From: Escherichia phage CLB_P2 | Direction: 5' to 3' (one strand) | Sequence record: OL770107 | DNA length: 64,000 nucleotides | Shown here: in pieces, positions 1-64,000 of the stretch | Position numbering within the stretch: position 1 is the first letter of the stretch | How the letters are laid out: each line of letters opens with the position of its first letter | The notes under the pieces: model-generated | The model's database searches: none | Seen by the model: the letters and a program-made list of their open reading frames with translations, nothing else | Told to the model about the DNA's origin: nothing | Translations under genes and position numbers: made by a program

Positions 1-463
1 TGACTTTACCCAACTTCATAAATTCCCTGGTGTAAAACAATGGTCTCCAATGCAGAAAAAATTCGTCAAAACAAAATCTGGTGATGCTCTGCTTGATTGT
101 GTGACTAAGGTTATTAAAGGTGACCGCAAGGATAACGTTGCAAGTATTAAAGTTCGTGGTGATTATTGGTTGACAATGGTTGAAGGCGAACGTACTCCTA
201 GCACTCGTGCCAAGGAACTTGAAGCAATTGCTCTTAATTATTATGACCATGATATAATTAAAACACTTCTTACTGAGGAACAATATGAACGTTTCTGTGA
301 AAACCAAATCTTAATTGATATGGACTTTATTCCAGATGATATTGTTGCTTTAATTACTGAAAGATATAATACGTATAACAAACCTTCGAAATCTAAAGTT
401 TATCCTTATTTCGTTAAATCAGGTTTGTCTAAACTAACTGCTACAGTAGCTGATTTTTATTAA
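1..463 (+). CDS. rnh: RNase H (5'-3' exonuclease), C-terminal part; gene continues upstream of the window
   Basis: Frame is open from position 2 with no upstream stop; sits immediately upstream of dsbA-33-59-32 as in T4. Product assigned by synteny only. Confidence 0.5.
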   Translation, partial: DFTQLHKFPGVKQWSPMQKKFVKTKSGDALLDCVTKVIKGDRKDNVASIKVRGDYWLTMVEGERTPSTRAKELEAIALNYYDHDIIKTLLTEEQYERFCENQILIDMDFIPDDIVALITERYNTYNKPSKSKVYPYFVKSGLSKLTATVADFY

Positions 464-464
464 G

Positions 465-743
465 GTGAATATAATGGCTAAAGAAAAAGTGAAAGTTGAA
501 TTCAACCAAGAAGAACATGGTAATACCCTAGCCCAGTTGATTAAAACTGCTTCCGATACCAAATTAAAAATGGAAGCATACGGCGACGAAATTAAAGATA
601 TCAAAGACCGTGCTAAGACTGAACTTGGTGTAGACGGTAAAATGTTTAACCAGCTGTTCTCCCTGTATCATAAAGGCACTCGTGAACGTTTCGAAGACGA
701 AAAAACTGAAGTGGTAGAACTGTATGACACAATCTTTGAATGA
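465..743 (+). CDS. dsbA: small dsDNA-binding protein DsbA-like (92 aa)
   Basis: Size and position between rnh and gene 33 match T4 order; no motif verified. Confidence 0.5.
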   Translation: MNIMAKEKVKVEFNQEEHGNTLAQLIKTASDTKLKMEAYGDEIKDIKDRAKTELGVDGKMFNQLFSLYHKGTRERFEDEKTEVVELYDTIFE

Positions 744-1026
744 TTTTGACGGAGCGGTTAATACCGCTTCTGAACCTGTCCATGTATTGGTAAATAAACA
801 ACAGAATGGCCTTGATATTGAGGCCTTTGTTGAGGCTGAAGGATGTAGCTATCTCGAAGCGGCTACCGCATGGTTGGAAGAGAACAGCATCCCTGAAGGT
901 AACTTTGCTCGTTATTTGCCTGCAGGAATTATTGATAAAATTATGAACGAGGCCATTGATGATAACTTGCTTCGTCCTTCAATGGCACGAACGCAAAAAA
1001 CTAATACCCTGGATTTCTTGTTATGA
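724..1026 (+). CDS. 33: late transcription co-activator gp33-like (100 aa)
   Basis: Small ORF directly upstream of gene 59 and gene 32, overlapping neighbours by a few codons; assigned by synteny. Confidence 0.55.
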   Translation: MTQSLNDFDGAVNTASEPVHVLVNKQQNGLDIEAFVEAEGCSYLEAATAWLEENSIPEGNFARYLPAGIIDKIMNEAIDDNLLRPSMARTQKTNTLDFLL

Positions 1027-1676
1027 TTAAGATTCGCATGCCACCAAACAATAACCGTATGGTGAATGGTAAGAGCGTATATTCACTATACTTAATGCTC
1101 AAACATCACTTCAATGCCAAATACGACGTTATAAAATATAACTGGGTCATGCGAATCTCTGATACGGCTTACCAAAAACGTCGTGACAAATATTTCTTCG
1201 AGAAATTGAGTGATAAATACACTTTGAAAGAGCTTGCTCTTATCTTCATGAGTAACTTGGTGGCTAACCAAGACGCATGGATTGGCGACATCAGTGATGC
1301 TGACGCCTTAGTCTTTTACCGAGAATATATCGGTAGACTTAAAAGAATAAAACAAGTTTTTGAGGACGATATCAAAAACATCTATTATTTCAGTAAGAAA
1401 GTGGAAGTTCAAGCGCTTTCTGAAATTTTTGAATATAATAAAAAAGTTAACTCGAGCTATATTTTTAAGCTCCTTCAATCGAATGTTATTTCGTTCGAAA
1501 CGTTTATTTTGCTTGATTCATTTATGGATATAATAAATAAACATGATGAACAGACCAACGATTTAGTGTGGTCTAAGTATTCGACTAAATTAAATGCTTA
1601 TAAGAAAATTCTTATAATCGATAATTTAGAAGCTCGTAAATTGTTCATTGAAACTATCAAATCTTGTAAGTTTTAA
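1023..1676 (+). CDS. 59: helicase loader gp59-like (217 aa)
   Basis: 217 aa, the same length as T4 gp59, immediately upstream of gene 32. Confidence 0.65.
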   Translation: MIKIRMPPNNNRMVNGKSVYSLYLMLKHHFNAKYDVIKYNWVMRISDTAYQKRRDKYFFEKLSDKYTLKELALIFMSNLVANQDAWIGDISDADALVFYREYIGRLKRIKQVFEDDIKNIYYFSKKVEVQALSEIFEYNKKVNSSYIFKLLQSNVISFETFILLDSFMDIINKHDEQTNDLVWSKYSTKLNAYKKILIIDNLEARKLFIETIKSCKF

Positions 1677-1766
1677 TGCTTCATATTAAATGTGTTAATA
1701 TACTAACTCAATCTGTTAAAAACTGTTAATAAAATACAACTGCTAAAATCTGCTAAGGTAAATAAT
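1677..1766 (+). promoter_or_regulatory. A/U-rich gene 32 leader, candidate autoregulatory translational operator
   Basis: 90-nt AT-rich untranslated leader with repeated TTAAA/CTGTTAA/CTGCTAA elements directly before the gene 32 ATG; T4 gp32 represses its own mRNA through such a leader. Confidence 0.4.
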
Positions 1767-2672
1767 ATGTTCAAACGTAAAGACCCTTCCCAACTGGCTG
1801 CTCAACTGTCTGCAATGAAAGGTGGTTCTTCTTTCTCTTCCGATGATAAAGCTGAATGGAAATTGAAAGATGACAATGGTGTTGGTACTGCGGTAATTCG
1901 TTTCCTACCTTCGAAAAACGAAGAAAATCCATCTCCATTCGTTAAGCTCGTTAACCACGGCTTTAAGAAAAATGGTCAATGGTATATTGAAAACTGTACG
2001 TCTACTCACGGTGATTTCGATTCTTGTCCTGTATGTAAATACATGAACCAGAACGATACGTATAATACTAATAACGCCGAATACAAACTGATGAAACGTA
2101 AAACTTCCTTCTGGGCTAACATCCTTGTTATTAAGGATAGTGCAGTGCCTGCTAACGAAGGTAAAGTGTTTAAATTCCGTTTCGGACAGAAAATTATGGA
2201 TAAAATCAACCAGATGGTTGAAGTTGATACTGATATTGGTGAAGTGCCGGTTGACGTAACATGTCCGTTTGATGGTGCTAACTTCGTACTGAAATCTAAG
2301 AAAGTTGGTGACTTCAAAAACTACGACGATTCCAAATTCATGGGTCAGTCTGAAATTCCTAACATCAATGATGAAGCTTACCAAGCTAAATTGATGGAAG
2401 AAATGCACGACCTTTCTAAACTGCTCGAGTTCAAATCCTTTGAAACTAACGAAGCCAAGTTTAAGAAAGTTGTTGGTACTGCTGCTCTTGGTGGTGCTGC
2501 CGCTAAAGCTTCTGCAGCTGCCGATAAGATTGGTGATGACCTGGACGCATTCAGTGCAGACCTTGATGCATATGATTCTAAACCGTCTACACCGACCCGT
2601 TCCACTACTCCTGAACCATCAGTAAGTCCTTCTGATGACGATGGTTTGGACGACCTGTTAGCTGGTCTATAA
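1767..2672 (+). CDS. 32: single-stranded DNA-binding protein gp32 (301 aa)
   Basis: N-terminus MFKRK...EWKLKDDNG...IRFLPSK...[13 protein letters not shown] and the zinc motif H-x-C-x-C-x-x-C ([12 protein letters not shown]) match T4 gp32 as remembered; same length. Confidence 0.93.
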
Positions 2673-2688
2673 GTTATTGATTTATAAT

Positions 2689-2716
2689 GGGAAGACTTCG
2701 GTCTTCCCTTTTTTGG
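2689..2716 (+). terminator. rho-independent terminator after gene 32
   Basis: GGGAAGAC-TTCG-GTCTTCCC hairpin followed by TTTTTT. Confidence 0.7.
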
Positions 2717-2725
2717 CATTTAATG

Positions 2726-2754
2726 GTTTACAATGCCTTTAAACATGATACTAT
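2726..2754 (+). promoter_or_regulatory. T4 early-type promoter (GTTTAC -35, TACTAT -10)
   Basis: GTTTAC at 2726-2731 and TACTAT at 2749-2754, 17-nt spacer, about 30 nt before the ATG at 2784. Confidence 0.5.
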
Positions 2755-2783
2755 AGACCTATCAACTACATGAGGAAATAAAA

Positions 2784-3152
2784 ATGGAAACTGGTAAATT
2801 TTATGTATTAGACCCTGCTGCCAAAAAACAATTCATCGCTGGTAGTCCTGATAACAATTCGCGTATGGTTAAGATTATGGAACAACATGGCAGTTCCTTT
2901 AAAGTCCTGGGCATGTGTTATATCGACGGTGATTATTTTGTCGAAAAAGTTGAAATGAAAGATGGTACCATCCTGAAGTCTGTTTATGATAATGCTGACG
3001 AGTATTTTGAACTCGCTGAATGGGAATTCAAACACTTCATAGAAGTTGATGGTGATGCTCCTGCTGTTGATACCCAAACCATTCATGTGCAGGTAAATCA
3101 TAAAAATGCGGCAGAAGTTGTTGCCTTGATTAAAGCTACCTTTGGAATTTAA
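2784..3152 (+). CDS. hypothetical early protein (122 aa), paralog of the next ORF
   Basis: ORF with SD GAGGAAA; shares a pattern with 3155..3538 (NNN.MV.I, DGD.FV.K, EYFEL.E.EF, C-terminal L...F). Confidence 0.6.
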   Translation: METGKFYVLDPAAKKQFIAGSPDNNSRMVKIMEQHGSSFKVLGMCYIDGDYFVEKVEMKDGTILKSVYDNADEYFELAEWEFKHFIEVDGDAPAVDTQTIHVQVNHKNAAEVVALIKATFGI

Positions 3153-3154
3153 AA

Positions 3155-3538
3155 ATGAAAATCGGTAAAAAATACGAACTTCGTCCTGAGCGTATCAAAT
3201 CTTTTATCAATATCAGCCCTATCAATAATAATGATATGGTTGATATTATCCAAGAAAACGGTGGATGGTTTGAAGTAAAGGACGTTATGACCTCAGATGG
3301 GGATGAATTTGTAACTAAAATCAAATGTGCTAATGGTGAGGTTTTTAGTTCGGACGGGACACTAGAGGAATATTTTGAATTGCATGAAGATGAGTTCTAT
3401 TGCTTCCGTGAATACGTTGAACAAGATGAAGTTGATGAACCCGTTTCTAAGGCCGGTGTGACCCAAATCCATTGCGTTGTCACTGAACAGAACGTTGACC
3501 AAATCATTGAACTTTTGCAAAAAACTTTTAAGGCCTAA
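3155..3538 (+). CDS. hypothetical early protein (127 aa), paralog of the previous ORF
   Basis: Tightly coupled to the upstream ORF; recognisable shared motifs. Confidence 0.6.
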   Translation: MKIGKKYELRPERIKSFINISPINNNDMVDIIQENGGWFEVKDVMTSDGDEFVTKIKCANGEVFSSDGTLEEYFELHEDEFYCFREYVEQDEVDEPVSKAGVTQIHCVVTEQNVDQIIELLQKTFKA

Positions 3539-3539
3539 T

Positions 3540-3800
3540 ATGACTAAAGATGATTTCCTGGATGCCGTAGAAAAAGCCAGTGAGAAATTTGAAGTGATGG
3601 GTGTACGAGTTCATAAAGACCGAAATTATGGGCTCGATGTCCAAACGTATTCGTTATGGCTTGTAGGTGAACATAGTCTTGTAACCAGCTTAGTTATGGG
3701 TGTTGATGCTCAACCCTTACTGGTTAAATTTAGAAGTATGGAAAAAGCTACCAAAGAAATGATTAAGCTTGGTAAATGGCTTGATAAAATTCAAAAATAA
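3540..3800 (+). CDS. hypothetical protein (86 aa)
   Basis: ATG at 3540 two nt after the upstream stop; the track ORF 3477..3800 begins inside the previous gene. Confidence 0.5.
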
Positions 3801-3802
3801 GT

Positions 3803-3836
3803 GTTTACAAGGTCTGTAGATATGATACTATAGACC
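3803..3836 (+). promoter_or_regulatory. early-type promoter with inverted repeat around the -10
   Basis: GTTTAC 3803-3808, TACTAT 3826-3831; GGTCTGTAG / CTATAGACC inverted repeat flanks the -10. Confidence 0.5.
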
Positions 3837-3859
3837 TATCAACTAATGAGGAAAATAAA

Positions 3860-4087
3860 ATGGCTAAGGTTAATATTGATATCGTTGATTTTGAATACAC
3901 TTACGAAGTTATCCGTAATCGTTATCCTTCTTTGACTATGACTTATATCAAAGACACACAATTCTGTAGTATGCAAATTGAAGTTCAAGGTCCTCTTGAA
4001 GACCTTACCCGCTTTATGGCTGATGAATATTGTGATGGTATGCATGCTGAAGACGCTGAATTTTATATGGGCTTAATTCAAAAATAA
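3860..4087 (+). CDS. hypothetical protein (75 aa)
   Basis: ORF preceded by SD GAGGAAAA and an early-type promoter. Confidence 0.55.
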
Positions 4088-4089
4088 GT

Positions 4090-4125
4090 GTTTACCTAAG
4101 GCTATGGTAGTGATACTATAGCCTT
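4090..4125 (+). promoter_or_regulatory. early-type promoter with inverted repeat
   Basis: GTTTAC 4090-4095, TACTAT 4114-4119; AAGGCTAT / ATAGCCTT inverted repeat. Confidence 0.5.
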
Positions 4126-4145
4126 ATCAACTTGAGGAGAATAAA

Positions 4146-4385
4146 ATGAAATTACAACGCGAATCAATCAAAGATTCTGAAGTTAAAGGCAAATGGTACT
4201 TCACAATCCAAGGTAACAATCCGGAAGCTCTGGAAAAAGCCGAACAAGCTTTGTGTGAAATGGGTTGGAAAGATGAGTGTGATGGGTGTCCTCTTTATGA
4301 AGATGGTAGCTCATCTGGTTTCTGGATTCACCATTCTGATGTTGACCAATTTAAAGCCGACTGGAAAGTCGCTAAGAAAGCGTGA
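4146..4385 (+). CDS. hypothetical protein (79 aa), Cys-containing
   Basis: ORF with SD GAGGAGAA upstream. Confidence 0.55.
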   Translation: MKLQRESIKDSEVKGKWYFTIQGNNPEALEKAEQALCEMGWKDECDGCPLYEDGSSSGFWIHHSDVDQFKADWKVAKKA

Positions 4386-4395
4386 GGAAAATATA

Positions 4396-4725
4396 ATGCT
4401 TACTGAATACACTTGCTTTGCTAAAGATGATGCACATCCTGAACTGATTCTTGAAGTTAAGGTTAATACACTTGAACAAAAATTTGATTGGAGCCTTTAC
4501 ATCTATCCTAAAAATAATATTGATGGTCCACAGAAATATACGCTTAACGACAAGTGCATTAGCGGTATCATTGGATACGGGTCTAGCGAAAGCAAATATT
4601 CATTAGAAGATATTCGCCAATCACGTTGTGCCGTCGCTTATTTTGATACTAGTACCATTAAATATCTTTACAAATTGGTTCTTGATATTCGCAAAGATTT
4701 TACCGCAATTAAAAAATGCAGTTAA
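4396..4725 (+). CDS. hypothetical protein (109 aa)
   Basis: ATG at 4396 preceded by GAGGA; the track ORF 4255..4725 begins inside the upstream gene. Confidence 0.5.
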   Translation: MLTEYTCFAKDDAHPELILEVKVNTLEQKFDWSLYIYPKNNIDGPQKYTLNDKCISGIIGYGSSESKYSLEDIRQSRCAVAYFDTSTIKYLYKLVLDIRKDFTAIKKCS

Positions 4726-5506
<781 letters not shown>

Positions 5507-5519
<13 letters not shown>

Positions 5520-6379
5520 TGAAACAATACCAATTTTTAATTAAAGATATCCTGGAAAATGGCTACGAAACCGACGACCGTACCGGCACCGGTACAATTG
5601 CACTGTTCGGTACTAAATTACGTTTTGATTTAACTAAAGGCTTTCCTGCAGTAACAACTAAAAAATTAGCATGGAAAGCCTGTATTGCTGAGCTCCTTTG
5701 GTTCCTTTCGGGTTCAACTAACGTTAATGACCTTCGTTTCCGTACTCACGGTTCACTAATTGGCGGTAAAACTATTTGGGACGAGAACTACGAAAATCAG
5801 GCCAAAGACCTAGGTTATCATAGTGGTGAACTTGGTCCGGTATACGGGAAACAATGGCGAGATTTTGGTGGTGTCGACCAGGTTGTAGAAATCATCAACC
5901 GCATTAAAAAGATGCCTAATGACCGACGTCAAATCGTATCTGCATGGAACCCGGCTGAAATCAACCAGATGGCTCTTCCACCGTGCCATTGTTTTTACCA
6001 GTTCAACGTTCGTAATGGACATCTTGACCTCCAGTGGTACCAACGTTCTGTTGACGTGTTCTTAGGATTGCCATTTAATATTGCCTCTTACGCCGCTCTT
6101 GTGCATATTGTAGCTAAGATGTGTAATCTTATTCCGGGCGATTTAGTGTTCTCAGGCGGCAATACACACATCTATTCTAACCACGTTGAACAATGCCAAG
6201 AAGTTCTTCGTCGTGAGCCTAAAGAGCTTTGTGAACTGGAAATTAATTGGCCTGAAGGATTCTCTGATTGGAGCACGACATTACAGCTTCATTGGGTAAC
6301 AGAGCATATGGTCCATGAAGATTTTAAACTCATTGGTTACGAATCACACCCTACCATTAAGGCTAAAATGGCTGTATGA
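5507..6379 (+). CDS. td: thymidylate synthase (290 aa), uninterrupted
   Basis: Thymidylate synthase motifs (DRTGTGT, LPPCH, FYQF, DLGPVYG); a single continuous ORF. Confidence 0.93.
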
Positions 6380-6440
6380 AAATTCAAATTGCTGGTACCT
6401 TATTTTTGGTTATTATGATTGGGCTGAATTTGGTGCTATA

Positions 6441-6734
6441 ATGAGAGTCTGTAGAGTTGTTAACAAGTATAAAGAAGATTTTGATGTCAATATCCAACGC
6501 GGAACCATGTGGGGTAATCCATTTAAAGATGGGACCCGTGAGGAAAACATCAAGAACTTTAAAGAATACTTTATTGCTAAAATAAAATCGGGTGAAATTA
6601 AAAGAGAACATCTTGAAACCCTTAGAGGTATGCGTATAGCGTGTACCTGTAAACCTAAGGACTGTCATGGGGATGTGATAGCCCTGGTTGTTAACAAACT
6701 TTTCAAAGACACGTTCTCATTAGAAGACCTATAA
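6441..6734 (+). CDS. hypothetical Cys/His-motif protein (DUF4326-like), start uncertain
   Basis: Motif GNPF...ACTCKPKDCHGD resembles a small conserved phage domain; first ATG after the td stop is at 6441 but lacks a clear SD. Confidence 0.45.
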   Translation: MRVCRVVNKYKEDFDVNIQRGTMWGNPFKDGTREENIKNFKEYFIAKIKSGEIKREHLETLRGMRIACTCKPKDCHGDVIALVVNKLFKDTFSLEDL

Positions 6735-6743
6735 ATATCAGTC

Positions 6744-6770
6744 CATGCTTAACAGGTTCTATGATAGAAT
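6744..6770 (+). promoter_or_regulatory. candidate middle (MotA-box) promoter for nrdA
   Basis: TGCTTAA at 6746-6752 resembles the MotA box; TAGAAT -10-like element 12 nt downstream; lies in an inverted repeat AGGTTCTAT / ATAGAACCT. Confidence 0.35.
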
Positions 6771-6800
6771 AATTATAGAACCTAACATATTGAGGAAATT

Positions 6801-9056
6801 ATGCAAGTACAAAAAAGTAGCGGTGTATCCCAAGATTTTGACGCACAAAAAATTATTAAAGTTCTGACTTGGGGCTGTGAAGGAACCCAAATCGACCCCT
6901 ATGAATTATACGAAGAAATCAAATCCCATCTTCGTGATGGTATGACCACCAAAGATATCCAGAATCTGACTGTTAAGGTAGCAGCCAACCTTATCTCGGT
7001 TGAAGAACCCGATTACCAATATGTTGCTGCAAAGCAACTGATGTTTGCACTGCGTAAAGAAGTTTATGGGCAGTTCGAACCGCGTAGTTTTATAGACCAT
7101 ATTTCCTATTGTGTTAACGAAGGTAAATATGACCCTGAATTGCTGTCTCGATATTCTGCAGAAGAAATTACTTTCTTAGAATCTCATATCAAGCATGAAC
7201 GCGATTTCGAATTAACCTATGCTGGTGCAATGCAGCTGAAAGAGAAATATCTGGTTAAAGATAAAACAACCGGTAAAATCTACGAAACCCCTCAGTTCGC
7301 TATTATGTGTATTGGTATGGCCTTACACCAAGACGAGCCAGGTAACCGTTTAGCACATATTATTCGTTTTTATGACGCTGTAAGTACTCGTCAGGTTTCG
7401 TTGCCTACTCCTATTATGGCAGGAGCACGTACTCCAACCCGTCAATTTAGTTCTTGTGTGGTTATTGAAGCAGGCGACTCGCTGAAATCTATTAACAAAA
7501 CCGCTAACTCAATAATTGAATACATTTCTAAACGTGCAGGTATTGGTATCAACGTTGGTATGATTCGTGCTGAAGGTTCTCGTATTGGCATGGGTGAAGT
7601 CAAGCATACCGGTGTTATTCCATTCTGGAAACATTTCCAGACTGCTGTTAAATCATGTTCACAAGGTGGAATCCGTGGCGGCGCTGCTACTGCTTATTAT
7701 CCTATTTGGCATTTGGAAGTTGAAAATCTGCTCGTTCTGAAAAACAACAAAGGTGTCGATGAGAACCGTATTCGACATATGGACTACGGAATCCAGTTGA
7801 ACGACCTTATGATGGAACGTTTCGGTAAAAATGATTACATCACGTTGTTCAGTCCTCATGAAATGGGCGGTGAGCTTTATTATTCTTATTTTGAAGACCA
7901 AGAACGTTTCCGTGAATTGTATGAAGCGGCTGAAAAAGACCCTAGCATTCGCAAGAAACGTATTAAAGCACGCGACCTCTTTGAATTGTTCATGACCGAA
8001 CGTTCAGGCACTGCACGAATTTATCCTCAGTTTGTTGATAACACTAACAACTTCACACCATTTATTCGTGAAAAGGCTCCTATTCGCCAGAGTAACTTGT
8101 GTTGTGAAATTGCTATCCCGACCACCGATGTGAATAGTCCGGACGCTGAAATCGGGTTGTGTACGCTGTCTGCATTCGTGTTGGATAACTTTGATTGGCA
8201 AGACCAAGACAAAATCAACGAACTTGCTGAAGTACAGGTACGTGCACTTGATAACTTGTTAGATTATCAAAGCTATCCTGTTCCTGAAGCTTTGAAGGCT
8301 AAGAAACGTCGTAACCTGGGTGTAGGTGTTACGAACTACGCCGCATGGTTAGCAAGCAACTTTGCTTCTTATGAAGATGCAAACGATTTAACTCACGAAT
8401 TGTTTGAGAGATTACAGTATGGACTTATCCGAGCATCAATCAAGTTGGCCGAAGAAAAAGGGCCTTGCGAGTATTATTCAGACACTAAATGGTCTCGAGG
8501 CGAGCTTCCTATCGACTGGTACAATAAAAAGATTGACCAAATCGCAGCCCCAAACTATGTTTGTGACTGGTCGTCGTTGCGGGAAGACTTGGCTAAACAT
8601 GGCATCCGTAATAGCACATTATCAGCACTTATGCCATGCGAGTCAAGCAGCCAAGTTTCCAACTCTACAAACGGTATCGAACCTCCGCGTGGTCCGGTAA
8701 GTATTAAAGAATCTAAAGAAGGTAACTTCCGTCAGGTAGTTCCTAATGTAGAACATAACCAAGGCCTCTATGATTACGCTTGGAGCCTCGCTAAGAAAGG
8801 TAATAAACCTTATCTTACCCAAGTAGCAATTATGTTGAAATGGGTTTGCCAATCTGCATCAGCGAATACGTATTACGACCCTCAGAACTATGAGAAAGGA
8901 AAAGTTCCTATGTCAGTAATGCTTGATGACCTGTTATATTTCTGGTACTTTGGTGGTAAGAACCTTTATTATCATAATACCCGTGATGGCTCTGGTACTG
9001 ACGATTACGAAATCGAAACTCCTAAAGCCGATGATTGCGCAGCTTGTAAGCTTTAA
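6801..9056 (+). CDS. nrdA: ribonucleotide reductase large subunit (751 aa)
   Basis: Class Ia RNR alpha features (N-terminal ATP-cone region, catalytic CE...NLC and C-terminal Cys pair), length and position. Confidence 0.95.
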   Translation: MQVQKSSGVSQDFDAQKIIKVLTWGCEGTQIDPYELYEEIKSHLRDGMTTKDIQNLTVKVAANLISVEEPDYQYVAAKQLMFALRKEVYGQFEPRSFIDHISYCVNEGKYDPELLSRYSAEEITFLESHIKHERDFELTYAGAMQLKEKYLVKDKTTGKIYETPQFAIMCIGMALHQDEPGNRLAHIIRFYDAVSTRQVSLPTPIMAGARTPTRQFSSCVVIEAGDSLKSINKTANSIIEYISKRAGIGINVGMIRAEGSRIGMGEVKHTGVIPFWKHFQTAVKSCSQGGIRGGAATAYYPIWHLEVENLLVLKNNKGVDENRIRHMDYGIQLNDLMMERFGKNDYITLFSPHEMGGELYYSYFEDQERFRELYEAAEKDPSIRKKRIKARDLFELFMTERSGTARIYPQFVDNTNNFTPFIREKAPIRQSNLCCEIAIPTTDVNSPDAEIGLCTLSAFVLDNFDWQDQDKINELAEVQVRALDNLLDYQSYPVPEALKAKKRRNLGVGVTNYAAWLASNFASYEDANDLTHELFERLQYGLIRASIKLAEEKGPCEYYSDTKWSRGELPIDWYNKKIDQIAAPNYVCDWSSLREDLAKHGIRNSTLSALMPCESSSQVSNSTNGIEPPRGPVSIKESKEGNFRQVVPNVEHNQGLYDYAWSLAKKGNKPYLTQVAIMLKWVCQSASANTYYDPQNYEKGKVPMSVMLDDLLYFWYFGGKNLYYHNTRDGSGTDDYEIETPKADDCAACKL

Positions 9057-9109
9057 TAAAATCTGATTATAATTGACTCATGGATGAGTCACTAACAAAT
9101 GAGAATAAC

Positions 9110-10249
9110 ATGTCTACAGTTTTTAATACTACCCCGGTTGATGTTTTAGTCGAACCGATGTTCTTTGGTTCAGGATTGGGTATTGCTCGTTACGATATCC
9201 AACGTCATAAAGTATTCGAAGAGCTTTGTGAAAAGCAGTTGAGTTTCTTCTGGCGTCCAGAGGAAGTTAACTTGATGATGGATGCTGCCCAGTTTAATAA
9301 GCTTCCTCAATTCCAACAAAATATTTTTACCAATAACCTGAAGTATCAATCACTTCTGGATAGTATCCAGGGACGTGCTCCTTCTGCTGCGCTCCAAGCA
9401 TTGATTTCAGACCCTAGCCTTGATACATGGGTGGCTACATGGACCTTTAGTGAAACCATTCACTCTCGTTCGTATACCCATATCATGCGTAACCTCTATA
9501 CAGACCCATCTAAGGTATTTGACGAAATTCTATTAGATGAAGCTATCATGAAACGTGCTGAATCTATTGGTCGTTATTATGATGATGTTATTGAGAAAAC
9601 TCGTAAATACCAAAATGCTTTAGAAGAATACCATGAGTTCAGTGAAGGTGTTAAAACCGCTAAATACGAACTAATGCGTTCTCTTTACCTCTGCCTGCAT
9701 GTAATAAACGCATTGGAAGCTATTCGTTTTTATGTATCTTTCGCATGTACCTTTAACTTCCATAAGAATATGGAAATCATGGAAGGTAATGCTAAGATTA
9801 TGAAGTTCATTGCACGTGATGAACAGCTTCACCTTAAAGGCACCCAGTACATTATCCGTCAACTCCAGCTTGGTACAGATGGTGATGAATGGGTTAAAAT
9901 TGCTCAAGAGTGTGAACAAGAAGCAGTTGATATTTTCATGGAAGTTAACCGACAAGAAAAAGAGTGGGCCGCTCACCTGTTCAAAGATGGTACTTGCCCT
10001 GGATTAAATACTCAGAACATGGGTGCTTTTGTCGATTACCTGACAGTTTCTCGTATGAAGCAATGTGGCTTACCATGTCCTATTACTGATGCTCCTACTC
10101 GCCATCCTTATCCTTGGATTCGTGAATACCTGAACTCTGATGCTGTACAGGCTGCTCCTCAGGAAGTGGAAATCAGTTCTTACCTTGTAGCACAAATTGA
10201 TAATGATGTCGATGAAAAAGTAATGGCATCATACAAGAAATATTTTTAA
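9110..10249 (+). CDS. nrdB: ribonucleotide reductase small subunit (about 379 aa), uninterrupted
   Basis: MSTVFN...EPMFFG...RYD aligns residue-for-residue with the E. coli NrdB N-terminus; start taken at that ATG (9110). An in-frame upstream ATG at 9080 lies inside a hairpin. Confidence 0.92.
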   Translation: MSTVFNTTPVDVLVEPMFFGSGLGIARYDIQRHKVFEELCEKQLSFFWRPEEVNLMMDAAQFNKLPQFQQNIFTNNLKYQSLLDSIQGRAPSAALQALISDPSLDTWVATWTFSETIHSRSYTHIMRNLYTDPSKVFDEILLDEAIMKRAESIGRYYDDVIEKTRKYQNALEEYHEFSEGVKTAKYELMRSLYLCLHVINALEAIRFYVSFACTFNFHKNMEIMEGNAKIMKFIARDEQLHLKGTQYIIRQLQLGTDGDEWVKIAQECEQEAVDIFMEVNRQEKEWAAHLFKDGTCPGLNTQNMGAFVDYLTVSRMKQCGLPCPITDAPTRHPYPWIREYLNSDAVQAAPQEVEISSYLVAQIDNDVDEKVMASYKKYF

Positions 10250-10254
10250 GGAAT

Positions 10255-10276
10255 GGGGCTTCGGCCCCTTATTGCT
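10255..10276 (+). terminator. hairpin/terminator after nrdB
   Basis: GGGGC-TTCG-GCCCC followed by TTATTGCT. Confidence 0.5.
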
Positions 10277-10690
10277 ATGAAAGAAATCGCAGATGAATTT
10301 AGCTTTATCAAGTACGTTACACTGGAGCTCCAAACAGATGCTACTATAGCCCCTATCACGGTTCCAAATAAACAAAATGTCATATATGCTATAGCGGTTG
10401 ATGATATACTAGTCTACATCGGGAAGACTAAAAATCTTCGTAAGCGCATCAACTACTACCGAACCGCCATTAATCGTAAGGACCAAACGTCGGATTCGAC
10501 CAAGTCCATTCTGATTCATGAAGCATTAATGGCTGGTAAAAAGGTAGAGTTCTATGCTAGACAGTGCTTTAATCTGTCGATGACTAACGAACTTGGAACT
10601 ATGTCAGTTGAGACCATGTCTCTTGAAGAGCCAATGTTCATAAAGAAATTTAATCCACCTTGGAATACCCAACATAGGATAAAGCAATGA
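10277..10690 (+). CDS. denA: endonuclease II, GIY-YIG family (137 aa)
   Basis: GIY-YIG-like motif (IYAIAVDD...VYIGKTKNLRKRINYY); about 137 aa from the ATG at 10277, close to T4 EndoII; follows nrdB as in T4. Confidence 0.75.
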   Translation: MKEIADEFSFIKYVTLELQTDATIAPITVPNKQNVIYAIAVDDILVYIGKTKNLRKRINYYRTAINRKDQTSDSTKSILIHEALMAGKKVEFYARQCFNLSMTNELGTMSVETMSLEEPMFIKKFNPPWNTQHRIKQ

Positions 10691-11835
10691 TTGAATTATA
10701 TGATAACTTGATGACTTTGGTTAAAAACTCGACTAAATCTAAGTTCTTCTTTAAAGACTTCCAGAGTGCGCTAGGAGTCAACTATCGCATCTTTAGTTAT
10801 AACTATGCATCGTACAGTGATTGGTTGGAAGACGGCGCACTAGAGTGCCGAGGCATTATGTTTGAAATGGACGAGAATGGTCCTGTACGTATCGCTGCTC
10901 GTCCTATGCAAAAGTTCTTTAATCTCGATGAAAACCCACTGACTATTGGTTTGGATTTATCACAAGAAAATATTGATTTGGTTATGGCCAAGGAAGATGG
11001 TTCCTTGATTTCTACCTTCATGGATAGACAATATCTTTCTGTTAAATCTAAAGGCTCTATCCATTCATCGATGGTACATGATTCTTTACGTTTCCTTCGT
11101 CTCCCTGAAAACGAGGCCTTCGCTGCTCGTTTAGAAGAAATTACTAAAGCAGGCTATACATGTAACCTCGAGTATGTTTCGCCTACTAACCGTATTGTGC
11201 TGGCATACCAAGAAACAAACCTTATCTTACTGAACGTTCGTAATAACGAAACAGGTGAGTATATCCCTTACGCTGAACTGTTTAAAGATGGCGCTCTGCG
11301 TAAGCATTTGGTTAAAAGCTATGAACTCGCTGAAGGTGATTTTGTTGACAATATCCGTAAACAAGAGGGTATTGAAGGCTTTATCTTTGTACTTAAAGAT
11401 GGCACGTTCTTTAAACTCAAAACCGCTTGGTATAGCGCACTGCATCATACCAAAGATTCCATTAACAATAACGAACGTTTGTTTGAAGTTGTAGTGGCTG
11501 GTGGAACCGATGACCTCCGAGGTTTGTTCAGTACTGATTCATTTGCTATTGAGAAAATCAATGCATTTGAACGTATTCATTTAGACTACTTAGAACAGTC
11601 CTTGGCTTTGTTAGAAGCAGCATATTCTCAGCTCAAGGGTCGTGACCGTAAAGACTACGCTGTTACCGGTCAGTTAATCCTCAAAGACTTCCCAGGGCTG
11701 TTCTCTATTCTTATGCAGGCGTACGTAGGCGGTATTAATTATGATACGGTCGTAGACCAGATTAACTCTGTGTTCTTGAAAAATCATAAGGCCCAAATCC
11801 CTGAAAAATATTTGAAAGAAATTGTGATAGAGTAG
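10687..11835 (+). CDS. rnlA: RNA ligase 1 (382 aa)
   Basis: Strong match to remembered T4 Rnl1 (YRIFSYNYASYSDW, ECRGIMFEMD, lysine-containing ligase motif). Confidence 0.92.
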   Translation: MIELYDNLMTLVKNSTKSKFFFKDFQSALGVNYRIFSYNYASYSDWLEDGALECRGIMFEMDENGPVRIAARPMQKFFNLDENPLTIGLDLSQENIDLVMAKEDGSLISTFMDRQYLSVKSKGSIHSSMVHDSLRFLRLPENEAFAARLEEITKAGYTCNLEYVSPTNRIVLAYQETNLILLNVRNNETGEYIPYAELFKDGALRKHLVKSYELAEGDFVDNIRKQEGIEGFIFVLKDGTFFKLKTAWYSALHHTKDSINNNERLFEVVVAGGTDDLRGLFSTDSFAIEKINAFERIHLDYLEQSLALLEAAYSQLKGRDRKDYAVTGQLILKDFPGLFSILMQAYVGGINYDTVVDQINSVFLKNHKAQIPEKYLKEIVIE

Positions 11836-11863
11836 TTTACATCTCCTCATGATGTGTTAGTAT
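11835..11863 (+). promoter_or_regulatory. early-type promoter
   Basis: GTTTAC 11835-11840, TAGTAT 11858-11863, 17-nt spacer, then SD AGGAGAAAA and ATG at 11894. Confidence 0.5.
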
Positions 11864-11893
11864 AGACTTACCAACTAATGAGGAGAAAACAAA

Positions 11894-12394
11894 ATGAATA
11901 TGCAAATGATTACTAACGAAATGGTTGTTAAAGCTTTTGGTGACTCTACTGACGGTATCCAAGTTTTTAAAGGTTCTCGTGCAGTAGGGTACCTAACCGA
12001 TCTTCGTGTTACTTTAGCTAAAAATGCTAAAAAGAAAATTAAGCAAAAAGAATACTCTACCCGTTATGCAGAAGAAAAGCGTGAAGCCATGCCTGAAGCT
12101 GTTAACTCTATGGTTGAGTTTCTCCAAAACAACCTTTCCAAGTATGATGCTGAGGTATTCATTAATATCAGCCAACCTAATGTCAAAATCGCAGGAATCA
12201 CTTTCTATTTGATTTGCGACCCATTAAGCGATAAGTTTAATCGCCTTGGCATTTCGAGTCCTTACCATACCGCTGAAGAATTGTGCGTGATGTTCGAAAC
12301 GTATAAAATCCAGTGTGAAAACCCTAAAACGGTTCTTATCAACTCCCTGTCACGTGATGACATCATCGAGATTATTACCAAATGTCTAAATTAA
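11894..12394 (+). CDS. alc: Alc-like protein (host transcription shutoff), 166 aa
   Basis: Size and position between rnlA and the spanin/pseT cluster match T4 alc; no motif verified. Confidence 0.5.
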   Translation: MNMQMITNEMVVKAFGDSTDGIQVFKGSRAVGYLTDLRVTLAKNAKKKIKQKEYSTRYAEEKREAMPEAVNSMVEFLQNNLSKYDAEVFINISQPNVKIAGITFYLICDPLSDKFNRLGISSPYHTAEELCVMFETYKIQCENPKTVLINSLSRDDIIEIITKCLN

Positions 12395-12735
12395 GTATTT
12401 ACCTTTTAGCTGGAGCCATTGTAGTAGGTGCTTACAGTCTTATTTCGTATCAATCAAGCCGTATTGATACATTAACTGAAGAACTGAAAACAACCCAGCA
12501 AACAGCTAAACAGAACGCCGAAGCTGTTGATGACCTTCGTGGTCAATATTCAGATATTGAATTCCGTACTACTGAAATGAATGCCAGACTGGATAAAATT
12601 AAGGTAGAAAATGAAAAGCTCCGTAAAGATTCGAAGAAGGCGCACGTGGTGGCAAGTAAGCCAGGATTGGTCGAAAAACAAATCAACAAGTCCTTCGATT
12701 CCTTTACAGAAGACTTCAGGAGCATCACAGAATGA
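12382..12735 (+). CDS. i-spanin (inner-membrane spanin), 117 aa
   Basis: N-terminal transmembrane segment (LLAGAIVVGAYSLISY) followed by a charged coiled-coil region; overlaps the downstream lipoprotein ORF, as spanin pairs do (T4 pseT.3-like). Confidence 0.7.
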   Translation: MSKLSIYLLAGAIVVGAYSLISYQSSRIDTLTEELKTTQQTAKQNAEAVDDLRGQYSDIEFRTTEMNARLDKIKVENEKLRKDSKKAHVVASKPGLVEKQINKSFDSFTEDFRSITE

Positions 12736-13022
12736 TTAAATTGACTGCTGTAATGTTATCTATTGGATTGCTAGTTGGATGTGCCCAGGATGTTCCTGTA
12801 GCGCCTAAACAACAACTCCACCCTTCATGGCCACAACCTATTGCCGAACATAATGTTAAGTGGCAGGTTAAGGTAATCGATGGTAAGGCTTGGGTCGGTA
12901 TGCCGTTTGAAGACTCACAAGAACATCGTATTTGGTTGAATGACGTAAAAAGATATGTACAAGACCAGAAATCTATGTTATGTTATTATCGTTCCGGGTT
13001 AAAAGAGGAGAAGTGCAAATGA
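12732..13022 (+). CDS. o-spanin (outer-membrane lipoprotein spanin), 96 aa
   Basis: Signal peptide with lipobox LLVGC, Pro-rich periplasmic region, C-terminal Cys (T4 pseT.2-like). Confidence 0.7.
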   Translation: MIKLTAVMLSIGLLVGCAQDVPVAPKQQLHPSWPQPIAEHNVKWQVKVIDGKAWVGMPFEDSQEHRIWLNDVKRYVQDQKSMLCYYRSGLKEEKCK

Positions 13023-13123
13023 TCGAGGCTTGTGCTGACGGGTGGGATATCGTTCGATTTGGTTTTGCATGCTTTTGTTTTGGAATCGTGTTCAGCATGT
13101 GTATGAACGGTATTTTTGGAAAG
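13019..13123 (+). CDS. possible small hydrophobic peptide (34 aa)
   Basis: ATG overlapping the o-spanin stop (ATGA); product MIEACADGWDIVRFGFACFCFGIVFSMCMNGIFGK. Too short for the ORF track. Confidence 0.25.
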
Positions 13124-13189
13124 TAGTGTACAAACTCTTGGGAGCAGAGTATAATGCTCCTACGGATTATAAAAATTGAGGAAATGACT

Positions 13190-13647
13190 ATGAAAATATT
13201 ATGGTATGTTGAGAACGCTAATAATATCATGAAGTGTAAAGACGAATTCTTCCAAAATCTGGCCCGAATTGGTTCTTGCCGTAAAACACCTTTGGAAGGT
13301 AAAGCTCGATTCTTTATTTCAGAATGTAAAGACAAAGCTATTACAGAAGTTGAATACTACGCCCCATGGAATGATTTCCCGAGCAGAGTGTTGAAATTAT
13401 CCAAGCCTATTCCTTCTGATGTGTGGAATTCAATCTTAGATGTTACTGCATGCTATGAAGAAAACCAATCACTTCATGAAGAAAAAGAACGTATTCGCGA
13501 ACTGGTAAAAAGTTTTGAATACGCGGCTAAACGCCATGGCCAAATGCAATCCGCAGTAACCCTTGGCGATGTTCCTGAAAGTGTTGCTTATGAATCCGGT
13601 AAAATCCTTAAAACCTGCCGTGAAGAACTTTATAAGGAGCTCGGTGT

Positions 13648-13651
<4 letters not shown>
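13190..13651 (+). CDS. hypothetical protein (about 153 aa)
   Basis: ATG at 13190 with SD GAGGAA 7 nt upstream; the track ORF starts at an earlier in-frame codon. Confidence 0.55.
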
Positions 13652-14872
<1,221 letters not shown>

Positions 14873-14873
<1 letters not shown>

Positions 14874-15070
14874 TGGCATGGCATCATGAAACCTGGGCAG
14901 TCGTTCATGTGGACGGTGGCCTAGTTGGAACTAACAATGGGCAATTCTGTGTATTCACTAGTCAATCTAAAGCCTGGGAAGAATGCCTTAAATTAAAAGC
15001 CAAAAACCCGGGTATTGAATTAACAGTAAAGCAAACTAAAATCCCGTTACCGTGGAAAACCTATGAATAA
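14873..15070 (+). CDS. hypothetical protein (65 aa)
   Basis: ATG overlapping the pseT stop (TAATG); the track ORF starts inside pseT. Confidence 0.5.
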
Positions 15071-15260
15071 TATCGAAAAGATTTTTCGTACAATCGAAGA
15101 AATTGAAAAACGTAAATGCTTTTTCTTCGGCGTGTGGCCTTTAACTGATGGTCGTATTGGCCTGGATGTTATGGACTATAAAGATGAAGACAAGGTCGAT
15201 GGTGGTATTTTTAAATCCGCGCCAGAACTCCTTGCCTTCTTGGAAGAACATTATGTATAA
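15063..15260 (+). CDS. hypothetical protein (65 aa)
   Basis: ORF overlapping neighbours by a few nt. Confidence 0.5.
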   Translation: MNNIEKIFRTIEEIEKRKCFFFGVWPLTDGRIGLDVMDYKDEDKVDGGIFKSAPELLAFLEEHYV

Positions 15261-15468
15261 CAAACACCACGAAGTTGAAGAAGAAGCTTATAAAGAGCTT
15301 CAGAAACTGGTAGGACAGAATATGTCTCCTGCTCTCATTAACTCGCTTGCCACTCTTCGTAATGACTTGAACGAACGTTACAAAGGTGAATATTATGTCG
15401 AGTTCGTTCCACTGACTGAAGTCGTTGACCGGTTTATTGTTAACGTGAAGGTCCATACAGTACACTGA
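15253..15468 (+). CDS. hypothetical protein (71 aa)
   Basis: ATG at 15253; the track ORF 15148..15468 begins inside the upstream ORF. Confidence 0.45.
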   Translation: MYNKHHEVEEEAYKELQKLVGQNMSPALINSLATLRNDLNERYKGEYYVEFVPLTEVVDRFIVNVKVHTVH

Positions 15469-15475
15469 GGTGATT

Positions 15476-15754
15476 ATGTTCCCTACTTATTCTGAAATTG
15501 TTAAAGTAGTTTTTAGTCAGATTGTATCTGATTACCTATACGAACCTGTCGACACGTCGACTGAACTAAAAGTGCACGGACGTTTGTCTGCTATTCTGGA
15601 AATCATGTTCCCGGATGCAGTCGATGCAATCACTGTCCAACTCACGCCCGGTGCAGCATTTGCAATTGTTCCATTTAAAATTGATAACCACATTTTGGCT
15701 ATTTCATGCAAAATGGACTTCCAGAAACAAACGGTAGTTGTCGAAGCAATTTAA
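15476..15754 (+). CDS. hypothetical protein (92 aa)
   Basis: ATG at 15476 with SD GAGG; the track start at 15470 is a GTG codon. Confidence 0.5.
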   Translation: MFPTYSEIVKVVFSQIVSDYLYEPVDTSTELKVHGRLSAILEIMFPDAVDAITVQLTPGAAFAIVPFKIDNHILAISCKMDFQKQTVVVEAI

Positions 15755-15756
15755 GT

Positions 15757-15794
15757 GTTTACAACACGGTAGGACTGTGGTATAGTAGTCCTAC
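15757..15794 (+). promoter_or_regulatory. early-type promoter with inverted repeat
   Basis: GTTTAC 15757-15762, TATAGT 15781-15786; GGTAGGACTG / TAGTCCTACC inverted repeat around the -10. Confidence 0.5.
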
Positions 15795-15816
15795 CGAAAC
15801 AAATGAGGAAATCGAA

Positions 15817-16371
15817 ATGGGTAAGTTCTTTGAAGAGCGTAAGTTTTATAAGTTCATTAGCGAATACACTAAAAACAAATTCACTAATAACGGCTCTTAT
15901 GGCCTCAATACAGCTTTTGCCAAGTATGTAGGTATGAACCCGTTTGAAGTTGAAATTGATTACCATAATGGGCGTGAACGTGTAAGCCGAATTCGTGTAT
16001 ATGACGAGATGATGTTTGTCGACCCTAGCAAAATCACAGGTAATCCTGATGATGCAAATGCTGTTCTTTTTAATTCAACAGGCCTTTTTGGCCATGAATT
16101 CGATTACTTTATTGAAGTGGTACGTCCACTGGCCTCGGTGAGTATTCCTGAAAATGGTGGACCTAAACCAGTAAAAGCCACTGCGGATTGGAAAGTGCTT
16201 ATCGTTAAAAATGGTAAGATTGAAGTTCATTCTCGCCATAACACAAAGGAACAAGCCGACCGTCAAGCCGAAGAGCTTTTGACCAGTTCGTTCCAACAAG
16301 TGTGTTATATTGTTAAAGGCGACGTTACCCAAGCTACCACTACCAAACAACTTAAGTTGGAGACCATCTAA
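15817..16371 (+). CDS. hypothetical protein (184 aa)
   Basis: ATG at 15817 with SD GAGGAAA, downstream of the promoter at 15757. Confidence 0.55.
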   Translation: MGKFFEERKFYKFISEYTKNKFTNNGSYGLNTAFAKYVGMNPFEVEIDYHNGRERVSRIRVYDEMMFVDPSKITGNPDDANAVLFNSTGLFGHEFDYFIEVVRPLASVSIPENGGPKPVKATADWKVLIVKNGKIEVHSRHNTKEQADRQAEELLTSSFQQVCYIVKGDVTQATTTKQLKLETI

Positions 16372-16604
16372 TGCTGAGCGAACAACCCATTACTGTAGAG
16401 CAGTTCCAAGTTAAAGTTAAAGAATTTGCTCAGGCTCTGATTAATAAGGTTTCTGTACGTTTTCCTGATGCAACTCTGCGAGTAATTCAGGAATCACCAC
16501 GTGCGGTATTGGTTATCGTTAATCCTAAAAATGGCGGCCAGATTACCCAGTTAAAACTTGGTTCTGATGGTCTGGTCGAAGCGCAGCGAGTGTTCGTAGA
16601 ATGA
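16371..16604 (+). CDS. hypothetical protein (77 aa)
   Basis: ORF coupled to the upstream gene and to cd. Confidence 0.5.
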   Translation: MLSEQPITVEQFQVKVKEFAQALINKVSVRFPDATLRVIQESPRAVLVIVNPKNGGQITQLKLGSDGLVEAQRVFVE

Positions 16605-17146
16605 AAGCAAGTACATATCTTCAGATTGCCTATTTGATTTCTCAGGAATCAAAATGTTGTTCATGGAAAGTGGGCGCGGTTATTGAAAAGAATGGCCGTA
16701 TTATTTCTACAGGGTATAATGGTTCTCCGTCTGGTGGCGTTAACTGTTGTGACCATGCAGTGGAACAGGACTGGACTCGTGTTGTGTATGACCCAGCACG
16801 AATGTCCCATAAATCGATTCTTCTTAAAGAACATCGTATGGCCCATGCCGCATGGTCATCCAAAAATGAAATCCATGCCGAATTGAATGCTATCCTGTTC
16901 GCAGCTCGTACAGGAAGTTCTATTGACGGTGCTACGATGTATGTGACACTATCCCCATGTGCAGATTGTGCTAAGTCTATTGCGCAGTCCGGAATTAAAA
17001 CACTGGTTTATGCTGAACTCTATGACCGAAATCCTGAAGGTTGGGATGATATCCTCCGTGAATCAGGCATCGAAGTTATCCAGTATAACCGTACTGGCCT
17101 CCGTTCTCTGAACTGGGAATCAATTCAAAACTATTGTGGTGAATAA
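16601..17146 (+). CDS. cd: dCMP deaminase (181 aa)
   Basis: Cytidine/dCMP deaminase zinc motifs (HAE...PCADC) and similarity to T4 Cd. Confidence 0.9.
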   Translation: MKASTYLQIAYLISQESKCCSWKVGAVIEKNGRIISTGYNGSPSGGVNCCDHAVEQDWTRVVYDPARMSHKSILLKEHRMAHAAWSSKNEIHAELNAILFAARTGSSIDGATMYVTLSPCADCAKSIAQSGIKTLVYAELYDRNPEGWDDILRESGIEVIQYNRTGLRSLNWESIQNYCGE

Positions 17147-17379
17147 TGAAATTTCGTCTAGTTAAGTTTTCAGGTCTGAATTCAAAAGGTGAAAGCTTAG
17201 TAGCCTATTCGGTAGAATACAAAAAGTACTTTTTCTCTCGATGGAAATCGTACTATAAATCCGAGTGGGTTTATGCCGACATGAATTACAAAACAGTGCC
17301 TATTCTTGAGAATTGCCATAGCCTATTAAGAGCTCTAAAAGAGCGTAATGCAACCACTATTAAAACTATCCTGGAATAA
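17146..17379 (+). CDS. hypothetical protein (77 aa)
   Basis: ORF immediately after cd. Confidence 0.5.
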   Translation: MKFRLVKFSGLNSKGESLVAYSVEYKKYFFSRWKSYYKSEWVYADMNYKTVPILENCHSLLRALKERNATTIKTILE

Positions 17380-17381
17380 TT

Positions 17382-17681
17382 ATGATTTTAACTGAACAAG
17401 AAACTATTCGGCTCCGTGAAAAAGTCAAGACTATCTTGTCTGTAGGCTTTCACGAAGTTCTGTTTGAAAAGGCGGATGGCAGCGTTCGTCGTATGACTTG
17501 TACTCGCGACCTAGACCTCCTCCCATATAAAGAAATTCAAGCACCGGGCCCAGAAGCTAATAAAGAACCGGTTAATTATATTCGTGTATTTGATACCAAG
17601 GTTAATGACTGGCGCTCGTTCCGTTTCGATAAACTGATTTCTATTAACGGGCTTCAGACTGAAACTCTGCTTGTCCTGTAA
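17382..17681 (+). CDS. hypothetical protein (99 aa)
   Basis: ORF between cd and gene 31. Confidence 0.5.
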   Translation: MILTEQETIRLREKVKTILSVGFHEVLFEKADGSVRRMTCTRDLDLLPYKEIQAPGPEANKEPVNYIRVFDTKVNDWRSFRFDKLISINGLQTETLLVL

Positions 17682-17683
17682 TA

Positions 17684-17708
17684 TGCTTTAAGAATAGCGT
17701 GTTATTAT
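17684..17708 (+). promoter_or_regulatory. candidate middle (MotA-box) promoter for gene 31
   Basis: TGCTTTA at 17684-17690 matches the MotA-box core; TATTAT 12 nt downstream; about 30 nt before the gene 31 ATG. Confidence 0.4.
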
Positions 17709-17739
17709 TAATCTATCAACAAAACAACATGGATTAAAT

Positions 17740-18063
17740 ATGGAACTTCCTATTAAAGCGGTTGGAGAATATGTTATTCTCGTTTCCGAACCAAAACAAG
17801 CTGGCGATGAAGAAACTACTGCATCTGGTATCGTTATTGGCAAACTTCATCAAGGTGAAATCCCTGAACTTTGTGAAATTTATTCTGTAGGACCTGATGT
17901 CCCTGAAGGTTTTTGTGAAGTAGGCGATTTGACTCCACTTCCTGTTGGTAAGATTGCTAACGTGCCTCACCCTTTAGTTGCATTGGGTATTAAACAGCCT
18001 AAAGAAATTAAACAGAAATTCGTTACCTGTCACTATAAAGCTATTCCGTGTCTTTATAAGTGA
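17740..18063 (+). CDS. 31: co-chaperonin gp31 (GroES-like), 107 aa
   Basis: [21 protein letters not shown]...[20 protein letters not shown]...[23 protein letters not shown] matches remembered T4 gp31. Confidence 0.92.
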
Positions 18064-18223
18064 TATAAATAATAATATGGATTGGCTGATGCCATACAGA
18101 GCTTTGCTGGTGTATGGGGTTAGCTAATCCTAAGCGGTGGACTACAACTGAGAGACTTGCCGAAAGGAAGTGAAATTCAGAAGAACGTGTCCACCAATCT
18201 TTATCTCGAATTGAGAATTTAAA

Positions 18224-18472
18224 ATGAACAAACATCTGAATCACGCTCTTGAACTGCAACGCAACGCTTGGAACAACGGCCACGAAAACTATGGTGCATC
18301 TATTGATGTTGAAGCCGAAGCACTGGAAATCCTGCGTTATTTCAAACATCTTAATCCTGCTCAGGCTACTCTGGCTGCTGAACTGGAAGCAAAAGATGAA
18401 CTGAAATATGCTAAGCCTTTGGCTTCAGCAGCTCGTAAAGCAGTACGTCATTTTATTATTACCCTGAAGTAA
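18224..18472 (+). CDS. rIII: rIII-like lysis-inhibition accessory protein (82 aa)
   Basis: 82 aa, the same size and position (after gene 31) as T4 rIII; no motif verified. Confidence 0.55.
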   Translation: MNKHLNHALELQRNAWNNGHENYGASIDVEAEALEILRYFKHLNPAQATLAAELEAKDELKYAKPLASAARKAVRHFIITLK

Positions 18473-18825
18473 AATCGAGGAGCCGTCGAACTGTCTGATT
18501 AATGATTTGCGAATCATTATAGTTTTAAGACCCCGGCAGTTTTACGGTGTACCTCTTGAATGTTATTTTATAGCGGCAAGTGCATGCTACCCCGAGGTGA
18601 TGGCCAATCGGGAGTACGCCTCAAGGCCTATATACCCATCAGTATATATCTTATCCTCGAGAAATCGAACCCGGAACCTTTAAGCTAACGGTGTGCAACA
18701 GATAAGAGCTATGATGACGAGGTTTATGGTTATCCTGTCGTTAAATATCCGAAACCTATGTTCCCCTTGAGGGCTTGCGCAGGCAACGCCAATAAGTCCT
18801 GCATTCTAATTTAAGAGATTTAAAA
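18473..18825 (+). other. about 350-nt region without a convincing ORF; candidate structured leader or ncRNA
   Basis: All frames are interrupted; candidate ORFs are 42 aa or shorter and lack a ribosome-binding site; several local inverted repeats. Confidence 0.3.
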
Positions 18826-18987
18826 ATGGCTAAGAAAGAAGTTAAAGTAGTTGACGGAACCTCTAAACGCGCTGGTTACAAGCGTGCGTCTAACAAGCGT
18901 ATCAATCAGGTAGTTGATAAGCTTCAAGCTCGTGCTCGTGCAGTATTGCGTGCAGATGCTGCTTGCTTCGGTAAAGTTATTGCATAA
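18826..18987 (+). CDS. small basic protein (53 aa)
   Basis: ATG at 18826; Lys/Arg-rich product MAKKEVKVVDGTSKRAGYKRASNKR...; followed directly by a strong terminator. Too short for the ORF track. Confidence 0.4.
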   Translation: MAKKEVKVVDGTSKRAGYKRASNKRINQVVDKLQARARAVLRADAACFGKVIA

Positions 18988-18992
18988 GTTAT

Positions 18993-19020
18993 GGGACTCT
19001 TCGGAGTCCCATTTTTGTTT
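18993..19020 (+). terminator. rho-independent terminator
   Basis: GGGACTC-TTCG-GAGTCCC hairpin followed by ATTTTTGTTT. Confidence 0.7.
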
Positions 19021-19038
19021 CTAAATCTTTAAAAAAAG

Positions 19039-19067
19039 GTATACATCTCCGGTAGGCATGATACTAT
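19039..19067 (+). promoter_or_regulatory. early-type promoter (degenerate -35 GTATAC, -10 TACTAT)
   Basis: 17-nt spacing; followed by a conserved 40-nt leader. Confidence 0.4.
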
Positions 19068-19108
19068 AGACATGTACCAAATAATACGAAAACAAACTGG
19101 AGAATAAA

Positions 19109-19477
19109 ATGAAAATCAATCTTAACTCATACATCAAAGGTAAAGACCACGACGGTTACAAAGCCATTGAAACTAAAGAGATGCAATGGCGCTTGTACAA
19201 AGAACAATTTGAATTTGTAGGTTGTATGACTCCTGAAGGTCCTTCCGATGACTTCTCTTGGAAAATTTTGGTAACAAACTTTTTTACTGGCGATACCTAC
19301 GAACTGAAAACTATCATAACCGGTAAGATTCGTTGTAAGACCTATGAAGATGAAGAAACCGGTTATTCTGAAGATGTTACATGGTATCAAAATGGTCGTA
19401 TCACTACAGATAACCTGATCGAAAAAATGAATGCCAAAGGTGAATTAAATTTAGATAATTGGATTAAAGTTGCATAA
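19109..19477 (+). CDS. hypothetical protein (122 aa)
   Basis: ORF with SD GGAG; the 40-nt leader up to the ATG is identical to that of the next ORF. Confidence 0.6.
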   Translation: MKINLNSYIKGKDHDGYKAIETKEMQWRLYKEQFEFVGCMTPEGPSDDFSWKILVTNFFTGDTYELKTIITGKIRCKTYEDEETGYSEDVTWYQNGRITTDNLIEKMNAKGELNLDNWIKVA

Positions 19478-19481
19478 AACG

Positions 19482-19521
19482 GTTTACTTTGGTACAGGTT
19501 GTGTTATTATAGACCTGTACC
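19482..19521 (+). promoter_or_regulatory. early-type promoter with inverted repeat
   Basis: GTTTAC 19482-19487, TATTAT 19505-19510; GGTACAGGT / ACCTGTACC inverted repeat. Confidence 0.5.
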
Positions 19522-19551
19522 AAATAATACGAAAACAAACTGGAGAATAAA

Positions 19552-19917
19552 ATGAACTACATCAACTTCGAACGTAAATATGTTTCTAACGGTATCGCTG
19601 GTTCTTCTGAAGTTATTTGTCTGTGGAAACACAACAACGGCACAGTGTGTGAAATCGAACAGTGCATGACTCCTAACTACGTTTATATGCGCTTTGAAAA
19701 TGGTATCACAGTTTCAATCACTATGGAAGGTTCTACTTTTAAAATCGCTTTGGACGATGATTTCCGTCAACGTGATTTAGGTACCCATCCTTGCTGGAAC
19801 GGTTCTAATCGTAAGCTTCTGGTTAAAACCTGGATTCGTCACATCCTGAGCAACCGTGCTAAACCTGAACACCTGGAAGCAATCTTTGATGTAGTTCTGA
19901 ATGAATTTGATATCTAA
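19552..19917 (+). CDS. hypothetical protein (121 aa)
   Basis: ORF with the same leader and SD as 19109..19477. Confidence 0.6.
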   Translation: MNYINFERKYVSNGIAGSSEVICLWKHNNGTVCEIEQCMTPNYVYMRFENGITVSITMEGSTFKIALDDDFRQRDLGTHPCWNGSNRKLLVKTWIRHILSNRAKPEHLEAIFDVVLNEFDI

Positions 19918-19958
19918 TCTTAAAAATGGAGGCTTCGGCCTCCTTTGAGGAAAATATT

Positions 19959-20246
19959 ATGTTTATGACCACTTATTTCGATACTCGTAAAAATTTCTGT
20001 GAAGTTGTTTTCTCTAAGGCAGGTAAAGATGTTCCTGCTGAAAAACAGCCTACTCGTGAATCCATTAAGGCTTATGCTGATGTGGTTTGTCCAGTAGAAT
20101 TCCGTACAGTCAATGGTCGTGACACCCTAGCAATCACTAAGCTCAACCATGATATTAACATCGACCCTAGCGCTGCCCGTGAAGTCAATACTTCTGACAT
20201 CTACGGTGGTAATGTTAAATCACATGGATTTCAGATGAGGTTCTAA
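19959..20246 (+). CDS. hypothetical protein (95 aa)
   Basis: ATG at 19959 after SD GAGGA; the upstream in-frame ATG at 19926 lies inside the hairpin GGAGGC-TTCG-GCCTCC. Confidence 0.5.
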   Translation: MFMTTYFDTRKNFCEVVFSKAGKDVPAEKQPTRESIKAYADVVCPVEFRTVNGRDTLAITKLNHDINIDPSAAREVNTSDIYGGNVKSHGFQMRF

Positions 20247-20440
20247 TGCAACTATTCTTATCACAAACCGTTCAGCTAAAAGGCATAGGTATTCCTGGTA
20301 TGATTTCAAAGGTTTTACCTGCTTTTAAATTAGGTAATGCTACTATTAAAGAAGCCTACACCGTCCTATGGGTCGATGGCACTGAAGACGTTCGCATGGG
20401 TTCTGAATTGTCTGTAATCAAATGTTTGAAGCGAGGATAA
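20246..20440 (+). CDS. hypothetical protein (64 aa)
   Basis: ORF coupled to neighbours. Confidence 0.45.
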   Translation: MQLFLSQTVQLKGIGIPGMISKVLPAFKLGNATIKEAYTVLWVDGTEDVRMGSELSVIKCLKRG

Positions 20441-20441
20441 C

Positions 20442-20654
20442 ATGTTTAGGAAATTGATTCAGAAATTATTAGGTACGGAAATGGTCGAAGTGACTTATCG
20501 TGTAACCGACGTAAGTCCATGGGCCCGGAATATTGAACCATATACTAAAACAATTAAAATGCTGAAATCTGACGGTGGATTATCTATTAAAGACCGTCTT
20601 CCCGGTTATGGACATTGGGCTGATGTCGAAATTATAAGTGTCAAAGATGTCTGA
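20442..20654 (+). CDS. hypothetical protein (70 aa)
   Basis: ORF coupled to neighbours. Confidence 0.45.
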   Translation: MFRKLIQKLLGTEMVEVTYRVTDVSPWARNIEPYTKTIKMLKSDGGLSIKDRLPGYGHWADVEIISVKDV

Positions 20655-21105
20655 GTTAGAAATTAGAAGTAACTTTCCATGGCCATCATGCGCATTAAGT
20701 AACTTTGCTAAATGGCCTTTCGTTATGGATGGTATCCAATTTGGTGGACTCGAAGGATTCCTCCAAGGATGTAAGGTGAAAAATGTTGAACAACAAAAAC
20801 GTATATTTAGGATGTCCGGGTTGGACGCGCAAAAAGCTGGACGAGCTTATGCTAGAGCTGCGGACCGTGGGACGCTTTTCTGGCTTGGAATTCCCTTTTC
20901 AAGATACTCTGCAGCATGGAAAGAGTTGTATACAAATGCATATTTTGAAGCAGCGCTCCAGAACAAAGGATTCCGAGAAGCTTTACAAGCCACTAAAGGT
21001 AAGGTTTTAAAGCATTCAATGGCAAGCCACCTCAAAGAATGTGATACAATACTAACTGAAAAAGAGTTTATCGACATCCTAAACAAATTGAGAGATTTAT
21101 TATGA
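20638..21105 (+). CDS. NADAR / YbiA-like (DUF1768) domain protein (155 aa)
   Basis: Pattern SNFAKWPF..DG..F...EGFLQ..K and ALQATKGKVLKHS parallels E. coli YbiA (SNFAAWPI..DG..W...EHYFQAQKF, ALLATAPAKLVEH) as remembered. Confidence 0.55.
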   Translation: MSKMSELEIRSNFPWPSCALSNFAKWPFVMDGIQFGGLEGFLQGCKVKNVEQQKRIFRMSGLDAQKAGRAYARAADRGTLFWLGIPFSRYSAAWKELYTNAYFEAALQNKGFREALQATKGKVLKHSMASHLKECDTILTEKEFIDILNKLRDLL

Positions 21106-21740
21106 AACCAGTTATCTTAACAGATATCGATGGAGTATGTTTGAGTTGGCAGTCCGGCTTGCCTTATTTCGCACAGAAATATAATTTGCCTTTAGAACAT
21201 ATTTTGAATATGATTCAGGACGAACGTTTCTTATCTCCAGGCGAACTGTTTAATTGTGACGACGAATTAGGCTCACGTTTAATAGAGAAGTATAACCAGT
21301 CAGATTTTATTCGTTATCTGTCCCCTTACATGGACGCATTAAAACACATCAACAAGCTCAAAAAAGACTTCGATTTTGTAGCCGTGACTGCGCTAGGCGA
21401 CTCAATTGACGCTCTGCTGAATAGACAATTCAATTTGAATGCTTTGTTCCCTGGCGCATTCAAGGAGATTCTGATGTGTGGCCATTCAGAATCAAAAGAA
21501 GACCTGTTCATAAGAGCTAAAAATACGTACGGCAAACGCATTAAGTTTTATGTTGACGATTTGGCTCACCACTGTGATGCTGCATCCAATATTCTCATGG
21601 ATATCCAAGTTTATTGGTTAGCCCGTGGTGAACGCGACTTTAAACCTAATTTAGCCGTAAAGGTTAATTCATGGGACGATATCGCAGCTATCGAATCCCT
21701 TCGTAATAATGCAGCAGTTGAATGGATTGCTCGAGGTTAA
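21102..21740 (+). CDS. HAD-superfamily hydrolase-like protein (212 aa)
   Basis: N-terminal motif I-like ILTDIDGV (DxDG) and a downstream YVDD acidic motif; function not determined. Confidence 0.5.
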   Translation: MKPVILTDIDGVCLSWQSGLPYFAQKYNLPLEHILNMIQDERFLSPGELFNCDDELGSRLIEKYNQSDFIRYLSPYMDALKHINKLKKDFDFVAVTALGDSIDALLNRQFNLNALFPGAFKEILMCGHSESKEDLFIRAKNTYGKRIKFYVDDLAHHCDAASNILMDIQVYWLARGERDFKPNLAVKVNSWDDIAAIESLRNNAAVEWIARG

Positions 21741-21741
21741 T

Positions 21742-22014
21742 ATGTTTGTTGTTCATACAATTTCAGGCCATGGCCCTACCACTACAATGGATTATGGTCA
21801 CGTCAATCAGTTCTTTCGTCATCAACCTTTATTTAGGATTGCCAAAGAAAATCCTTTATTTAAAGAATGTGTGGAGCAAGGGTTTATTTACATCAGCAAA
21901 TACGACGTAAATATGTTTTCCACAGGCAATAATAGAATGATTACCTACAATAAACGCCTTGACTTGCTGTTAGAAGAAGTGGCGTATAATAGAAATCAAT
22001 CCGGAAGAAGGTAA
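21742..22014 (+). CDS. hypothetical protein (90 aa)
   Basis: ATG at 21742 two nt after the upstream stop. Confidence 0.45.
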   Translation: MFVVHTISGHGPTTTMDYGHVNQFFRHQPLFRIAKENPLFKECVEQGFIYISKYDVNMFSTGNNRMITYNKRLDLLLEEVAYNRNQSGRR

Positions 22015-22017
22015 ATT

Positions 22018-23523
22018 ATGATTTTAGATATTTTGAACGAAATTGCTGCTATCGATTCTACTAAAGCTAAAGAAGCTATTATTGCACGTGAAAAGGATAA
22101 CGAGCTTCTGAAACGCGTTTATCGTATGGCTTATACCCGTCGTCTGAACTACGGTATTAAAAAGTGGCCAGAACCTGGATTTACGTCTCAGTCCTTTGGT
22201 ATGATTACACTTGAAGACCTTCTTGATTTCGCTGAGTTCACACTAGCAACCCGTAAGATTACAGGTAATGCTGCTATTGAAGAACTTGCCCAAATTATTG
22301 CCGATGCTAAGGGTCAAGATGCCGAGGTATTACGTCGCGTAATGATGCGTGACCTTGAATGTGGTGCATCGATTTCTATTGCTAACAAGGTTTGGAAAGG
22401 TTTAATCCCTGAACAACCTCAAATGTTGGCTAGTTCTTATGACGAAGCCCTGATTAAGAAAAATATTAAATGGCCAGCGTTCGCTCAATTAAAAGCTGAT
22501 GGTGCTCGTTGTTTTGCTGAAGTTCGTAACGACGGGGTAACATTCCTTACTCGCGGTGGTAATGAATATCAAGGGCTTACTAAATTAGCTGAAGAACTTA
22601 TTAAAATGACTGAAGAAGCTCGTCAGCGTCATCCTAATGGTGTTATGATTGACGGTGAATTAGTTTACCATACGCCTAAGGTTGAACCGAAAGCATCTAA
22701 CGATTTGTTTAGTATGTTTGATGAAGAACTTCCAGAATTAAGTAAAGCCAAGGAATTCCAGACAGTCGCCGACCGTTCTACTTCAAATGGTTTGGCTAAT
22801 AAGGCCCTCCAAGGAACCATTACTCCAGCTGAAGCAGATGGTATGGTATTGCAGGCATGGGACTATGTTCCACTGGATGAAGTTTATTCTGAAGGCAAAA
22901 TTAAAGGTCAAAAATACGATGTCCGTTTAGCGGCATTAGTACAAATGGCTGAAGGTTTTACACGTGTCGAGCCTATTGAAACGCAATGGGTTAATAATCT
23001 TGAAGAAGCTAAAGTCGTTTATAAGAAATATGTCGACCAAGGCCTGGAAGGTATTATCCTTAAGAACATGGACTCCTACTGGGAAAACCGCCGTTCTAAG
23101 AATCTTATCAAGTTCAAAGAAGTAATCGATATCGCTTTAGAAGTGGTAGGTTATTATGAACACTCGAAGGACCCTAACAAACTTGGTGGTGTTGAGTTAG
23201 TATCGCGGTGCCGTCGAATTACATCCGACTGTGGTTCAGGCTTTAAAGATACTACCCATAAGAAAGATAAATCGGGTAAAAAGGTATTGATTCCATTAGA
23301 AGACCGACCTGATTTAGACCGTGAACTTCTTATGAAACAAGCTCGTGAAGGTAAGTTGATTGGACGTATTGCTGACTGTGAATGTAATGGTTGGGTTCAT
23401 TCTAAAGGACGTACAGATACTGTAGGTATTTTCCTTCCAATTATTAAAGGTTGGCGTTTCGATAAAACAGAAGCTGATACATTTGAAGATGTATTTGGCG
23501 ATTGGTCTCAAACTGGACTATAA
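22018..23523 (+). CDS. 30: ATP-dependent DNA ligase (501 aa)
   Basis: Strong match to remembered T4 DNA ligase (MIL.ILNEIA, catalytic lysine motif QLKADGARCFAE, RDLECGAS, EGIILKN, CECNGW). Confidence 0.95.
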   Translation: MILDILNEIAAIDSTKAKEAIIAREKDNELLKRVYRMAYTRRLNYGIKKWPEPGFTSQSFGMITLEDLLDFAEFTLATRKITGNAAIEELAQIIADAKGQDAEVLRRVMMRDLECGASISIANKVWKGLIPEQPQMLASSYDEALIKKNIKWPAFAQLKADGARCFAEVRNDGVTFLTRGGNEYQGLTKLAEELIKMTEEARQRHPNGVMIDGELVYHTPKVEPKASNDLFSMFDEELPELSKAKEFQTVADRSTSNGLANKALQGTITPAEADGMVLQAWDYVPLDEVYSEGKIKGQKYDVRLAALVQMAEGFTRVEPIETQWVNNLEEAKVVYKKYVDQGLEGIILKNMDSYWENRRSKNLIKFKEVIDIALEVVGYYEHSKDPNKLGGVELVSRCRRITSDCGSGFKDTTHKKDKSGKKVLIPLEDRPDLDRELLMKQAREGKLIGRIADCECNGWVHSKGRTDTVGIFLPIIKGWRFDKTEADTFEDVFGDWSQTGL

Positions 23524-23524
23524 T

Positions 23525-23698
23525 ATGAAAGCTTATTTAGAAACAATTGTAATATCGCATACTACGGCGGCCCCAGCCGTTTCTCAAACCATTTTAGAAT
23601 TCACAGATGAAGCCGCATATAATAAATTTATTGAAGTCTTTGATGGCTATGAAAAAGGCCCGACATTCGAAGTATATCGTACGTTGCTACCACTTTAA
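23525..23698 (+). CDS. hypothetical protein (57 aa)
   Basis: ATG one nt after the ligase stop; followed by a terminator. Confidence 0.4.
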   Translation: MKAYLETIVISHTTAAPAVSQTILEFTDEAAYNKFIEVFDGYEKGPTFEVYRTLLPL

Positions 23699-23716
23699 GG
23701 CCTTCGGGCCTTTTAT
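23698..23716 (+). terminator. rho-independent terminator
   Basis: AGGCC-TTCG-GGCCT hairpin followed by TTTTAT. Confidence 0.6.
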
Positions 23717-23748
23717 GGCATAAATACGGTTATTAAAGAGGAATTATT

Positions 23749-25809
23749 ATGACCGAACAATTGAATGAGGTGTTTGAGTCCGAAGGCACCCTGCCTACTG
23801 TAAACTTAAACCCAAAACTTAAAGTACCCCAGATTTGGAAGATTGGCGATGCTGAATCCCAATTGGTTGCTCGTATGGTATCTTATGCCTCTGAAGGCGA
23901 TGCTATTAAACAGGTTAAATTAGGTGATAAATACGCCCACGTTATCCTTATGAGCCTTTCAGCTAAAGGTTCTCCAGCCGAACTTAAAGGCGGCCTAGGC
24001 CCTACTCCTATTGATGCTATCAATACCATTTTCGACGTAGTATTCGAACAAGTTAAAAAGCTTCGTATGGATGCAGTGATGTTCCGTTTTCCAACCAAGA
24101 AAATGAAAGGACAAGGCCCTATTGTCCAACGGATTATCCAACGTTTGGTAGCACAGAAAACCGGTGGACGTTTTAAAGTAGTTCCTGCTATGTACCAATT
24201 TACCGGTAAACATACTTATATCCTAGTAGTTCGTAAACAAGCTGATATCGAAGATATCAAAGGTATGCCAGGAATTAATTCCGAATTATACACTAAGGTA
24301 GATTCTGATGTCGGTGAAGTTTATATTTCTAAAAAAGAAGGCGTACAGGTTACTAAAGAAACTGCTATTGCCGGCAGTATTGCCAAAGTTGAAGAACGTC
24401 GCACTGATAAAATGGTTATAACCAAGACTAAGATTTCTCGTCGCGCTATTGCAGCAAGCCAGTCTTTAGAATCCTATCGTAATGAAAGTGAACTGTTTAA
24501 GAAATATGAAGCCACTGCCGCTGATTTTAATAAACCGGCAACAGCTCCATTAATCCCTGAGGCCCAGGAAATGGTCACCAATAACAATTCTCCTGCGGCT
24601 AAAAATAAAGTTGCTAATATAGTAGCTGAAGGCACTGCTGAAGAGTTGCATTACGATTATAAAATGTTTCCTCTTCACGGTATAGGTGAAATCCAAGAGA
24701 AAATTAAAGAGAAAATCCTTACAGCCATCAAAAACGAACCTTTGACATCTGTTAAAGCTCTAGAAAAATATGCCTCTGTTATTAATACAGTTTTTGAAGA
24801 ATATAAAGGCGAATGGCTGGCTATACATAACAAAACTCGTAAAGGTCAACCTGACGACGTCTGGAATGAATTAACCGAGTCCAAGTGGAAAGCCGCTAAG
24901 ACCAAGTTCATTAAAAAACGTGTTTATAGTTTTGCTGGTGTAGGTGGCGGTATTATGGTTGATATTACTTTAGGTCATAGTGCAGATAAATACACCCCTT
25001 CTCAAAAACGTGGTATTCGTGAATATTGTGGCTCCGGATATGGCGATATCAATAACCTTCTTTTAGGACGATATAATCCTCAGAACTATGAAGTTATGAG
25101 CGAAAAAGATATCGAATCTGCAGTTAATAATTTGGATTCTGCTTTTGAAAACGGTGATAGATTACCTGAAGGCATCACAGTTTATCGTGCACAGAGTATG
25201 ACGTGGGCCATATATAATGCTTTAGTCAAAAATAAAGTATTCTATTTTAGAAACTTTGTATCAACTTCACTGACCCCTATTATTTTCGGTCGTTTTGGTG
25301 TTACTCATGCCGGTGTAGGTCTTTTAGAGCCTGAAGTTAGAGCCGAACTTACTGTAGATAAAAATGATGAAGGTTATACTAAGGTCCAAGGTTCCGGCGA
25401 CAAATTGGTTAAAGTTGGTTGGGCCATTGACGGTGCTTCTAAAGTTAACGTGGTATTCCCAGGACAACTTGGTATTGCTACTGAAGCTGAAATCATTCTT
25501 CCGCGCGGACTAATGGTAAAAATTAATAAGATAACAGATGCATCTAATAATGATGGTATAATATCCAACAATACAAAACTCATTCAAGCTGAAGTTATGA
25601 CATCAGATGAGCTTCAAGAATCTGTAGTGTATGATGGTGACGTACTAATGGAAACCGGTGAATTGGTTGTATACCAAGATGACTTCGATACTTCCGAAAG
25701 CCCTGTATCTTTTGATTCATTTGTTAAATCTACACGGTTTGACGTACTGCCTCTTTTGGCTTCATGCATAGACCTCTATGACATACCAGAAAAATTCATC
25801 CAAGGGTAA
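23749..25809 (+). CDS. alt: Alt-like ADP-ribosyltransferase, copy 1 (686 aa)
   Basis: R-S-E ADP-ribosyltransferase signature (YRAQ, FVSTSL, EAEIILPRG); size near T4 Alt; position between ligase and gene 54. Confidence 0.85.
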   Translation: MTEQLNEVFESEGTLPTVNLNPKLKVPQIWKIGDAESQLVARMVSYASEGDAIKQVKLGDKYAHVILMSLSAKGSPAELKGGLGPTPIDAINTIFDVVFEQVKKLRMDAVMFRFPTKKMKGQGPIVQRIIQRLVAQKTGGRFKVVPAMYQFTGKHTYILVVRKQADIEDIKGMPGINSELYTKVDSDVGEVYISKKEGVQVTKETAIAGSIAKVEERRTDKMVITKTKISRRAIAASQSLESYRNESELFKKYEATAADFNKPATAPLIPEAQEMVTNNNSPAAKNKVANIVAEGTAEELHYDYKMFPLHGIGEIQEKIKEKILTAIKNEPLTSVKALEKYASVINTVFEEYKGEWLAIHNKTRKGQPDDVWNELTESKWKAAKTKFIKKRVYSFAGVGGGIMVDITLGHSADKYTPSQKRGIREYCGSGYGDINNLLLGRYNPQNYEVMSEKDIESAVNNLDSAFENGDRLPEGITVYRAQSMTWAIYNALVKNKVFYFRNFVSTSLTPIIFGRFGVTHAGVGLLEPEVRAELTVDKNDEGYTKVQGSGDKLVKVGWAIDGASKVNVVFPGQLGIATEAEIILPRGLMVKINKITDASNNDGIISNNTKLIQAEVMTSDELQESVVYDGDVLMETGELVVYQDDFDTSESPVSFDSFVKSTRFDVLPLLASCIDLYDIPEKFIQG

Positions 25810-25812
25810 ATA

Positions 25813-27936
25813 ATGGAAAATTTAAACGAAGTTTTTGATAGTGATTCCGCTAAAAACTATCCAGTAACAAATCTTAAGCCAGGCTCAGGTATCCCACAGA
25901 TTTTCTCTATCCAAGCACCAGGTAATGATAACCTGGTTGCTCGTATGGTATCTTATGCGTCTCAAGGAGACGCTATTAAAATGGTTAAGCCTGGCGACAA
26001 ATATGTCCACGTTATTCTAATGAGTTTGTCAAGCAAGGGTGCTCCGGCTGAACTCAAAGGTGGGCTTGGTTCCGACCCGCTTGGTGCATTGAATACTATT
26101 TTCGATACGATATATGAACAAGTAAACAAACTTAAAATGGATGCAGTTTTGTTCCGTTTCCCTACCAAGAAAATGAAAGGTAAGGGTCCTACTGTTCAGC
26201 GGGTATTAGCTCGTTTGGTGATGGCACGTACCGGTGGTAAGTTTAAAGTTGTTGATAACATGTTCCAATTCAGTGGAAAACATACCTATGTTCTTTTAGT
26301 ACGTCGCGGCACTAATATCGAAGATATCAAGGGTATGCCTGAAATTGATGCTGACCTTTATACCAAGGTTGAGTCTAAAGTTGGTGAAGTTTATGTTTCT
26401 AAGAAAACTGGCCGGGCCGTAAGTAAGGTCGAAGCCGTGGCGGCATCTATTGCACAGGTTGAAGAGAAACGTACCGATAAGGCTGTTATCTCTCGTACTA
26501 AGATTTCTCGTCGTATGGCTGCAGCAGCACAGTATTCTACTGCCGAACCTGAAACTTTATCCCCTAAAGAATTGCAGGTTTATAATGAGTTTGAAGCTTC
26601 TGTACCTGTTCATTCGGCTGAAGGTCCTGAGAACGAAGGTATTGAACAAATTAGCCAGAACTTTAAAAAAGGTGCTATTACTAAAATGCGTCAGGCCTCT
26701 CAGTTTAAATCTAAGAGTGAGGACCTTGCCAACTTTAGATACACCATTGCTCTCACACACGCTTTAATGACTGATAGTAAATTTAAACTAAATTATGCTA
26801 ATAGAGATAAACAAGGGTTTGAAATTTACTCTAATAATATGGCATTTTTTAATACGGAAGTCGATAGACTTTTAAGCGGCCTTTCTCAAATCAATACTAC
26901 CAATAGTCTGGATATTATTAAGAGAATTGTTAATAACCTGAGTGCCCGTTTTCAGGGGTCTCCTTCAGAGAAAGCATCCCGAATTGCTTTCGCTATGGAA
27001 GCCGTTTATAAACTGATTAACGATTCTATTAGCGATGCATATGCTTATTCAGGCGAGCTCATTAAACCTAAGGGCTTGACCAAAGACGAAAGTAATGCCA
27101 TTATTGAATATTGTGCGGCTGAATATGCTCCTATGAACTTATTCCTTTTAGGTAAACCTGAATCCGAAAACAATACAACAGCTATTAAATTGATTAAGGA
27201 TTTAGACTCAGCATTTACCAAGGGTATTAAACTTCCTAAAGGTACTATTTTGTATCGTGGTCAGGATTTACCATACAAAATTCTGCGCCATAATATTGAT
27301 AACAAAACCTTTTACTTTAAGAACTTTGTATCCGCTTCATTAAAGCCTAATATCTTTGGTGAATTTGGTAAAAATTATATGGCCCTCGACAACCAAGCAG
27401 TTTTTGTTGGTGATGAAGGTTCTTTATCCTCCGCCGATGAGTTGTTTAAATTGGCCAGTGGTAGTTCATCTGACGTAGGTGAAGTTGATGATGAAGAGGT
27501 AGAATGGGAAGAAGACGAGTTTGGTAATCCAATTGCACCTGAAGGCCCTGCAGACAGGATTGCTGAAATTGGTATGGTTATTCGAGGTGCTGAAGCAGTT
27601 AAAGTTATCGCTCCTGGTGACCTTACAGAATATGCCGAAGAAGCGGAAATTATCCTTCCGCGCGGATTATTGTTGAAGGTTGATAAAGTAGCAGCTTTTG
27701 CTATGAATGATAGGGTATCTCACAAATACCTTATGGAAGCTACAGTGACATCTCCTTCAGAACTCAGTGAGTCCGTTTACGATGGTGACCATCTGATGGA
27801 AACCGGCGAAGTTAAATTGATGAATGGGTTTAAAGAATTCCTAGTTTCAGAATCTGTTTCAGAAAGTAACGAGGCTATGGAAATCCTTGCTGCATCTTTG
27901 GACATCTCTTCTTTACCAAATAAATTCAAAATGTAG
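25813..27936 (+). CDS. Alt-like ADP-ribosyltransferase, copy 2 (707 aa), tandem paralog
   Basis: Shares the first ~220 aa with copy 1 (LVARMVSYAS.GDAIK, HVILMSLS.KG.PAELKGGLG, FRFPTKKMKG.GP) and the motifs YRGQ, FVSASL, EAEIILPRG; central region divergent with an acidic insert. Confidence 0.85.
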   Translation: MENLNEVFDSDSAKNYPVTNLKPGSGIPQIFSIQAPGNDNLVARMVSYASQGDAIKMVKPGDKYVHVILMSLSSKGAPAELKGGLGSDPLGALNTIFDTIYEQVNKLKMDAVLFRFPTKKMKGKGPTVQRVLARLVMARTGGKFKVVDNMFQFSGKHTYVLLVRRGTNIEDIKGMPEIDADLYTKVESKVGEVYVSKKTGRAVSKVEAVAASIAQVEEKRTDKAVISRTKISRRMAAAAQYSTAEPETLSPKELQVYNEFEASVPVHSAEGPENEGIEQISQNFKKGAITKMRQASQFKSKSEDLANFRYTIALTHALMTDSKFKLNYANRDKQGFEIYSNNMAFFNTEVDRLLSGLSQINTTNSLDIIKRIVNNLSARFQGSPSEKASRIAFAMEAVYKLINDSISDAYAYSGELIKPKGLTKDESNAIIEYCAAEYAPMNLFLLGKPESENNTTAIKLIKDLDSAFTKGIKLPKGTILYRGQDLPYKILRHNIDNKTFYFKNFVSASLKPNIFGEFGKNYMALDNQAVFVGDEGSLSSADELFKLASGSSSDVGEVDDEEVEWEEDEFGNPIAPEGPADRIAEIGMVIRGAEAVKVIAPGDLTEYAEEAEIILPRGLLLKVDKVAAFAMNDRVSHKYLMEATVTSPSELSESVYDGDHLMETGEVKLMNGFKEFLVSESVSESNEAMEILAASLDISSLPNKFKM

Positions 27937-27965
27937 TTTACAACACCACAAGGATGTGGTACTAT
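27936..27965 (+). promoter_or_regulatory. early-type promoter
   Basis: GTTTAC 27936-27941, TACTAT 27960-27965; CCACA-AGGA-TGTGG hairpin in the spacer. Confidence 0.45.
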
Positions 27966-27993
27966 TACCTTACACAAACATGAGGAGAACATT

Positions 27994-28284
27994 ATGAAAT
28001 CTGCATTCCGTTTTAATGGTCAAGAACTGGTAGTTGAAAACGTTATCCCTGCTTCTGAAGAGTTCGACAGTGCAGTAGGTAATGAATTACGTCGAGTTTT
28101 CGGCGAAGACAAACAGTTCGACTTACGCCCGGTTGAAAATTTTTCACAACCTGAGCAAACCGAAAATATTTTTAATGGTGTAGTAACCGGTCAGCTTGAA
28201 TCTGAAGCTCCTATTTCTATCACGGTCTTTGTTAAAAAGCAGCCATTAATGACCGCTGCAGGTTTTATCTCGTTCCGTAAATAA
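27994..28284 (+). CDS. hypothetical protein (96 aa)
   Basis: ORF with SD GAGGAGAA, followed by a terminator. Confidence 0.55.
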   Translation: MKSAFRFNGQELVVENVIPASEEFDSAVGNELRRVFGEDKQFDLRPVENFSQPEQTENIFNGVVTGQLESEAPISITVFVKKQPLMTAAGFISFRK

Positions 28285-28292
28285 ACCCCTAA

Positions 28293-28318
28293 AGGAGAGC
28301 GTAAGCTCTCCTTTTTTG
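28293..28318. terminator. bidirectional terminator between the early block and gene 54
   Basis: GGAGAGC-GTAA-GCTCTCC hairpin with a T-run on the plus side and an A-rich plus-strand flank (T-rich on the minus strand). Confidence 0.6.
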
Positions 28319-29272
28319 TTATAACAACCTGGATACTCCATTATTAATAGCACGCCCACCAAATGTATTAACCAACCCGGTCAATCCACTAGAAGCTCCT
28401 GAAAGTCTACTTAATTTAGCTACAGAAGAACTTAATGAGTTACTCTCACTTATACCTGCTACGCCTTTAAGGACTTTATCTTCCAGCCATTCATAAGCAG
28501 CTTGTTTACCGACTGCACCCGTCTGTACACTTCTATAAGCAAATGTAACATCAAACGAAGCAATCTGGTTATCGCCATCATAAGATAATTCCGGCGATGA
28601 AACACTTACAGGAACACATCCATTAAGCATTACTACCGTATGTGGCAATCCATTACGAGAATGAAGGTTGACTTGGATATCGGCTTCAACATCCTCTGGC
28701 AATGCTCTTAATTGTGTAATAGGGTCTTGGACACTGTTGACCCAATCATTAAAAGCACGGTAGTTAGCAGCTTCAGAATCCATACGGAAGCTTAATACCA
28801 ATGGAGAATATTCTCTTCCGGTAATTTTGATATTAGGCGAGTTGTGATTCAAATCCATTTCATAGTTCAAAGTATTATCTGGGATTTTAACAGCATGGAC
28901 TAAAAGACCTGCCGTAGGATAAGCCATATTGAAAAAATCCATCAGATAAGTCCCGACTTCAAACTCACCTAGTAAGCTCTGCACAACCCTGGATGACATA
29001 GCACCAATCAGATATTTACTTATGCCTGACTTACGAATCAACTTCTGAGTGCCCGCGGTCACTAATGTCGTAACACCTTGAGTCAACTCTCCTTGAGTAA
29101 TTCCAAACAAATCAGTGTTCAATGGGATATTGTTAAATAAAGCTCCACCGAACTGGTCGAGGAGCGCTTGGGATTTAGAAGAAGGAACTGTAGCAAATAC
29201 TACACTAAACAGGTTATTCCTCTGTAGGTCAATATTAATTGCCTGGTTTTGAAATTCTTGTAAAGTATACAT
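28319..29272 (-). CDS. 54: baseplate tail tube initiator gp54 (317 aa)
   Basis: Matches remembered T4 gp54 (MYTL.EF.NQA.NID.QR.N.FS.VFAT.PS.KSQ.LLDQFGG); T4 gene order. Confidence 0.9.
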   Translation of the reverse strand: MYTLQEFQNQAINIDLQRNNLFSVVFATVPSSKSQALLDQFGGALFNNIPLNTDLFGITQGELTQGVTTLVTAGTQKLIRKSGISKYLIGAMSSRVVQSLLGEFEVGTYLMDFFNMAYPTAGLLVHAVKIPDNTLNYEMDLNHNSPNIKITGREYSPLVLSFRMDSEAANYRAFNDWVNSVQDPITQLRALPEDVEADIQVNLHSRNGLPHTVVMLNGCVPVSVSSPELSYDGDNQIASFDVTFAYRSVQTGAVGKQAAYEWLEDKVLKGVAGISESNSLSSSVAKLSRLSGASSGLTGLVNTFGGRAINNGVSRLL

Positions 29273-30366
29273 TAGAATCCTTCCGTATAAAGTGAGCCAC
29301 GGTTCAAAGTAATGATTTCACGGAAAGTAACTTCTAAACTAAACGTAGATGGTAAGTTAGGAGCAATAGCCAAACCGTTAAAATGTCCATCAGGAGTTTT
29401 ATCAAATCGTATACTTTGGATTTGGCAGGGTCCGAAAATATCTTCACGGCCATCGTATGAACTACTATCACCAAAGTTTCGAATATACCAAATAGTTGGG
29501 TTACTTACCACAATAACATTAGAAAGGAAGCTCGTAATACCTTCGCCTAATAGTTTGCCGTCAAAGTTATCAATAGCTTCTTTTTTAAATGTGGAACGGT
29601 ACCAAGTATCAATCTTCTCTTTTAATTCACCGGCGAAGGCAGAGTTACCGGTTTCACCATAAGAATAGTAATTAAAGATTTCGTATATTTTAATAATCTG
29701 AATAAGGTCTTGGGCGTTTCTAGGGGTCATTTCCCAAGTAAATACCTTAGTACGGTTATCTGGCCCTGCATACATACTACGGGCGGTTGTGTATATTTGC
29801 TCACCTGAATCGGCCATTACGCCGTTAGTTACGGATTCCAATGCTCCAAATACAGCAGTACTGGCAACGTTACTCAAAATACCGGTAGCAGTACCACCAC
29901 CTTTAGTAATTAATGATTCGCCTACATCATTAAATTTATGGGTAACCGAATCAACATCAGATTTAGAACGTGGGAGCAAAATATTGGCTAAAGCCTGGCT
30001 ATCAAATTTAACTCCTTTAGAGTTGTTACTAAACAAGTTTTTAACCGCACTGAATCCTCCGGTATTACCGGTAAGTTTACTAGCGGCTTTTGAAAACTTT
30101 TTAGTCATTTGGCTTGAACGGTCATTACGCAAATCGGGTGATACACGAGAGCTAAAATTATATGCTGTAAAAAGTAGCCCGTTTTTATATAAATCGCTTA
30201 ACACCATATCCGTAGAGGTGTCATTACCAGAGGCCCTTTCTGCTGGGTATTGGGCCGTTACTGTAGTTTGGACCGGTTTAGCTTTAGACTGGCCGGCGGA
30301 GGTCTTTGAACCTCCTTTAAACAAGGAGGCTACGTCAATGTCAATTTCTTTTACTTTCATTATCAA
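29272..30366 (-). CDS. 48: baseplate tail tube cap gp48 (364 aa)
   Basis: Same length as T4 gp48 and position between 54 and 29. Confidence 0.85.
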   Translation of the reverse strand: MIMKVKEIDIDVASLFKGGSKTSAGQSKAKPVQTTVTAQYPAERASGNDTSTDMVLSDLYKNGLLFTAYNFSSRVSPDLRNDRSSQMTKKFSKAASKLTGNTGGFSAVKNLFSNNSKGVKFDSQALANILLPRSKSDVDSVTHKFNDVGESLITKGGGTATGILSNVASTAVFGALESVTNGVMADSGEQIYTTARSMYAGPDNRTKVFTWEMTPRNAQDLIQIIKIYEIFNYYSYGETGNSAFAGELKEKIDTWYRSTFKKEAIDNFDGKLLGEGITSFLSNVIVVSNPTIWYIRNFGDSSSYDGREDIFGPCQIQSIRFDKTPDGHFNGLAIAPNLPSTFSLEVTFREIITLNRGSLYTEGF

Positions 30367-30368
30367 TC

Positions 30369-32105
30369 CTAATTAACTTTAGTAGCTTGACGCATACCAG
30401 GAGCAGGAGTAGAAGACTGTGGTGGTAAATTATAACTGGTCTTACTCGTTTTCTTGATATTCGTTTGCTGATTTATTTGAGTTGGAGCTTGCTGACTATA
30501 TTTAGCATTTTCCTTTGCTCTCATTTGCTCGTCAACCTTTTTAACCTGGGTGTTTTCAGGAGATTCCGCTACAGAAGCAGGTTTAGGCTTTTCAGCTTCG
30601 TTAAATTTCTCTAAAGATTTATTCATCTTATCAAGTAATTGCTGGATATTAAGGTCCTTAGGTGCTCCACCTTTAGCCATAATAGGGTCAGCCAATTGTT
30701 TCTCGATATCCGCTTTAAATGCCTTGGCATTTTCGATATCTTTAGAATCAGGCTTCATTATATTATCGGCGGTTTGAGTTAAACGAATAATATCGGCCTG
30801 TGCTTTATCACGTTTCTTGAAATACTCTAAACGTTCTTCTTCAGGGAGGTCACGGAAGCTTGTGTCAATTCCACCTGCGCGTAATTGGTCAGCTTGTTCT
30901 TTAGTAAGGTTACCGTATTTCTCTGCCTGGTTTATAAGCTCGGGTTTATCCTTATACTTCTTATTCATTTTCTCGGCTGCTTCTAAAGCCTCGGCAGAAC
31001 GTCTATCATGATACTTGGCTACTTTAGTTTGGTCTTCGTCATCTAAAGTGGCTCCGGTATTTTGTTGATATGACATTAAAGCGGATGCCTCTACGTTTTC
31101 AGCCAACTCGCCCATACCTGGTATTTTACTTAAAATGGCAGAAATCAATTTAGAAATACCGAGCATTAACAGTTGTGCCATATTTTTGGTAAGATTAACC
31201 ATACCGCGAATAATAGCTTCTGCCAGACCTAGCCAATTTCTTTCGCTAAACATAGCTTCAGCATTCTTGGCCCAGGTCATTAAGCCTTCAAGTACAGGTC
31301 CCCACTCTTTAAACTTATCGTTAAATTTTTTCCATCCTTCATTAAATTGGTCCATGAAATATTGGAAGTATACACGAATAGCATCTATACCAAATATTAA
31401 AAGGGCTAAACCTGCGGCAAGTTTAGCGGCTTCTGCAGCAGCAGTAATAGTATACTTAAAAAGCATGTCTGAAATTCTATCAGCGACGCCTATAGAAGCT
31501 TTAAATCCTTTTTCGGTTATTTTTGTAAGGGCTTCGATTTTATCAGAAAGAGAAGACTTATCACCTTCTTTACCTTCATCCGAATTTTTAGGAGGCTCTG
31601 GCATAAATTCGGCGTCAGGTTTATTATCTTCAGGCGGAAGAATATCTTCAACAACAGCAGGGACTTTAGGAGTTTCGGCCTTGGGTTCTTCCGGAATAGA
31701 GTCTTCAATAACCTTTAATGAGCTCCCGTCCGGTGGAATAGAAATACCGGAAAATTTAGCCTCCAACATATTAGAAAGCTTATTAATCTTTTCGTTTAAT
31801 GCATCCGAAAGAGCTTTAGACTGTTGGGTTTGTTCTGATATAGCTTCAGCTGTTAATTCTGTTCCAGCGACAACGTCTTGGACGCTTTTATCTACTCTAT
31901 CTACAGAATTAATAATCTGATTGGACTTTGTCTCAACCACTTCAGAGAGCAATTCAGACGCCGCCTGGGAATCAGATAAAACATCTGATATATTTCCTAA
32001 TTCATCGTTCTGAGTTTGGGCTAGCGCCTCAGCACGACGCTGAGGAGCCATTTCTTCAATCAGTTTATTGCGACGAAAACTATTCTGATTAGATTCATTC
32101 TTCAT
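30369..32105 (-). CDS. 29: tail tape-measure protein gp29 (578 aa)
   Basis: Long, largely alpha-helical Ala/Glu/Lys-rich protein between 48 and 28; size near T4 gp29. Confidence 0.85.
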   Translation of the reverse strand: MKNESNQNSFRRNKLIEEMAPQRRAEALAQTQNDELGNISDVLSDSQAASELLSEVVETKSNQIINSVDRVDKSVQDVVAGTELTAEAISEQTQQSKALSDALNEKINKLSNMLEAKFSGISIPPDGSSLKVIEDSIPEEPKAETPKVPAVVEDILPPEDNKPDAEFMPEPPKNSDEGKEGDKSSLSDKIEALTKITEKGFKASIGVADRISDMLFKYTITAAAEAAKLAAGLALLIFGIDAIRVYFQYFMDQFNEGWKKFNDKFKEWGPVLEGLMTWAKNAEAMFSERNWLGLAEAIIRGMVNLTKNMAQLLMLGISKLISAILSKIPGMGELAENVEASALMSYQQNTGATLDDEDQTKVAKYHDRRSAEALEAAEKMNKKYKDKPELINQAEKYGNLTKEQADQLRAGGIDTSFRDLPEEERLEYFKKRDKAQADIIRLTQTADNIMKPDSKDIENAKAFKADIEKQLADPIMAKGGAPKDLNIQQLLDKMNKSLEKFNEAEKPKPASVAESPENTQVKKVDEQMRAKENAKYSQQAPTQINQQTNIKKTSKTSYNLPPQSSTPAPGMRQATKVN

Positions 32106-32616
32106 TTAAGATATCCATGATTTTAAGCAATCCTTTGATAGGACCATTAGGACCAGGGATAGCTACAGTAGAAGTTATATCGTCGGCCCATGTAGCAACA
32201 AAGGCAGGCATATCCAGAAAATCTGGTACATCGTTACCAAGGTAAAGAGATTGTAATACACTATCAACCGGACCAAAGGTCTGGAATGGTTCGTGTGATT
32301 TGAATTTAAATGTTTTACCTTGGAATTGGAATTCAAGTCGCTGGCAGATATAAAGGTCATTTAGGTTATACGTAAACCCGTCTTTAGTTACTTTACTTTT
32401 TAATCTTCCATTGAATTCTAAAAGATGAAGAGCAGCGAAATCAGTCTCCGCTGCAGTTAAACCCTTATAAATGGAATTCATTAATATATGAAGAGCTTTA
32501 TAAGGGTCCTTTTCATCTTTAACCAATTTTTGGTGTTTAAGACCTAATTTAGGAATGGAAATCTCTTTATCACCCAGCGTTATTTTCTTGATCGGGAGTA
32601 TCAGTTTTAAGTTCAT
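32095..32616 (-). CDS. 28: baseplate hub subunit gp28 (about 173 aa)
   Basis: Start taken at the internal ATG (32616) preceded by SD GAAGG; the longer track ORF (to 32658) overlaps gp27 by 89 nt and lacks an SD. Confidence 0.75.
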
Positions 32617-33739
32617 TTTTAACCTTCGGTGGTTCTTCAATCTTAATAGGCTTACCATTAGTAAACATATAAAGGTTTGTAATTGATGTATTGTTACTCA
32701 CTTCATGAATAACTTCGTCTACATAAAAATCGTACTGGAATTGGTTTTTAGGGTCATAGAAATTAATCTTATCACCTGGAGTTAATTCAAAGTTCCCATA
32801 TACCTTACAATGAGCATAACCATCGTACTGGGCCATTGTAACTAATCTATCAGCTTCTTCAAATCCATTTCGGTAGGTATAATCAGAATATCCACCTGAA
32901 CGAGAAACCAATATACTGTTTTGTCCATCACCAAAAGTAATTCGTGTAGCGTTTTTATCTAGGAACGAATGGGCATATACTGTAGCATTTTCGTATGGCT
33001 TTCTGGTATGTTGGTTAGCTTTAGTTAGCCACTCAAAATCAAATGCAATAGGGGTATCCATATCTTGGACGTATTGGCCTATTAAACGAGGCTCACCAAC
33101 CACAAAATTGATAGGCTCCTGATTAACCATAAATTCGTAGTCCATGATAGAAATACCATCTATATCTTCCCAGACAAATACAAATTTATCGGATTCAACA
33201 GCCATACCTACTTCTCGCACAAATTCCATATATCTGTCCATAGAATCACACCACGGAACATTAGGAACGTAAACGTTTATTCCGTTCAAAGGAGGAGCAA
33301 GTAACGGACGGTCTTGGTAAATAACACCAATCATTTCTGTTAATGTTTCTTGAACGCTAGGGAAGAACATACGTCCGAATTTAAGATTTTCTAAAAAGTG
33401 GATAGGGGCGAGTTGTATTGTTATGATATTGTCGCCCTTAGAATCCACCCCTACTGCAAAGTGTTTACTTCCGTAAATTCTTGATTGGGTACGTTCAGAG
33501 TTGGCATTCTTAACAGAAACTTGGATAATTTGTTCACCATCCATTTTAGTATGAAGGTTTTTTGCATCATAAAACTGGAGCAATCCTTCATTACTACCGT
33601 AAAGGCCATCACGCATTGTTAGGGTAGTAAATGTCGCGCCTAGTTCAACAAAACGATGCTCTAACCAGGCGTCATAATCTTCGTAAAGGCGTATACTAAT
33701 ATTAGGAAAGCCTTCACGCTGCATAGTTTTTGAACTCAT
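32570..33739 (-). CDS. 27: baseplate hub subunit gp27 (389 aa)
   Basis: Strong match to remembered T4 gp27 ([38 protein letters not shown]). Confidence 0.92.
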
Positions 33740-34488
33740 TTCTTAAGGTCCTTTTCAACCAAAGACAAAGCAATACCGCGTTCGATTGGAATCATCTGCA
33801 TAATGCTTTCTAATGAATAATTGTTCTTTACCAATAAATGGTTTATTTGGTAAAATAAAAATATCTCATCCGGATTGACTATAAGCTTAAACACCTCTAA
33901 AATATCGGTATACGTAATTGTTCTACGATTACAGCATCCATATTTGAGTTCGAAATGAATAGGGCTTGTTTGTTTGACTATATCCTCTAAAGTGGATAAG
34001 TCTATAGCATCTATTACGGCCAACTGGTCTTCTTCAGAAAGGTCAGTCCAATTATATGTCCCATTTTCATCTTCGACGGTTTGGAGGGTGTTCAAAATCA
34101 ATTCAGATTTGTCGTGATATTCTATTTCCGGAAATTTGAATGTTAGTTTCAAGCCAGCCACTTCAATTGTAGGGTTATCTAACTTGGCCTGTTTCAAATT
34201 GAATAAGACTTGTTTATCCTTTTCACACTTACTGCAAGTGTATCGGATAGGAATTTTGGTCTTGCCGAGTGATGACGTGTAAAGTTCAATGAACATATAC
34301 GGGCGCCATGACATAGGATATTCACCGAAGTATTCTTCCAGTAACTCATCTAAAATTTGTTTTTGCTCTTCAGGTGATTTATTATTCATGTCATTTCGAA
34401 TCAAAATAAAATCACGATAATCAGCTACTGTAAAAGGTTTAAATCGGTGGACTCCATCGGGCATTTCACAACGTACTATATTAGCCAT
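33736..34488 (-). CDS. 51: baseplate hub assembly catalyst gp51 (249 aa)
   Basis: Start at ATG 34488 (MANIV...) gives 249 aa, the T4 gp51 length; preceded on the minus strand by TATAAATA and SD AGAGGA. Confidence 0.8.
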
Positions 34489-34508
34489 AGGGTGTCCTCT
34501 TATTGATG

Positions 34509-34520
34509 TATTTATAAATA
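34509..34520. promoter_or_regulatory. palindromic bidirectional late promoter TATTTATAAATA (genes 51 and 26)
   Basis: The 12-mer contains TATAAATA on both strands, each about 20-25 nt upstream of an SD and ATG (gp51 on minus, gp26 on plus). Confidence 0.6.
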
Positions 34521-34538
34521 AGCTTAAAGGAGAAGACA

Positions 34539-35162
34539 ATGAATTATACTTTTGACGTAAAAATTAAAAACAAAACCATAAAATGCAGAGCATTTACCCT
34601 CAGAGAGTATAAGGACTTGCTCCAAGCTAAATTAGAAGGCAGAATAGAGTCCTTTATCAATGAACTCATTTCGAATTGCACAGATGCTCGTGATTTAAAC
34701 AAGCAAGAATCTGAGCTCCTGGTGATAAACCTGTGGGCCCATTCATTAGCTGAAGTTAATATAGAACGTGAGTGGGTTTGTAGTTGTGGTCGCTCACAGG
34801 TTGTTCCTATGACACTAACTCGCGCAACATTAGGTAAAGAGCCAGATGTTATTAAAGACTTTGGCAACTTTAAAATCGTGTTCAGATATCCTAAACTCTT
34901 TGAAGATAAAAATAGAGCTATGATGGTCGCAGGGTGTATCGATTATATTTTAACTTCTGCAGGCGAAAAGCTTTTTCTTTCCGATTTAAGTGATGCGGAA
35001 CTTGATGACCTTTATTCTGTGATAACAGAAAAAGATATAAAAGAAGTTTATGATGCTCTAGTTGCCCCTAAGCCTATTTTGGCCATACCTATTTCTTGTG
35101 AATGTGGTGAACATACCGTCCATGTTATTGAGGGACTTAAAGAGTTCTTTAAGGTGATGTAA
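34539..35162 (+). CDS. 26: baseplate hub protein gp26 (207 aa)
   Basis: Length near T4 gp26, divergent from gene 51, with late promoter and SD AAGGAGAAG. Confidence 0.8.
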   Translation: MNYTFDVKIKNKTIKCRAFTLREYKDLLQAKLEGRIESFINELISNCTDARDLNKQESELLVINLWAHSLAEVNIEREWVCSCGRSQVVPMTLTRATLGKEPDVIKDFGNFKIVFRYPKLFEDKNRAMMVAGCIDYILTSAGEKLFLSDLSDAELDDLYSVITEKDIKEVYDALVAPKPILAIPISCECGEHTVHVIEGLKEFFKVM

Positions 35163-35551
35163 TGAATATCAATAAAATGTATTCAGATTTAGACCCTGAA
35201 ATGAGGACGTCTTGGAATAGAGACGTCGCTAAAGCTACAGGGGCCCGTGCAGTAAAAAACAGTTTGCTAGGCATTATTACCACCCGTAAGGGTTCTCGCC
35301 CTTTTATGCCTGAATTCGGTTGTGATATCAGTAATCAACTATTTGAGAATATTACTCCATTAATCACGGATACCATTAAGCGTAATATAGTTTCCGCTGT
35401 GCGGAACTTCGAACCCAGAATTTCTGCTCTTGCCGTAGGCGTTACCCCTGTTTATGATGACAACTCTATTATAGTAACCGTCCAGTTTAGTATTGTTGAT
35501 GACCCGGATACATTAGAGCAAATTAGAATCCAGCTCTCACAGAGTGGTTAA
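35162..35551 (+). CDS. 25: baseplate wedge protein gp25 (129 aa)
   Basis: Size and position after gene 26 as in T4. Confidence 0.85.
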   Translation: MNINKMYSDLDPEMRTSWNRDVAKATGARAVKNSLLGIITTRKGSRPFMPEFGCDISNQLFENITPLITDTIKRNIVSAVRNFEPRISALAVGVTPVYDDNSIIVTVQFSIVDDPDTLEQIRIQLSQSG

Positions 35552-35609
35552 TTGCTGTTCAAATGAATAGTGTATAATGGTCCTATGGTTATTACACAGG
35601 AAACATGCG

Positions 35610-36044
35610 ATGAGTAAAGAGATTGAATATAAATTGGAATCATTCCAAGATGCATTAGATGAAGATTTAAAAATTGATGGGACTCGTTTACAGTATGAAG
35701 TACAGAACAACGTTTTGCTGCACAGCAAATGGCTAAGGCTGTATACGAATTGTAAGAAAGAGATAATGCGATTAGAAATCCAGAAAAAGACCTCTCTCAA
35801 GAAGAGATTAGATTTCTACACGGGACGTGGAGAGCCTGGTGATGAGGTTTGTATGGACCAGTATGAGAAGTCAGAATTAAAGACTGTAATGGCCGCAGAT
35901 TCTAGCGTGATTAAAATCGATACATCAATTCAATATTGGGCTTTATTACAGGACTTTTGTAGTTCGGCACTTGATGCCATTAAGGCGCGTGGGTTTAACC
36001 TTAAGACCATGCATGAGATGAGACAATTTGAGGCAGGTAAATAA
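35610..36044 (+). CDS. uvsY: recombination mediator UvsY (about 144 aa)
   Basis: Strong match to remembered T4 UvsY (RLQYE..NNV.L.SKWL, YEKSE.KTV, SALDAIK.RGF, FEAGK); start taken at ATG 35610 with SD AGGAAA. Confidence 0.9.
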   Translation: MSKEIEYKLESFQDALDEDLKIDGTRLQYEVQNNVLLHSKWLRLYTNCKKEIMRLEIQKKTSLKKRLDFYTGRGEPGDEVCMDQYEKSELKTVMAADSSVIKIDTSIQYWALLQDFCSSALDAIKARGFNLKTMHEMRQFEAGK

Positions 36045-36154
36045 TGAAAAATATTAGTGAGATTCTTGATGAGATGGTTGTTTCTGCTAACAGAATAACC
36101 GAAATTGTTAACGAATTGAAAGCAAAAGCCGCAGCAATGAAGGCTAATAAATAG
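36044..36154 (+). CDS. small ORF (36 aa), uvsY.-1-like
   Basis: ATG overlapping the uvsY stop (TAATG). Too short for the ORF track. Confidence 0.35.
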   Translation: MKNISEILDEMVVSANRITEIVNELKAKAAAMKANK

Positions 36155-36182
36155 ATATGTAAGATAAACTAAGGAGACAATC

Positions 36183-36350
36183 ATGTCAGATAAGATTTGC
36201 GTTGTCTGTAAAACTCCAATCGATGCTGCATTGGTTGTTGAAACAGAAAAAGGTCCGGTTCATCCGGGTCCATGTTATAATTACGTTCAAAGCATGCCTG
36301 TTACGGAAAACACTGAAGAACAGCTGAACGAAACCCAATTATTACTTTAG
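36183..36350 (+). CDS. small Cys-rich ORF (55 aa), uvsY.-2-like
   Basis: SD AAGGAG 7 nt upstream; CVVC...PGPC zinc-ribbon-like motif. Confidence 0.45.
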   Translation: MSDKICVVCKTPIDAALVVETEKGPVHPGPCYNYVQSMPVTENTEEQLNETQLLL

Positions 36351-36380
36351 TCTAGTGTGTATAGCCATTTTATGGTTATT

Positions 36381-36412
36381 GGCCCTTCCGAAAGGTTGGG
36401 CCCTTTTTGTTT
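36381..36412 (+). terminator. rho-independent terminator after the uvsY operon
   Basis: GGCCCTTCC-GAAA-GGTTGGGCC imperfect hairpin followed by CTTTTTGTTTTT. Confidence 0.55.
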
Positions 36413-36640
36413 TTAGAACTCTTCTTGCTCTTCGTCATCCATGGATTCTAATTCAGCTCGTTTACCTGCTAGGGCATCACGAACACTGATATCATCCGAA
36501 TCTCGAAGTTCAGCTTCTTTACTACGAGTTTTGTAATACTTCTCCAATTCCTTCAAACCGTCCATGGTTTGACAAGAACTAATTTTAGACATGAAGCTCT
36601 CGATAGAGGCTTCATAGATAACTTCTTTAAAGGACTTCAT
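36413..36640 (-). CDS. UvsW.1-like small acidic protein (75 aa)
   Basis: Small ORF immediately downstream of and overlapping the uvsW stop, as in T4. Confidence 0.6.
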   Translation of the reverse strand: MKSFKEVIYEASIESFMSKISSCQTMDGLKELEKYYKTRSKEAELRDSDDISVRDALAGKRAELESMDDEEQEEF

Positions 36641-38133
36641 AAATCCACCTGTTTCATTACGTAATTAAATTTCTCGTCAGCATAACGTTGAATACGTTCT
36701 AAGGCATGTTTTAATGCATAATTCAAATGAACATATTTCTTTTTAGCATTTGCTGATTTAGGCTTAACGCCCATGTCGTCTATAATGTCCCAAACTTGTG
36801 CTGTTGATTTAGAAGCATGTTTACGGAGCACACGACCTATTGTCTGGAGTACAATGATTTTGGATTTTACCGGATGCGCAAATACTACATGGTGAAGGTT
36901 CTTAACGGAAATACCGGTAGAGAACACACCGTAACTTGCCACAACAATAATACCCTTACCATTTTCCGCCATTACTTTAAGAGCATTACGAGTTTCTGTA
37001 TTAACTTCACCTGATACGTAATAAACTTCTTTATGTTGCTCTTTAACCATTTCAAAAAGAGTTTTACCGTGCTCGATGTTTTTAAACATCAGGAATACGT
37101 TCTCTTCTTTCTTAGCGAGTTTAACAGCTAAATTAGCAACCCATTTATTACGACGGGTAGCCTTAGTAATGACTTTAATTTCTGATTGGTAATCTTTACC
37201 TTTCATCTTAACAGTGAATTCATCTGGATAACGAAGGAAAATACTGTTTATTTTTAAATCAGTGACCTGTCCTTCTTCCATTAACTGTGAAGTGGATACT
37301 GGCTTAAACACATCACCAAACAAACCCATATATTGCATTAAATTGGCTTTACCGTCTTTTAAAGAACCGGACAAACCGAATTTAAACATACAATTGGTAA
37401 GGCCTTCGATGATGGTAGAAATTGATTTACCTGTTGCCAAATGGCATTCGTCGTTCATAAACATACCAAACTGAGCAAACCATTCTTTAGGTTGTTTAAT
37501 AGCCGTTTGATAAGTTGAAACATAAATCATTGCATCGGAATCACGAGCAGTACCTGAACGAATACCAAGCATAGCAGCTTTAGGGAACAAACGATAATCA
37601 ATGAAGTCATTAATCATCTGGTCGACAAGTGCAGTAGTAGGAACTAAGATAAGAATTTTACCTTCATAGTTCTCAACGTAATATCGACTCAGGAGCGCCT
37701 GAATCAATGATTTACCTGCAGATGTAGGTAAATTCAGAATTGCACGACGTTTTGTCAGACCGTTGTATACGGCTTCATTCTGATACCAATGTGGCTCAAT
37801 CTTGGTAGAACCTGAATAAATCTCTTGTGAAGCTACCCATGAGTCAAAATCTTCACGTGAAATATCTTCTTGTTCAAGAATTCGTGGGTCAATCCAAAGA
37901 GAGTATTCAAACTGGTCAGCGAATTTTTTAATTTGTGGGACTAGACCATACGGAAGTTTACGGTTATAATCTAGAAGACGAATTCTCCCATCCCATTGCC
38001 CGTAACGGTATTTAGGGTTAAATTTATATCCATCAGCTTCAAAGCTGAAATAGTCTCTGAGTTCGTAGAAGGTGGATTCATCACACTCAACACGAACATG
38101 ACTAAAATTATCAAAATGTACTTGAATTTGCAT
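36637..38133 (-). CDS. uvsW: UvsW DNA/RNA helicase (498 aa)
   Basis: SF2 helicase motifs (Walker A PTSAGKS, DECH box, TIGRVLR arginine finger region); size near T4 UvsW. Confidence 0.92.
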   Translation of the reverse strand: MQIQVHFDNFSHVRVECDESTFYELRDYFSFEADGYKFNPKYRYGQWDGRIRLLDYNRKLPYGLVPQIKKFADQFEYSLWIDPRILEQEDISREDFDSWVASQEIYSGSTKIEPHWYQNEAVYNGLTKRRAILNLPTSAGKSLIQALLSRYYVENYEGKILILVPTTALVDQMINDFIDYRLFPKAAMLGIRSGTARDSDAMIYVSTYQTAIKQPKEWFAQFGMFMNDECHLATGKSISTIIEGLTNCMFKFGLSGSLKDGKANLMQYMGLFGDVFKPVSTSQLMEEGQVTDLKINSIFLRYPDEFTVKMKGKDYQSEIKVITKATRRNKWVANLAVKLAKKEENVFLMFKNIEHGKTLFEMVKEQHKEVYYVSGEVNTETRNALKVMAENGKGIIVVASYGVFSTGISVKNLHHVVFAHPVKSKIIVLQTIGRVLRKHASKSTAQVWDIIDDMGVKPKSANAKKKYVHLNYALKHALERIQRYADEKFNYVMKQVDL

Positions 38134-38147
38134 GTCTAATTCTCAGT

Positions 38148-38170
38148 TATAAATATAATTATATTTATAC
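38148..38170. promoter_or_regulatory. divergent late promoters (inh on plus, uvsW on minus)
   Basis: TATAAATA at 38148-38155 on the plus strand and its complement TATTTATA at 38163-38170, each about 30 nt from its ATG. Confidence 0.5.
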
Positions 38171-38188
38171 ACCAACAAGAGACTAATT

Positions 38189-38860
38189 ATGGATACTCAA
38201 TATATTGAAGAGCTTCGTGCACTCGAAGATAAAAAAGAAGCTAAAGCTAAGTTAATCGAATACGGCGAACAGTTCGGTTTAAAACTTAAGAAAACCCGTT
38301 CGTTTGATAATTTGATTATCGATATCTCTGAAGGCCTTAAAGCCCTGGCTGATGAACCACTTCCAGAAACCGAAGGTTTGTCTATTTCTGATTTGATTGA
38401 TGCCGCCGACGAACTCACAGGTGCTAACGAATTTGTTGATGGTGCTGAACCTGCCAAAGAAGAAGCTACCCTATTATTTGATGCCCCTGAAGCGGTAGTT
38501 GAAGTTATTGAGGTAGCCGAACTTCCTAAGGTAGAGATTATTGAAGAAGATGTTCCTTTTGTCGAAGAGAAATTCAAAGAGGCTGTAGCCGAGGTTATTG
38601 AATCTGAAAAACCTGTATTCTCTTTGCCTGAAAACTTTAGTCCTAATCTTTTGCTTATTGGTAAAAACCCTGGTTACTGTACTGTTCCTTGGTGGATTTA
38701 TCAATGGATTTCTGAAACCCCTGATTGGAAAGACCGTCCTAAAGATTTCCAACACCCTTCTGCCCACCAAACATTATTCAGTCTGATTTATTACATCAAT
38801 CGTAATGGCTCAGTATTAGTACGTGAAACACGTAATTCATCTTTTGTAACTTTAAAATAA
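38189..38860 (+). CDS. inh: Inh-like protein (inhibitor of prohead protease), 223 aa
   Basis: Acidic protein located between uvsW and hoc as T4 inh; assigned by synteny and size. Confidence 0.5.
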   Translation: MDTQYIEELRALEDKKEAKAKLIEYGEQFGLKLKKTRSFDNLIIDISEGLKALADEPLPETEGLSISDLIDAADELTGANEFVDGAEPAKEEATLLFDAPEAVVEVIEVAELPKVEIIEEDVPFVEEKFKEAVAEVIESEKPVFSLPENFSPNLLLIGKNPGYCTVPWWIYQWISETPDWKDRPKDFQHPSAHQTLFSLIYYINRNGSVLVRETRNSSFVTLK

Positions 38861-38869
38861 GGGTAAAAT

Positions 38870-40282
38870 ATGGCTTTTACTGTAAGTATAGCCGGCGCTG
38901 CGTCTATTAAAATAGGCGAAAGCGCCAACTACACTGCTACCGCAACAGGTGCAGCTGTAGAAGGAACCGTTACATATGTATGGACCATTGACGGTGCTTC
39001 TAATCCGGAGGCAACCAATGTTTTGAGATATACCGGTGCGGCTCCAGCTGGTAAGAAAGTTTTAAAAGTAGTAGCAACTTCTACTCCGGCCGAAGGCGAA
39101 CCTGAGGTAGCTGAAAAAACTTTTGAAGTTACCGTAGCTAATAAGACCATGACTATTTCTTTGGCCTTAGACCCTACTTCCGTTTCTAAAGAAATTGGCC
39201 AGTCCCAAGTTGTTACTGCTAACGTGACGGGTGCTCCTGCTGGTGCTACAATTGCTTATGTTTGGAAACGTAATACAACTGTAATTTCAGGACAAACTGG
39301 TAAAACTATTACTGTAACCGAAGCAGCAGAAGCAAATTACACGTTGAACTGTGAAGTTACTGTTACCGCCCCTGAATATGACCCGGGTACCGCTACTAAA
39401 GGTGTTGCGGTAACTTTTGTTAAGAAAACTATATCAGGTGCTTCCGTTACTTTAACACCAGCCTCAATTAGTACAGAGAAAGGCTCATCTGCACAGTTTA
39501 AAGCGGATGTAGTTGGCGCTCCTTCCGGCGTAAATGCAACTTATTCTTGGAAGAAAAATGGTTCTATTATTCCAGGCGAAAGCAGTAATATTCTTGCCGT
39601 CGATACATCTACAATAGGTTCTTACTCTATTGAAGTTTCGGTACTCCTAAAAGGTACGGATTATAATGATTTAACCGTTACCAAAACAGGAAGTGTAACA
39701 ATTACTAAAAAGACTATGGCAGGTGTTTCTGTTAATTTAACGCCTGCTTCTATTACTGTCTCTGAAGGAATCCCGGCTTCTTTTAAAACCACGGTAGTCG
39801 GTGCGCCTAGTGGTGCTACTTTTGCTTATTCTTGGAAGAAAGATGGTTCACCTGTTGTGGGTGCTACGGATACATTAGTAATTGACACAAGCGCTGAAGG
39901 TTCACAGGTTATTGAAGTTTCTGTTGTGGTTTCGGCTACCGACTATAATTCTGTGACCGTCACAAAATCCGGTAATGTAACAATTACGGCTAAAGTCGCT
40001 CCTGAACCAGAGGGCGAACTACCTTACGTTCATCCGCTACCAGTTCGTAATTCAGCTTATATTTGGTGTGGTTGGTGGGTTATGGACGAAATTCAGAAAA
40101 TGACCCTTGAAGGCAAAGACTGGAAAACTGACGAACCTGATAGTGAATATTATCTCCATCGTTATACCCTTCAAAAAATGGTAGCCGATTATCCTGAGGT
40201 TGATGTACAGGAATCTCGTAATGGTAGAATTATTCACAGAACCGCTTTGGATGCTGGAATTATTTACGATTACGTTTATTAA
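38870..40282 (+). CDS. hoc: Hoc outer capsid decoration protein with four Ig-like domains (470 aa)
   Basis: C-terminal capsid-binding region (AKVAPEPEGELPYVHPLP...AYIWCGWWVMDEIQKMT.EGKDWKTD...EVDVQESRNG) matches T4 Hoc; four Ig-like repeats each with the Y.W pattern. Confidence 0.92.
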   Translation: MAFTVSIAGAASIKIGESANYTATATGAAVEGTVTYVWTIDGASNPEATNVLRYTGAAPAGKKVLKVVATSTPAEGEPEVAEKTFEVTVANKTMTISLALDPTSVSKEIGQSQVVTANVTGAPAGATIAYVWKRNTTVISGQTGKTITVTEAAEANYTLNCEVTVTAPEYDPGTATKGVAVTFVKKTISGASVTLTPASISTEKGSSAQFKADVVGAPSGVNATYSWKKNGSIIPGESSNILAVDTSTIGSYSIEVSVLLKGTDYNDLTVTKTGSVTITKKTMAGVSVNLTPASITVSEGIPASFKTTVVGAPSGATFAYSWKKDGSPVVGATDTLVIDTSAEGSQVIEVSVVVSATDYNSVTVTKSGNVTITAKVAPEPEGELPYVHPLPVRNSAYIWCGWWVMDEIQKMTLEGKDWKTDEPDSEYYLHRYTLQKMVADYPEVDVQESRNGRIIHRTALDAGIIYDYVY

Positions 40283-40286
40283 TAAA

Positions 40287-40310
40287 GGGCCGCAAGGCCC
40301 TTATTTAGTT
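40287..40310 (+). terminator. rho-independent terminator after hoc
   Basis: GGGCC-GCAA-GGCCC hairpin followed by TTATTTAGTTT. Confidence 0.6.
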
Positions 40311-40367
40311 TATGATAATGTTTCGGGAGATTAAGTTATTGACGAATAATTTTTAATAGGTGGATAT

Positions 40368-40547
40368 ATGAAATTTAACAAAGATATAGGGTTGTTGGTT
40401 TTCTTTATAGTGCTGTTTTTGTTTTCGTTAATTTCATTAACTAGTGGGTTGTTTGCTTCTATATTGGCTCTTTTCACATGCATTAGTTCCTTTTTTGGGA
40501 TAATAGCTACTATAGATAAAATTTTACATACCAAAAAGGGCCCGTAG
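40368..40547 (+). CDS. small predicted membrane protein (about 59 aa)
   Basis: SD AGGTGG 6 nt before the ATG; hydrophobic product (MKFNKDIGLLVFFIVLFLFSLISLTSGLFASILALFTCISSFFGIIATI...); followed by a terminator. Too short for the ORF track. Confidence 0.45.
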   Translation: MKFNKDIGLLVFFIVLFLFSLISLTSGLFASILALFTCISSFFGIIATIDKILHTKKGP

Positions 40548-40560
40548 GCCCTTTATTATT
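40531..40560. terminator. bidirectional terminator
   Basis: GGGCC-CGTA-GGCCC hairpin flanked by an A-run upstream and TTTATTATTTTT downstream; serves the plus small ORF and the minus Hoc-like gene. Confidence 0.6.
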
Positions 40561-41422
40561 TTTCAGGAGGGACGTAAACTAAGTCTTTCCTTTCTAAGAT
40601 GTAGCCATTTCTCGACTCTTGTATCTCTACTTCAGGATACTTAGACAAAAGGTCGGCTACTTTTTGTAACTCACATTTATACTTGTATGGGCTGTTGTTT
40701 ATATCCAAAGTCCAATCTTCTCCCAATCTAACGGCTTCTCTTATTTCGTCCCATACCCACCAACCTATCCACATATACGATTCATTTCTTCCACCGCCAT
40801 ATGGTAAATAAGCATTAAGGTCGTTATCATATATGAAAGGGCACTGCAATACATCATCCCTAGGTTTTATTTCAACTAAAAGTTCTTCAGAAGCAGGGAT
40901 ATATGCTCCTTCGCAGGTCGCTATAGATTTTAATGTATAATCTCCAAATTTATCAGGGTCGTCTATTAATATATCAATATCTTCGTCTTTAGATAATTCT
41001 ACTCCATCTCTATACCATCTACAAATTCTTTCGGCATAAGTGGGTTCCACTCTACACGACGGGCGAAGTGAAACTGTTTCTCCTATATTGGCATATATTA
41101 ATTCCCTAGAGTTTATATCTAGGACTATTCTTCTTGGAAGGGTACCTATTTCAAGTTCTATTTCGTTACTCTTTGTTATTTCACCACTTTTCTTATTTGT
41201 TATGGTCGCATAAAATGTTCCTGCCGCCGGGAATCCTACTTCCCATAAATTTAATTCAAAAGGGTCTTCGGTAGGAAGTTGTGGAATATGGACATCGTTT
41301 TTATACCAATTAATTTCTACATCATCTAGAGTAGAACCGGGTGGTAATACAAACCCGGTATAAAAGGTTACTGTCCTGCCAACCAATTCATATCTAGGAC
41401 CATTTATTTTAAGTACAATCAT
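40556..41422 (-). CDS. second Hoc-like protein: two Ig-like domains plus a Hoc-type capsid-binding C-terminus (288 aa)
   Basis: C-terminus (NESYMWIGWWVWDEIREAVRLGEDWTLD...KYPEVEIQESRNGYILE) parallels the Hoc C-terminal domain; N-terminal region has Ig-like W.Y and Y.C patterns; SD AGGAGG couples it to the upstream collagen-like gene. Confidence 0.75.
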   Translation of the reverse strand: MIVLKINGPRYELVGRTVTFYTGFVLPPGSTLDDVEINWYKNDVHIPQLPTEDPFELNLWEVGFPAAGTFYATITNKKSGEITKSNEIELEIGTLPRRIVLDINSRELIYANIGETVSLRPSCRVEPTYAERICRWYRDGVELSKDEDIDILIDDPDKFGDYTLKSIATCEGAYIPASEELLVEIKPRDDVLQCPFIYDNDLNAYLPYGGGRNESYMWIGWWVWDEIREAVRLGEDWTLDINNSPYKYKCELQKVADLLSKYPEVEIQESRNGYILERKDLVYVPPEK

Positions 41423-41431
41423 TTAACCTCC

Positions 41432-42937
41432 TTAAAACGTGCTCATATTGGTATGGTCTTCGACAGAAAATAAAACTTCAACAGGGATATCTGTAGTCGT
41501 ATTAAGAGGGCCGCCTACAATAAACACAGATACAGTGTAGTATTTTCTAGTATCACGGTCAAATATTTCGTAACGGTTAAATTGTCTTGCACTAGAATAA
41601 GCCAAATCGTCGAATAATTCAGGAGATGATGACCACAACACATTACTCCAGTTGGCACATTCTATTCCGTTTTCATAGTTGGTAAATCTTTTAATATCAA
41701 GCCTATTAGTAAGACCTGCATTAGTAGCCCTTATATGGATGCCTACAGATGAGTACATGCGAACATGAAGAACCATATTAAGGTCCCACAAACGTATTTC
41801 CTTCCACTCTGAAGTGTTCAGAGGCTTATCAAATCTTAAAGAGCCTTTCCAATATCTAGGTGGATAGAATGGGAAAAGTTTATCATATAAAGATTTTAAT
41901 TGAGACTGGGTTAAAGAATCGACATCAAATACTGCATCTTTGCCTGGCGCACCTGCAGGACCTATAGGACCTTGAATACCTTGAGGACCTTGATCGCCTT
42001 TTTCACCTTTAGGTCCTGGATTACCTTGTGGACCCTGCGGCCCTTGAGCACCGGGCGCGCCATCTTCTCCTGGATATCCAGGTCTTCCTTCTTGTACAAA
42101 CAAATGCCAATAATCAACCCATAGGTCTCCACGGCCTGGATAACTATCATTATTTGCTATATTGTCCTGAATACAAATCCAAGAAGACCCTTCGCACTGG
42201 ACTAAATCATTTACATAATAAGGTGTGCCAGGGTCCCAGTTTCCGGCCCAGATAAACCCATTACCATCTTGGCCTGGCGCGCCTTGTGGACCTTGAGGGC
42301 CGGTTGGGCCTGTTGGTCCTTGAGGACCTGGTGCACCGATATTAGCCAATAGCGCCCAAACTCCTTCGCTAGGAGGTATTGTTCCTGTATTAGAACTGAT
42401 GCAAAAATAAGAAGCTCCCTGGTATCCAACTGCATCGTCTTTAGAGTATTGGGTAGATTCATCCCAGGCTCCCTTCCACACCAAACCTGCCGGGCCTATA
42501 GGACCTTGTGGTCCTTGCGGTCCTACTTCTCCTTGGGCCCCTTGTAAACCCTGAGGGCCTTCTTTTCCTGGTGAACCCGGGTCTCCTTTAGGACCTTCTG
42601 GACCTGCTGGTCCTGGTTCGCCCTTTTCTCCTTTAGGACCCGGGTTACCTTGAATACCTTGCGGCCCTGGGTCTCCTTTAGGGCCTTGTGGACCTTCAGT
42701 ACCAGGTGTTAGCATCTCATTAGTTATACCTAAATGGGCCAACGCGCCTTCCCTAGAAGCTTGTTTTATAAATTCAAGTCCATAACTTTGAGAAGAATCC
42801 AACATAGTAGGGTCTAAGGTGCTTTCACTAGTGAGTATGTCTGCAAATTCCAATGATTTATCCTGCGGAACTTCTACTAATGATACGCCTCTAAAGTGAC
42901 CTCTACCGTCATGCCCGTATAATGGATTGTCTGACAT
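41432..42937 (-). CDS. collagen-like triple-helix repeat protein with two carbohydrate-binding-like (CBM5/12-type) modules (501 aa)
   Basis: Three Gly-X-Y runs of about 24, 8 and 17 triplets, separated by W.G.WD...Y...D.V...G.S(Y/W).CI modules; SD CAGGAG before the ATG; first gene of a two-gene minus-strand operon. Confidence 0.8.
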
Positions 42938-42947
42938 AAAATCTCCT

Positions 42948-42977
42948 GTTTACAAGTTAAAATTCTCATGTTACTAT
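42948..42977 (+). promoter_or_regulatory. early-type promoter
   Basis: GTTTAC 42948-42953, TACTAT 42972-42977, 18-nt spacer. Confidence 0.4.
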
Positions 42978-43006
42978 TGAATAGTTCAAATCACAAGAGA
43001 ACTGTT

Positions 43007-43219
43007 ATGGATAAGATTAAAGTACATTTTTTACATGAATCGGGTATGAATTTTATTGATATTGCTAAAAAGATTGGCGGAACTGCCAGAGATATGGCTA
43101 AAGCTTGGGCCGAAGTTGAGAATGCTAAGGCCAAGTTTAAAGCAAGAGAGAAAGTCGTATATCGTAAAAGATTAAACAACAAAAAAGTCAGCGCAAAGCG
43201 CGTTTTTGGTCTAAAGTAA
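43007..43219 (+). CDS. hypothetical small basic protein (70 aa)
   Basis: ATG at 43007 downstream of the promoter -10; the track ORF start at 42968 lies within the promoter. Confidence 0.45.
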   Translation: MDKIKVHFLHESGMNFIDIAKKIGGTARDMAKAWAEVENAKAKFKAREKVVYRKRLNNKKVSAKRVFGLK

Positions 43220-43333
43220 TATGCTTTAAATTTAGGTGTGTTATAATGGGTCTAGGTCCTTCCGTTAAACCATTTGGCTTGGTGACAGAAGATTACTAGC
43301 TCTTCTATTTAATTATATTTATTATGGTGATTT

Positions 43334-44341
43334 ATGTTCAAGAAATATAGCAGTCTGGAAAACCACTACAACAGTAAGTTTATCGAAAAACTCCGTACCA
43401 ATGGTTTGACTGGTGGTGAATGGGTAGCACGTGAGAAGATTCACGGAACCAACTTTAGTTTAATCATAGAACGTGACGCAGTCACATGCGCCAAGCGCAC
43501 TGGCCCAATTCTCCCTGCCGAAGATTTCTATGGCTATGAAATTGTACTTAAGAACTATGCTGATTCTATTAAATCTGTTCAACATCTAATCGAATCCATT
43601 AATTATCAGTCATATCAAATTTATGGCGAGTTCGCTGGTACAGGTATCCAGAAGAATGTGGATTATGGCGATAAAGACTTTTATGTATTTGATATCCGTG
43701 TTACTAAAGAAGATGGTACCGAATCCGTTTTAACTGATACCCTTATGGAAGCTTTCTGTATTATTCATAAGTTTAAGGTTGCTCCGTGCTTAGCCACAGG
43801 TAGCTTTGAAGACCTTATTAAACTGCCGAATGATTTTGATTCTGTTATCCCAGATTACAATTTTGCAGTGGATAACGCAGGTTTAACCATTGCTAACTCA
43901 ACCGATTTTATTCCTAAGGTCGAAGGTAAAGTATTTACGGCTGAAGGCTTTGTACTGAAACCTGATGTTCCTATCTGGCTGCCTAATGGAAATCGTGTAG
44001 CAATTAAATGCAAGAACTCTAAATTCAGCGAGAAGAAAAAGTCTGATAAGCCTATTAAGGCCGCAGTAATATTGTCCCAAGACGATATGGACTTGATGTG
44101 GCAATTCACCGATTATGTGACTGTTAACCGTATTAACAACGTTATCAGTAAGATTGGTGAAGTATCACCTAAAGATTTTGGAAAGGTAATGGGACTGACG
44201 GTCCAAGATATTTTGGAAGAGGCAGCCCGCGAAGAATTAGAATTAACCGATGCAGAAAACCCTGTTGAAGTTAAAAAGCAGCTTATCGAGTGCGTTAAAG
44301 ATACGCTACGAGCTGTGTGGATTGAATTAGTATCCAAATAA
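43334..44341 (+). CDS. rnlB: RNA ligase 2 (335 aa)
   Basis: Near-identical N-terminus to remembered T4 Rnl2 ([20 protein letters not shown]...[32 protein letters not shown]). Confidence 0.95.
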
Positions 44342-44376
44342 ACAATAAAGGGACCTTACGGTCCCTTTTATTTTTC
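44341..44376. terminator. bidirectional terminator (rnlB on plus, gene-24 paralog on minus)
   Basis: GGGACC-TTAC-GGTCCC hairpin flanked by AACAATAAA and TTTTATTTTTC. Confidence 0.65.
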
Positions 44377-45648
44377 TAGTGGTGGAAGTTTAACACCGAG
44401 ATAAGAACTCAACTGACTTTGATTAGCCATTTTGTCCATATCCGAACCATCAATAATGCGAGCTTCTTTATCGTCCTTAGCGACGGTATAAGGGTTTGCA
44501 GTCAATGCATAACGAGCAAGCAATGCTACTGTAGGTTGTAAGCTTTCCGGGTCAACAATAACCTTAAATTCACCTACTGAAGTATCACCTTCTTCATCAA
44601 CCACATCCAAACCTTCCGTATAAGGCGCATAATATAAAGATGCGACCGTCTGTCCTTCACCCATCTGAGCATTTACACCAACAATAACATAATCACATGG
44701 ACTATTCATATCGGCATAAAGAGGTAGACCATTCTTTAATACACCATAAGCCAATTCATCTTGGTCTTCCTTTTTCTCAACCCAACCGGAAGCGGCGAGA
44801 ATAGCAGCACAACGAGAACTAGCTACTGCATAAGTCCCAGCGAAAGAAGTTTGACGTTGGACGGCAGAGTTCATCTCACACATGTAATAATATAATGTAC
44901 GAGCACGGTCCTGGGCATTATCATAACGTGGGTTAGTAAGGTCCAATACGCCCTTTTCAGAAACACCTTGGACTTTAAAACGAGAACTCACCGTAATTAA
45001 TGACTGTAATACGTCCTTATTAATTTCTTCTGCCATTTGAATGCCTAGCAGATTTTCAATGAAATTAGGAGCATTAAATCCGTTTGATTCTAGGTCTTGG
45101 GCCAATTCGACTGTCAACGAAGTTTTCAGTTTACGTGATTTAACTTCAGATTGCCATTTGTCAATACGGAAGCCTGCTTCAGCAATTTCAGGATGGCCTT
45201 GTTCGAATTTAGAAGTAATAGCAGCATCTGATACCATACGAATATGTCCGGCCGCCACTGCTTCAGAAATAACTTCACCGAGGTCGGTTTCCGTGGTTCC
45301 GGCGAAAGGAGATGCTTCTAGAACTTTAAACACTACACTTTCAAACTGGAACATATCGCCGGCTGCATAAGCTGTAGACGAATCGGTAAATTCAGGAATA
45401 TTTTCACGTTCCGACATACCAATCTGACCTGCAAATGTGGCGCCACCAAGATAAGTCATTTTGTCGTCAGGATTAAGTACACGAACCCCGTACAGAGCGG
45501 CCACAGGTTGGCTTGTTTTTTGTTCAGCAACTAGGGCTTTAAAGATTCGTTTATTAGTTGCTTGGGTGTATGAAAGAAGAGCAGGACGGCCAACCGAGTT
45601 GGCAGCCGTCAATGTGGATTCTTTAATTAGGTCTATAATCTTAGACAT
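44368..45648 (-). CDS. gp24-like capsid vertex protein paralog (426 aa)
   Basis: Collinear similarity to the adjacent gp24 along the whole length (about half the residues shared at both termini, e.g. SLQPTVALLARYALTANPYTVAKDDKEARIIDG). Confidence 0.85.
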   Translation of the reverse strand: MSKIIDLIKESTLTAANSVGRPALLSYTQATNKRIFKALVAEQKTSQPVAALYGVRVLNPDDKMTYLGGATFAGQIGMSERENIPEFTDSSTAYAAGDMFQFESVVFKVLEASPFAGTTETDLGEVISEAVAAGHIRMVSDAAITSKFEQGHPEIAEAGFRIDKWQSEVKSRKLKTSLTVELAQDLESNGFNAPNFIENLLGIQMAEEINKDVLQSLITVSSRFKVQGVSEKGVLDLTNPRYDNAQDRARTLYYYMCEMNSAVQRQTSFAGTYAVASSRCAAILAASGWVEKKEDQDELAYGVLKNGLPLYADMNSPCDYVIVGVNAQMGEGQTVASLYYAPYTEGLDVVDEEGDTSVGEFKVIVDPESLQPTVALLARYALTANPYTVAKDDKEARIIDGSDMDKMANQSQLSSYLGVKLPPLEK

Positions 45649-46931
45649 TAATCAGCCTCGTAAATAATTGCTGGAAGTTTAACACCAAGCAGATAGGACA
45701 TATTACTCTGACCGGCCATTAAATCCATATTGGTTGCATCGATAACACGAGCTTCTTTATCGTCTTTAGCTACGGTGTACGGGTTAGCGGACAGTGCATA
45801 ACGAACCATCAGAGAAATAGAAGGCTGTAATGAATCCGGGTCGACAATAACCTTATAAGCACCAACGTGTTCTTGGTCGTCTAAATCCAGGCCTTCTGTA
45901 TATGGGGCGTAGAAAATAGAACCGACAACTTCATTACCACCATAGTTCTCTTTAACACCTACGATAACATAATCCAATGGGCTGTTAACGTCGCAGAACA
46001 GAGGTAATCCATTCAACAAATAACCATAGGCCGTTTCTGGGAGCCAATTATTATCTTCAGGTCTATGTTTTAACCAGCCAGAACCTGCAAGCATTGCAGC
46101 CACACGACTTGAAGCCACAACAAACGTACCTGAATAAGAAGTAGTTTTCTGGATTTCAGAATTCATCTCACAAACAATTTCATAAAGTTTACGTGCAGAT
46201 TCTGGAGCACTATCATAAGTCAAATCGATGATGCCATTATCAGATACACCCGTAACTTTATAGCGTTTGGATACGGTTATTAGAGATTGCAGAACATCTT
46301 TATTAATTTCATCTGCCATTACCGTAGCCAGGAGGTCTTCTAAGAATGCAGGGGCGTCGAAGCCATTTGATTCCATATCCTGTGCTAATTCTACGGTCAA
46401 AGCAGTCTTCAATTTACGGGTCTTAACAGGGGCATTCCATTTATTAACCTGGAATACAGCATCAGAGATTTCTACATCACTCTCTTCAAATTTAGTGGTA
46501 TGGGCTGCATCAGGAACCAAACGACACGTTAATGACACCAAACCTTCTTGAAGAGCATCGGCCAATTCTGTAGCGCTAGTGGATGCGAGTGGGCTTGCTT
46601 GAAGAGCCTTATAAACCACATTCTGATACTTAAAGTAGTCACCCTTGGCAATCGCCTGGGCTTTATCTGTGAGTTCCGGGATAGTTTCACGGTCTTTAGA
46701 ACCAACTTCACCACCATAAACTGCACCGGTTTGGAAACTGAATTCATTATCAGGGGTAAGATATTTGACACCATACAACGCAGCGATAGGTTGGTTTGTA
46801 CGTTGTTCAGCGATGATATCGCGATAAATTAGTTTAGTGGTAGCACGGGTCAAAGCAACAAGATTAGGGCGACCCAATGAGTTGCTGGTAGTAGTTGTTG
46901 ACTCGCGCAGTAATTCGTTAATCTTTGCCAT
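45648..46931 (-). CDS. 24: capsid vertex protein gp24 (427 aa)
   Basis: N-terminus MAKINELLRESTTT.SNS.GRPNLVALTRATTKLIY and C-terminal region match remembered T4 gp24; same length. Confidence 0.92.
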   Translation of the reverse strand: MAKINELLRESTTTTSNSLGRPNLVALTRATTKLIYRDIIAEQRTNQPIAALYGVKYLTPDNEFSFQTGAVYGGEVGSKDRETIPELTDKAQAIAKGDYFKYQNVVYKALQASPLASTSATELADALQEGLVSLTCRLVPDAAHTTKFEESDVEISDAVFQVNKWNAPVKTRKLKTALTVELAQDMESNGFDAPAFLEDLLATVMADEINKDVLQSLITVSKRYKVTGVSDNGIIDLTYDSAPESARKLYEIVCEMNSEIQKTTSYSGTFVVASSRVAAMLAGSGWLKHRPEDNNWLPETAYGYLLNGLPLFCDVNSPLDYVIVGVKENYGGNEVVGSIFYAPYTEGLDLDDQEHVGAYKVIVDPDSLQPSISLMVRYALSANPYTVAKDDKEARVIDATNMDLMAGQSNMSYLLGVKLPAIIYEAD

Positions 46932-46959
46932 TGCGCTTTCCTTATTGAGGGTATATGTT

Positions 46960-46967
46960 TATTTATA
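46960..46967 (-). promoter_or_regulatory. late promoter TATAAATA for gene 24
   Basis: Plus-strand TATTTATA about 30 nt upstream of the gene 24 ATG on the minus strand. Confidence 0.5.
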
Positions 46968-47007
46968 AAAGTTGTTTACAGCAAGGTTCCCACGTGTTAC
47001 TATAGTA

Positions 47008-47038
47008 CAGAAACAAGAATGGGAGACCGAAGTCTCCC
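47008..47038 (-). terminator. terminator after gene 23
   Basis: GGGAGAC-CGAA-GTCTCCC hairpin followed on the minus strand by ATTCTTGTTTCT. Confidence 0.6.
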
Positions 47039-47054
47039 ATAATAAGGTTAGGTC

Positions 47055-48614
47055 TTAGATACCTTTAACATAAACGCGACGGAAGTAACCATTCAGACCG
47101 AGGCTGTTAACGATGTCCGGCATACCATTCTGAATACGTTTGGTAGGTGCCTGAGCAGCTGGGTCAGCGAACGGGTTAATACCGATACCGTAACGAGTTT
47201 TGAAGCCCATTACCGGCTGGAAGTTCTTCGGATCGGAACCGCGCAGTGGGGTCAGTGCAACGTAAGGGGCGTAGTAGATACCTGCGTCCATTTCGTTGGA
47301 ACCTTTATAACCGATGGTGAAGTAATCAGCACGGGCATACTGGTCGATGTAAACGCGATATTTACCACCAAGAACACCGGCAAATACTGCTTTAGTGGTG
47401 TCAACGTTGAAACCTTGACCCAGACCTTGAGCTGCATAACTTACAGAAGTATCAACTGCAGCCAGTACGTTAACTACGTTACGGGAAGCGATGATGAAGT
47501 TACCAGCACCACGACCGGTCTGACGAGCGATTTCGGCTGCTTCTTTATCAATCTGGAACAGAAGGGCTTTAAAGCTCTCACCGGCCCAACGAGCACCACG
47601 GATATCGATCGGGTCCTGGAAGTCAAACACACCAGCTTTAGCGCCAACGGTGTTGGTCATACCAGATTTACCAACCTGTGCAGAGTAGTTAATCCAATCA
47701 ATAACTTCACGGTTGATTTCGAGCATAATTTCGGTAGCAAGGATACCGGACAGTTCAGCATCTGCATCCATACCGTGTACTGCACGAAGGTCCTGTGCCA
47801 GTTCGATGGAGTAGCTTGCTTTCAGCTGACGGGATTTAGCTTCGATAACTTGTTTATCGATACGGAAGCCCATTTCGTTCCACGGGTTGTCCTGAGAACC
47901 GTTAAAGCCTTCCTGAAGTTCAGCGATAGAAGTAGCCATACCTTCAGCCAATTCAGCCAGCTGACCAGCTTCCAACAGAGCGGTTACGGCAACATCCAGT
48001 TTAGCAGCATCGGTAGCAGCAGCATCAACGGTTACGGCTTCAACAGCCTGGAAGTGTGCAGAACCGGTAGCTTCGAAGAAGTGAGAATAAATTTTACCAA
48101 CTTCCAGAACTTTACCTGCAGCCAGTGCTTCAAAAGTCTGAGCAGCACCCTGACCAGAGAACATAGCATTCGGAGCATACATCGGGTGGAAAGCTTCTTT
48201 AGCGCCAGCAGCGATAGGGTCTTTACCGTATACTGCGCGCAGTGCAAATACCTGGCCGGTAGGGTTATTCAGAGGCTGAACACCACAAATATCAAAAGCA
48301 ATCAGATGAGGAATAGCACGACGAACCATACCCATTACTGCCGGCCCAATCTGAGTTACAGCACCAGAGGTCTGGCCAGCTGCGATATTGGTAGCATCAT
48401 AACCGTGGTCACCACCGATTTCAGCTTCAGTCAGGAAAGAACCAAATGCTTCGGAGATTTTTTCGTCACGATATTCAGGAGCGGTCAGAATATCTTGTTC
48501 CTGGTTTTCAAAGATTTTAGCGATGATAGCTTGTTTAGAAGCACCAACGATTTCAGGAAGAGCTTCGTTTTCCAGCAGAGCGGACCATTTTTGTACTAAT
48601 GCATTCTTTTTCAT
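47055..48614 (-). CDS. 23: major capsid protein gp23 (519 aa)
   Basis: Extensive match to remembered T4 gp23 (AIIAKIFENQE, GGDHGY.ATNIAAGQTSGAVTQIGPAVMGMVRRAIP.LIAFDICGVQP, FRRVYVKGI). Confidence 0.97.
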   Translation of the reverse strand: MKKNALVQKWSALLENEALPEIVGASKQAIIAKIFENQEQDILTAPEYRDEKISEAFGSFLTEAEIGGDHGYDATNIAAGQTSGAVTQIGPAVMGMVRRAIPHLIAFDICGVQPLNNPTGQVFALRAVYGKDPIAAGAKEAFHPMYAPNAMFSGQGAAQTFEALAAGKVLEVGKIYSHFFEATGSAHFQAVEAVTVDAAATDAAKLDVAVTALLEAGQLAELAEGMATSIAELQEGFNGSQDNPWNEMGFRIDKQVIEAKSRQLKASYSIELAQDLRAVHGMDADAELSGILATEIMLEINREVIDWINYSAQVGKSGMTNTVGAKAGVFDFQDPIDIRGARWAGESFKALLFQIDKEAAEIARQTGRGAGNFIIASRNVVNVLAAVDTSVSYAAQGLGQGFNVDTTKAVFAGVLGGKYRVYIDQYARADYFTIGYKGSNEMDAGIYYAPYVALTPLRGSDPKNFQPVMGFKTRYGIGINPFADPAAQAPTKRIQNGMPDIVNSLGLNGYFRRVYVKGI

Positions 48615-48635
48615 GTGTTGTATAACCTTATTAAA

Positions 48636-49451
48636 TTAAGAAATTCGAGATGCTGCGATTGCAGACAGGTCCGCGAAGGACAGGGTAGGCTTAGCGCCTT
48701 TTTCTTCAACTGCTTCCGAAATGTAATTCAGTGCTGCAGCATCGTCTTCAGTTTTATTTATAGCGGCTTCGGTGATTGGGTTTTCAACGTCAGTCTGACC
48801 TTTAACCATTTCAACGATAGCGCCAATTTTTTTACCAAATGCATCGGAATAATCCATGCCTTCTACCAGAGAACTAACTTTTTCTTTCTGAGATTCAGTC
48901 AGGTCTTTGGTTGCTTCCATAACAGCTTGTTCACGCTGTACGTAATTAATATATGCGTCACGCTTGCCAACTTCTTCGAACAAACGAGCGGTTTCAGCTT
49001 TCTGTTCAGCCAATTCTTCTTCCATTTCAGCGACAACGTCTACTGCTTCTTCTGGAACAACCACGTTATGTTCAACAAACAGTTCTTTCATACCCATCAA
49101 CATGGATTCGAACAGTTCGGCTTTAATACCTTTATCAACAGCCAGCTGGTTTTCAGCCATCCATTCTTTAGCGACGTGGTCAAGGAAACGTCCGGCAGCT
49201 TCTTGGATTTTCTTATCAGCTTTTTCTTCAGCTTCTTCTTTATTTTTCTCAACTTCTTCTTCCGCTTTTTCAGCGATTTTAGCGATATGAGATTCAGCCA
49301 GTTTAACGGCGTGTTGCTTGACGGTAGCTTCGAATACAGTGCCGAAAGTTTCTTTTGCTTCCGGAGAAATATTAACTGATTCGAAAATACTGTCAAGAGC
49401 AACGGAAGCATCAATATTCTGTGCTTCGGCGATCAGTTGTTCTTTAAGCAT
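48636..49451 (-). CDS. 22: prohead core scaffold protein gp22 (271 aa)
   Basis: Acidic helical protein of T4 gp22 size, immediately upstream of gene 23. Confidence 0.88.
   Translation of the reverse strand: MLKEQLIAEAQNIDASVALDSIFESVNISPEAKETFGTVFEATVKQHAVKLAESHIAKIAEKAEEEVEKNKEEAEEKADKKIQEAAGRFLDHVAKEWMAENQLAVDKGIKAELFESMLMGMKELFVEHNVVVPEEAVDVVAEMEEELAEQKAETARLFEEVGKRDAYINYVQREQAVMEATKDLTESQKEKVSSLVEGMDYSDAFGKKIGAIVEMVKGQTDVENPITEAAINKTEDDAAALNYISEAVEEKGAKPTLSFADLSAIAASRIS
48755..48762 (-). promoter_or_regulatory. candidate late promoter TATAAATA inside the end of gene 22 (for gene 23)
   Basis: Plus-strand TATTTATA about 140 nt upstream of the gene 23 ATG; single motif match. Confidence 0.3.
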
Positions 49452-49481
49452 TTTGTAGTCCTGTTGTTTAGATAATAATAT

Positions 49482-50117
49482 TTATAACGCTTTTTTCATG
49501 GCCTCTGCGAGAGCCATAAAGGCGTCATCGGCACTGGTATCGGTATCTACCGTTTGTGATTCTGTAATTTGTTTAGGAGTTACATAAGCATCAGGAGCAG
49601 ATGGACCCCATACTGCATCAACACCGACGGTTAATTTATAACCTTCGTTTACACGCTTATATCCTTTATTGGTTTCAGTTAAAGAACCTAGACCACGAGA
49701 ACTAACACCAGGCACCCAACCGGCTCTAATATTAGCAGCTAGTTTATCACCAGGACCATGGTCGCCTTCAATAATACGAGCACGTCCATAAACGTCATTA
49801 CCTTTCCACCACATATCTTCAATAATAATAGCGGCTTGCATAGGGTCGACGTTAGCACGAGGCGGATGATTTAATTCTCCTAAAGCTTGTTTAGTAGCAA
49901 CCTGTTCTGCCATATAATCAGCAACAGCTTTTTCCAAAATAGGTTTTGGATAAAGGCGTTTATTACGGTTAACCACTTCGGCTTGCATGAATATGCCTTC
50001 TATATAAAGGCCCGGGGCAAGTCCAGAATCTTTTCCATCATGAGATTCCAACATCGGAACCCCATCGATAATTTCACCTGGTTGTCCCCAATGTTCGATG
50101 AGCAATTCAGGTTTCAT
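49482..50117 (-). CDS. 21: prohead protease gp21 (211 aa)
   Basis: LLIE.WG.PGEIIDGVPML N-terminus and size match T4 gp21. Confidence 0.9.
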   Translation of the reverse strand: MKPELLIEHWGQPGEIIDGVPMLESHDGKDSGLAPGLYIEGIFMQAEVVNRNKRLYPKPILEKAVADYMAEQVATKQALGELNHPPRANVDPMQAAIIIEDMWWKGNDVYGRARIIEGDHGPGDKLAANIRAGWVPGVSSRGLGSLTETNKGYKRVNEGYKLTVGVDAVWGPSAPDAYVTPKQITESQTVDTDTSADDAFMALAEAMKKAL

Positions 50118-50545
50118 TAGTTAAGTCCAAAGGCTTTACGTTTAGAACGAGCTTTCTTACGCTTACGTTCAGCACGTACTTGAGTAGACGGGTTAGCACG
50201 TTTGGTTTTAGACGCTTTGCGAGCAATCTGACGGCGTTTTGCTTTAGACAACCCAGTCGTTTGATAAGCGTTGCGTTGACGGGTTTTAATATCTTTAGTA
50301 CGAGTAAGCTCACCTTTAGAAGAGACGTGCTTAACGATAAATTCGTTAAGAGCCATATTTTCATTCAAAGAGGCAATGGCGATAGCTGTATCGATATCAC
50401 CATCAGCAATCATGTTCTCTACAAGATTATTTATATCGCTTTTCTCGAGGGCTTCAGAAAGAGTAGCAAAACGTCCCTGTGCTTCTGGAATTTTGGCCTC
50501 TACGCTTTCTAGAGTTAATTCGTAATCATCAGGGATAAGGAACAT
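50117..50545 (-). CDS. 68: prohead core protein gp68 (142 aa)
   Basis: Size and position between 67 and 21 as in T4. Confidence 0.75.
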
Positions 50546-50823
50546 TATTCGTCGTCCTCGTCTTCATCATCATCGCCGTCATCACCTTCATCCGCATCGT
50601 CAGATTCTTTTTTGTCTTTCTTATCTGCTTTATCGGATTTTTCGTCTTTATCTTCGTCTTCGTCATCTTCGTCGGCTTCTTCGCCTTCAATCATAACGGA
50701 GCGAGCAATTTCTGCTTTACGGGCTTCAATCAAAGCGGCTACTCGAGATTCGATAAGCGGGGCTGCTGCTTTACGAACTGCTACGAGGTCGTTTGATTTA
50801 ATAGCTTCGATTAAATCTTCCAT
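50545..50823 (-). CDS. 67: prohead core protein gp67 (92 aa), acidic C-terminus
   Basis: Small protein with a poly-Asp/Glu tail directly downstream of the portal gene. Confidence 0.75.
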
Positions 50824-52397
50824 TAGAAATCCTCTTCTTCTTCATCTGGGTTTTGGAAACGAGCCTCTTTAGACTCTTCTTCAATTTGCTTAGCTTCTTG
50901 ATTAATTTCTTCGTCAGTCATCTGAAGGAAATCTTTCATAGCCGTTTGATGTGAAATATACTTACCAATAAATGGTTCAGCCATCGTTAGCATATTGATT
51001 CTGCGTTCCATGATTTCCGCATCTTTCATTTCACTGAAATAGCTATCACGATTGAACGTAACTTTAATATTATTTATTTCCTTTTCCCACTCATCTTCTG
51101 TAATAATCTTTTTAAGAATGAGGTTTGTTTTTAACGGGTCTAGGAAAATTTCTTCAAATTTGTTTTGTAGCTGGCGAATCCATTTAGCAAATTTCAACTC
51201 ATCACGAGTGATTGCTGTACCGGCATCAAACATAACGCCTGAATTAGATTCACTAGGGATACGTGACTCTGGAATACGCAGTGCACGATAAAGTGCTGTG
51301 CGGAAATAAAGAACATCATCCATATCACTCATACCAGTAGCACCTGGCATTGTATCAACTTCTGTTACCGCTTTACCGTCACGACGTTGCAACCAATAGT
51401 CTTCAGTCATAGACATATTATGTTGTTGGTTTTTAATTTTACCTGTCGAAGCATCATACACCACACGGTTTTTCATCGTGTTCATGATATGTTGCATTTG
51501 TGCTGCAGCCTTACGTGAAGGCATATTACCTGTATCGATATAAAACACACGACGGTCAGGAGCACGTGTAATACGGTAGATGACCATTGCGTCTTCCATC
51601 AATTTAAGCTGGTTTGCAGGCTTAATAGCACGTTGCAAATAGCCAATGATGTTTTTACCGCAACAATCTAATAATCCGGAATGTGCATAAACTACGGCAG
51701 CACGAGGAATTTTAACTTTAGTCCCGGCTGAATAAATGCGTCCATCAGCGCAATAACTTTCATGGCCTGTGTCGTAAACGAAAAACTCGCGATACCCGTC
51801 TACAATTTTAACGCCGTCTTCCATACGTGTAACGATTTCACGAATATATTGGACTTGGCGCGGGTCTAAGCGTCGAAGCTCTTGTACGCCATCTTTCATT
51901 TTTTTAGGGTTTATAATTTTATGAAAGAATATTCTCGAGTCTACATACCAACGTTGGAAATGGTCAGTGCCTTTACGTTGGAAATTTAAAAGGTTTAAAA
52001 CTTCACTAAATTCAGCCAAAATTTTATCTTTAATTGATTGACTAAATTCCGTGCCGTCTAAATTCAATGCAACTACTTCTTTATCATCCTCGTAGACAAT
52101 AGCGTCAGACACAATTTCTTGAACGGCATTGTCGACTTCATAGTTGTTCATCAAATTACGGTAGGTATCAATGAGTTCCCTGGTGTTTTTAACTTCAGGC
52201 TCATTACTACCAAACATTTGTTGCATAAGAGCGTTATAAGGAATATTTTGCTCTTGGGTTTCAATTTCGCGAGCGCCATCATCAAGCTTAGGTGCAGTGA
52301 CAGACTCTAAATTGTTATTTAATTGTTGTTTATATTCTTTTTCGTCTTCATTAGCCCATGGCTTAAGAAAACTTAATATTGTATTAAAGTTTGCCAT
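50823..52397 (-). CDS. 20: portal vertex protein gp20 (524 aa)
   Basis: Same length as T4 gp20 and extensive match ([52 protein letters not shown]). Confidence 0.95.
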
Positions 52398-52454
52398 TAG
52401 AGTCTCCGATGAATGGGATAAGGAGCCGAAGCTCCTTTATAATTCTATTTATAC

Positions 52455-52958
52455 TCATTCCCACCAATCGATAGCGAACGTAGATTCAAACGTTTCGACT
52501 TCATTATTGCTGTCCCAGTCCATCTGGACTTCACCAACGTTAGTAGGCCATAAGCCGTAAATTGTAACTTCTTTAGTCACAGTCTTACCGTCACGGTGGA
52601 ACTGTCGAACAATTGCTTGTTTCTTATATTCTGCAGGTGCAGCACCGGTAATTTCATTGGTCATACCATGGCAGAGGTTTTGCCAATCGACAATTGCCTG
52701 ACGGGTGTCATGGGCATCATCGTTATAAATGGTAATAGTCCAATCATCAAACGTACGGTCGCCGGCTACGTTAATTTTACGGTTCATGTAGCCAACCGGT
52801 ACTTTTTCTACAATGCCTGCCGGCATAGGTGCTGCTTTACATTTAAAGCTAAAGTTTTTACCAAGAAATGGAATTTCCACTTCGAAAAGGTTAGGGCGTG
52901 CAAAGTCACCTGACTCAAACGCACGAGTGATATCTGTCAACTCCATGGGATGCCTCAT
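52455..52958 (-). CDS. 19: tail tube protein gp19 (167 aa)
   Basis: Match to remembered T4 gp19 (TRAFESGDFARPNLF, GLWPTNVGE, DWDSNNE). Confidence 0.93.
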   Translation of the reverse strand: MRHPMELTDITRAFESGDFARPNLFEVEIPFLGKNFSFKCKAAPMPAGIVEKVPVGYMNRKINVAGDRTFDDWTITIYNDDAHDTRQAIVDWQNLCHGMTNEITGAAPAEYKKQAIVRQFHRDGKTVTKEVTIYGLWPTNVGEVQMDWDSNNEVETFESTFAIDWWE

Positions 52959-52998
52959 AAGTCAGTTCCTGGCCACACCAGGAACGTTCTGATTAATT

Positions 52999-53006
52999 TA
53001 TTTATA
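52999..53006 (-). promoter_or_regulatory. late promoter TATAAATA for gene 19
   Basis: Plus-strand TATTTATA about 41 nt upstream of the gene 19 ATG. Confidence 0.5.
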
Positions 53007-53131
53007 ACAGTTGATAAATCATATTCCTGATAGTTAATCAATCCCAGGCGCAATTCTACGCGATGTACGCTGTAACCAAACCCATGGTATAATGGTTTTA
53101 GGTTCTTTATATTACAGCCTGGGATAATAGA

Positions 53132-55114
53132 TTATACTAAAGGTCCAATCAATTCATCAAAATCAGCACCAGTGCTCGTTGCAACGAAGTTCAACGTGAT
53201 GTAGTTAATAGAACGAGAAGGTTTTACGTATATATTAGCAATAAACTCGTTACGGTCGATAACCGCAGGGGTGTTCACTGTAGTATCACAAACCACACGT
53301 CCTTCATAAATCCCACCAAGTGCCTTAATACCATCTAAGTACTGAGAAACTTCCATACGGAAGCTTGAACGAGTGAAGTTATCGTTCAATTCAAACAGTT
53401 TATATTTAGAGGCATCACCGATATTTTTCTTAAGCATGTTGAACAAACGGCGAACGTTAATGTGGTCCATCGGAGATGGAACTTTAGTTGCAGTCTTATC
53501 ACCAAACAATACGAAACCATCACCACCAGCAAAACCAACAACCGGGTTAATAGCTTCCTGGTACATGCGGTCACGTTGTGCTTGGCGTGGTTCAATTGCC
53601 AATTTCAGAACGTTAAGAATCTGACCACGGTTATAACCAGCAGGAGACATCCAAGGCTGAGACACATCATCAGTACGTGCACACAAACCAGCCATATCAG
53701 CAGCCAGCGGTACCCAACGGTTTACGTCGTTATATTTGTCATACTGATATTTATAGTTACCATCAATAGCAGCATAAGTGGTACTGATGTTCATGTTGTT
53801 GGCATCGAAATTACCAGCACCGGTACGCCAGTCAATAAGGTTATCTACTGCACGAGTCAGTGGAACGTTAACCAACAGTCCTTTAGGAGGAGAAATAAAT
53901 GCTAAGCAATCCTGACGTTCATCGGCAATACTAACAACGTGTTTCTGAACAGTAGAAGCCACTTCGTCGCCTTCACCAGCAACAGCACCAGCAATAAGCA
54001 GGTTAATATGGAGTGCTTCACGATCGGCAAACAAATCCCAACCCTGCATCAAATCGCCTGCAGTAACTTTATCGTTAGCAGAAACACCGCCCATCAGATT
54101 AATGATACCGCTGAAGCCTTTAGGCCAGTTCAAAGAGGTAGCAAAAATATAGTTGGAAGTACCTTTAGCGAAATAGTCGTCAAGATAAATGTTATTACCG
54201 TAAACGTCTTTTTCACCTTCTTTGGTAGAAAGTACGACAGATTCTACGATAGCGCCATCGCGACGAACAATAATTGCGTATTGGTCATCTGTTTGTGGTC
54301 CGTAATTAAATACTGCCTTGGCAATAGAAGCACGGGTACCGCCGCCAGGATAAATATCCAGCATTTTAGAAGAACCAGCATCATAAGCGGCTTTGGAAAC
54401 GATTTCTACTTCCAGAGTAGAACCAATTTCACCAGGATAAAGAGCCACTACGCCTGGCATAGCAAATTTCTTAAGAGATGCTTGGAATTCAAGAGAAGTA
54501 ATAGCTTCTTCACTATTCTCTGCTTCAGTCAAAAGAATACCGGAATCCGTAACAATTTTACCTACGGTAATAGTACCAGAAACACCGGAAGATGCAGAAG
54601 TAACTTCAGCGGTCCAAGCCGGGCCAAGGGTAGGATACTGGTTTAAAGAACGTGCATAAGCAATAATTTTTGCTGACGGAATAAACACGGAAAGAATTTT
54701 ACCGTCTGTATCTACAGAAGTCACACGACCTTCAGATTCGACTACAGTTTGGTTATATTTAATATTGATTTTATCGCCTACTGCATAGTTGGAACCGGCC
54801 GTAGTAATAGTGGTCTCAATGTTACCAGCGATAGGAGATGCGTTTTTAGCAAATTCGCGACTAACAACACGAACTGTGCGAAGGTCATTACCATACTGGA
54901 GGAAGTTCATACCAGACATAAAGTAATCTGCTACTTCGTTATTAGGACCTCCAAATAAATCAACCAGTTCAACTTCATTAGTAATCTGAGTTACCTGGAA
55001 AGCAGGGCCCCACTGGAATTTACCTACCAGCGCTGCACGACCCGTTGCGTTACGAACGACAGTACTCTGTACGGACGTTTCTTTGAGCTCAATGCCCGGT
55101 GATAATAAAGCCAT
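53132..55114 (-). CDS. 18: tail sheath protein gp18 (660 aa)
   Basis: Extensive match to remembered T4 gp18 (LLSPGIELKET, MNFLQYGNDLR, NVRRLFNMLK, NYITLNFVAT). Confidence 0.96.
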   Translation of the reverse strand: MALLSPGIELKETSVQSTVVRNATGRAALVGKFQWGPAFQVTQITNEVELVDLFGGPNNEVADYFMSGMNFLQYGNDLRTVRVVSREFAKNASPIAGNIETTITTAGSNYAVGDKINIKYNQTVVESEGRVTSVDTDGKILSVFIPSAKIIAYARSLNQYPTLGPAWTAEVTSASSGVSGTITVGKIVTDSGILLTEAENSEEAITSLEFQASLKKFAMPGVVALYPGEIGSTLEVEIVSKAAYDAGSSKMLDIYPGGGTRASIAKAVFNYGPQTDDQYAIIVRRDGAIVESVVLSTKEGEKDVYGNNIYLDDYFAKGTSNYIFATSLNWPKGFSGIINLMGGVSANDKVTAGDLMQGWDLFADREALHINLLIAGAVAGEGDEVASTVQKHVVSIADERQDCLAFISPPKGLLVNVPLTRAVDNLIDWRTGAGNFDANNMNISTTYAAIDGNYKYQYDKYNDVNRWVPLAADMAGLCARTDDVSQPWMSPAGYNRGQILNVLKLAIEPRQAQRDRMYQEAINPVVGFAGGDGFVLFGDKTATKVPSPMDHINVRRLFNMLKKNIGDASKYKLFELNDNFTRSSFRMEVSQYLDGIKALGGIYEGRVVCDTTVNTPAVIDRNEFIANIYVKPSRSINYITLNFVATSTGADFDELIGPLV

Positions 55115-55143
55115 TTTGAATCCTCTTGGTTATGCTTTATTGT

Positions 55144-57453
<2,310 letters not shown>

Positions 57454-57457
<4 letters not shown>

Positions 57458-58323
57458 GGGTTTCTCCTTGGTGCTGGAGGCTCTGGTTCAACAGGCACCG
57501 GAATATCTTGTGAATACGTTTGAATGGACTTACCATCCCATTCTTTTTCTTCTACGCCTCTAGGAACTACTTCGCTATCAACCGATTCAAAATTACCTTC
57601 AGGAGCGAGTTCTTTAGAGTTGGCAAAGAAATCAAGATAAATGGTTTTGATTTCGCCTTCCATTTCTTTAACAGGAGGATATAGCCATCCGTTAACCTCA
57701 AACATCATAGACCATTCTAAGCGACGACGTGAAGTGGTATCACCTTCTAATTGTTCGTCCATTGCTATAGATTGGAACACAATACGAATATCACGGTCAA
57801 ATTTAATTTCGTTTGTATAGAGTTCGGTAATTGTTGTATTAAAGTGAGGTTGGAAATACGGCATAATTTGTTCCACAATCTGGAACATATCATCTTGAGT
57901 TCTAGTGTAAATACCCAGTTCAAAAATCATTTTTACTGGAGTAGGAGAATATTGGCTGACTCGTTTCCGAGGGTCTCCATTCTCAAATTGAATTTGTGTT
58001 CTATTTTGAAGAGCCGTTTTGTATTGTGAGTTATAAAGCATGTCAACCATTTGGAGGTTCATACGTGGAAGAACAGTTTCCACTTTAGCTTTTTGTTCAG
58101 CCCTTTCTTTTGGGGACATATTAGGATTTGGGATATTTTGAACTGCGGTCCACTTACCTAAATTAGCCATAAATCTTTCTTTAGAAGCATACGTAATAGG
58201 AACCTTAATAAATTTAAGCCCTGTATCTTCTCTTTGACGTGCTACTTGAACATGGGAAAATAAATCACCCATCAAAACAATATAGCGACGTAGCGAACTA
58301 TTATACCAATGTCCAAACATCAA
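57454..58323 (-). CDS. 15: tail sheath stabiliser / completion protein gp15 (289 aa)
   Basis: T4 gene order and size. Confidence 0.85.
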
Positions 58324-58359
58324 ACCTCCTAAAATGGCGCACTATGCGCCATGTATTAT

Positions 58360-59133
58360 TTAATCATCTAAAAAAGCATCATCAAATGCTGTAGGAGGAG
58401 CATCTTCTCCTCTACCATTAATCACCACATAAGGATGTACGAATTCCGCTGCTTCAGCATTAATCTCATTAACCTCTTCATATTGGATATCAGAGATATC
58501 AGCCAACCCGTCGATATTTTTAACAGGCATTAAATCAAGCTCACTGAATTCAGGAATATTAATACCTTCATTTCTCTGTAATTCAGGACGAAGTTCTTCA
58601 CCATTATAAATGAACTTGGTAGCAGTAATACGACGCTGGACGTTTGTACCAACTTGATAGAACGGGTCGTAAGGTTGAACCCAATTAATTTCAAATAGAC
58701 TGTTGTCCATAGGGAAATAAATCAAGTCACCTGAAACAGGTTCAGTACCATTGCATTGATGTTTAAAAAGGTTAGGGTTAATTGTGATTGTTACTTCATC
58801 ATTAACCATCATACCGAACTTACTGAAATAAGTATTGTCACCGGAATAACCTTCAAAGGAATCTAAATAACCTGCAAACTTCCAGGCTTTAGTAAATTTG
58901 TTCTGAAGGTCTTCGCCAAATAGCTGGTCTGGTTTAACATATTCACGTGGTATATAATAAAGCTCGATACCACGCATTTGAATAGACTCAGCAACTAAAG
59001 CATCAGCCAATGTTTGGGTGTTCTCATGGCGATAAAAGTTGACGAATGGGTTCATTATTTCAGTTTCGTTCGTGTTAGCATAGCCAGTATTATCTTCTAG
59101 CTTAGCGAATAAACTCGAATCGAAAGTAGCCAT
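58360..59133 (-). CDS. 14: neck protein gp14 (257 aa)
   Basis: T4 gene order and size. Confidence 0.85.
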
Positions 59134-59135
59134 AA

Positions 59136-60068
59136 TTATCCAATTAAAATAGGTGTTGGTGGGTCGAGCAAATCTAATTCTTCACGAAGACGTTCTTTTT
59201 CTAAACGAGCCTCTTCAATCAATCGAATACCATCTACAGTGGTTCCACCTGCAAGTTGCATGCCTTGGTGTTTGGCTAGAATATTGCCATTGACTTCTTT
59301 AACCAATGCAGTGGCATAATCTTTAACCCAACGGTTATTATATGCACCGTCCTGAAGGCCGAGGTCCTCGCCTACGCGCATACCGGAAATACGACGAGAT
59401 GGGTTATCCCAAATAGCACCTGGGCTCCATTCGTTTTCACCACAGGCCGAAGCATAACCATAGCCTACGGTATTTCCAACCATAGAATCAACCCCATTAA
59501 AAGAACGAGTATAAACTTCGATTACAATAAAATCGCCTTTAACAAAGTTACCCATTACCTTCAATTGTTCAGTGGCATCGTTATACCAATAATCTGGTAG
59601 TGGAACCAAAAGGTCCTGCATCATAGAACGATATTGCATTAGCTGCGTAAAATAACCAAGGTCGGCGCCGAAGGCATTAGGTCCGAAACTGTTACATGAA
59701 GACCCAAGCCCACCATTAATACCAGCTAAGCCTAATACAAAATCTGTAAACCAGGGATAAGTTGCTTGCCCATCCATAGATGTTAAAGAACCAACGTTAG
59801 TTCTCAAAATTTGTGTTACTGCAAATATATTACGTCCTTTAAGGTCGAATACACCATTACGGAATTTTTCTTCATCGTCGTGGCCGATATAAAAAGCCTG
59901 ATATCCTTTGTTATACCCGTTATAATGGTATTCACCGTAGAGCTCTAGAGCACGCTGGATGCAATCATATACTTGGTCTGTAGTTACTTCAATATTTGTA
60001 ATCGGTGCACCCAGGCGGCGCAGAATAGCGTCCTTGAGTTGCTTAGGGTTGAATGATTCGCTTGCCAT
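59136..60068 (-). CDS. 13: neck protein gp13 (310 aa)
   Basis: T4 gene order and size. Confidence 0.85.
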
Positions 60069-60089
60069 ATTTTATTCCTCTAATAACCG

Positions 60090-60097
60090 TATTTATA
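60090..60097 (-). promoter_or_regulatory. late promoter TATAAATA for gene 13
   Basis: Plus-strand TATTTATA about 22 nt upstream of the gene 13 ATG. Confidence 0.5.
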
Positions 60098-60100
60098 GCA

Positions 60101-60123
60101 AAAAAGGGCCGAAGCCCTTTTTA
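60101..60123 (-). terminator. terminator after wac
   Basis: GC-rich hairpin (GGGCC-GAAG-CCC) flanked by AAAAA and TTTTTATT. Confidence 0.5.
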
Positions 60124-62442
60124 TTATGGTGCTGAGTTTAAAGTCACAAAATCAGACAATAATACCCATGCGTTATCAACCAGAACGTACGGGAGTCCGT
60201 CTGCAGCAGGAGCCACCGGCGGACGTTTAGCTAATTCTGTTTCTAAGGCTGTAATTTTACCTTCGGCGGCGGTTAAACGGGTTCCTAAATCGGCAACTTT
60301 ATCAGATTCAACTTTAACTGCGGCCAAACCTGTTTCAAGAGTACCAACTTCACCTTCAACAGCGGCTAAACCAGACTCAAGGGTGGTTATTTTACCTTCT
60401 GCCGTAGTTATTTTACCTTCTGCCGTACCTAAACGGGTATTGATTCCTGCCACTTTGTCAGATTCAACTTTAACGGCAGCCAAACCTGTTTCAAGGGTAG
60501 TTATTTTACCTTCAGATGTACCTAATCGAGTATCAATTCCTTCTACTTTATCCGATTCAACCTTAACTGCGGCTAAATCGGACTGAAGGGTAGTTATTTT
60601 ACCTTCAGCTGTTGTTACACGAGTTGTTAAAGGAGCTATTTTAGCGGTATCTAATTTAATATCAGTAATTTCGCCTTCATTAGCTGCTACTCGCCCGGTT
60701 AAAGTAACGATATCACCTTTATTCTTGGTTATATCGGCTTTAATAGGGGTTAATTGTGATTCTATAGAACTCACATCTAAAGCCAAAGCCGTAACATCAG
60801 AATCGGTTGTATCCGTCTTGGTTTCCAATGCGGTTATTTTGCCATTAATAGTTACGTCACTTTCTTCCAAAGCAGTAATACGATTATCTTGCTCAGTGTC
60901 TTTGGATTTTAACAAAACAACATCGGCTTTAATTTCTCCTACTGAAGTGTTTAAAGCACCAGTTCTGGTATCAAGAGAAGAAATGGAGGCGTCATTAGTA
61001 TCGACTCTAGCCGTTAAGGCTGATACCTTACCATCAGTAACCAATAAAGAAGCTTTTACTGCATCGATTTCTGTAGTACCATCAAGGATTTCCGTCCATG
61101 CCGAATCCTTACGTCCATACAATTTACCATCAGTAGGTGCTTCACCCAATTTAGTAGGCATCTGAGCTTCAAGGCCTTTAACCGAGTTTATTAATCCTCG
61201 TTCTTCTACGGTACTACCGTTAGGGTTGGTTCCTTCAATTTGGTTGGTGATTTTAAGAATAGAACCTTTGATGCCTGTTTGGTTATTACCAATTTCGGCC
61301 TGCAAATCCTGAATAGTAGAGGCTGAAGTATTGCCTTGAGTTGTAAGGTCGTTCAAACGTTTATTGATTGTTCCTGCTGCCGGACTCACATCCGCACCGA
61401 TTTTACGGTCTATATCAGAAACCTGGAAACGAAGCCCTTCAGATGAACTAGCACCAACTATGGTTTTTAACTCATTAACATCAGTACGCAAGCCACCCAA
61501 TCTGCCGTTAATAGACGTAGGGGTATCGGCAGTACCGATGGCAGTTTCTACTGCAGTAACCCTAGGGACCAAACCATTATTAACAGTGTTTTCTAAAGTA
61601 GACGTTTTAGTTTCTAGTGTAGTTACTCTGGTATCAATAGAGCCCTTATTAAAGCCTATACTGGTTTTGATAGAATCTATCGATTCATTAAAGTTTACGG
61701 CTGCCGTTTCGAGAGCTGAAATTCTAGTATAAGCAGGTTGTTTACCTACCGTATCAATATGTGGACCAAGTTCTTCACGAATTTCGTTAAGTTTAAGCCC
61801 AAGTTGACCTACATCAGAATCTTCATAATTCTTTTCAAGGGTATCTATACGTTGCGAATGGTCGACAATAGCACTGGTATTATCCATAATACGACGCTTC
61901 ATACCGGTGGCTTCAGAAGTTTCACCCGGAGGAAGCGGCTGGCTGTTTATATCTTGGTTTGCATAATGACCAATTTCTGATTTAAGAAGATTTATATTTT
62001 CTCTAACAGTGAGATACGGGCCATCTAAAGACGGGTCATAATAACCGACATCTTCTTCTAAAAAATTAAAATTAACTGTTAAGTCGCCTAAGTCCTTTTT
62101 AGTCTCGGAAGCCTTTTCATCTACAGCCAATATATCGACACGGTTCTTTTCAATTTGCTGAATAACAGCCGTATCAGTAGAAATATCAAGGGCTTCATTA
62201 ATCAAATTAACGTTATCCACAAGCTCGTTAATTTTGTCTTTAGAAGCTATGCTGTTTTCTTCTAATCTAACTACGTTAGTTTGTACTCCTAAAGCAGGGG
62301 CATTCAAATTACCGTCGTGACCGTATTTAGTCGTGGCTCCTTCAATACATTCACCATTGCGTATCCAACGGATACGCTCTTGGGATGCATCAGGTACACC
62401 ATCGACAAACGGAAGTTCTTTAATACTCAGTTTGTCAATCAT
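60124..62442 (-). CDS. wac: fibritin (neck whiskers), extended 772-aa form
   Basis: Long coiled-coil protein between genes 12 and 13 with a foldon-like C-terminus (DGLPYVLVDNAWVLLSDF); internal tandem repeats. Confidence 0.9.
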   Translation of the reverse strand: MIDKLSIKELPFVDGVPDASQERIRWIRNGECIEGATTKYGHDGNLNAPALGVQTNVVRLEENSIASKDKINELVDNVNLINEALDISTDTAVIQQIEKNRVDILAVDEKASETKKDLGDLTVNFNFLEEDVGYYDPSLDGPYLTVRENINLLKSEIGHYANQDINSQPLPPGETSEATGMKRRIMDNTSAIVDHSQRIDTLEKNYEDSDVGQLGLKLNEIREELGPHIDTVGKQPAYTRISALETAAVNFNESIDSIKTSIGFNKGSIDTRVTTLETKTSTLENTVNNGLVPRVTAVETAIGTADTPTSINGRLGGLRTDVNELKTIVGASSSEGLRFQVSDIDRKIGADVSPAAGTINKRLNDLTTQGNTSASTIQDLQAEIGNNQTGIKGSILKITNQIEGTNPNGSTVEERGLINSVKGLEAQMPTKLGEAPTDGKLYGRKDSAWTEILDGTTEIDAVKASLLVTDGKVSALTARVDTNDASISSLDTRTGALNTSVGEIKADVVLLKSKDTEQDNRITALEESDVTINGKITALETKTDTTDSDVTALALDVSSIESQLTPIKADITKNKGDIVTLTGRVAANEGEITDIKLDTAKIAPLTTRVTTAEGKITTLQSDLAAVKVESDKVEGIDTRLGTSEGKITTLETGLAAVKVESDKVAGINTRLGTAEGKITTAEGKITTLESGLAAVEGEVGTLETGLAAVKVESDKVADLGTRLTAAEGKITALETELAKRPPVAPAADGLPYVLVDNAWVLLSDFVTLNSAP
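60270..60620 (-). repeat. in-frame tandem repeats inside wac (about 93-nt units plus a 21-nt tandem duplication)
   Basis: Repeated nucleotide unit ...TTATCAGATTCAACTTTAACTGCGGCCAAACCTGTTTCAAG... three times; encoded motif EGKITTLE.GLAAVKVESDKV; GTTATTTTACCTTCTGCCGTA occurs twice in tandem. Confidence 0.7.
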
Positions 62443-62451
62443 TTTATTTCC

Positions 62452-63984
62452 TTAAGCAACTTTAATAATGAATAGGATGGACATAGTCCAAGGACGGTTT
62501 TCGTTACCAATTAACCCTTCACTGTTTAGGGTAGTTCTTGAATCTCGTGAACCGGAACCGTCAATTTCGTATCCTTCGTTTGTAAAGTAAGAACGGTTAT
62601 CCCAGTCTAATCCTTTACGAGTACCGGCAAAGTTGGAACGAACAGTGTTACCAAAAGCACCTGCGTTATCATGTTCACCAAAACCACCTGCATGTTTATG
62701 GAAACGAAGTTGTTGAGCTTGTACTGTACCGTGTCCATATGAACCACAACCTACACCTAATTTTGGTTTGCCTTTGGCGTCGTTACCTTTGGCGTCTCTA
62801 ATTCTAACGTTGGCGTCCCATTCTTTTAATCCACCGTCATTAGTTTGGTTTGCACCTCTAGGATATAATCCACGGAAGTCAGGTCGAGCGCCAGTTGAAC
62901 CCCATTTACTACCAACTACATTTCGGAATCCTTGCTCACCAGAGTTACCGCCATCACAAACGGCCCAACCTGCAGGGATATTGTTAATTTGGCCTCCCCA
63001 CATAACGATAGTACCAATAGGAACAGAATCTTTTAATTGGTCGACAGTAACAACATCACGCCCATTACGACGTAAAGTACCGTTAACGTTTAAAGTACCA
63101 TTAATAGTGCCGCCGGTGGTAGAAATAACGTTAGCATTATATGCCAGTGCTGTACTTCCGTCTCCAGAACCTACGGTGGTGGATAATTTAACAACACCAA
63201 CCCTTCCGGTAGTACCAGTACGAGAAAGAAGAGTTGAAGGAGATAAAGCTATATTAGAATCACTGCCTGCAGAAGCTTCTTGCGGAGTGGCTAATCTAAT
63301 AATACCTGCACGTGCTTGGGTGGAAGTTAAGGATTTTAATCCAGAAGGAGAAATTGCGACACCATTAGTCAATGTGCCATTTGCCACTTCAGCATTTGTC
63401 GCGATTCTAACAATACCTTCGGTAGTTTGTGTTGCACTTGCATAAGTTGGTAAGGCCGATGTAGCGGCTCCAATTGCCTGTGCGGTTTTAAGAGGCGTCA
63501 TAGCCGTAGTATCATCTGTACCCGCTAAAGCCGCTGGCAAGGTTGAAATCTTGAGTACGCCTGTAGTGTTCTCTGTGGCTAAACGATTAGTGAATGTATA
63601 ATCTATAGTAGCCTTCAAAGATGATGCTACGATTGCAGCCTGGGTCTCTGTCCCAGCGATGGCCTCGTCATTAGTGGCATAACGGGTGATACCTACATAG
63701 GTTTCAGTTGCTTGAGTAGGAATGTCCAAGCGGCCTTTTAAAGTTGCCGGGGTCACAGCAGAGAAAGTATCAGTGCCATCAATAACTTCTTGTTGGGTGG
63801 CTAATCTAATAATACCTTGTTCGGTTTCAGATGCGGCCGGAATATCACCTGTAACACCTATAGCAGAAATGGACGATAAGGCGTCTTGGACGTTGGTAAT
63901 ACTAGGGTCAAAATTCGACCCGGTAGGGTCGAATGTTTTAAATTCCGATTTATCACTTATATGTTTTAGTGTATTTGTAGACAT
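62452..63984 (-). CDS. 12: short tail fibre protein gp12 (510 aa)
   Basis: Match to remembered T4 gp12 (KFDPT..NF.P.IT.VQ, TAMTPLKT, C-terminal GFGE.D.SGAFGNT.RSNF.GTRKGLDWDNRSYFTN.GYEID). Confidence 0.93.
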   Translation of the reverse strand: MSTNTLKHISDKSEFKTFDPTGSNFDPSITNVQDALSSISAIGVTGDIPAASETEQGIIRLATQQEVIDGTDTFSAVTPATLKGRLDIPTQATETYVGITRYATNDEAIAGTETQAAIVASSLKATIDYTFTNRLATENTTGVLKISTLPAALAGTDDTTAMTPLKTAQAIGAATSALPTYASATQTTEGIVRIATNAEVANGTLTNGVAISPSGLKSLTSTQARAGIIRLATPQEASAGSDSNIALSPSTLLSRTGTTGRVGVVKLSTTVGSGDGSTALAYNANVISTTGGTINGTLNVNGTLRRNGRDVVTVDQLKDSVPIGTIVMWGGQINNIPAGWAVCDGGNSGEQGFRNVVGSKWGSTGARPDFRGLYPRGANQTNDGGLKEWDANVRIRDAKGNDAKGKPKLGVGCGSYGHGTVQAQQLRFHKHAGGFGEHDNAGAFGNTVRSNFAGTRKGLDWDNRSYFTNEGYEIDGSGSRDSRTTLNSEGLIGNENRPWTMSILFIIKVA

Positions 63985-63988
63985 TAAC

Positions 63989-64000
63989 TTACTCGCTTAT
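63989..64000 (-). CDS. 11: 3' end of the upstream baseplate gene (gene 11-like), only the last codons in window
   Basis: A minus-strand stop codon lies 4 nt upstream of the gene 12 ATG; the frame continues beyond the window edge. Synteny only. Confidence 0.3.
   Translation of the reverse strand: MSE

Follow-up and report, generated by a model that had tools for sequence, protein, structure and literature searches.

Several early-type promoters of Escherichia phage CLB_P2 carry a short inverted repeat at or around the -10 box, which raises the questions of whether these repeats are a selected feature, in which nucleic acid they fold, and what they could do there. We addressed these questions in a stretch of 64,000 nucleotides of the phage genome (OL770107; hereafter the window) and, where stated, in the whole genome and its relatives. 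The source phage is a T4-like coliphage (Dhakavirus). A scan of the window for GTTTAC-N16-19-TAYWAT gave seven matches on the plus strand and none on the minus strand, against 0.23 expected, and none of 100 shuffles gave seven matches of the exact pattern; the motif was approximately 30-fold enriched and strand-specific. The eight sites listed in the original prediction were all present, and six of them (2726, 3803, 4090, 19482, 27936, and 42948) matched GTTTAC-N17/18-TA(C/T)(T/A)AT exactly, whereas those at 11835 and 15757 had the close -10 variants TAGTAT and TATAGT, respectively. Addition of close variants to the exact pattern brought the early-type promoters in the window to 11, including three beyond the original list: 46974 (exact), 13126 (GTGTAC...TATAAT), and 19039 (GTATAC...TACTAT). 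The orphan promoter at 46974 is directed antisense through the terminator hairpin of gene 23 (47021-47038). At the sequence level, every site had an extended -10 (TGn) and an A/T-rich upstream region. Throughout the genome, 42 of 43 perfect GTTTAC matches lay on one strand, in agreement with the proposed identity of these sites as T4-like early promoters of the sigma-70 type. The predicted +1 was the seventh nucleotide after the -10 box, mostly the A of ATCAAC. The promoters had a cassette-like layout, in which an upstream stop codon lay 2-16 nt before the -35 box in 22 of 25 stem-positive promoters and a Shine-Dalgarno (SD) sequence plus ATG followed 24-49 nt past the -10 box. TACTATAGACCTATCAAC and GTTTACATCTCC were common to many promoters, indicating paralogous copies.

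The inverted repeats were examined by folding each promoter with its own downstream half or with the downstream half of another promoter (swap control). In the window, native promoters had a mean folding energy of -12.8 kcal/mol and chimeras -8.5 kcal/mol (p=1.5e-4). For 45 promoters genome-wide, which include many paralogous copies and are not fully independent, the values were -11.9 and -8.3 kcal/mol (z=-9.5, p<=1e-5). Compared with shuffled controls, 7 of the 11 window promoters had z-scores of -2.8 to -5.5, and spacer shuffles were beaten at p<=0.05 by 26 of the 45 promoters (25 in a re-run with 300 shuffles). These swapped-folding results and shuffle z-scores bore out both the expected enrichment of the repeats and the view that they are selected rather than due to chance. 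The arms differed in sequence between paralogous and orthologous promoters and were compensated in each. For example, the paralogue of 13126 at genome position 111367 had GGGACC/GGTCCC, a G.U pair of the 3803 stem was replaced by A-U in JS98, and the hairpin at 27936 had compensated variants GCAC/GTGC in VR25 and pEC-M719. In the same two phages, the position orthologous to 15757 carried a hairpin within the spacer, CACCAT/ATGGTG, instead. The statement that most sites have a repeat bracketing the -10 box was a fair description: four of the eight listed sites were bracketed, and so was 11835, where the 3' arm is the downstream SD sequence; of the others, 27936 had a hairpin inside the spacer, and 2726 and 42948 had no significant stem. 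Searches of the whole window with Rfam (gathering threshold) and ARAGORN gave no matches, so the stems lie outside any curated RNA family. A single consensus structure was abandoned, as the register of the stem relative to the -10 box varied and MAFFT gaps fell inside the 3' arm, and an anchor-based count of pairs was used.

Three stem types were distinguished (Table 1). In type A (3803, 4090, 13126, 15757, and 19482), the spacer pairs with the -10 box and discriminator. In type B (11835 and 19039), a CTCC in the spacer pairs with the SD sequence of the next gene, and the flanks covary. In type C (27936), the hairpin lies inside the spacer. Loops were mostly 8-10 nt, and approximately 25 to 40 nt in type B. 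The 5' arm always fell within the spacer that separates -35 from -10, and the predicted +1 lay after or inside the 3' arm. In the original prediction, the stem would form either in DNA or at the 5' end of the transcript. The latter did not hold, since the 5' arm precedes any start site that the promoter could use and is therefore absent from RNA started there. The stem can fold only in RNA reading through from the upstream gene or in single-stranded DNA. Among 52 helices, in which several of the G.T counts were inherited between orthologues, there were 20 internal G.T and 3 internal A.C oppositions (p=5e-4; 9 and 1 in the CLBP2 genome alone), pointing to the plus-sense single strand. Of the suggestion that the stem forms in DNA, single-stranded DNA is compatible with these data, whereas a symmetric cruciform is disfavoured by the asymmetry between G.T and A.C and by the distance of approximately 25 to 40 nt between the type B arms. 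The embedded-stem promoters belong to an element type already described, the promoter-early stem-loops (PeSLs; Arbiol 2010, Comeau 2014), which the original prediction had overlooked.

Table 1. Early-type promoters of the window, their stems, and adjoining classical terminators.
Feature	Position	Strand	Stem	Folding energy and z-score	Context
Classical intrinsic terminator	2689..2708	+	GGGAAGACttcgGTCTTCCC + T6		After gene 32 homologue, directly 5' of promoter 2726
Early promoter of frd.2a homologue, GTTTAC-17-TACTAT	2726..2754	+	No significant stem	z -1.4	
Early promoter of frd.3	3803..3837	+	Type A; inverted repeat GGTCTGTAG/CTATAGACC, one G.T pair; 5' arm 3810-3819 AGGTCTGTAG in spacer; 3' arm 3828-3837 CTATAGACCT, -10 end and discriminator	-14.0 kcal/mol, z -4.75	Predicted +1 at 3838
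Early promoter of frd.1	4090..4126	+	Type A; inverted repeat AAGGCTAT/ATAGCCTT, grows to 13 pairs; 5' arm 4097-4109; 3' arm 4114-4126, whole -10 and discriminator; GUGA loop	-18.0 kcal/mol, z -5.53	
Early promoter of alc	11835..11886	+	Type B; 5' arm (anti-SD) in spacer, 11842-11850 TCTCCTCAT; 3' arm, alc SD 11878-11886 ATGAGGAGA	z -4.83	Predicted +1 at 11870, between both arms; alc ATG at 11894
Early promoter of hypothetical gene, GTGTAC-18-TATAAT	13126..13166	+	Type A; arms 13136-13146 / 13155-13166, core GGGAGCA/TGCTCC	z -2.82	
Early promoter of orf212 homologue, GTTTAC-18-TATAGT	15757..15796	+	Type A; inverted repeat GGTAGGACTG/TAGTCCTACC, 11 pairs; arms 15767-15777 CGGTAGGACTG / 15786-15796 TAGTCCTACCG	-18.0 kcal/mol, z -3.95	
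Classical intrinsic terminator	18991..19012	+	ATGGGACTCttcgGAGTCCCAT + T run		After 30.9, 5' of promoter 19039
Early promoter of 30.8 homologue, GTATAC-17-TACTAT	19039..19103	+	Type B; 19046-19053 TCTCCGGT pairs with SD 19096-19103 ACTGGAGA	z -2.83	ATG at 19109
Early promoter of 30.7 homologue, GTTTAC-17-TATTAT	19482..19524	+	Type A; core GGTACAGGT 19491-19499 / ACCTGTACC 19513-19521; grows to 16 pairs, 19488-19503 / 19508-19524	-18.6 kcal/mol, z -4.96	
Early promoter of alt.-3	27936..27985	+	Type C; 6-bp hairpin within spacer, 27945-27950 ACCACA / 27955-27960 TGTGGT; CCTTA 27968-27972 pairs with TGAGG 27981-27985 in SD	z -1.8, marginal; spacer shuffle p=0.01	Predicted +1 at 27972, with CCTTA just 5' of it
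Early promoter of 70-aa ORF and RNA ligase 2 (rnlB)	42948..42977	+	No stem	z -0.27	Upstream neighbour on opposite strand
Orphan early-type promoter	46974..47003	+			Between minus-strand gp24-like and gp23-like genes; no ORF start follows

The presence of a stem tracked the gene context of the promoter. A co-directional upstream ORF without a terminator preceded 24 of 25 stem-positive promoters and 13 of 20 stem-negative promoters (p=0.015), and the median distance between the upstream stop codon and the -35 box was 5 nt in the stem-positive group and 43.5 nt in the stem-negative group (p=0.004). A classical terminator was located upstream of 1 of the 25 stem-positive and 5-7 of the 20 stem-negative promoters; embedded stems and classical upstream terminators thus showed a complementary distribution. 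Promoter 2726 lacks an embedded stem because a classical terminator lies directly upstream, and the other stemless promoter, 42948, follows a divergent gene. The stems began 10-25 nt past the upstream stop codon. When the embedded stems were considered as intrinsic terminators, none was called in a pattern scan of 2000-21000, and no T tract, which would give a U tract in RNA, followed them. The only terminators called next to promoters in that scan were the two listed in Table 1, each of which had a UUCG loop and a T run.

At 11835, and likewise at 19039, the spacer arm had the SD sequence of the next gene as its partner, a point that the original prediction did not notice. Throughout the genome, CTCC or CCTC directly followed the -35 box in 15 of 45 spacers, and GGAG or GAGG occurred in none of the 45. 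At the five positions flanking CTCC/GGAG, 3.6 of 5 were paired in native promoters and 2.2 of 5 in swapped ones (p=8e-4). The predicted probability that a type B SD sequence is unpaired was approximately 0.00 in read-through RNA and 0.6-0.9 in the promoter's own transcript; the predicted values were 0.00 and 0.81 for alc (11835) and 0.04 and 0.67 for the 30.8 homologue (19039), and the SD sequence at 19482 was predicted to be free (0.94) even in read-through RNA. For 13 of the 45 promoters, the predicted value was below 0.3 in read-through RNA and above 0.6 in the own transcript. The mean SD accessibility showed no overall shift between native and chimeric read-through RNA (0.35 and 0.35), and the claim of masking therefore stands on the bimodal split and the covariation. 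According to these predictions, the stems at about a third of the promoters would hide the following gene's ribosome-binding site. In the type B helix, the pairs between SD and anti-SD are outermost and nearest the stop codon. A ribosome terminating 2-8 nt before the -35 box could partly melt type B helices, in which case the downstream gene may be translationally coupled in vivo and not silenced.

Comparison with relatives indicated exchange of promoter cassettes. In FB, frd.3 had a copied frd.2a promoter, and both JS98 and FB showed replacement of the gene that lies between 19039 and 19482. Against five relatives, 21 of 108 breakpoint edges lay within 50 nt of a promoter, compared with 6.7 expected at random positions; compared with other gene boundaries against these five relatives, there was no excess at promoter-bearing ones (21 against 18.8 expected, P=0.33). 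For the recombination link suggested originally, support came from the same proposal made for PeSLs (PMC2839356) and from the cassettes swapped here at orthologous positions. In the first 50 kb of T4, embedded stems were found upstream of dmd, motB, motB.2, and rIIA.1, with weak enrichment (z -2.2; 4 of 14).

We consider it an even chance that the stems act on incoming transcripts, with the SD sequence masked by type B stems and by type C stems of the CTTCC variant, and with type A forming an insulating or 3'-end hairpin; in this model, read-through and folding as well as the +1 positions are predicted. Early transcripts run into downstream genes (PMC2988021). As the geometry shows, only RNA arriving from the upstream gene can fold, so that the stems would distinguish read-through from promoter-proximal transcripts. 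For type B, and for type C in its CTTCC form (11835, 19039, and weakly 27936), an anti-SD in the spacer or discriminator would pair with the SD sequence of the next gene, and efficient translation of the masked gene would be confined to its own immediate-early transcript and would not occur on long read-through RNA. Such control would follow the logic of T4 e, soc, 49, and I-TevI, whose SD sequences are sequestered in long transcripts (PMC3014915), moved to early promoters. The type A stems would form a compact hairpin that lies 10 to 25 nt past the upstream stop codon and leaves the SD sequence free, most likely a 3'-end, insulating, or attenuating hairpin of the upstream cistron, and would stand in for the classical terminator of promoters whose upstream gap is longer. 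As repeated units, the cassettes would also supply homology for gene-cassette exchange between phages.

In the published view of PeSLs, the stems terminate or attenuate upstream RNA polymerase and so isolate the cassettes, which serve mainly as recombination linkers for gene shuffling. We regard this as unlikely here. One PeSL stem-loop of RB49 placed before lacZ cut expression about as much as rrnB T1 (PMC2839356), and both the complementary spread of embedded stems and classical terminators and the position of the stems just after the upstream stop codon fit termination. However, the missing T tracts, the terminator scan that overlooked the stems yet found two classical terminators, and the type B pairing, which reaches across approximately 25 to 40 nt into the SD sequence, do not match terminator anatomy. 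The swaps at frd.3 of FB and between 19039 and 19482 in JS98 and FB agree with a linker function, whereas the ordinary breakpoint frequency relative to gene boundaries argues against it. It is rather improbable that the stems serve translational coupling, in which the outer CTCC:GGAG pairs are opened by a ribosome that terminates at the upstream stop codon and downstream translation becomes proportional to upstream translation. Most type B stop codons lie 2-8 nt before the -35 box, which leaves approximately 10-16 nt between stop codon and CTCC, where the ribosome footprint has its edge, and the outermost position of the SD pairs suits such melting; the footprint argument is, however, borderline at 7-8 nt, the stop codon is 54-62 nt from the -35 box at three type B promoters (19039, 83954, and 153780), and type A is left unexplained.

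An element acting in DNA, as a cruciform or single-strand hairpin that modulates open-complex formation or is a target for recombination or structure-specific nucleases, seems quite improbable. PeSL stems block sequencing polymerase on a single-stranded template, mini-circle crossovers are located inside PeSLs (PMC2839356), and type A stems with 4-nt loops, such as that at 4090, could extrude. On the other hand, the complementary strand would carry A.C mismatches in place of the prevailing G.T pairs, the loops are mostly longer, above all in type B, and a link to the context of incoming transcription would not be expected. We give very little credence to the repeats being functionless and having arisen because promoter sequences are constrained and promoter cassettes were recently duplicated. 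Many promoters are paralogous and share sequence blocks, and chimeras also fold fairly well; but the swap control takes out shared composition and still left a strong difference, the arms vary in sequence yet remain complementary, and stem presence follows gene context. The swap control and the flank covariation therefore largely refute this reading. Least credible of all is the version in which RNA started at the promoter would itself fold into a 5'-end stem that controls stability or initiation. The 3' arm at 15757 and 19482 reaches a few nucleotides past the predicted +1, but its partner arm in the spacer is never transcribed from that promoter. Only transcription starting more than 25 nt upstream of the -10 box would make this version compatible with the promoter geometry.

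We tentatively propose, while holding it to be somewhat doubtful, that about a third of the early promoters carry an anti-SD in the spacer or just before +1 and that their genes are translated solely from RNA begun at the gene's own promoter and are silent, or at most coupled, on read-through RNA. If true, translation would be switched across the genome by the point at which a transcript began, the mechanism of T4 e, soc, 49, and I-TevI, described at a few late promoters, would extend to early ones, and PeSL stems would be at least partly translational rather than termination devices. Dedicated regulators of early-gene timing are few in T4-like phages. Were the stems to signal to the ribosome, or to RNA decay enzymes, whether an mRNA has a local or an upstream origin, this would explain the individual expression windows of densely packed early genes and would refine the published reading of PeSLs as promoter-terminator cassettes. 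The elements are compact (approximately 60 nt), modular, and naturally diversified, and they could serve as insulated expression cassettes. The motif is also a reliable marker of early transcription units in Dhakavirus genomes, which are now without promoter annotation.

PeSLs are not known to have been catalogued in JS98-like phages, and older work on T4 promoters and hairpins may mention type B for single genes. At the sequence level, the elements matched PeSLs in promoter type, in a stable stem in or near the promoter, and in an intergenic cassette running from the stop codon to SD and ATG. As in the PeSLs of RB49 and phi1 (PMC2839356), the intergenic cassette combines an AT-rich stretch that includes the upstream stop codon, an early promoter that is strong and sigma-70-like, a stem-loop, and the next gene's SD plus ATG; the stem lies mostly between -35 and -10 or overlaps -10 and includes G-T pairs; and a genome carries dozens of such elements, every one on the early strand. 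Unlike those PeSLs, which have the consensus TTGACA...TATAAT and GGGG...CCCC stems, the present elements have GTTTAC...TAYWAT with TGn, their stems are of other sequence and are not followed by a T tract, and many adjoin conserved genes (alc, frd.1, frd.3, and alt.-3) rather than ORFans alone. None of the five published PeSL subclasses shows the pairing with a downstream SD over approximately 25 to 40 nt seen in about a third here. The consensus TTTACW-N17-TAYWAT of the T4 and PST PeSLs (PMC4122927, which also covers KVP40 and nt-1) was the same here. The stem-loops of PST and T4 were reported just upstream of the promoter, which the hairpin terminators at 2726 and 19039 match for PST, whereas most stems here are embedded in the promoter. 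Like intrinsic terminators, the embedded stems are G+C-containing hairpins soon after a stop codon, but they lack the U tract and escape a terminator scan. The type B promoters 11835 and 19039 resemble T4 e, soc, 49, and I-TevI (PMC3014915), in that the helix is predicted to hide the SD sequence in long RNA and a start between the arms to free it in short RNA. In those T4 genes, late (gp55) promoters are involved and translation is delayed, whereas the internal promoters here are of the early sigma-70 type (-35 GTTTAC, TGn, and -10), not TATAAATA late promoters, and the effect would be restriction of translation to the immediate-early transcript.

The window showed 100% identity with Dhakavirus CLBP2 (OZ035781.1) and 95–98% identity with the T4-like coliphages JS98, JS10, and dhaeg, members of the same genus (Dhakavirus); gene names were taken from the JS98 and dhaeg annotations. 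An early region with + strand transcription occupied positions 1–28,300 (rnh ... 32, frd, td, nrdAB, denA, rnlA, alc, pseT, cd, 31, rIII, 30.x, 30, alt), and late genes on the − strand lay beyond 28,300. Seven matches to GTTTAC-N16-19-TAYWAT were found in the window, all on the + strand, with 0.23 expected, and none of 100 shuffles gave seven. Among the eight sites originally predicted to be early promoters, six fitted the GTTTAC/TAYWAT pattern exactly, and the −10 deviated at 11835 (TAGTAT) and 15757 (TATAGT). A looser scan also picked up 13126, 19039, and 46974 and brought the number of early-type promoters in the window to eleven. In all eleven, TGn preceded the −10 and the upstream stretch was rich in A/T, as is the case in T4 early promoters (PMC1524935, PMC2988021). 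The complete 171,787-bp genome, reassembled from the identical record, contained 42 perfect GTTTAC matches on the + strand and one on the − strand, and 45 promoters that were followed by a start codon. The enriched, strand-specific pattern bore out the assignment of these sites as early promoters.

The promoter at 46974–47045 (+), a perfect GTTTAC-18-TACTAT with TGn, was flanked by minus-strand gp24-like and gp23-like late genes. Transcription from it would run antisense into gene 23, crossing the gene 23 terminator hairpin in reverse complement (47021–47038). No ORF start was found downstream of it, and it may be a source of an "anti-late" antisense RNA. Two tandem gp24-like (head vertex/major-head-fold) genes (44368–45648 and 45648–46931, −) adjoined the gp23 homologue (47055–48614).

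The inverted repeats reported around the −10 elements matched the sequences quoted for them, and one contained a G.T pair. Fold z-scores were −2.8 to −5.5 at 3803, 4090, 11835, 13126, 15757, 19039, and 19482, and −1.8 at 27936; 2726 and 42948 had no significant stem by this score. In a swap control that preserved promoter composition, the −35 and spacer of one promoter were fused to the −10-to-ATG part of another. The mean in the window was −12.8 kcal/mol for native promoters as opposed to −8.5 for chimeras (permutation p = 1.5e-4), and for the 45 genome-wide promoters it was −11.9 against −8.3 (z −9.5, p ≤ 1e-5). Own-spacer shuffles were beaten at p ≤ 0.05 by 26 of the 45 promoters (25, the stem-positive set, in a 300-shuffle re-run). 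Since native sequences folded better than chimeras and shuffles, the inverted repeats were enriched over both controls, and those at early promoters are selected.

The stems had three geometries. In type A, the spacer provided the 5' arm, and the end of the −10 with the discriminator (the stretch between −10 and +1) the 3' arm. In type B, an arm starting with CTCC directly after the −35 paired with the Shine-Dalgarno (SD) sequence of the next gene approximately 25 to 40 nt downstream. Type C was a short within-spacer hairpin, often with an added CCTT/CTTCC just 5' of +1 that was able to pair with the SD.

Stem-bearing early promoters of the window and of the first 50 kb of T4
Promoter	Sequence	Strand	Type	Arms	Upstream of
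3803	window		A
4090	window		A
13126	window		A
15757	window		A
19482	window		A
11835	window		B	TCTCCTCAT / ATGAGGAGA	alc
19039	window		B
27936	window		C
20612	T4 NC_000866	−	A		dmd
8218	T4 NC_000866	−	B		motB.2
7215	T4 NC_000866	−	A		motB
2458	T4 NC_000866	−	C		rIIA.1

At every stem the 5' arm was upstream of the −10, and +1 was predicted as the usual 7th nucleotide after it, typically the A of ATCAAC; the stem is therefore absent from the promoter's own RNA. Folding is possible only in RNA coming from upstream or in single-stranded DNA. The promoters, the selected repeats, and a plausible recombination link of the original prediction stand, but its placement of the stem at the 5' end of the promoter's own transcript fails, because that transcript lacks the 5' arm.

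Paralogous promoters differed in arm sequence and kept complementarity (GGTCTGTAG/CTATAGACC, AAGGCTAT/ATAGCCTT, GGTAGGACT/AGTCCTACC; also GGGAGCA/TGCTCC versus GGGACC/GGTCCC). Eleven promoters combined CTCC in the spacer with GGAG in the SD, and of the five positions flanking these motifs 3.6 were paired natively versus 2.2 with swapped partners (p = 8e-4), as in CTCCtgtag/ctacaGGAG, CTCCagtag/ctactGGAG, CTCCtcatg/catgaGGAG, and CTCCattag/ctaatGGAG. CTCC or CCTC adjoined the −35 in 15 of 45 spacers, and GGAG or GAGG in none of the 45. At orthologous positions in JS98, FB, IME341, VR25, and pEC-M719, another cassette, with compensated arms of its own, frequently preceded the same gene: the frd.2a promoter, stemless in the window, had a GGGAAC/GTTCCC stem in three relatives, the alt.-3 arms were CCACA/TGTGG in the window versus GCAC/GTGC in VR25 and pEC-M719, and the orf212 promoter was type A in the window and type C in VR25.

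These are cassettes of the promoter-early stem-loop (PeSL) type, known from related phages, and we consider it about an even chance that their stems act on read-through RNA, that is, transcripts arriving from the upstream gene. A type B or C stem would mask the SD of the next gene in that RNA, and a type A stem would form an insulating or 3'-end hairpin. A DNA-level role of the inverted repeats appears highly improbable. A helix finder treating G.T and A.C symmetrically gave 52 helices from 79 distinct promoters of the CLBP2 genome and five relatives, with 20 internal G.T and 3 A.C (p = 5e-4), some counts being common by descent; CLBP2 alone gave 9 and 1. In a cruciform the opposite strand would have A.C mismatches, and selection therefore appears, from these counts, to act on the + sense single strand. 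A co-directional upstream ORF without a terminator preceded 24 of 25 stem-positive and 13 of 20 stem-negative promoters (p = 0.015), and the median gap separating the upstream stop codon and the −35 was 5 and 43.5 nt, respectively (p = 0.004). Classical UUCG-loop terminators with a T run were upstream of 1/25 stem-positive versus 5/20 stem-negative promoters by the strict rule (p = 0.07), or 7/20 of the latter with two imperfect stems counted (p = 0.015). The stemless promoter 2726 directly followed the gene 32 terminator, and the stemless 42948 was preceded by an opposite-strand gene. No embedded stem had a T tract or was called terminator-like in the terminator scan. This context bias and the absent T tracts indicated that embedded stems handle incoming transcripts, not as canonical intrinsic terminators; true attenuation or termination by them is unlikely. 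The classical terminators, nearly all AAGGnnCC-UUCG-GGnnCCTT followed by a T run (e.g., 2689–2708 after gene 32 and 18991–19012, +; others genome-wide), formed their own repeated family just upstream of early promoters without embedded stems.

The mean predicted SD unpaired probability was 0.35 in read-through RNA versus 0.65 in own RNA (Wilcoxon 3e-8), and accessibility split by type: type B was approximately 0.00 in read-through and 0.6–0.9 in own RNA (0.00 versus 0.81 at 11835, 0.04 versus 0.67 at 19039), and type A left the SD free in read-through RNA (19482: 0.94, predicted). Because native and chimeric read-through RNAs did not differ in mean accessibility (both 0.35), the predicted SD masking rests on the type split and the covariation. 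Translational coupling, another of the main rival explanations, seems quite doubtful.

The proposed recombination link was plausible, with clear single swaps but no breakpoint excess over gene boundaries. Between the window and five relatives, 21 breakpoints were near promoters versus 6.7 for random positions, and there was no excess over random gene boundaries (18.8; P = 0.33). The FB frd.3 promoter was a copy of the frd.2a promoter. A 122-aa gene (30.8 homologue; 19109–19477, +) lay between promoters 19039 and 19482, whose cassettes were paralogous and leaders identical; IME341, VR25, and pEC-M719 retained it (96% identity), and unrelated sequence took its place in JS98 and FB, a textbook example of cassettes exchanged by adjacent promoter elements. 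A gene-shuffling role of the cassettes is plausible, with no specific support in the window.

The approximately 350-nt gap between rIII and 30.9 (18473–18825, +) had no ORF over 58 aa. It showed 93–95% identity over 135–360 nt with phages of the Klebsiella JD18 type, Enterobacter PG7, and a record titled Campylobacter phage A145, all of them distant and with coding DNA otherwise too diverged to align with the window. The gap had no Rfam match even at E ≤ 1, and its RNA fold was −97 kcal/mol (z −2.3). Candidate identities are a conserved non-coding RNA and a mobile non-coding element.

RB49 and phi1 have approximately 50 PeSLs per genome, each consisting of a strong early promoter plus a stem-loop that mostly lies between −35 and −10 or over the −10 and includes G-T pairs; these were read as terminators/attenuators and recombination linkers, and mini-circles were detected (Arbiol et al. 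2010, PMC2839356). The only mention of JS98 there concerned PeSL-like sequences close to gene 43. PeSLs were later extended to T4/PST and KVP40/nt-1 (Comeau et al. 2014, PMC4122927), the T4/PST consensus being TTTACW-N17-TAYWAT with stem-loops just upstream of the promoter. The stem-bearing CLBP2 promoters are of the PeSL kind, in a genus not catalogued for PeSLs before. The five published subclasses lack the long-range spacer–SD pairing of type B. No description of such pairing at early promoters was found in the searchable literature, older T4 papers lying outside the search. In the first 50 kb of T4, stem enrichment was weak (z −2.2; 4/14 promoters), and the same geometries occurred upstream of dmd (a 15-bp stem), motB, motB.2, and rIIA.1; the rIIA.1 promoter and 27936 had the CCACAaggaTGTGG spacer hairpin in common. 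In T4 genes e, soc, 49, and I-TevI, a late promoter within an SD-sequestering hairpin frees translation (PMC3014915). The logic is the same as that of the CLBP2 spacer–SD pairing, whereas the T4 promoters are late and the CLBP2 promoters early.

Follow-up and report, generated by a model that had tools for sequence, protein, structure and literature searches.

The 64-kb window of the Escherichia phage CLB_P2 genome analysed here contains intact, intronless td and nrdB genes and lacks all six homing-endonuclease genes found in the syntenic stretch of T4, and it is predicted to be an empty-site recipient for such elements; we put the probability of this reading at about 0.9. The window extends from rnh to gene 12 and is an exact match to record OZ035781.1 (Dhakavirus CLBP2), whose whole genome comprises 171,787 bp. 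Its frd-td-nrdA.1-nrdA-nrdB-denA genes form a nucleotide metabolism cluster of a JS98-like (Dhakavirus) T4-type phage. For a claim of absence it is sensitivity, not chance, that matters, and sensitivity was controlled, with the T4 introns serving as the positive control for the intron scan. The features discussed below are collected in Table 1.

Table 1. Genes, spacers and candidate homing sites in the CLBP2 window
Feature	Position	Strand	Basis
Gene 59-gene 32 spacer, empty (segG in T4)	1677..1766	.	ORF map, Pfam, T4 annotation, tblastn
frd (dihydrofolate reductase)	4735..5316	+	Pfam DHFR_1; same annotation in dhaeg
68-aa ORF, 207 bp	5313..5519	+	Full-length match to phrog_9550 (unknown function)
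td (thymidylate synthase, 286 aa), uninterrupted (likely start)	5519..6379	+	Pfam, 1TIS alignment, start context
I-TevI homing-site equivalent, -27..+12	6041..6079	+	Alignment with spliced T4 td
nrdA.1 homologue (DUF4326)	6441..6734	+	Pfam DUF4326, E 1e-20; 64% identity with T4 NrdA.1
nrdA, class Ia ribonucleotide reductase (RNR) large subunit	6801..9056	+	Pfam ATP-cone, Ribonuc_red_lgN, Ribonuc_red_lgC, contiguous matches
nrdA-nrdB spacer, empty	9057..9109	.	ORF map; T4 and fDHCT2 annotation; no MobE/NrdB.1 tblastn match
nrdB (small subunit of class Ia RNR, 379 aa), uninterrupted (likely start)	9110..10249	+	Pfam Ribonuc_red_sm; E. coli R2 alignment
nrdB codon 42, AAG (Lys)	9233..9235	+	Sequence
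nrdB exon junction around intron site, -31..+22	9716..9768	+	T4 exon alignment
denA (endonuclease II)	10253..10690	+	Pfam GIY-YIG, T4 DenA identity, PDB 2WSH
uvsW-inh spacer, empty (segE in T4)	38134..38188	.	ORF map, Pfam, T4 annotation, tblastn
Gene 24-gene 23 spacer, empty (segD in T4)	46932..47054	.	ORF map, T4 annotation, tblastn, Pfam

Intact td and nrdB genes

The program-made ORF for td runs from a TTG at 5507 to 6379. The first-pass annotation gave td a length of 873 nt, which is right for this ORF but probably not for the gene: the upstream TTG inflates the ORF, and the true start is likely the ATG at 5519, giving 861 nt. This ATG overlaps the TAA of a 68-aa ORF just upstream, and the resulting 286 aa is the length common to the thymidylate synthase (TS) of the window, T4 TS and the annotated TS of dhaeg. 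The Pfam Thymidylat_synt match covers the td product (1-266/266, E 1e-97), and residues 1-286 are colinear with residues 1-286 of T4 TS (PDB 1TIS; E 4e-161). As in ThyA-type enzymes, the catalytic Cys is found in a PPCH motif, the translation reading ALPPCHCFYQF at this point.

The nrdB ORF was likewise given by the program as 9080-10249, and the start at 9110 is the likely one, with the sequence MSTVFN... the same in T4 and dhaeg. The product aligns colinearly with E. coli R2 over residues 3-374 (E 2.5e-128) and shows no gap at the intron site. The motifs LLDSIQG, SETIHSRSYTHI, NALEAIRF and ARDE.LH are conserved in comparison to E. coli R2, identifying the product as a class Ia beta subunit; the di-iron ligands and radical Tyr of R2 lie in these motifs and are conserved in the nrdB product of the window. 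Judged from their sequences, both td and nrdB encode full-length enzymes that apparently function. Between them, nrdA has neither intein nor intron, its Pfam domains running contiguously.

In the T4 annotation td and nrdB are split CDSs containing I-TevI and I-TevIII, respectively, and SegG, mobE, segD and segE lie in the syntenic stretch, in agreement with what the first-pass annotation says of T4. Alignment with the spliced T4 genes, proposed earlier as a check, placed the T4 td intron site between positions 6067 and 6068 of the window and the nrdB site between 9746 and 9747; the sequence is contiguous at both, with no inserted sequence, intron-like or other. The uninterrupted state of both genes is thus borne out by colinearity with the T4 genes, 1TIS and E. 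coli R2. Consistent with this, blastn alignments of the window to the T4 genes break exactly at the T4 intron positions.

Searches for group I introns

The Rfam group I model (RF00028), run in E-value mode, had no match at E <= 1 in positions 4700-10700 and none at E <= 0.1 across all 64 kb, while in the same mode it detected the T4 td intron at 40.3 bits and the T4 nrdB intron at 35.7 bits. Scans at the Rfam gathering threshold also gave no match in the window, but this negative is uninformative because the known introns of T4 and Bp7 were missed at that setting. Neither blastn nor Rfam revealed an intron remnant in the window.

Searches for homing-endonuclease genes

The T4 stretch syntenic to the window carries six endonuclease genes, encoding SegG, I-TevI, MobE, I-TevIII, SegE and SegD. 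With these six proteins as queries, tblastn gave no window match with an E-value below 0.09. Pfam searches of nearly all window ORFs showed no HNH, HNH_3, LAGLIDADG, NUMOD or AP2 domain; seven large structural genes were assessed instead by length match to their T4 counterparts, and their products match these in length, with no extra length indicative of an intein or insertion. A PHROGs search of the window ORFs also produced no homing endonuclease. No intergenic gap in the window is longer than about 320 bp, and the slot between nrdA and nrdB, which is filled by mobE and nrdB.1 in T4 and by a dam gene in fDHCT2, is empty in the window. The earlier claim that no homing-endonuclease ORF is present therefore holds for Pfam, PHROGs, tblastn and Seg/Mob profiles, the reach of which is described endonuclease families only.

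The only GIY-YIG protein found in the window with Pfam is EndoII, as the first-pass annotation had it. The Pfam match of the denA product is weak (E 6e-4; 20.4 bits, with the cut-off at 22.6), but the protein is a homologue of T4 DenA with 71.5% identity over 144 aa, matches Endonuclease II in PDB (2WSH, E 3e-65) and is assigned to PHROG 1111, endonuclease. It was rejected as a homing endonuclease, being an EndoII homologue, which degrades host DNA.

Across the whole CLBP2 genome, tblastn with 15 T4 endonucleases and the Bp7 I-TevIII detected one locus at E <= 0.1, outside the window. A GIY-YIG profile built from nine T4 proteins found only this same locus among the six-frame ORFs of CLBP2, and a Mob/I-TevIII profile had no match among the six-frame ORFs of the whole genome. 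The locus is a seg-like gene at 155139-155816 of the record (profile hit at 155103-155813), between genes 5.4 and 6, and within the phage collection it shows 100% identity with VR26 only. The description of this DNA as endonuclease-poor is therefore apt even for the genome, with one seg-like gene in all 171,787 bp as compared to 15 such endonuclease genes in T4.

The empty sites as predicted homing targets

Since the unoccupied sites keep the target sequences of T-even endonucleases, the genome is expected to act as a recipient. If a CLBP2-type genome and an endonuclease-bearing relative were to infect the same cell, the donor endonuclease would cut or nick the empty allele, the break would be repaired by copying from the donor, and the intron or endonuclease gene would be copied into the recipient with a short flanking tract. 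We infer from sequence that the CLBP2 genome itself would be subject to such cleavage and homing.

The proposal that nrdB could be a naive target is supported by three observations. From -31 to +22 around the intron site, 51/53 positions are as in the T4 exon junction, including the region at -14/-16, where I-TevIII cleaves (PMC1865063). Codon 42, the position of MobE-dependent nicks in T2 nrdB, is AAG, the allele reported for phages without mobE (PMC2790892). Finally, there is a natural precedent in Bp7 (see below), which has acquired an nrdB intron.

For td the same proposal is plausible. Over the I-TevI region, 29/39 positions are identical to T4 and the CAACG cleavage motif is retained. 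The ten differences are all synonymous, and five fall within 21 bp around the insertion site, which leaves room for a different reading: td may have drifted at synonymous positions until binding or cutting by I-TevI was lost. Such resistance would account for the lack of a td intron in close relatives; among the 30 closest relatives listed, none has a td insertion, and one (Bp7) has an nrdB intron. With CAACG still present at the cleavage position, however, resistance of td is a possibility that we regard as rather doubtful. According to reports by Bryk (1993) and Edgell (2004), I-TevI can accept many substitutions in its target and cuts where codons for essential TS residues lie.

Comparison with other T4-like phages

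In the td-nrdB region the genes of the window and their order are the same in T4, with which it shares a colinear TS of equal length and a similar EndoII. What T4 has in addition are the td and nrdB introns, the latter holding a decayed I-TevIII, together with mobE, nrdB.1, nrdA.2, segG, segE and segD. T2, the classical recipient of homing crosses, has empty insertion sites in both td and nrdB and an AAG codon 42 in nrdB, as in the window; T2 is a Tequatrovirus, however, and much closer to T4 in sequence, and its role as a recipient has been shown experimentally, whereas that of the window is a prediction.

A close match to the window is seen in JS98 and JS10, with 95-96% nucleotide identity over positions 5507-10249 and uninterrupted td and nrdB; their genes are arranged as in the window, and both the 68-aa ORF and nrdA.1 are present. 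CLBP2 differs from them in having the extra seg-like gene outside the window. The intron-free state of the window is not new, having already been published for JS98 and JS10, for which homing-endonuclease genes are given as "None" as compared to 15 for T4 (Petrov et al. 2010, Table 5, PMC2993671). The td-nrdB stretch of the window has matches in 969 records of the phage collection, but the T4 td intron in only 260 and the T4 nrdB intron in only 129. The intronless, endonuclease-free state is common among T4-like phages, and T4 is the outlier.

Bp7 (Dhakavirus bp7) belongs to the same genus, is 94% identical to the window across the td-nrdB region and has an uninterrupted td. Its nrdB, in contrast, contains a 1088-nt group I intron with a full-length I-TevIII, 99% identical to the copy in RB3. 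The Bp7 nrdB exon is T4-type (60/60) only over the 60 alignment columns that surround the insertion site; Bp7 has acquired an RB3-type intron together with a short T-even-like co-conversion tract. Because Bp7 carries this intron, the earlier term "intron-free lineage" applies to the window but fails for the genus as a whole.

The empty sites could also be those of a former rather than a naive host, if the lineage once had a td or nrdB intron, or both, that was later deleted precisely. Cycles of gain, decay and loss have been described for homing endonucleases (PMC2988022), and the I-TevIII of T4 itself is decayed. The exons beside both sites, however, are Dhakavirus-type and match those of the intronless dhaeg and fDHCT2; the window sites lack a T-even-like co-conversion tract such as that in Bp7, identity of td with a Tequatrovirus drops to 60-78% beside the insertion site, and the remnant searches described above were negative. 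Secondary loss is thus very unlikely.

A small ORF between frd and td

The 68-aa ORF occupies precisely the junction at which frd stops and td starts. It is present in the window and absent from T4, Bp7 and fDHCT2. At 96-98% nucleotide identity it is found in 136 other phage records, including at least one Tequatrovirus (fPS-65), in the record of which identity with the window is 60-78% deeper into td. Where present it has the identical stop/start junction, and it is missing in other Dhakaviruses such as Bp7. Its product has no Pfam or PDB match, contains one His and one Cys, and shows no GIY-YIG, HNH, LAGLIDADG or PD-(D/E)XK motif; as a recognisable homing endonuclease it was rejected.

That one of the small ORFs of unknown function, chiefly this one, encodes an endonuclease that escapes recognition, or is a cassette that mobilises itself, as might be read from its presence or absence among near relatives at one exact junction and its near-identity in 136 records while td of fPS-65 diverges, is highly improbable given the lack of a nuclease motif, of a Pfam or PDB match and of a known function for its PHROG, and given that homologous recombination via frd and td, plus selection, would account for the distribution. 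There is a slim chance that the ORF, instead of being a passive passenger, is a small cassette that moves from one phage genus to another. Its spread could then reflect its own activity or a strong selective advantage, for example in anti-defence, and the window would contain a mobile element after all.

Significance

That introns and homing endonucleases are scattered unevenly among T4-like phages and missing from JS98-type genomes is textbook and review-level knowledge. Beyond annotation, the importance of the present finding is slight. The comparison with Bp7 nevertheless provides a clean natural case of an RB3-type intron that has moved into the nrdB gene of a Dhakavirus along with a short co-conversion tract, and CLBP2 and its relatives are possible recipient genomes for cross-genus homing experiments.

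Source and gene order

The window matches Dhakavirus CLBP2 (OZ035781.1) exactly, as its reverse complement, and spans the origin of that record; this phage is JS98-like and belongs to the Tevenvirinae. Annotation from phage dhaeg, which is 98% identical, together with Pfam scans, gave the gene order rnh, dsbA, 33, 59, 32, frd.x, frd, a 68-aa ORF, td, nrdA.1, nrdA, nrdB, denA, and rnlA, continuing with cd, 31, 30, alt, the baseplate hub, uvsY, uvsW, hoc, 24, 23, 20-13, wac, and 12, among others. The syntenic part of T4 lies at ~90-150 kb. While T4 has a single gp24 and one alt plus fragments, the window carries tandem paralogues of both. Of two Hoc-like genes on opposite strands, the first has immunoglobulin-domain matches in Pfam, and the second has no Pfam match and is named Hoc only by the dhaeg annotation. 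A 501-aa protein flanked by the second Hoc-like gene and a DUF2774 gene, labeled hypothetical in dhaeg, contains collagen triple-helix repeats and CBM_5_12 modules, and its PHROG matches are tail-fibre proteins.

Positions of features in the window
Feature	Window position	Strand	Description
68-aa ORF	5313-5519	+	exactly between frd stop and td start; phrog_9550, unknown function
td, mechanical ORF	5507-6379		873 nt; start TTG
td, likely start	5519		ATG, overlapping TAA of upstream ORF
td insertion site	6067/6068		within codons FLG/LPF
Equivalent of fDHCT2 dam insertion	9057-9109		nrdA-nrdB spacer
nrdB, ORF begins	9080
nrdB, likely start	9110
nrdB insertion site	9746/9747		FAC/TF
Alt ADP-ribosyltransferase, first	23749-25809	+	full length
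Alt ADP-ribosyltransferase, second	25813-27936	+	full length
Hoc-like, first	38870-40282	+	470 aa
ORF between Hoc-like genes	40331-40534		67 aa; no family match
Hoc-like, second	40556-41422	-	288 aa
Collagen-repeat protein	41432-42937	-	501 aa
gp24-like vertex protein	44368-45648	-	Pfam Gp23 family
gp24-like vertex protein	45648-46931	-	Pfam Gp23 family

Intron insertion sites in td and nrdB

The first-pass annotation had described td and nrdB as uninterrupted, and alignment with T4 bears this out. Its length of 873 nt for td is correct for the mechanical ORF, but the real start is likely the downstream ATG, which gives a protein of 286 aa, the same length as T4 TS and the dhaeg annotation; residues 1-286 align with 1-286 of T4 TS (PDB 1TIS). 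Residues 3-374 of the nrdB protein align gaplessly with E. coli R2, with the iron-ligand and radical-tyrosine motifs conserved. In blastn comparisons with the T4 genes, the alignment was interrupted exactly at the T4 introns, and reconstruction of the T4 exon junctions located both insertion sites, neither of which holds an insertion. A small patch of 16 mostly silent substitutions relative to dhaeg is clustered at ~9600-9700 in nrdB.

At the Rfam gathering threshold, scans of the window and of the complete CLBP2 genome yielded three tRNAs only and no intron; this result was given no weight because the same setting also missed the T4 td, T4 nrdB, and Bp7 nrdB introns included as positive controls. 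In E-value mode the two T4 introns reach 40.3 bits (td) and 35.7 bits (nrdB), below the RF00028 gathering score of 50, so these well-known phage introns escape default Rfam scans; results that depend on this threshold should be read with caution. With E-value mode used instead, there was no match in window 4700-10700 or in the whole 64 kb, and neither the window nor the complete CLBP2 genome had a blastn match to the introns of T4 or Bp7. Neither nrdD nor nrdG was detectable in the CLBP2 genome, so the third T4 intron site, in nrdD, does not exist there; nrdH and gene 49 are just ~600 bp apart (record ~119.0-120.4 kb, outside the window). CLBP2 and T4 are colinear across gene 43.

Homing endonucleases

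As had been stated, T4 carries seg and mob genes in the syntenic stretch; with I-TevI and I-TevIII there are six endonuclease genes in all: SegG (59/32), I-TevI, MobE (nrdA/nrdB), I-TevIII, SegE (inh/uvsW), and SegD (23/24). The matching window spacers measure 90 bp (59/32), ~50 bp (nrdA/nrdB), 55 bp (inh/uvsW), and 123 bp (23/24). Pfam was run on nearly all window ORFs, with seven large structural proteins judged by their lengths, which agree with those of the T4 counterparts; it found no HNH, NUMOD, AP2, or LAGLIDADG domain and a single weak GIY-YIG match (E 6e-4), in denA, whose product shares 71.5% identity with T4 EndoII and also matches PDB 2WSH. With tblastn, none of the six syntenic T4 endonucleases had a window match better than E 0.09. 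Across the whole CLBP2 genome, searches with all 15 T4 endonucleases and Bp7 I-TevIII (tblastn, phmmer), and with Seg and Mob profile HMMs over six-frame ORFs, matched one locus only, outside the window. These results, with PHROGs assignments of the small ORFs, uphold the proposals that the window lacks homing-endonuclease ORFs and that EndoII is its only GIY-YIG protein.

The full 171,787-bp genome contains one seg-like GIY-YIG gene (record OZ035781.1 155139-155816, 225 aa), placed between genes 5.4 and 6. T4 has segC near the equivalent position; among T4 proteins, its product most resembles SegA (E 3e-32). Within the phage collection the gene occurs in CLBP2 and VR26 only, at 100% identity. 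With this one gene, compared to 15 in T4, and with the intron searches empty, CLBP2 is endonuclease-poor and without detectable introns. The suggestion of an intron-free, endonuclease-poor lineage thus holds for CLBP2, but freedom from introns does not extend to its genus-mate Bp7, which has an nrdB intron.

td and nrdB as candidate recipients for homing

In this region Dhakavirus Bp7 and the window share 94% identity, but Bp7 nrdB contains a 1088-nt group I intron of the RB3 type, which encodes full-length I-TevIII (5772-6859 in the compared Bp7 stretch). This intron and its I-TevIII are 99% identical to those of RB3 and other Tequatrovirus copies. In the DNA alignment, T4-type exon sequence in Bp7 (60/60) is confined to 60 columns around the insertion site, beyond which the exon is Dhakavirus-type. 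This pattern is characteristic of homing with a short tract of co-conversion, and it suggests homing between genera. In the Bp7 record, the reading frame of nrdB exon 1 is broken, with the annotation nrdB / nrdB'. Insertions seem to recur in the nrdA-nrdB spacer: it is occupied by a dam methylase gene of 804 bp in fDHCT2 (5083-5886 in the compared stretch) and by mobE and nrdB.1 in T4.

Window nrdB is identical to the T4 exon junction at 51 of 53 positions from -31 to +22. Its codon 42, at the MobE-dependent nick sites, is AAG, the allele reported for phages without mobE (PMC2790892). In td, 29 of 39 positions from -27 to +12 are identical, every change is silent, and CAACG, the motif found where cleavage occurs, is retained; I-TevI recognizes ~38 bp and cleaves at -23/-25 (PMC2988022). 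It is possible that this td allele is resistant to I-TevI. Site conservation and the Bp7 precedent make nrdB a well-supported candidate recipient, in agreement with the earlier view of the window as a possible naive target; td is a plausible candidate.

In the phage collection, 969 records match the td-nrdB stretch, whereas the T4 td intron is matched by only 260 and the nrdB intron by 129, so the empty site is the majority state. Secondary loss of introns from this lineage is unlikely, because neither site is flanked by a T-even-type tract and no intron remnant was found by blastn or Rfam. JS98, JS10, RB69, CC31, and others have no homing-endonuclease genes, compared to 15 in T4 (Petrov et al., 2010; PMC2993671, Table 5), and the same authors stressed how unevenly these genes are spread even between close relatives. 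The absence described here is correct, but ordinary and previously described.

The ORF between frd and td

A mobile element hidden among the small ORFs is unlikely, although the 68-aa ORF is variably present among relatives and 96-98% identical in nucleotide sequence across 136 phage records. Ten small or uncharacterised ORFs fall in PHROGs families that are either of unknown function or unrelated, and no seg- or mob-like ORF was seen among the small window genes. As a hidden endonuclease the 68-aa ORF was rejected, having no Pfam or PDB match and a sole PHROG of unknown function. Its single-sequence AlphaFold2 model has three helices at low confidence (pLDDT 56.5). Both junctions are overlapping stop/start sequences (ATGA and TAATG). 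The ORF is absent from Bp7, fDHCT2, and T4, and distant homologues (~42% aa) occur in phAPEC8-like phages. The 136 records include Tequatrovirus fPS-65, whose identity to the window is 84-90% over 5550-5700 and then 60-78% farther into td, which looks like a recent exchange between genera. This ORF is the one feature here that deserves separate attention.

Follow-up and report, generated by a model that had tools for sequence, protein, structure and literature searches.

T4-like phages are among the most-studied viruses, and their genomes are nearly all protein-coding. The RNA operators of T4-type phages include the gene 32 autoregulatory pseudoknot, the gene 43 operator hairpin, and the RegA sites, which act via a bound protein. 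Promoter-early stem-loops (PeSLs), studied by Arbiol, Comeau and Krisch in 2010, are reportedly mobile regulatory cassettes of T4-type genomes. Of the larger regulatory RNAs, the lysine riboswitch is held together by a P2-P3 kissing loop and SAM-I is built around a four-way junction. T4-type translational operators and regulatory pseudoknots have been reviewed (PMC3014915).

The DNA investigated here, a 64-kb window by which we mean the whole stretch analysed, comes from a Dhakavirus genome, which is T4-like. Its gap between the genes rIII and 30.9 was shown by sequence comparison to consist of five conserved RNA modules that fold independently, designated A, B, M3, HP, and M2mini. The complexity and covariation support of module B are at a level typical of riboswitches, ribozymes, and dedicated protein-binding RNAs.

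The interval between rIII and 30.9

The genes around the gap all lie on the + strand and are accompanied by the following signals.

18064-18071, + strand: late promoter, exact match to the T4-type consensus TATAAATA, just past the gene 31 stop
18224-18472, + strand: rIII, lysis-inhibition accessory protein of 82 aa, annotated rIII in relatives
18814-18819, + strand: Shine-Dalgarno-like AAGAGA, weak, 7 nt ahead of the 30.9 AUG, from reading of the sequence
18826-18987, + strand: gene 30.9, Lys/Arg-rich basic protein of 53 aa (phrog_1427, E = 6.5e-26)
18991-19020, + strand: intrinsic terminator, stem-loop AUGGGACUC-UUCG-GAGUCCCAU at 18991-19012 plus U-run

The late box at 18064 is the closest upstream start for a rIII-30.9 transcript; the same box is found at the equivalent position in T4, RB69, PG7, and CF1, and none occurs within the gap. 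The rIII protein is 66-91% identical among eight phages of several genera. An earlier note on this DNA had pointed out a basic open reading frame of 53 aa and a strong terminator behind it, and both are real. The reading frame is the conserved gene 30.9, annotated as such in IME08, RB69, and T4, with conserved synteny downstream of rIII. When gp30.9 was aligned from 10 phages of different genera, the core G-x-SKRAxYKR...N.R...RAR proved conserved; searches with the protein found neither a Pfam family that passed the cut-off nor a relative in the PDB. The terminator, directly past the 30.9 stop, has a 9-bp stem (5 G-C pairs), a UUCG loop, and UUUUUGUUU. It is the sole terminator-like site in 17600-19600, equivalent hairpins follow 30.9 in relatives, and it is the predicted closing element of the rIII-30.9 unit.

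The region after rIII had been called non-coding in the same note, and it is indeed a gap of 353 nt (18473-18825) without a long ORF. The further statement that every frame is broken needs correction. Mechanical ORFs of 58 aa (TTG start, 18507-18683), 42 aa, and 25 aa are present, but none has a match in PHROG, and no reading frame is open throughout the homologues of the central element, all three frames having stops in some homologue. The feature goes beyond chance, the run from 18473 to 19108 being the longest ORF-free one of the window (ORFs of at least 60 aa, six frames). Another ORF-poor stretch of the window, 36185-36412, is ordinary: a terminator-like hairpin lies behind its 55-aa ORF.

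The gap DNA is 90-100% conserved in about 1000 T4-like phage records, but piecewise; in Klebsiella phages, conservation is limited to the central piece. Its modules are kept, lost, or reordered among related phages. The comparison shows the 353-nt gap to be the predicted untranslated middle part of the rIII-30.9 transcription unit, and conserved folded RNA would make up roughly half of the late bicistronic transcript. The idea of a structured leader is strongly supported as regards structured RNA, but instead of a single leader the gap has no fewer than five conserved folds, separate from one another and strung together.

Module B and its neighbouring folds

The central element and main feature of the gap, which the earlier note did not see, is the pseudoknotted module B, with the following parts.

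18570-18712, + strand: module B, ~140-nt structured RNA with a four-way junction (covariation, model R1)
18570-74 / 18708-12, + strand: stem P1, covarying, closes the junction
18575-77 / 18626-28, + strand: stem P2
18586-95 / 18608-19, + strand: stem P2a
18598-18603, + strand: 5' half of the kissing helix, UGAUGG in the P2a terminal loop, pairs with 18636-18641
18629-35 / 18642-48, + strand: stem P3
18636-18641, + strand: 3' half of the kissing helix, CCAUCA in the P3 loop, pairs with 18598-18603
18649-55 / 18701-07, + strand: stem P4
18657-60 / 18665-68, + strand: stem P4a with GAAA loop
18669-73 / 18689-94, + strand: stem P4b

Covariance analysis, which had been proposed in the earlier note, supports these helices. 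In the first alignment of B, 98.2% of the cells were paired and 22 of 44 pairs were compensatory; with 30 distinct sequences the values were 99.1% and 24 of 47. Slid controls reached 25-42% paired cells and at most 6 compensatory pairs. Shuffles gave 8-9 compensatory pairs compared with the 22-24 observed, and none of 500 shuffles matched B. Four of the five pairs of P1 covary, and the junction architecture is conserved. Many G.U and U.G cells were seen on the + strand (UG:26 at one P3 pair, UG:6 in P4a, and also GU:7), as against very few A.C cells. Many positions of B are invariant and, because they never vary, give no structural information. Extra tertiary pairs were sought among the P4b loop, the P2 internal loop, and the GCAACA joiner, where positions hardly vary. 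Model R1 scores B at 180 bits, as one copy, and detected no further copies in the window. The alignments show B to be a self-contained, non-coding RNA domain, predicted to fold on the + (mRNA) strand, with one arm that rebranches.

The loops of P2a and P3 are joined by six contiguous Watson-Crick pairs in all 30 distinct B sequences. Four variants of this kissing helix were found (CGAUGG/CCAUCG, UGAUGG/CCAUCA, CUAUGG/CCAUAG, and CAAUGA/UCAUUG), the last of which is likewise present in Erwinia phage Cronus. Shuffled P2a and P3 loops formed a mean of 3.7 pairs, compared with six in the real loops, and the helix is 97.8% paired in the 30-sequence alignment. This support is independent, because the helix was absent from the model that built the alignment. 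The covariation shows the kissing helix to join the tips of two adjacent arms of B, by which the fold would be locked. A 3-bp hairpin, P2b (GGU/GCC), placed in the P2a loop by RNAalifold, was replaced by the kissing helix, since the latter accounts for the same nucleotides with covariation. A pseudoknot between GAGGYG in the P2a loop and a downstream CGCCUC was also dropped, as it is not kept in EcS1 and fHe-Yen9-01.

The other folds are simpler, and one related motif lies outside the gap.

18131-18201, + strand: M2 motif in the rIII 5' UTR, outside the gap (RNAalifold, model R2)
18473-18565, + strand: module A, long irregular hairpin with its stem at 18477-18555 (RNAalifold)
18500-18519, + strand: inner hairpin of module A, UAAUGAUU-UGCG-AAUCAUUA
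18713-18762, + strand: module M3, hairpin GAC(G)AGG / CCUGUC at 18716-18739, then a conserved tail GUUAAAUAUCCGAAACC
18765-18774, + strand: HP, small hairpin CCC-UUGA-GGG, then CUUGCG; invariant block
18780-18803, + strand: M2mini, covarying stem GCAGG / CCUGC (18780-84 / 18799-803) with loop CAACGCCAAUAAGU

Module A is almost the same in T4, RB69, and Dhakavirus, and RNAalifold with 14 variants gave 25 pairs, 5 of them compensatory. In M3, two of the three basal pairs covary (UA:9 AU:6 GC:1 and CG:11 GC:4 UA:1). A 7-bp pairing between loop and tail, recognised by eye in other lineages, would form an H-type pseudoknot there and is not evident in this window. HP is the sole gap block common to all five aligned phages; most other phages have small variants of it, and pairing is kept in the variants CCUCU-UA-GAGGG (PS2) and CCCUUCGAGGG.

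M2mini, a reduced M2, is the final fold ahead of the 30.9 start and occupies the position of the full M2 in other genera. In L055 and L044 its stem reads AACUGG / CCAGUU. The earlier note had seen here an inverted repeat, TTGC-GCAG-GCAA, which is present at 18777-18788, but relatives conserve GCAGG/CCUGC instead, and it is the latter that covaries. The M2 motif consists of an outer stem, an internal loop UACAAC / GAAGAACGU, and an inner hairpin with a GAAA loop, with 7 of its 16 pairs compensatory according to RNAalifold. Model R2 gave 95.6 bits for M2 at 18131-18201 and found no second copy in the window. In Klebsiella, Enterobacter, Citrobacter, and Serratia phages, M2 lies upstream of 30.9.

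Distribution and possible role of module B

B occurs in about 410 records of T4-like phages, the hosts of which are Escherichia, Klebsiella, Enterobacter, Citrobacter, Serratia, Edwardsiella, Yersinia, and Erwinia. There is one B per genome, in one orientation and between rIII and 30.9, and it lies downstream of rIII at every annotated or rIII-anchored locus. T4 and RB69 do not have B though both keep 30.9, and in RB69 its slot is filled by other modules. Even within single genera B is patchy, some Tequatrovirus phages such as slur14 carrying it and T4 not. Because it is dispensable in T4 and RB69, B is accessory, whatever its role, and its absence from T4 itself may be the reason why it was overlooked in the literature searched. 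Natural pairs with and without B within single genera, such as slur14 and T4, make its function directly testable.

The distance from B to the 30.9 start is 85-150 nt, and B stands before or after the other modules depending on the phage. On the 3' side of P1, this window has M3, whereas Mineola and PS2 have HP and CF1 has M3'. Between genera B is 82-92% identical, compared with 62-79% for their rIII, gp31, and 30.9 genes. In EcS1 and in Yersinia phage fHe-Yen9-01, B has diverged to 65-71% identity with the fold kept, and some Tequatrovirus and Dhakavirus phages have B sequences that are 99% identical. The high identity between genera could in part come from recent recombinational spread rather than from constraint.

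The best explanation overall, which we regard as somewhat favoured by the evidence, is that B is an autonomous domain on the rIII-30.9 mRNA that binds a partner in trans, whereas the flanking hairpins serve mRNA stability and the 30.9 start. Autonomy is likely because B is self-closed, variable in order, at 85-150 nt from the 30.9 start, and absent from T4 and RB69, which have 30.9. The partner would most likely be a host or phage protein, possibly a small ligand, and B could act as part of the mRNA or once cut out of it at A/U-rich linkers. The simpler flanking hairpins would most likely protect the transcript, and M2mini together with the weak Shine-Dalgarno sequence would be likely to organise the 30.9 translation start. 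If B binds a host factor or ligand, an RNA-based accessory function would be added to the repertoire of phage-host interactions.

A joint reading of the data goes further and is put forward tentatively. B might found a new class of functional phage RNA, compact and pseudoknotted with a four-way junction, an exchangeable accessory cassette in T4-like phages of Enterobacterales. Acting in trans, it might for instance sense a small molecule, or serve to decoy or inhibit a protein of the host that binds RNA or takes part in defence. The whole rIII-30.9 gap would in that case be a site where RNA modules are swapped especially often, matching at the RNA level the small-ORF hyperplastic regions of these genomes.

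A purely cis-acting leader, in which all modules including B stabilise the bicistronic mRNA against RNase E, RegB, and exonucleases or tune 30.9 translation, with ribosomes and RNases as the only partners, seems to us doubtful. In its favour, the gap separates two co-transcribed cistrons with no promoter box inside, M2mini and the weak Shine-Dalgarno sequence stand immediately ahead of the 30.9 AUG, and the related motif M2 is found in the rIII 5' UTR. In addition, a GGAG at 18479-18482 is buried in the basal stem of module A, and GGAG is known to be shielded by structure from RegB cleavage (PMC3014915). However, B is distant from the ribosome-binding site with other stable hairpins in between, it stands at varying places with respect to the AUG and the other modules, and T4 and RB69 have the same 30.9 context without it. 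With its four-way junction, kissing helix, and long invariant single-stranded stretches, B would also be over-elaborate for a stabiliser hairpin.

That B is a riboswitch aptamer for a metabolite or signalling nucleotide, controlling 30.9 and downstream genes, is improbable. It resembles junction-type aptamers in its size of ~140 nt, in having a junction of several helices that P1 closes, in the tertiary contact between two loops, and in the near-invariance of nucleotides in the junction and the loops. Yet B alone matches no Rfam riboswitch even at E <= 10, and no conserved expression platform is present, the sequence past P1 varying by genus. No U-tract terminator, Shine-Dalgarno-sequestering partner, or anti-Shine-Dalgarno sequence tracks with B; the adjoining genes are non-metabolic, and B precedes the other modules in some phages and follows them in others.

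Two further explanations have little probability each. One is a self-cleaving or catalytic RNA that processes the rIII-30.9 transcript. B has a compact pseudoknotted junction with invariant unpaired nucleotides, and small ribozymes of several classes are commonly met in phage DNA; but B gave no Rfam match to hammerhead, twister, twister-sister, pistol, hatchet, hairpin, or HDV-like ribozymes, and the core motifs of those families are absent from it. The other is that B is a selfish insert without function, or acts at the DNA level (in recombination or replication, for instance), and has spread among co-infecting phages. This would fit the patchiness of B within single genera, its near-identical copies in different genera, and the other modules in the same slot of RB69. 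Compensatory double changes, one-strand G.U pairs, and a covarying tertiary helix, on the other hand, argue for selection on the RNA fold, which is kept in copies at 65-71% identity, and B is single-copy, at one locus and in one orientation, without terminal repeats or target duplications.

The decayed protein-coding gene considered in the earlier note is refuted for practical purposes: there are short ORFs of 42-58 aa in the gap, and several GenBank records call a 'hypothetical protein' over the central element (e.g. Mineola CPT_Mineola_216), but no relative has an intact long ORF over the interval, each frame is broken in at least one homologue, 1-nt indels occur within 95%-identical stretches of the gap, and substitutions in the central element track RNA helices in a compensatory manner and not codons. 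Many GenBank records carry such spurious calls over B, and a model of B could stop these ORF mis-calls.

Relation to described RNAs

A search of the whole window against Rfam 15 at gathering thresholds gave no matches. At E <= 10, nothing but two snoRNA noise matches was obtained for 17900-19200, and none for B alone. ARAGORN detected neither tRNA nor tmRNA genes in the window. A host origin of B was rejected, as none of 185,579 bacterial and archaeal genomes matched an exact 20-nt pattern of its core and a blastn search of B against 5,426 E. coli genomes found nothing. By-eye comparison brought up likenesses to RNase P RNA of E. coli (GUGCAACAGA and several 7-8-mers), to tmRNA PK1, and to the hairpin ribozyme loops, which were set aside. 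All are non-colinear and without model support, and the stretches concerned lie on strands that covary as helices in B. The RNase P J11/12 and PK1 resemblances were judged to be due to chance.

In the literature searched (T4 rIII/30.9, T4-like structured RNAs, and phage non-coding anti-defence RNAs), B is not described, and no report of expression, processing, or binding was found for any phage that carries it. B appears to be an undescribed RNA family when set against the deposited families. PMC10690425 has more than 10,000 unnamed candidates, and the text of that paper does not mention T4-like phages. Orphan motifs of the Weinberg type, which came from comparative genomics of phages and metagenomes (PMC2864571, PMC10690425), are, like B, defined by conservation and covariation alone and are often phage-borne, but B matches none of their deposited families.

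The T4-type operators resemble B in being conserved RNA structures in untranslated or intercistronic mRNA, some of them pseudoknotted. They are, however, short, situated at or overlapping the ribosome-binding site of the regulated gene, and retained wherever that gene is, whereas B is ~140 nt, closed by P1, 85-150 nt from the 30.9 start behind hairpins, and optional. No sequence relation between B and these operators was found. Junction-type riboswitch aptamers such as those of the lysine riboswitch and SAM-I are in the size class of B and, as in B, P1 closes a multi-helix junction whose nucleotides are near-invariant, with a tertiary contact through kissing loops or a pseudoknot. B differs from them in that it matches nothing in Rfam and lacks a recognisable expression platform; what lies downstream of it varies, and the genes beside it are non-metabolic.

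T4 rnaC and rnaD (species 1 and 2 RNAs) are structured phage RNAs of about 120-140 nt, as is B, but they lie in the tRNA cluster and are processed with the tRNAs, and T4 has both of them without B. Kinship was rejected, since model R1 with filters off gave at most 6.9 bits, which is noise, on the T4 tRNA/rnaC/rnaD region. PeSLs come closest to the behaviour of the rIII-30.9 gap as a whole, both being short intergenic cassettes swapped and reshuffled between T4-type phages by modular gain, loss, and reordering. A PeSL, however, is an early promoter with a simple stem-loop and is multicopy, whereas the gap modules are promoterless, single-copy, and locus-specific, and B among them has a complex tertiary fold.

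Locus and transcript

The window derives from a T4-like Dhakavirus and is, between 17700 and 19500, 99.9% identical to CLBP2 and 98.6% identical to phage dhaeg. The + strand carries cd, two small ORFs, gene 31, rIII, a gap, a 53-aa ORF, a hairpin with a U-run and 30.8, in this order.

Genes and terminator around the gap
17740-18063, +, gene 31
18224-18472, +, rIII
18473-18825, +, gap of 353 nt
18826-18987, +, gene 30.9, 53-aa basic ORF matching phrog_1427
18991-19012, +, terminator, hairpin with U-run
19109-19477, +, 30.8

The earlier note had described a non-coding gap followed by a basic 53-aa ORF and a terminator, and this description is borne out by ORF calls, the phrog_1427 match and a terminator scan. 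The match (E = 6.5e-26) identifies the ORF as the conserved gene 30.9, whose core G-x-SKRAxYKR...N.R...RAR is conserved in 10 phages of differing genera; no Pfam family scores above cut-off for the protein, nor does it have a relative of solved structure. The hairpin at 18991-19012 is the sole terminator-like site in 17600-19600. When ORFs of at least 60 aa are counted in all six frames, no ORF-free stretch of the 64-kb window is longer than 18473-19108. The claim that every frame is broken in the gap does not hold, as mechanical ORFs reaching 58 aa are present. The second-longest ORF-poor stretch, 36183-36412, consists of a 55-aa ORF and, after it, a terminator-like hairpin that is rich in G+C and has a U-run; the stretch lies where + and - strand ORFs converge and appears ordinary. 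Gene 30.9 of the T4 clone OL964745 (970-1188 of the fetched locus) is labelled '1,4-alpha-glucan branching enzyme, GH-13-type', and its N terminus is extended into the non-coding modules. The label recurs in further records and looks like an annotation-transfer error.

A late-promoter box, TATAAATA, is found at 18064-18071, immediately 3' of gene 31, and a scan for this box found none inside the gap. In CF1, Cronus and the fetched locus L065, module B of the gap begins about 10 nt or less past the rIII stop codon, leaving no space for a promoter of its own. Thus the gap RNA is part of a longer transcript, which starts at 18064 or further upstream and runs to the terminator. Only ~410 of the ~940 nt of this late transcript are coding, a share that is unusual for a T4-type genome.

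Fold and covariation of module B

Separately folding units were distinguished in the gap and in the rIII 5' UTR.

RNA modules of the window
18131-18201, M2, motif of the rIII 5' UTR; 16 pairs, 7 compensatory
18477-18555, stem of A, a long irregular hairpin; 25 pairs, 5 compensatory
18570-18712, B
18716-18739, hairpin of M3, followed by a conserved 3' tail; covarying basal pairs
18765-18774, HP, CCC-UUGA-GGG, then CUUGCG
18780-18803, M2mini, a reduced M2 and positional equivalent of the full motif

RNAalifold was applied to 20 distinct B sequences, including the divergent Escherichia phage EcS1 and Yersinia phage fHe-Yen9-01. The resulting fold has a closing stem P1 and a four-way junction of P1, P2/P2a, P3 and P4, the last branching again into P4a, mostly with a GNRA loop, and P4b. 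In this alignment 98.2% of the cells are paired, and two-sided changes occur in 22 of 44 pairs against a shuffle mean of 8.0, a value of 22 being reached by none of 500 shuffles. When partners were moved by 1-3 columns, 26-42% of the cells were paired, with at most six two-sided pairs. Addition of 15 metagenomic loci and re-alignment to R1, the covariance model for B, gave 30 distinct sequences with 99.1% of cells paired and 24 of 47 pairs compensatory. The covariance check against related phages, proposed in the earlier note, yielded compensatory pairs in B far above the shuffled and slid controls. The inverted repeat TTGC-GCAG-GCAA, quoted there as an example from the gap, is not the evolutionarily conserved pairing.

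A kissing helix joins the P2a terminal loop to the P3 loop: every one of the 30 sequences has six uninterrupted Watson-Crick pairs between them; shuffled loops gave a mean of 3.7 pairs and a maximum of 4.1. Four co-varying versions exist: CGAUGG/CCAUCG (18 sequences), UGAUGG/CCAUCA (8), CUAUGG/CCAUAG (2) and CAAUGA/UCAUUG (2). The window carries UGAUGG/CCAUCA (18598-18603 with 18636-18641), and Erwinia phage Cronus, a later addition scoring 151 bits with R1, has CAAUGA/UCAUUG. In the R1 alignment the helix is 97.8% paired, and its two varying pairs are CG:20/UA:8 and GC:26/UA:2/AU:1. Because it lies outside the alignment model, its covariation support is independent. The + strand of B has many G.U pairs, indicating that B folds in the mRNA sense. 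The structural evidence for B is strong.

B matches no Rfam 15 family at the thresholds tried and ARAGORN gave no match. None of 185,579 bacterial and archaeal genomes contains its invariant 20-nt core, and B itself had no match in 5,426 E. coli genomes. All membership tests run against catalogued families were negative. B is undescribed in the searchable papers, including a review of post-transcriptional control in T4 (PMC3014915) and a catalogue of viral structured RNAs, the text of which is silent on T4-like phages (PMC10690425). We rate B as a new family of conserved structured RNA on phage mRNA, which could be among the unnamed candidates of that catalogue.

Distribution and rearrangement of the modules

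With the gap as blastn query, ~1000 T4-like phage records were found at 90-100% identity, only 178 of them with full coverage. An alignment of the window with T4, RB69, slur14 and Klebsiella phage Mineola revealed a mosaic. The 5' block A (18473-18565) and the 3' block 18711-18825 are near-identical across T4, RB69 and Dhakavirus, but the central ~140 nt, B, are absent from T4, and RB69 has unrelated sequence in their place. Phages of Klebsiella, Enterobacter, Citrobacter and Edwardsiella (B identity 91-95%) and Serratia phage PS2 (~82-84%) keep B within otherwise different flanks. HP is the sole block common to all five aligned phages, and small variants of it recur in most others.

Module orders
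Window: rIII-A-B-M3-HP-M2mini
CF1 and PG7: rIII-B-M3'-HP-M2
Mineola and PS2: rIII-M3-X1-B-HP-M2
EcS1: rIII-HP-B-M3-...
T4, RB69 and several IMG/VR phages: versions without B

A different insert (…CACGCGUCAGAAAAAGGUUAUCUGUCUAAGUCGUG…) occupies the slot of B in RB69 (~895-940 of its locus) and in some IMG/VR phages (locus L048, ~1815-1870). X1 (…GGUGAUUCGCUACCUUAAGUGCGGCUAG…) is a further recurrent candidate module, seen in T4, Mineola, PEi26, L041, L051 and L052. Two more distant IMG/VR phages of 164-168 kb (L062 and L063; rIII 61-62% identical) have a terminator or another ORF directly after rIII, and their fetched flanks hold neither an RNA-module gap nor a 30.9 homologue.

B alone as query retrieved 410 phage records. 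A tally on the leading word of each organism name gave Klebsiella 161, Escherichia 130, Shigella 27, Enterobacter 27, Yersinia 18, Salmonella 7, Citrobacter 7, Serratia 6, Raoultella 4 and Erwinia 4, plus others. B is single-copy in all but one. MW239157.1 (Klebsiella phage vB_KpnM_17-11; 35670-35889) is the only record with B broken into two parts on opposite strands, the result of a local inversion or of faulty assembly. In all eight annotated loci fetched, rIII and 30.9 flank B (dhaeg, slur14, Mineola, PS2, PEi26, PG7, CF1 and Cronus) and likewise in each rIII-anchored IMG/VR locus. R1 found one copy in the window (180 bits), no B in the loci of T4, RB69 and other B-less phages, and no match in the T4 tRNA/rnaC/rnaD region.

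Copies of B in different genera share 82-92% identity, whereas rIII, gene 31 and 30.9 are at 62-79%; for B the value falls to 71% in EcS1 and 65% in fHe-Yen9-01 with every helix retained. B is therefore ancient, with selection acting on its fold. Certain Tequatrovirus and Dhakavirus phages share B at 99% identity, which points to exchange by recombination.

M2 consists of an outer stem, an internal loop UACAAC / GAAGAACGU and an inner hairpin capped by GAAA. It has no Rfam entry, and its model R2 scored 95.6 bits at 18131-18201, with no second copy in the window. Phages of Klebsiella, Enterobacter, Citrobacter and Serratia have the full motif upstream of 30.9 instead of rIII. A small hairpin, UCUCGAAUUGAGA, at the rIII translation start (18203-18226) has GAGA, Shine-Dalgarno-like, as its 3' arm; equivalents in T4, Mineola, PG7, CF1 and PEi26 (UCUCUAACGAGA, CCUCAUUUGAGG) suggest a conserved SD-in-stem arrangement. 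The inner hairpin of A changes from AAUGAUU/AAUCAUU to AUCGAUU/AAUCGAU, and GGAG at 18479-18482, buried in the A stem, does not conform to the strong RegB consensus GGAGRAYARAA (PMC3014915). In four loci with M3 homologues (L026, L010, L011 and L044) 7 bp connect the hairpin loop to the sequence immediately 3' of the hairpin (UUAGUAG/CUACUAA, UUGUGAG/CUCACAA, UUGUUGG/CCAACGG and UUCAAGG/UCUUGGG). Read by eye, this would be a covarying H-type pseudoknot in several lineages; the pairing is not evident in M3 of the window or of T4.

Possible roles of module B

The folds, their conservation and strand, the non-coding nature, the confinement to one locus, and the way modules are gained, lost and reordered are established by these comparisons. 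As to function, we think that B is an autonomous domain that would bind a partner in trans, a protein, with a small ligand less likely. B is closed on itself, occurs on either side of M3 and lies at a variable distance from the 30.9 start, other stable hairpins stand in between, and phages that keep 30.9 can be without B, all of which argues for autonomy; B would thus not itself switch the ribosome-binding site of 30.9. A purely cis role, exerted within the transcript that carries B, is unlikely but deserves some weight. A riboswitch is improbable, and no expression platform was found. A ribozyme and a selfish or DNA-level element are each very improbable. Finally, the decayed gene considered in the earlier note can be given almost no credence: no frame is conserved, each frame of B has stop codons in one or another homologue, and 1-base indels inside 95%-identical stretches of the gap alignment are incompatible with a conserved reading frame. 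GenBank contains 'hypothetical protein' CDSs over B (CPT_Mineola_216 in Mineola, 1183-1332 of its locus, and many Escherichia and Klebsiella phage records), which are probably spurious since no frame is conserved across homologues.

B may be freed by cleavage at A/U-rich linkers, and the simple hairpins are best explained as putative mRNA stabilisers and initiation-region elements. Natural pairs of phages with and without B exist, so its function is directly testable. B would work much as other dedicated RNA domains do, among them the translational operators of T4, junction-type aptamers and orphan motifs of phages.

Follow-up and report, generated by a model that had tools for sequence, protein, structure and literature searches.

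Promoter-early stem-loop cassettes (PeSLs) of T-even phages are defined by an AT-rich upstream tract, an early promoter of the form TTTACW-N17-TAYWAT, and a Shine-Dalgarno sequence plus ATG at the 3' end (PMC4122927). Their stem-loop may lie upstream of the promoter, between its boxes or overlapping the -10 (PMC2839356). The described cases are phi1/RB49 (PMC2839356), and PST/T4 and nt-1/KVP40 (PMC4122927); phage JS98 appears in the PeSL literature only for the g43 region. A comparable arrangement is that of the IP genes of T-even phages, which, according to the summary in PMC2839356, are flanked by early-promoter repeats (Repoila et al. 1994, EMBO J 13:4181).

Here we report on a stretch of 64,000 nucleotides from Escherichia phage CLB_P2 (record OL770107), hereafter the window, which at 100% identity to CLBP2 comes from a T4-like phage of the genus Dhakavirus. 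To our knowledge, neither the 30.9-30.7 locus nor Dhakavirus has been described as a PeSL case before. A further class of elements is relevant to this locus, namely promoters placed inside a hairpin. The T4 cases are late promoters: the hairpin occludes the ribosome-binding site (RBS), and only RNA that starts at the proximal promoter is open. They comprise e, soc, 49 and I-TevI, whose long upstream transcripts are reportedly structured (work ascribed to McPheeters et al. 1986, Macdonald et al. 1984, Barth et al. 1988 and Gott et al. 1988). The T4 region upstream of 30.8 and 30.7 was reportedly analysed by Truncaite et al. in 2006 (Virology 344:378; cited in PMC1702504 and PMC9409239), with early promoters, a rho-independent terminator, a stem-loop and RegB sites. 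TuIa, reportedly among the phages of that study, returns below as a natural 30.8 deletion.

Two early promoters with a common leader at the 30.8-30.7 locus

The order rIII-30.9-30.8-30.7-30.6 is common to four genera in the relatives' genomes that we compared. In the window, gene 30.8 (19109..19477, + strand; the 'type A' allele) encodes a protein of 122 aa belonging to PF06019 (AF2 pLDDT 89.9), and gene 30.7 (19552..19917, + strand) one of 121 aa belonging to PF06919 (AF2 pLDDT 86.4). A preliminary description of this DNA had placed two different ORFs at these coordinates and had called them unrelated, naming paralogy as one finding that would overturn its reading. Both statements are borne out: the Pfam families are separate, BLASTP returns E 0.042 over 28 aa, and hhalign gives a probability of 0.25%, i.e. 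no homology is detectable that would make the two genes paralogous tandem duplicates. In the AF2 models one protein is mostly beta with one helix, and the other has 7 strands and two C-terminal helices. Foldseek searches of these models against the PDB gave no significant match and no functional clue for either protein, and no fold match common to the two.

Each gene is preceded by a T4-early-type promoter, with a -35, a 17-nt spacer, a TGn and a -10 present in both. P30.8 (19039..19067, + strand) has the -35 GTATAC at 19039-19044 and the -10 TACTAT at 19062-19067, with an inferred start at ~19074. P30.7 (19482..19510, + strand) begins 4 nt past the 30.8 stop codon and has the -35 GTTTAC at 19482-19487 and the -10 TATTAT at 19505-19510, with an inferred start at ~19517. 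Set against the PeSL promoter motif, copy 2 (TTTACT-N17-TATTAT) is an exact match and copy 1 (TATACA-N17-TACTAT) has one mismatch in the -35. An AT-rich upstream region is found in both cassettes: in the first it is the UP-like stretch TAAATCTTTAAAAAAAG (19023..19038, + strand) upstream of the -35, a trait of PeSLs and T4 early promoters; in the second it is the 3' end of 30.8, TTAAATTTAGATAATTGGATTAAAGTTGCATAAAAC. P30.8 and P30.7 have counterparts at matching positions in T4, Mosigvirus and Gaprivervirus (comparison including T4, VR20 and p000v), and in the TuIa GenBank record AJ621579 the depositors annotate the -35 and -10 of the promoter orthologous to P30.8 at the same elements. Judged by these comparisons, the two promoters are ancient and positionally conserved; we infer their activity and start sites from the homology to T4.

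Downstream of each promoter lies the repeated leader. As the preliminary description stated, a 40-mer is exactly identical at 19073..19112 and 19516..19555, both copies being on the + strand; the search that it proposed recovers exactly these two copies, with no further match at <=3 mismatches in the 64-kb window (chance expectation 0; 0 matches in 100 shuffles). Copy 1 covers nearly the whole 5' UTR of 30.8 plus ATGA and is predicted to be unstructured (fold 0 kcal/mol); copy 2, also predicted to be unstructured, covers the 5' UTR of 30.7 plus ATGA. With 95% identity the repeat reaches 5' to 55 nt (19059-19113 vs 19502-19556; repeat family D13), spanning the extended -10 (TGnTAYTAT) through ATGAA. 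In both copies GGAG lies 7 nt upstream of the ATG, which provides the Shine-Dalgarno and start codon with which a PeSL ends.

This Shine-Dalgarno is part of GGAGAATAAAA (19099..19109 and 19542..19552, + strand), a perfect match in both copies to the RegB/S1 cleavage consensus, an 11-nt single-stranded GGAGRAYARAA with GGAGAAUAAAA as the T4 optimum (PMC1702504). The T4 30.7 Shine-Dalgarno is an experimentally used RegB target (PMC9409239). In transcripts from their own promoters both copies of GGAGAATAAAA are predicted to be unpaired. GGAGAATAAAA is a Shine-Dalgarno that doubles as a candidate RegB/S1 site, at which cleavage would be expected by homology with T4.

Across the 64 kb the exact leader occurs only at the 30.8/30.7 pair. 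Other early cassettes with this architecture, a second sequence family, are present at 2726, 3803, 4090 and 11835, and a similarity of 60-79% over 63 nt is shared by other early cassettes of the window (repeat family D4). In IMG/VR, a 26-nt core of the leader was found in only 6 Dhakavirus contigs and only at the 30.8/30.7 locus. Since the core is confined to this locus in both the window and IMG/VR, we rejected the idea of the leader as a dispersed mobile cassette. A search of positions 17600-20700 with Rfam yielded no known structured RNA at E<=1.

Stem-loops of the two cassettes

The stem-loop component of cassette 1 is the hairpin (18991-19012) of the intrinsic terminator after 30.9 (18991..19022, + strand), which was identified by a terminator scan and consists of ATGGGACTCTTCGGAGTCCCAT plus a T-run (RNA fold -15.2 kcal/mol, z -5.2). 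It is kept in T4, VR20 and p000v. That of cassette 2 is a stem enclosing the -10 of P30.7 (19488..19524, + strand): TTTGGTACAGGTT at 19488-19500 pairs with GACCTGTACCAAA at 19512-19524 to give 13 bp with one G.T, and the -10 lies in the loop (p=0.0005 vs genomic background; -22.5 kcal/mol, z=-3.7). Thus, both cassettes have a stem-loop in one of the positions known for PeSLs. An inverted repeat had been proposed to flank the -10 at both promoters; it is convincing at copy 2 and weak at copy 1, where just an imperfect GGTA..CATG/CATGTACC surrounds the -10. The best partner of the copy 1 spacer is instead the Shine-Dalgarno, with TCTCCGGT (19046-19053) facing ACTGGAGA (19096-19103) at a background p of 0.08. 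Such a pairing recurs in Dhakavirus, VR20 and T4; statistically it is marginal, it gives no diagonal when arms are paired across lineages, and the sequences do no more than suggest it.

The P30.7 arms were assessed by per-sequence stem statistics with shuffles, by the genomic background, by a matrix in which arms of different lineages are paired with each other, and by a list of mismatch types; a MAFFT alignment of the promoters does not bring the arms into register, since the loop lengths differ. Across lineages the hairpin is retained while its arms take at least 5 different sequences, and arm pairs score 9-14 within their own lineage and mostly 4-8 across lineages. By this covariation, the predicted hairpin around the P30.7 -10 is conserved. 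All four independent internal non-Watson-Crick pairs in it are G.T on the sense strand and would read as C.A on the opposite one, which favours a single-stranded fold in the sense orientation.

Transcripts from P30.7 are predicted to start inside the 3' arm and so to lack the hairpin, which would fold only in RNA reading through from upstream. It ends ~18 nt before the GGAG and by fold prediction leaves the RBS free, which argues against translational occlusion as its mechanism in the window. Neither a U-tract nor an intrinsic terminator was detected here by the scan, the stem being followed by AAATAATACG, and the same is true of all orthologues. Given the missing U-run, we rejected the hairpin as an intrinsic terminator; 'terminator/attenuator' in the PeSL sense is a putative role for it. 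A possible but tentative reading is that the P30.7 hairpin, as a conserved RNA element of the sense strand, shows where an early transcript originated and insulates neighbouring early cassettes from each other in read-through RNA. It might do so as an attenuator, or by protecting the 3' end of the upstream message after cleavage by RegB or another RNase. The 3' arm coincides with the Shine-Dalgarno in some relatives (L020/L028 type) and at window position 11835, and in such lineages a hairpin of the P30.7 type could be a translational block. Of the 10 early-promoter candidates of the window, 4 have a similar stem between the spacer and downstream sequence, which suggests that T-even early cassettes generally follow this design.

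Allele replacement and deletion of gene 30.8

Two 30.8 alleles with 38% aa identity occur in Dhakaviruses whose flanks are ~98-100% identical. The window and the JS98-like Dhakavirus L006 are 97-100% identical except in the module 19116..19482 (+ strand), where identity to JS98-like Dhakaviruses drops to ~45-50%. The breakpoints of this replacement are ATGAAAA and the -35 of P30.7, i.e. they fall in the two cassettes. In ~44 Dhakavirus records the same cassettes enclose either type B (span ~744 nt, the majority) or type A (~781 nt). The divergence of either allele from its closest alleles in other genera is about that of the flanking genes; the exchange is therefore old.

Natural deletions of 30.8 with a junction inside the cassette homology were found in JM10, AV109, TuIa and KPV15 and represent at least 3 independent events. 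The junction lies at the -10 in JM10, in GGAGAATAAAATGAA in TuIa and AV109, and in ACGGAGAATAAAA in KPV15 (L034, compared with L033); there are thus three different crossover points, and the phages belong to Mosigvirus, Tequatrovirus (TuIa) and Jiaodavirus. JM10, a Mosigvirus, has received the Dhakavirus leader within a short mosaic patch. A query with the synthetic junction found no simple 30.8 deletion in the ~44 Dhakavirus records, despite the longest repeat being there. Hence, either the 55-nt identity brings no visible rise in the deletion rate in this genus, or 30.8 is under selection.

The proposal of modular gene shuffling at these cassettes is thereby supported among the relatives compared: the 30.8 swap and at least 3 deletions are bounded by them, and the variable ORFs with cassette breakpoints that are typical of PeSLs are represented by the swap, the four deletions and extra ORFs. 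Breakpoints at cassette edges would also arise from uniform recombination if only viable, correctly expressed products survive.

Origin of the leader identity

Within a genome, the two cassettes are 94% identical in Dhakavirus and 69-84% identical in other genomes; between genera, orthologous cassettes are 66-89% identical. In T4, the 30.8 and 30.7 leaders are only ~69% alike. Individual isolates (IME08, dhaeg, L008/L009, L024) carry point changes in one copy, so that identity of the copies is not strictly enforced. The preliminary description spoke of a duplicated cassette, a term that misleads. The promoters are old, with counterparts of both in T4, Mosigvirus and Gaprivervirus at matching positions, so that this is no recent duplication; only the long identity is a lineage-specific homogenisation. 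From the patterns of identity we infer that this Dhakavirus-specific homogenisation occurred by gene conversion.

The whole is probably best explained by two tandem immediate-early cassettes of the T-even PeSL type that bracket 30.8, have been homogenised, and serve as joints for exchange. Could the pair instead descend from a tandem duplication of promoter plus gene, in which the coding parts diverged past recognition and the regulatory part stayed similar? The near-equal protein lengths, the BLASTP alignment of a CMTP motif at the same offset (at the E value given above), the MK/MN start of both proteins, and an RBS common to both genes in all genera are in line with it. However, the profile-profile comparison and the Pfam assignments separate the proteins, their predicted orders of secondary structure differ and no fold matches are common to them. 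Moreover, a long identity restricted to Dhakavirus, with T4 leaders at 69%, is the reverse of what decay after an old duplication would leave; we regard this origin as hardly credible. It is very unlikely, too, that convergent selection by itself made the leaders identical as an optimal 5' UTR (for translation, RegB and S1) with no part for conversion or recombination. The 3' third, GGAGAATAAAATGAA, does occur in both genes of all genera and equals the RegB/S1 consensus, and other early cassettes in the window are similar over 63 nt as well. Yet the middle of the leader, AAATAATACGAAAACAAACT, varies freely between genera (48-76% identity) and tolerates the single-copy substitutions of the isolates named above, i.e. 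it is under no tight constraint; an identity of 40 nt that includes this middle is best explained by common descent, and in JM10 the Dhakavirus leader was physically moved into a Mosigvirus.

The remaining alternative concerns what drives the exchanges: the P30.7 inverted repeat might act as DNA and not as an RNA hairpin, being either an operator bound by a dimeric regulator or a cruciform hotspot of recombination (e.g. an endonuclease VII target), and this structure, not plain homology, would then be the driver. In its favour, the centre of the repeat is the -10, a place suited to a repressor, the JM10 crossover at the -10 falls within the hairpin loop, and Arbiol et al., in a passage of PMC2839356, speculated that PeSL stems may be targets of a recombination protein. 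Against this, the arms are wholly different between lineages with pairing kept, which is unusual for a protein operator, and the non-Watson-Crick pairs are uniformly sense-strand G.T. The junctions of TuIa, AV109 and KPV15 lie outside the hairpin, within the RBS, and P30.8 takes part in the exchanges without a comparable repeat. We therefore consider a DNA-level element very unlikely.

According to the homogenised-cassette explanation, each cassette would comprise a strong promoter of the sigma70/T4-early type, made up of a UP-like A/T tract, -35, TGn and -10, and then an A-rich unstructured 5' UTR of ~35 nt ending in GGAGAATAAAA-TG. By homology to T4, each small gene would be switched on independently right after infection and then be shut off post-transcriptionally by RegB. 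In a Dhakavirus ancestor, the segment from -10 to ATG of one cassette may have been copied onto the other, probably through gene conversion by the homologous recombination system of the phage, giving rise to the 55-nt repeat. Being conserved between phages and alike to each other, the cassettes would act as portable homology: upon co-infection, crossovers in both would replace the 30.8 allele, and a crossover between the two cassettes of one genome would delete 30.8. The stem-loop part would differ, cassette 1 using a classical terminator upstream and cassette 2 a hairpin around its -10; since cassette 2 starts immediately after the 30.8 stop codon, the hairpin would have been built into the promoter.

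Relationship to described systems

The resemblance to the promoter-early stem-loop cassettes of T4-type phages that had been suggested for this locus is a true one, as every component in the sequence definition of T-even PeSLs is present in both cassettes. The CLB_P2 cassettes are a new example of a described mechanism, PeSL-type modular shuffling, and not a new kind of element. In common with known PeSLs they have the AT-rich tract, early promoter, stem-loop, and Shine-Dalgarno plus start codon; G-T pairs are tolerated in the stems, small non-essential ORFs of a variable region are flanked, and the breakpoints of replacements and deletions lie in the cassettes. They differ in that the stems are not of the GGGG/CCCC type of RB49, and in being a local homogenised pair, 94% identical over the whole transcribed leader, whereas PeSLs are a dispersed family. 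The known kind also includes mini-circles produced by recombination of neighbouring cassettes and dispersal through hyperplastic regions; the present locus is likened to it by sequence.

With the T4 30.8/30.7 region the locus shares the orthologous promoters, the terminator after 30.9, the hairpin after 30.7, and the RegB sites at the GGAG Shine-Dalgarno sequences; peculiar to Dhakavirus are the 40/55-nt identity and the exchange of A and B alleles between identical cassettes. The IP-gene repeats, as far as the summary of them extends, are similar in their T4-early-type promoters, their weak, variable and AT-richer stem-loops, and the small exchangeable genes that they flank, and are distinguished by locus and cargo. 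P30.7 has the geometry of T4 e, soc, 49 and I-TevI, with the -10 in the loop, the start in the 3' arm and only the read-through RNA folding; unlike these, it is an early promoter and its RBS stays free. If true, the insulation reading of P30.7 extends the 'promoter-inside-a-hairpin' logic from T4 late to early promoters. The covarying hairpin offers a starting point for asking what insulates neighbouring early transcription units from one another.

The locus is an unusually clean natural example of PeSLs at nucleotide resolution: one cassette pair holds two divergent alleles in near-identical phages, and hybrid cassettes stand where 30.8 was lost, with three crossover points in three genera. 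This supports the view of conserved promoter/leader cassettes as junctions where T4-like phages can swap accessory genes and leave expression undisturbed. It also identifies, in therapeutic Dhakavirus and Mosigvirus phages, a dispensable and exchangeable slot, 30.8, that carries predicted immediate-early expression signals of its own.

Additional features were observed around the two genes. Distant relatives have additional ORFs between 30.8 and 30.7, and in phage C6 such insertions lie before P30.8. The GC hairpin GGAGGCTTCGGCCTCC (19928..19943, + strand) lies between 30.7 and the 30.6 Shine-Dalgarno, has no promoter, and is annotated as a stem_loop in TuIa.

The cassettes preceding genes 30.8 and 30.7

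The 30.8-30.7 locus is characterized by a pair of near-identical early promoter-leader cassettes. As proposed in the preliminary description, a 40-nt segment, TGTACCAAATAATACGAAAACAAACTGGAGAATAAAATGA, is present as two exact + strand copies at 19073-19112 and 19516-19555; there is no third match at up to 3 mismatches in the 64-kb window and none in 100 dinucleotide shuffles. Repeat finding recovers a longer repeat (family D13) of 55 nt with 95% identity, 19059-19113 versus 19502-19556, running from the extended -10 through ATGAA. Each copy is indeed preceded by a T4-early-type promoter with a TGn element on the + strand: P30.8 (GTATAC-17-TACTAT, 19039-19067) and P30.7 (GTTTAC-17-TATTAT, 19482-19510). 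The depositors' annotation of the phage TuIa sequence has the same -35, -10 and RBS elements. Transcription would start about 7 nt past the -10, at ~19074 and ~19517; hence, the exact 40-mer would be essentially the whole 5' UTR of each gene plus its start codon.

Dhakavirus CLBP2 matches the region at 100% identity, phage dhaeg at 98% and IME08 at 95%. The downstream ORFs, whose proposed coordinates (19109-19477 and 19552-19917) are borne out, are by annotation and Pfam homologues of T4 genes 30.8 (PF06019) and 30.7 (PF06919), and the order rIII-30.9-30.8-30.7-30.6-30.5 is common to T4 (Tequatrovirus), p000v (Mosigvirus), VR20 (Gaprivervirus) and Dhakavirus. Paralogy of the two genes, which would have spoken against the original interpretation, is not detectable: BLASTP of the proteins gives E 0.042 over 28 residues, hhalign of the families (26 versus 18 sequences) a probability of 0.25%, and the order of predicted secondary-structure elements is unlike. 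Foldseek against the PDB returned nothing significant for either protein.

The cassettes had been termed duplicated; they are a homogenised pair rather than a recent duplication, both promoters occupying the same two sites in T4, VR20 and p000v. The RBS block GGAGAATAAAATGAA is common to both genes in all genera, and the mid-leader is identical between the copies in Dhakavirus only. From -10 to ATG the two cassettes share 94% identity within Dhakavirus and 69-84% within T4, VR20, p000v and L033 (a sister of the Jiaodavirus KPV15); orthologous cassettes across genera share 66-89%. Point changes in one copy or the other are seen in the Dhakavirus isolates IME08, dhaeg, L008/L009 and L024. The simplest reading would be a single gene conversion in the ancestor of Dhakavirus, with drift thereafter. 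Within the window the leader core has no other occurrence, and in IMG/VR it is found in only six Dhakavirus contigs, at this locus only, with the copies spaced by 406 or 443 nt; the pair is thus local rather than part of a dispersed element.

The leader and a putative shut-off site

At its 3' end the leader has GGAGAATAAAA (19099-19109 and 19542-19552), letter-for-letter the optimal 11-nt RegB/S1 target defined in T4 (PMC1702504), and the T4 30.7 transcript has an SD used experimentally as a RegB substrate (PMC9409239). RNA from either promoter is predicted to be wholly unstructured (0 kcal/mol). Unstructured RNA is required by RegB/S1 and by efficient initiation. By homology to T4, on which every statement about expression is based, each cassette would thus be a self-contained immediate-early module: a strong promoter, an open A-rich leader and an SD doubling as a shut-off site. 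The region has no match in Rfam. Truncaite et al. reportedly characterized the underlying T4 promoters and RegB sites in 2006.

Probable modular exchange between and around the cassettes

Comparison of relatives points to modular exchange at this locus, as anticipated, by allele replacement, deletion and insertion. From rIII to 30.5, the JS98-like Dhakaviruses (L006-L009, L024) share 97-100% identity with the window outside 19116-19482, versus only ~45-50% within that segment. Identity is lost just past ATGAAAA and regained at the P30.7 -35, the interval being occupied by two versions of 30.8 with 38% protein identity, flanked by the same two cassettes: type A (369 nt), in the window, IME08, dhaeg, IME341 and C6, and the T4-type allele, type B (333 nt), in the JS98-like phages. 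Type B is in the majority among ~44 Dhakavirus records. Outside Dhakavirus, type A is found in Gaprivervirus and Mosigvirus and type B in T4, so allele type is incongruent with genus. To judge by their 78-91% nucleotide identity to the nearest counterparts in other genera, the alleles are old. Survivorship could bias the breakpoints toward cassette edges.

Deletions leave hybrid cassettes. Mosigvirus JM10 is without 30.8 and has a single cassette, in which the Mosigvirus P30.8 -35 and spacer continue, from the -10 on, as a P30.7-type -10 and the exact Dhakavirus 40-mer, on a short Dhakavirus-like patch. In AV109 (Mosigvirus) and TuIa (Tequatrovirus) the 30.7 ATG follows a complete P30.8 cassette, the two being joined within GGAGAATAAAATGAA. 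KPV15 has, relative to L033, precisely lost 30.8 and a 170-aa ORF, with the junction within ACGGAGAATAAAA. No simple 30.8 deletion was seen among the ~44 Dhakavirus records. Insertions comprise one or two ORFs (156-177 aa) that separate 30.8 from 30.7 in distant T4-like relatives (L019-L037; e.g. L019 1940-2942, L033 2395-2907), and a 118-aa proline-rich ORF between the 30.9 terminator and P30.8 in Dhakavirus C6 (887-1243), which has its own terminator hairpin and RBS and no promoter of its own.

Further variation surrounds the locus. The relative L027 is without 30.8 and has other small ORFs instead. In TuIa (AJ621579, 550-1164) a 615-nt gene '30.6A' replaces the 288-nt 30.6 of T4 and the window, a further module replacement directly downstream. 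The 353-nt rIII-30.9 spacer (18473-18825) has short ORFs only and no Rfam match; ~120 nt of it (~18580-18700), present in the window and L006, are missing from L009, VR20, p000v and T4, and a 38-aa ORF is annotated in the corresponding gap of JM10.

Stem-loops and the PeSL comparison

A canonical + strand terminator (18991-19012 plus T-run) lies 3' of 30.9 and 5' of cassette 1; cassette 2 begins 4 nt past the 30.8 stop codon. Of the inverted repeats proposed to flank both -10 elements, that of copy 2 is upheld: a 13-bp stem (arms 19488-19500 and 19512-19524, -22.5 kcal/mol, z -3.7, p 0.0005 versus genomic background) holds the -10 in its loop. That of copy 1 is weak; the best pairing partner of its spacer is the SD of the same copy (8 bp, marginal). 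As the putative P30.7 start site falls inside the 3' arm, the stem could form only in read-through RNA. Orthologous P30.7 promoters keep it, built from no fewer than five unrelated arm sequences (GGTACAGGT, GGTGAGGGTCT, GGTGTAGGAGTA, GCTGATTGAGTGT, CTCCGTTGTATGT), with shuffle p<0.001 for most; arms score 9-14 when paired within their own lineage and mostly 4-8 across lineages. The four independent internal pairs that depart from Watson-Crick are all G.T when read in the sense strand, a bias that favours a sense-strand fold (p ~0.06). A canonical terminator is ruled out for this stem, which is without a U-run. The KPV15 hybrid promoter is missing the P30.7-type stem and keeps the upstream terminator instead.

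Among the promoter-early stem-loop (PeSL) subclasses, Arbiol et al. (PMC2839356) explicitly count those whose stem-loop sits between the two boxes or overlaps the -10, and those with G-T pairs; the P30.7 hairpin hence falls within the published definition. The suggested likeness to PeSL shuffling cassettes is sustained: the two cassettes agree with T-even-type PeSLs on every sequence-level criterion, and the locus has the same comparative signature (PMC2839356, PMC4122927). Particular to the present case are a 55-nt repeat homogenised between the two copies, 30.8 alleles A and B swapped between identical cassettes, a series of hybrid junctions left by deletions, and a promoter-embedded hairpin whose arms covary.

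Other promoters and repeats in the window

Further candidate early promoters of the window likewise have a stem joining the spacer to the stretch immediately downstream (3810-3837, 4097-4126, 11842-11886 and 13139-13162), for example AGGTCTGTAG/CTATAGACCT, TAAGGCTATGGTA/TACTATAGCCTTA and TCTCCTCAT/ATGAGGAGA, the 3' arm of the last being the Shine-Dalgarno. In all, 4 of 10 promoters reach p<=0.02 versus genomic background; those at 2726, 27936, 42948 and 46974 have no such stem. At 46974-47040, an early-type promoter (GTTTAC-18-TACTAT) is followed, in place of an obvious RBS and ORF start, by a GC hairpin, GGGAGACCGAAGTCTCCC, which could be a small RNA or leader structure.

A second early promoter-leader family (D4; GTTTAC..TGATACTATAGACCTATCAACTAATGAGGAAAATAAAATG), 60-79% alike across 63 nt, occurs at 2721-2783, 3798-3860, 4086-4148 and 11830-11892; a common AATTCAAAAATAAGT also precedes the members at 3803 and 4090. 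The family lies in the stretch from gene 32 to frd, where relatives vary greatly (only 25 of 261 matching records cover at least 80% of the stretch). The largest repeat families of the window (D1, D5, D7) are long 9-nt-period, ACCTTGAGG-like arrays at 41940-42710 (minus-strand sense), which resemble collagen-like Gly-X-Y repeats if the opposite strand is read. Direct repeats of 72-80% identity (D2, D8, D11), 23864-24336 versus 25934-26406 and 25483-25554 versus 27640-27711, are offset by 2070-2157 nt, indicating two tandem paralogous genes ~2.1 kb apart.
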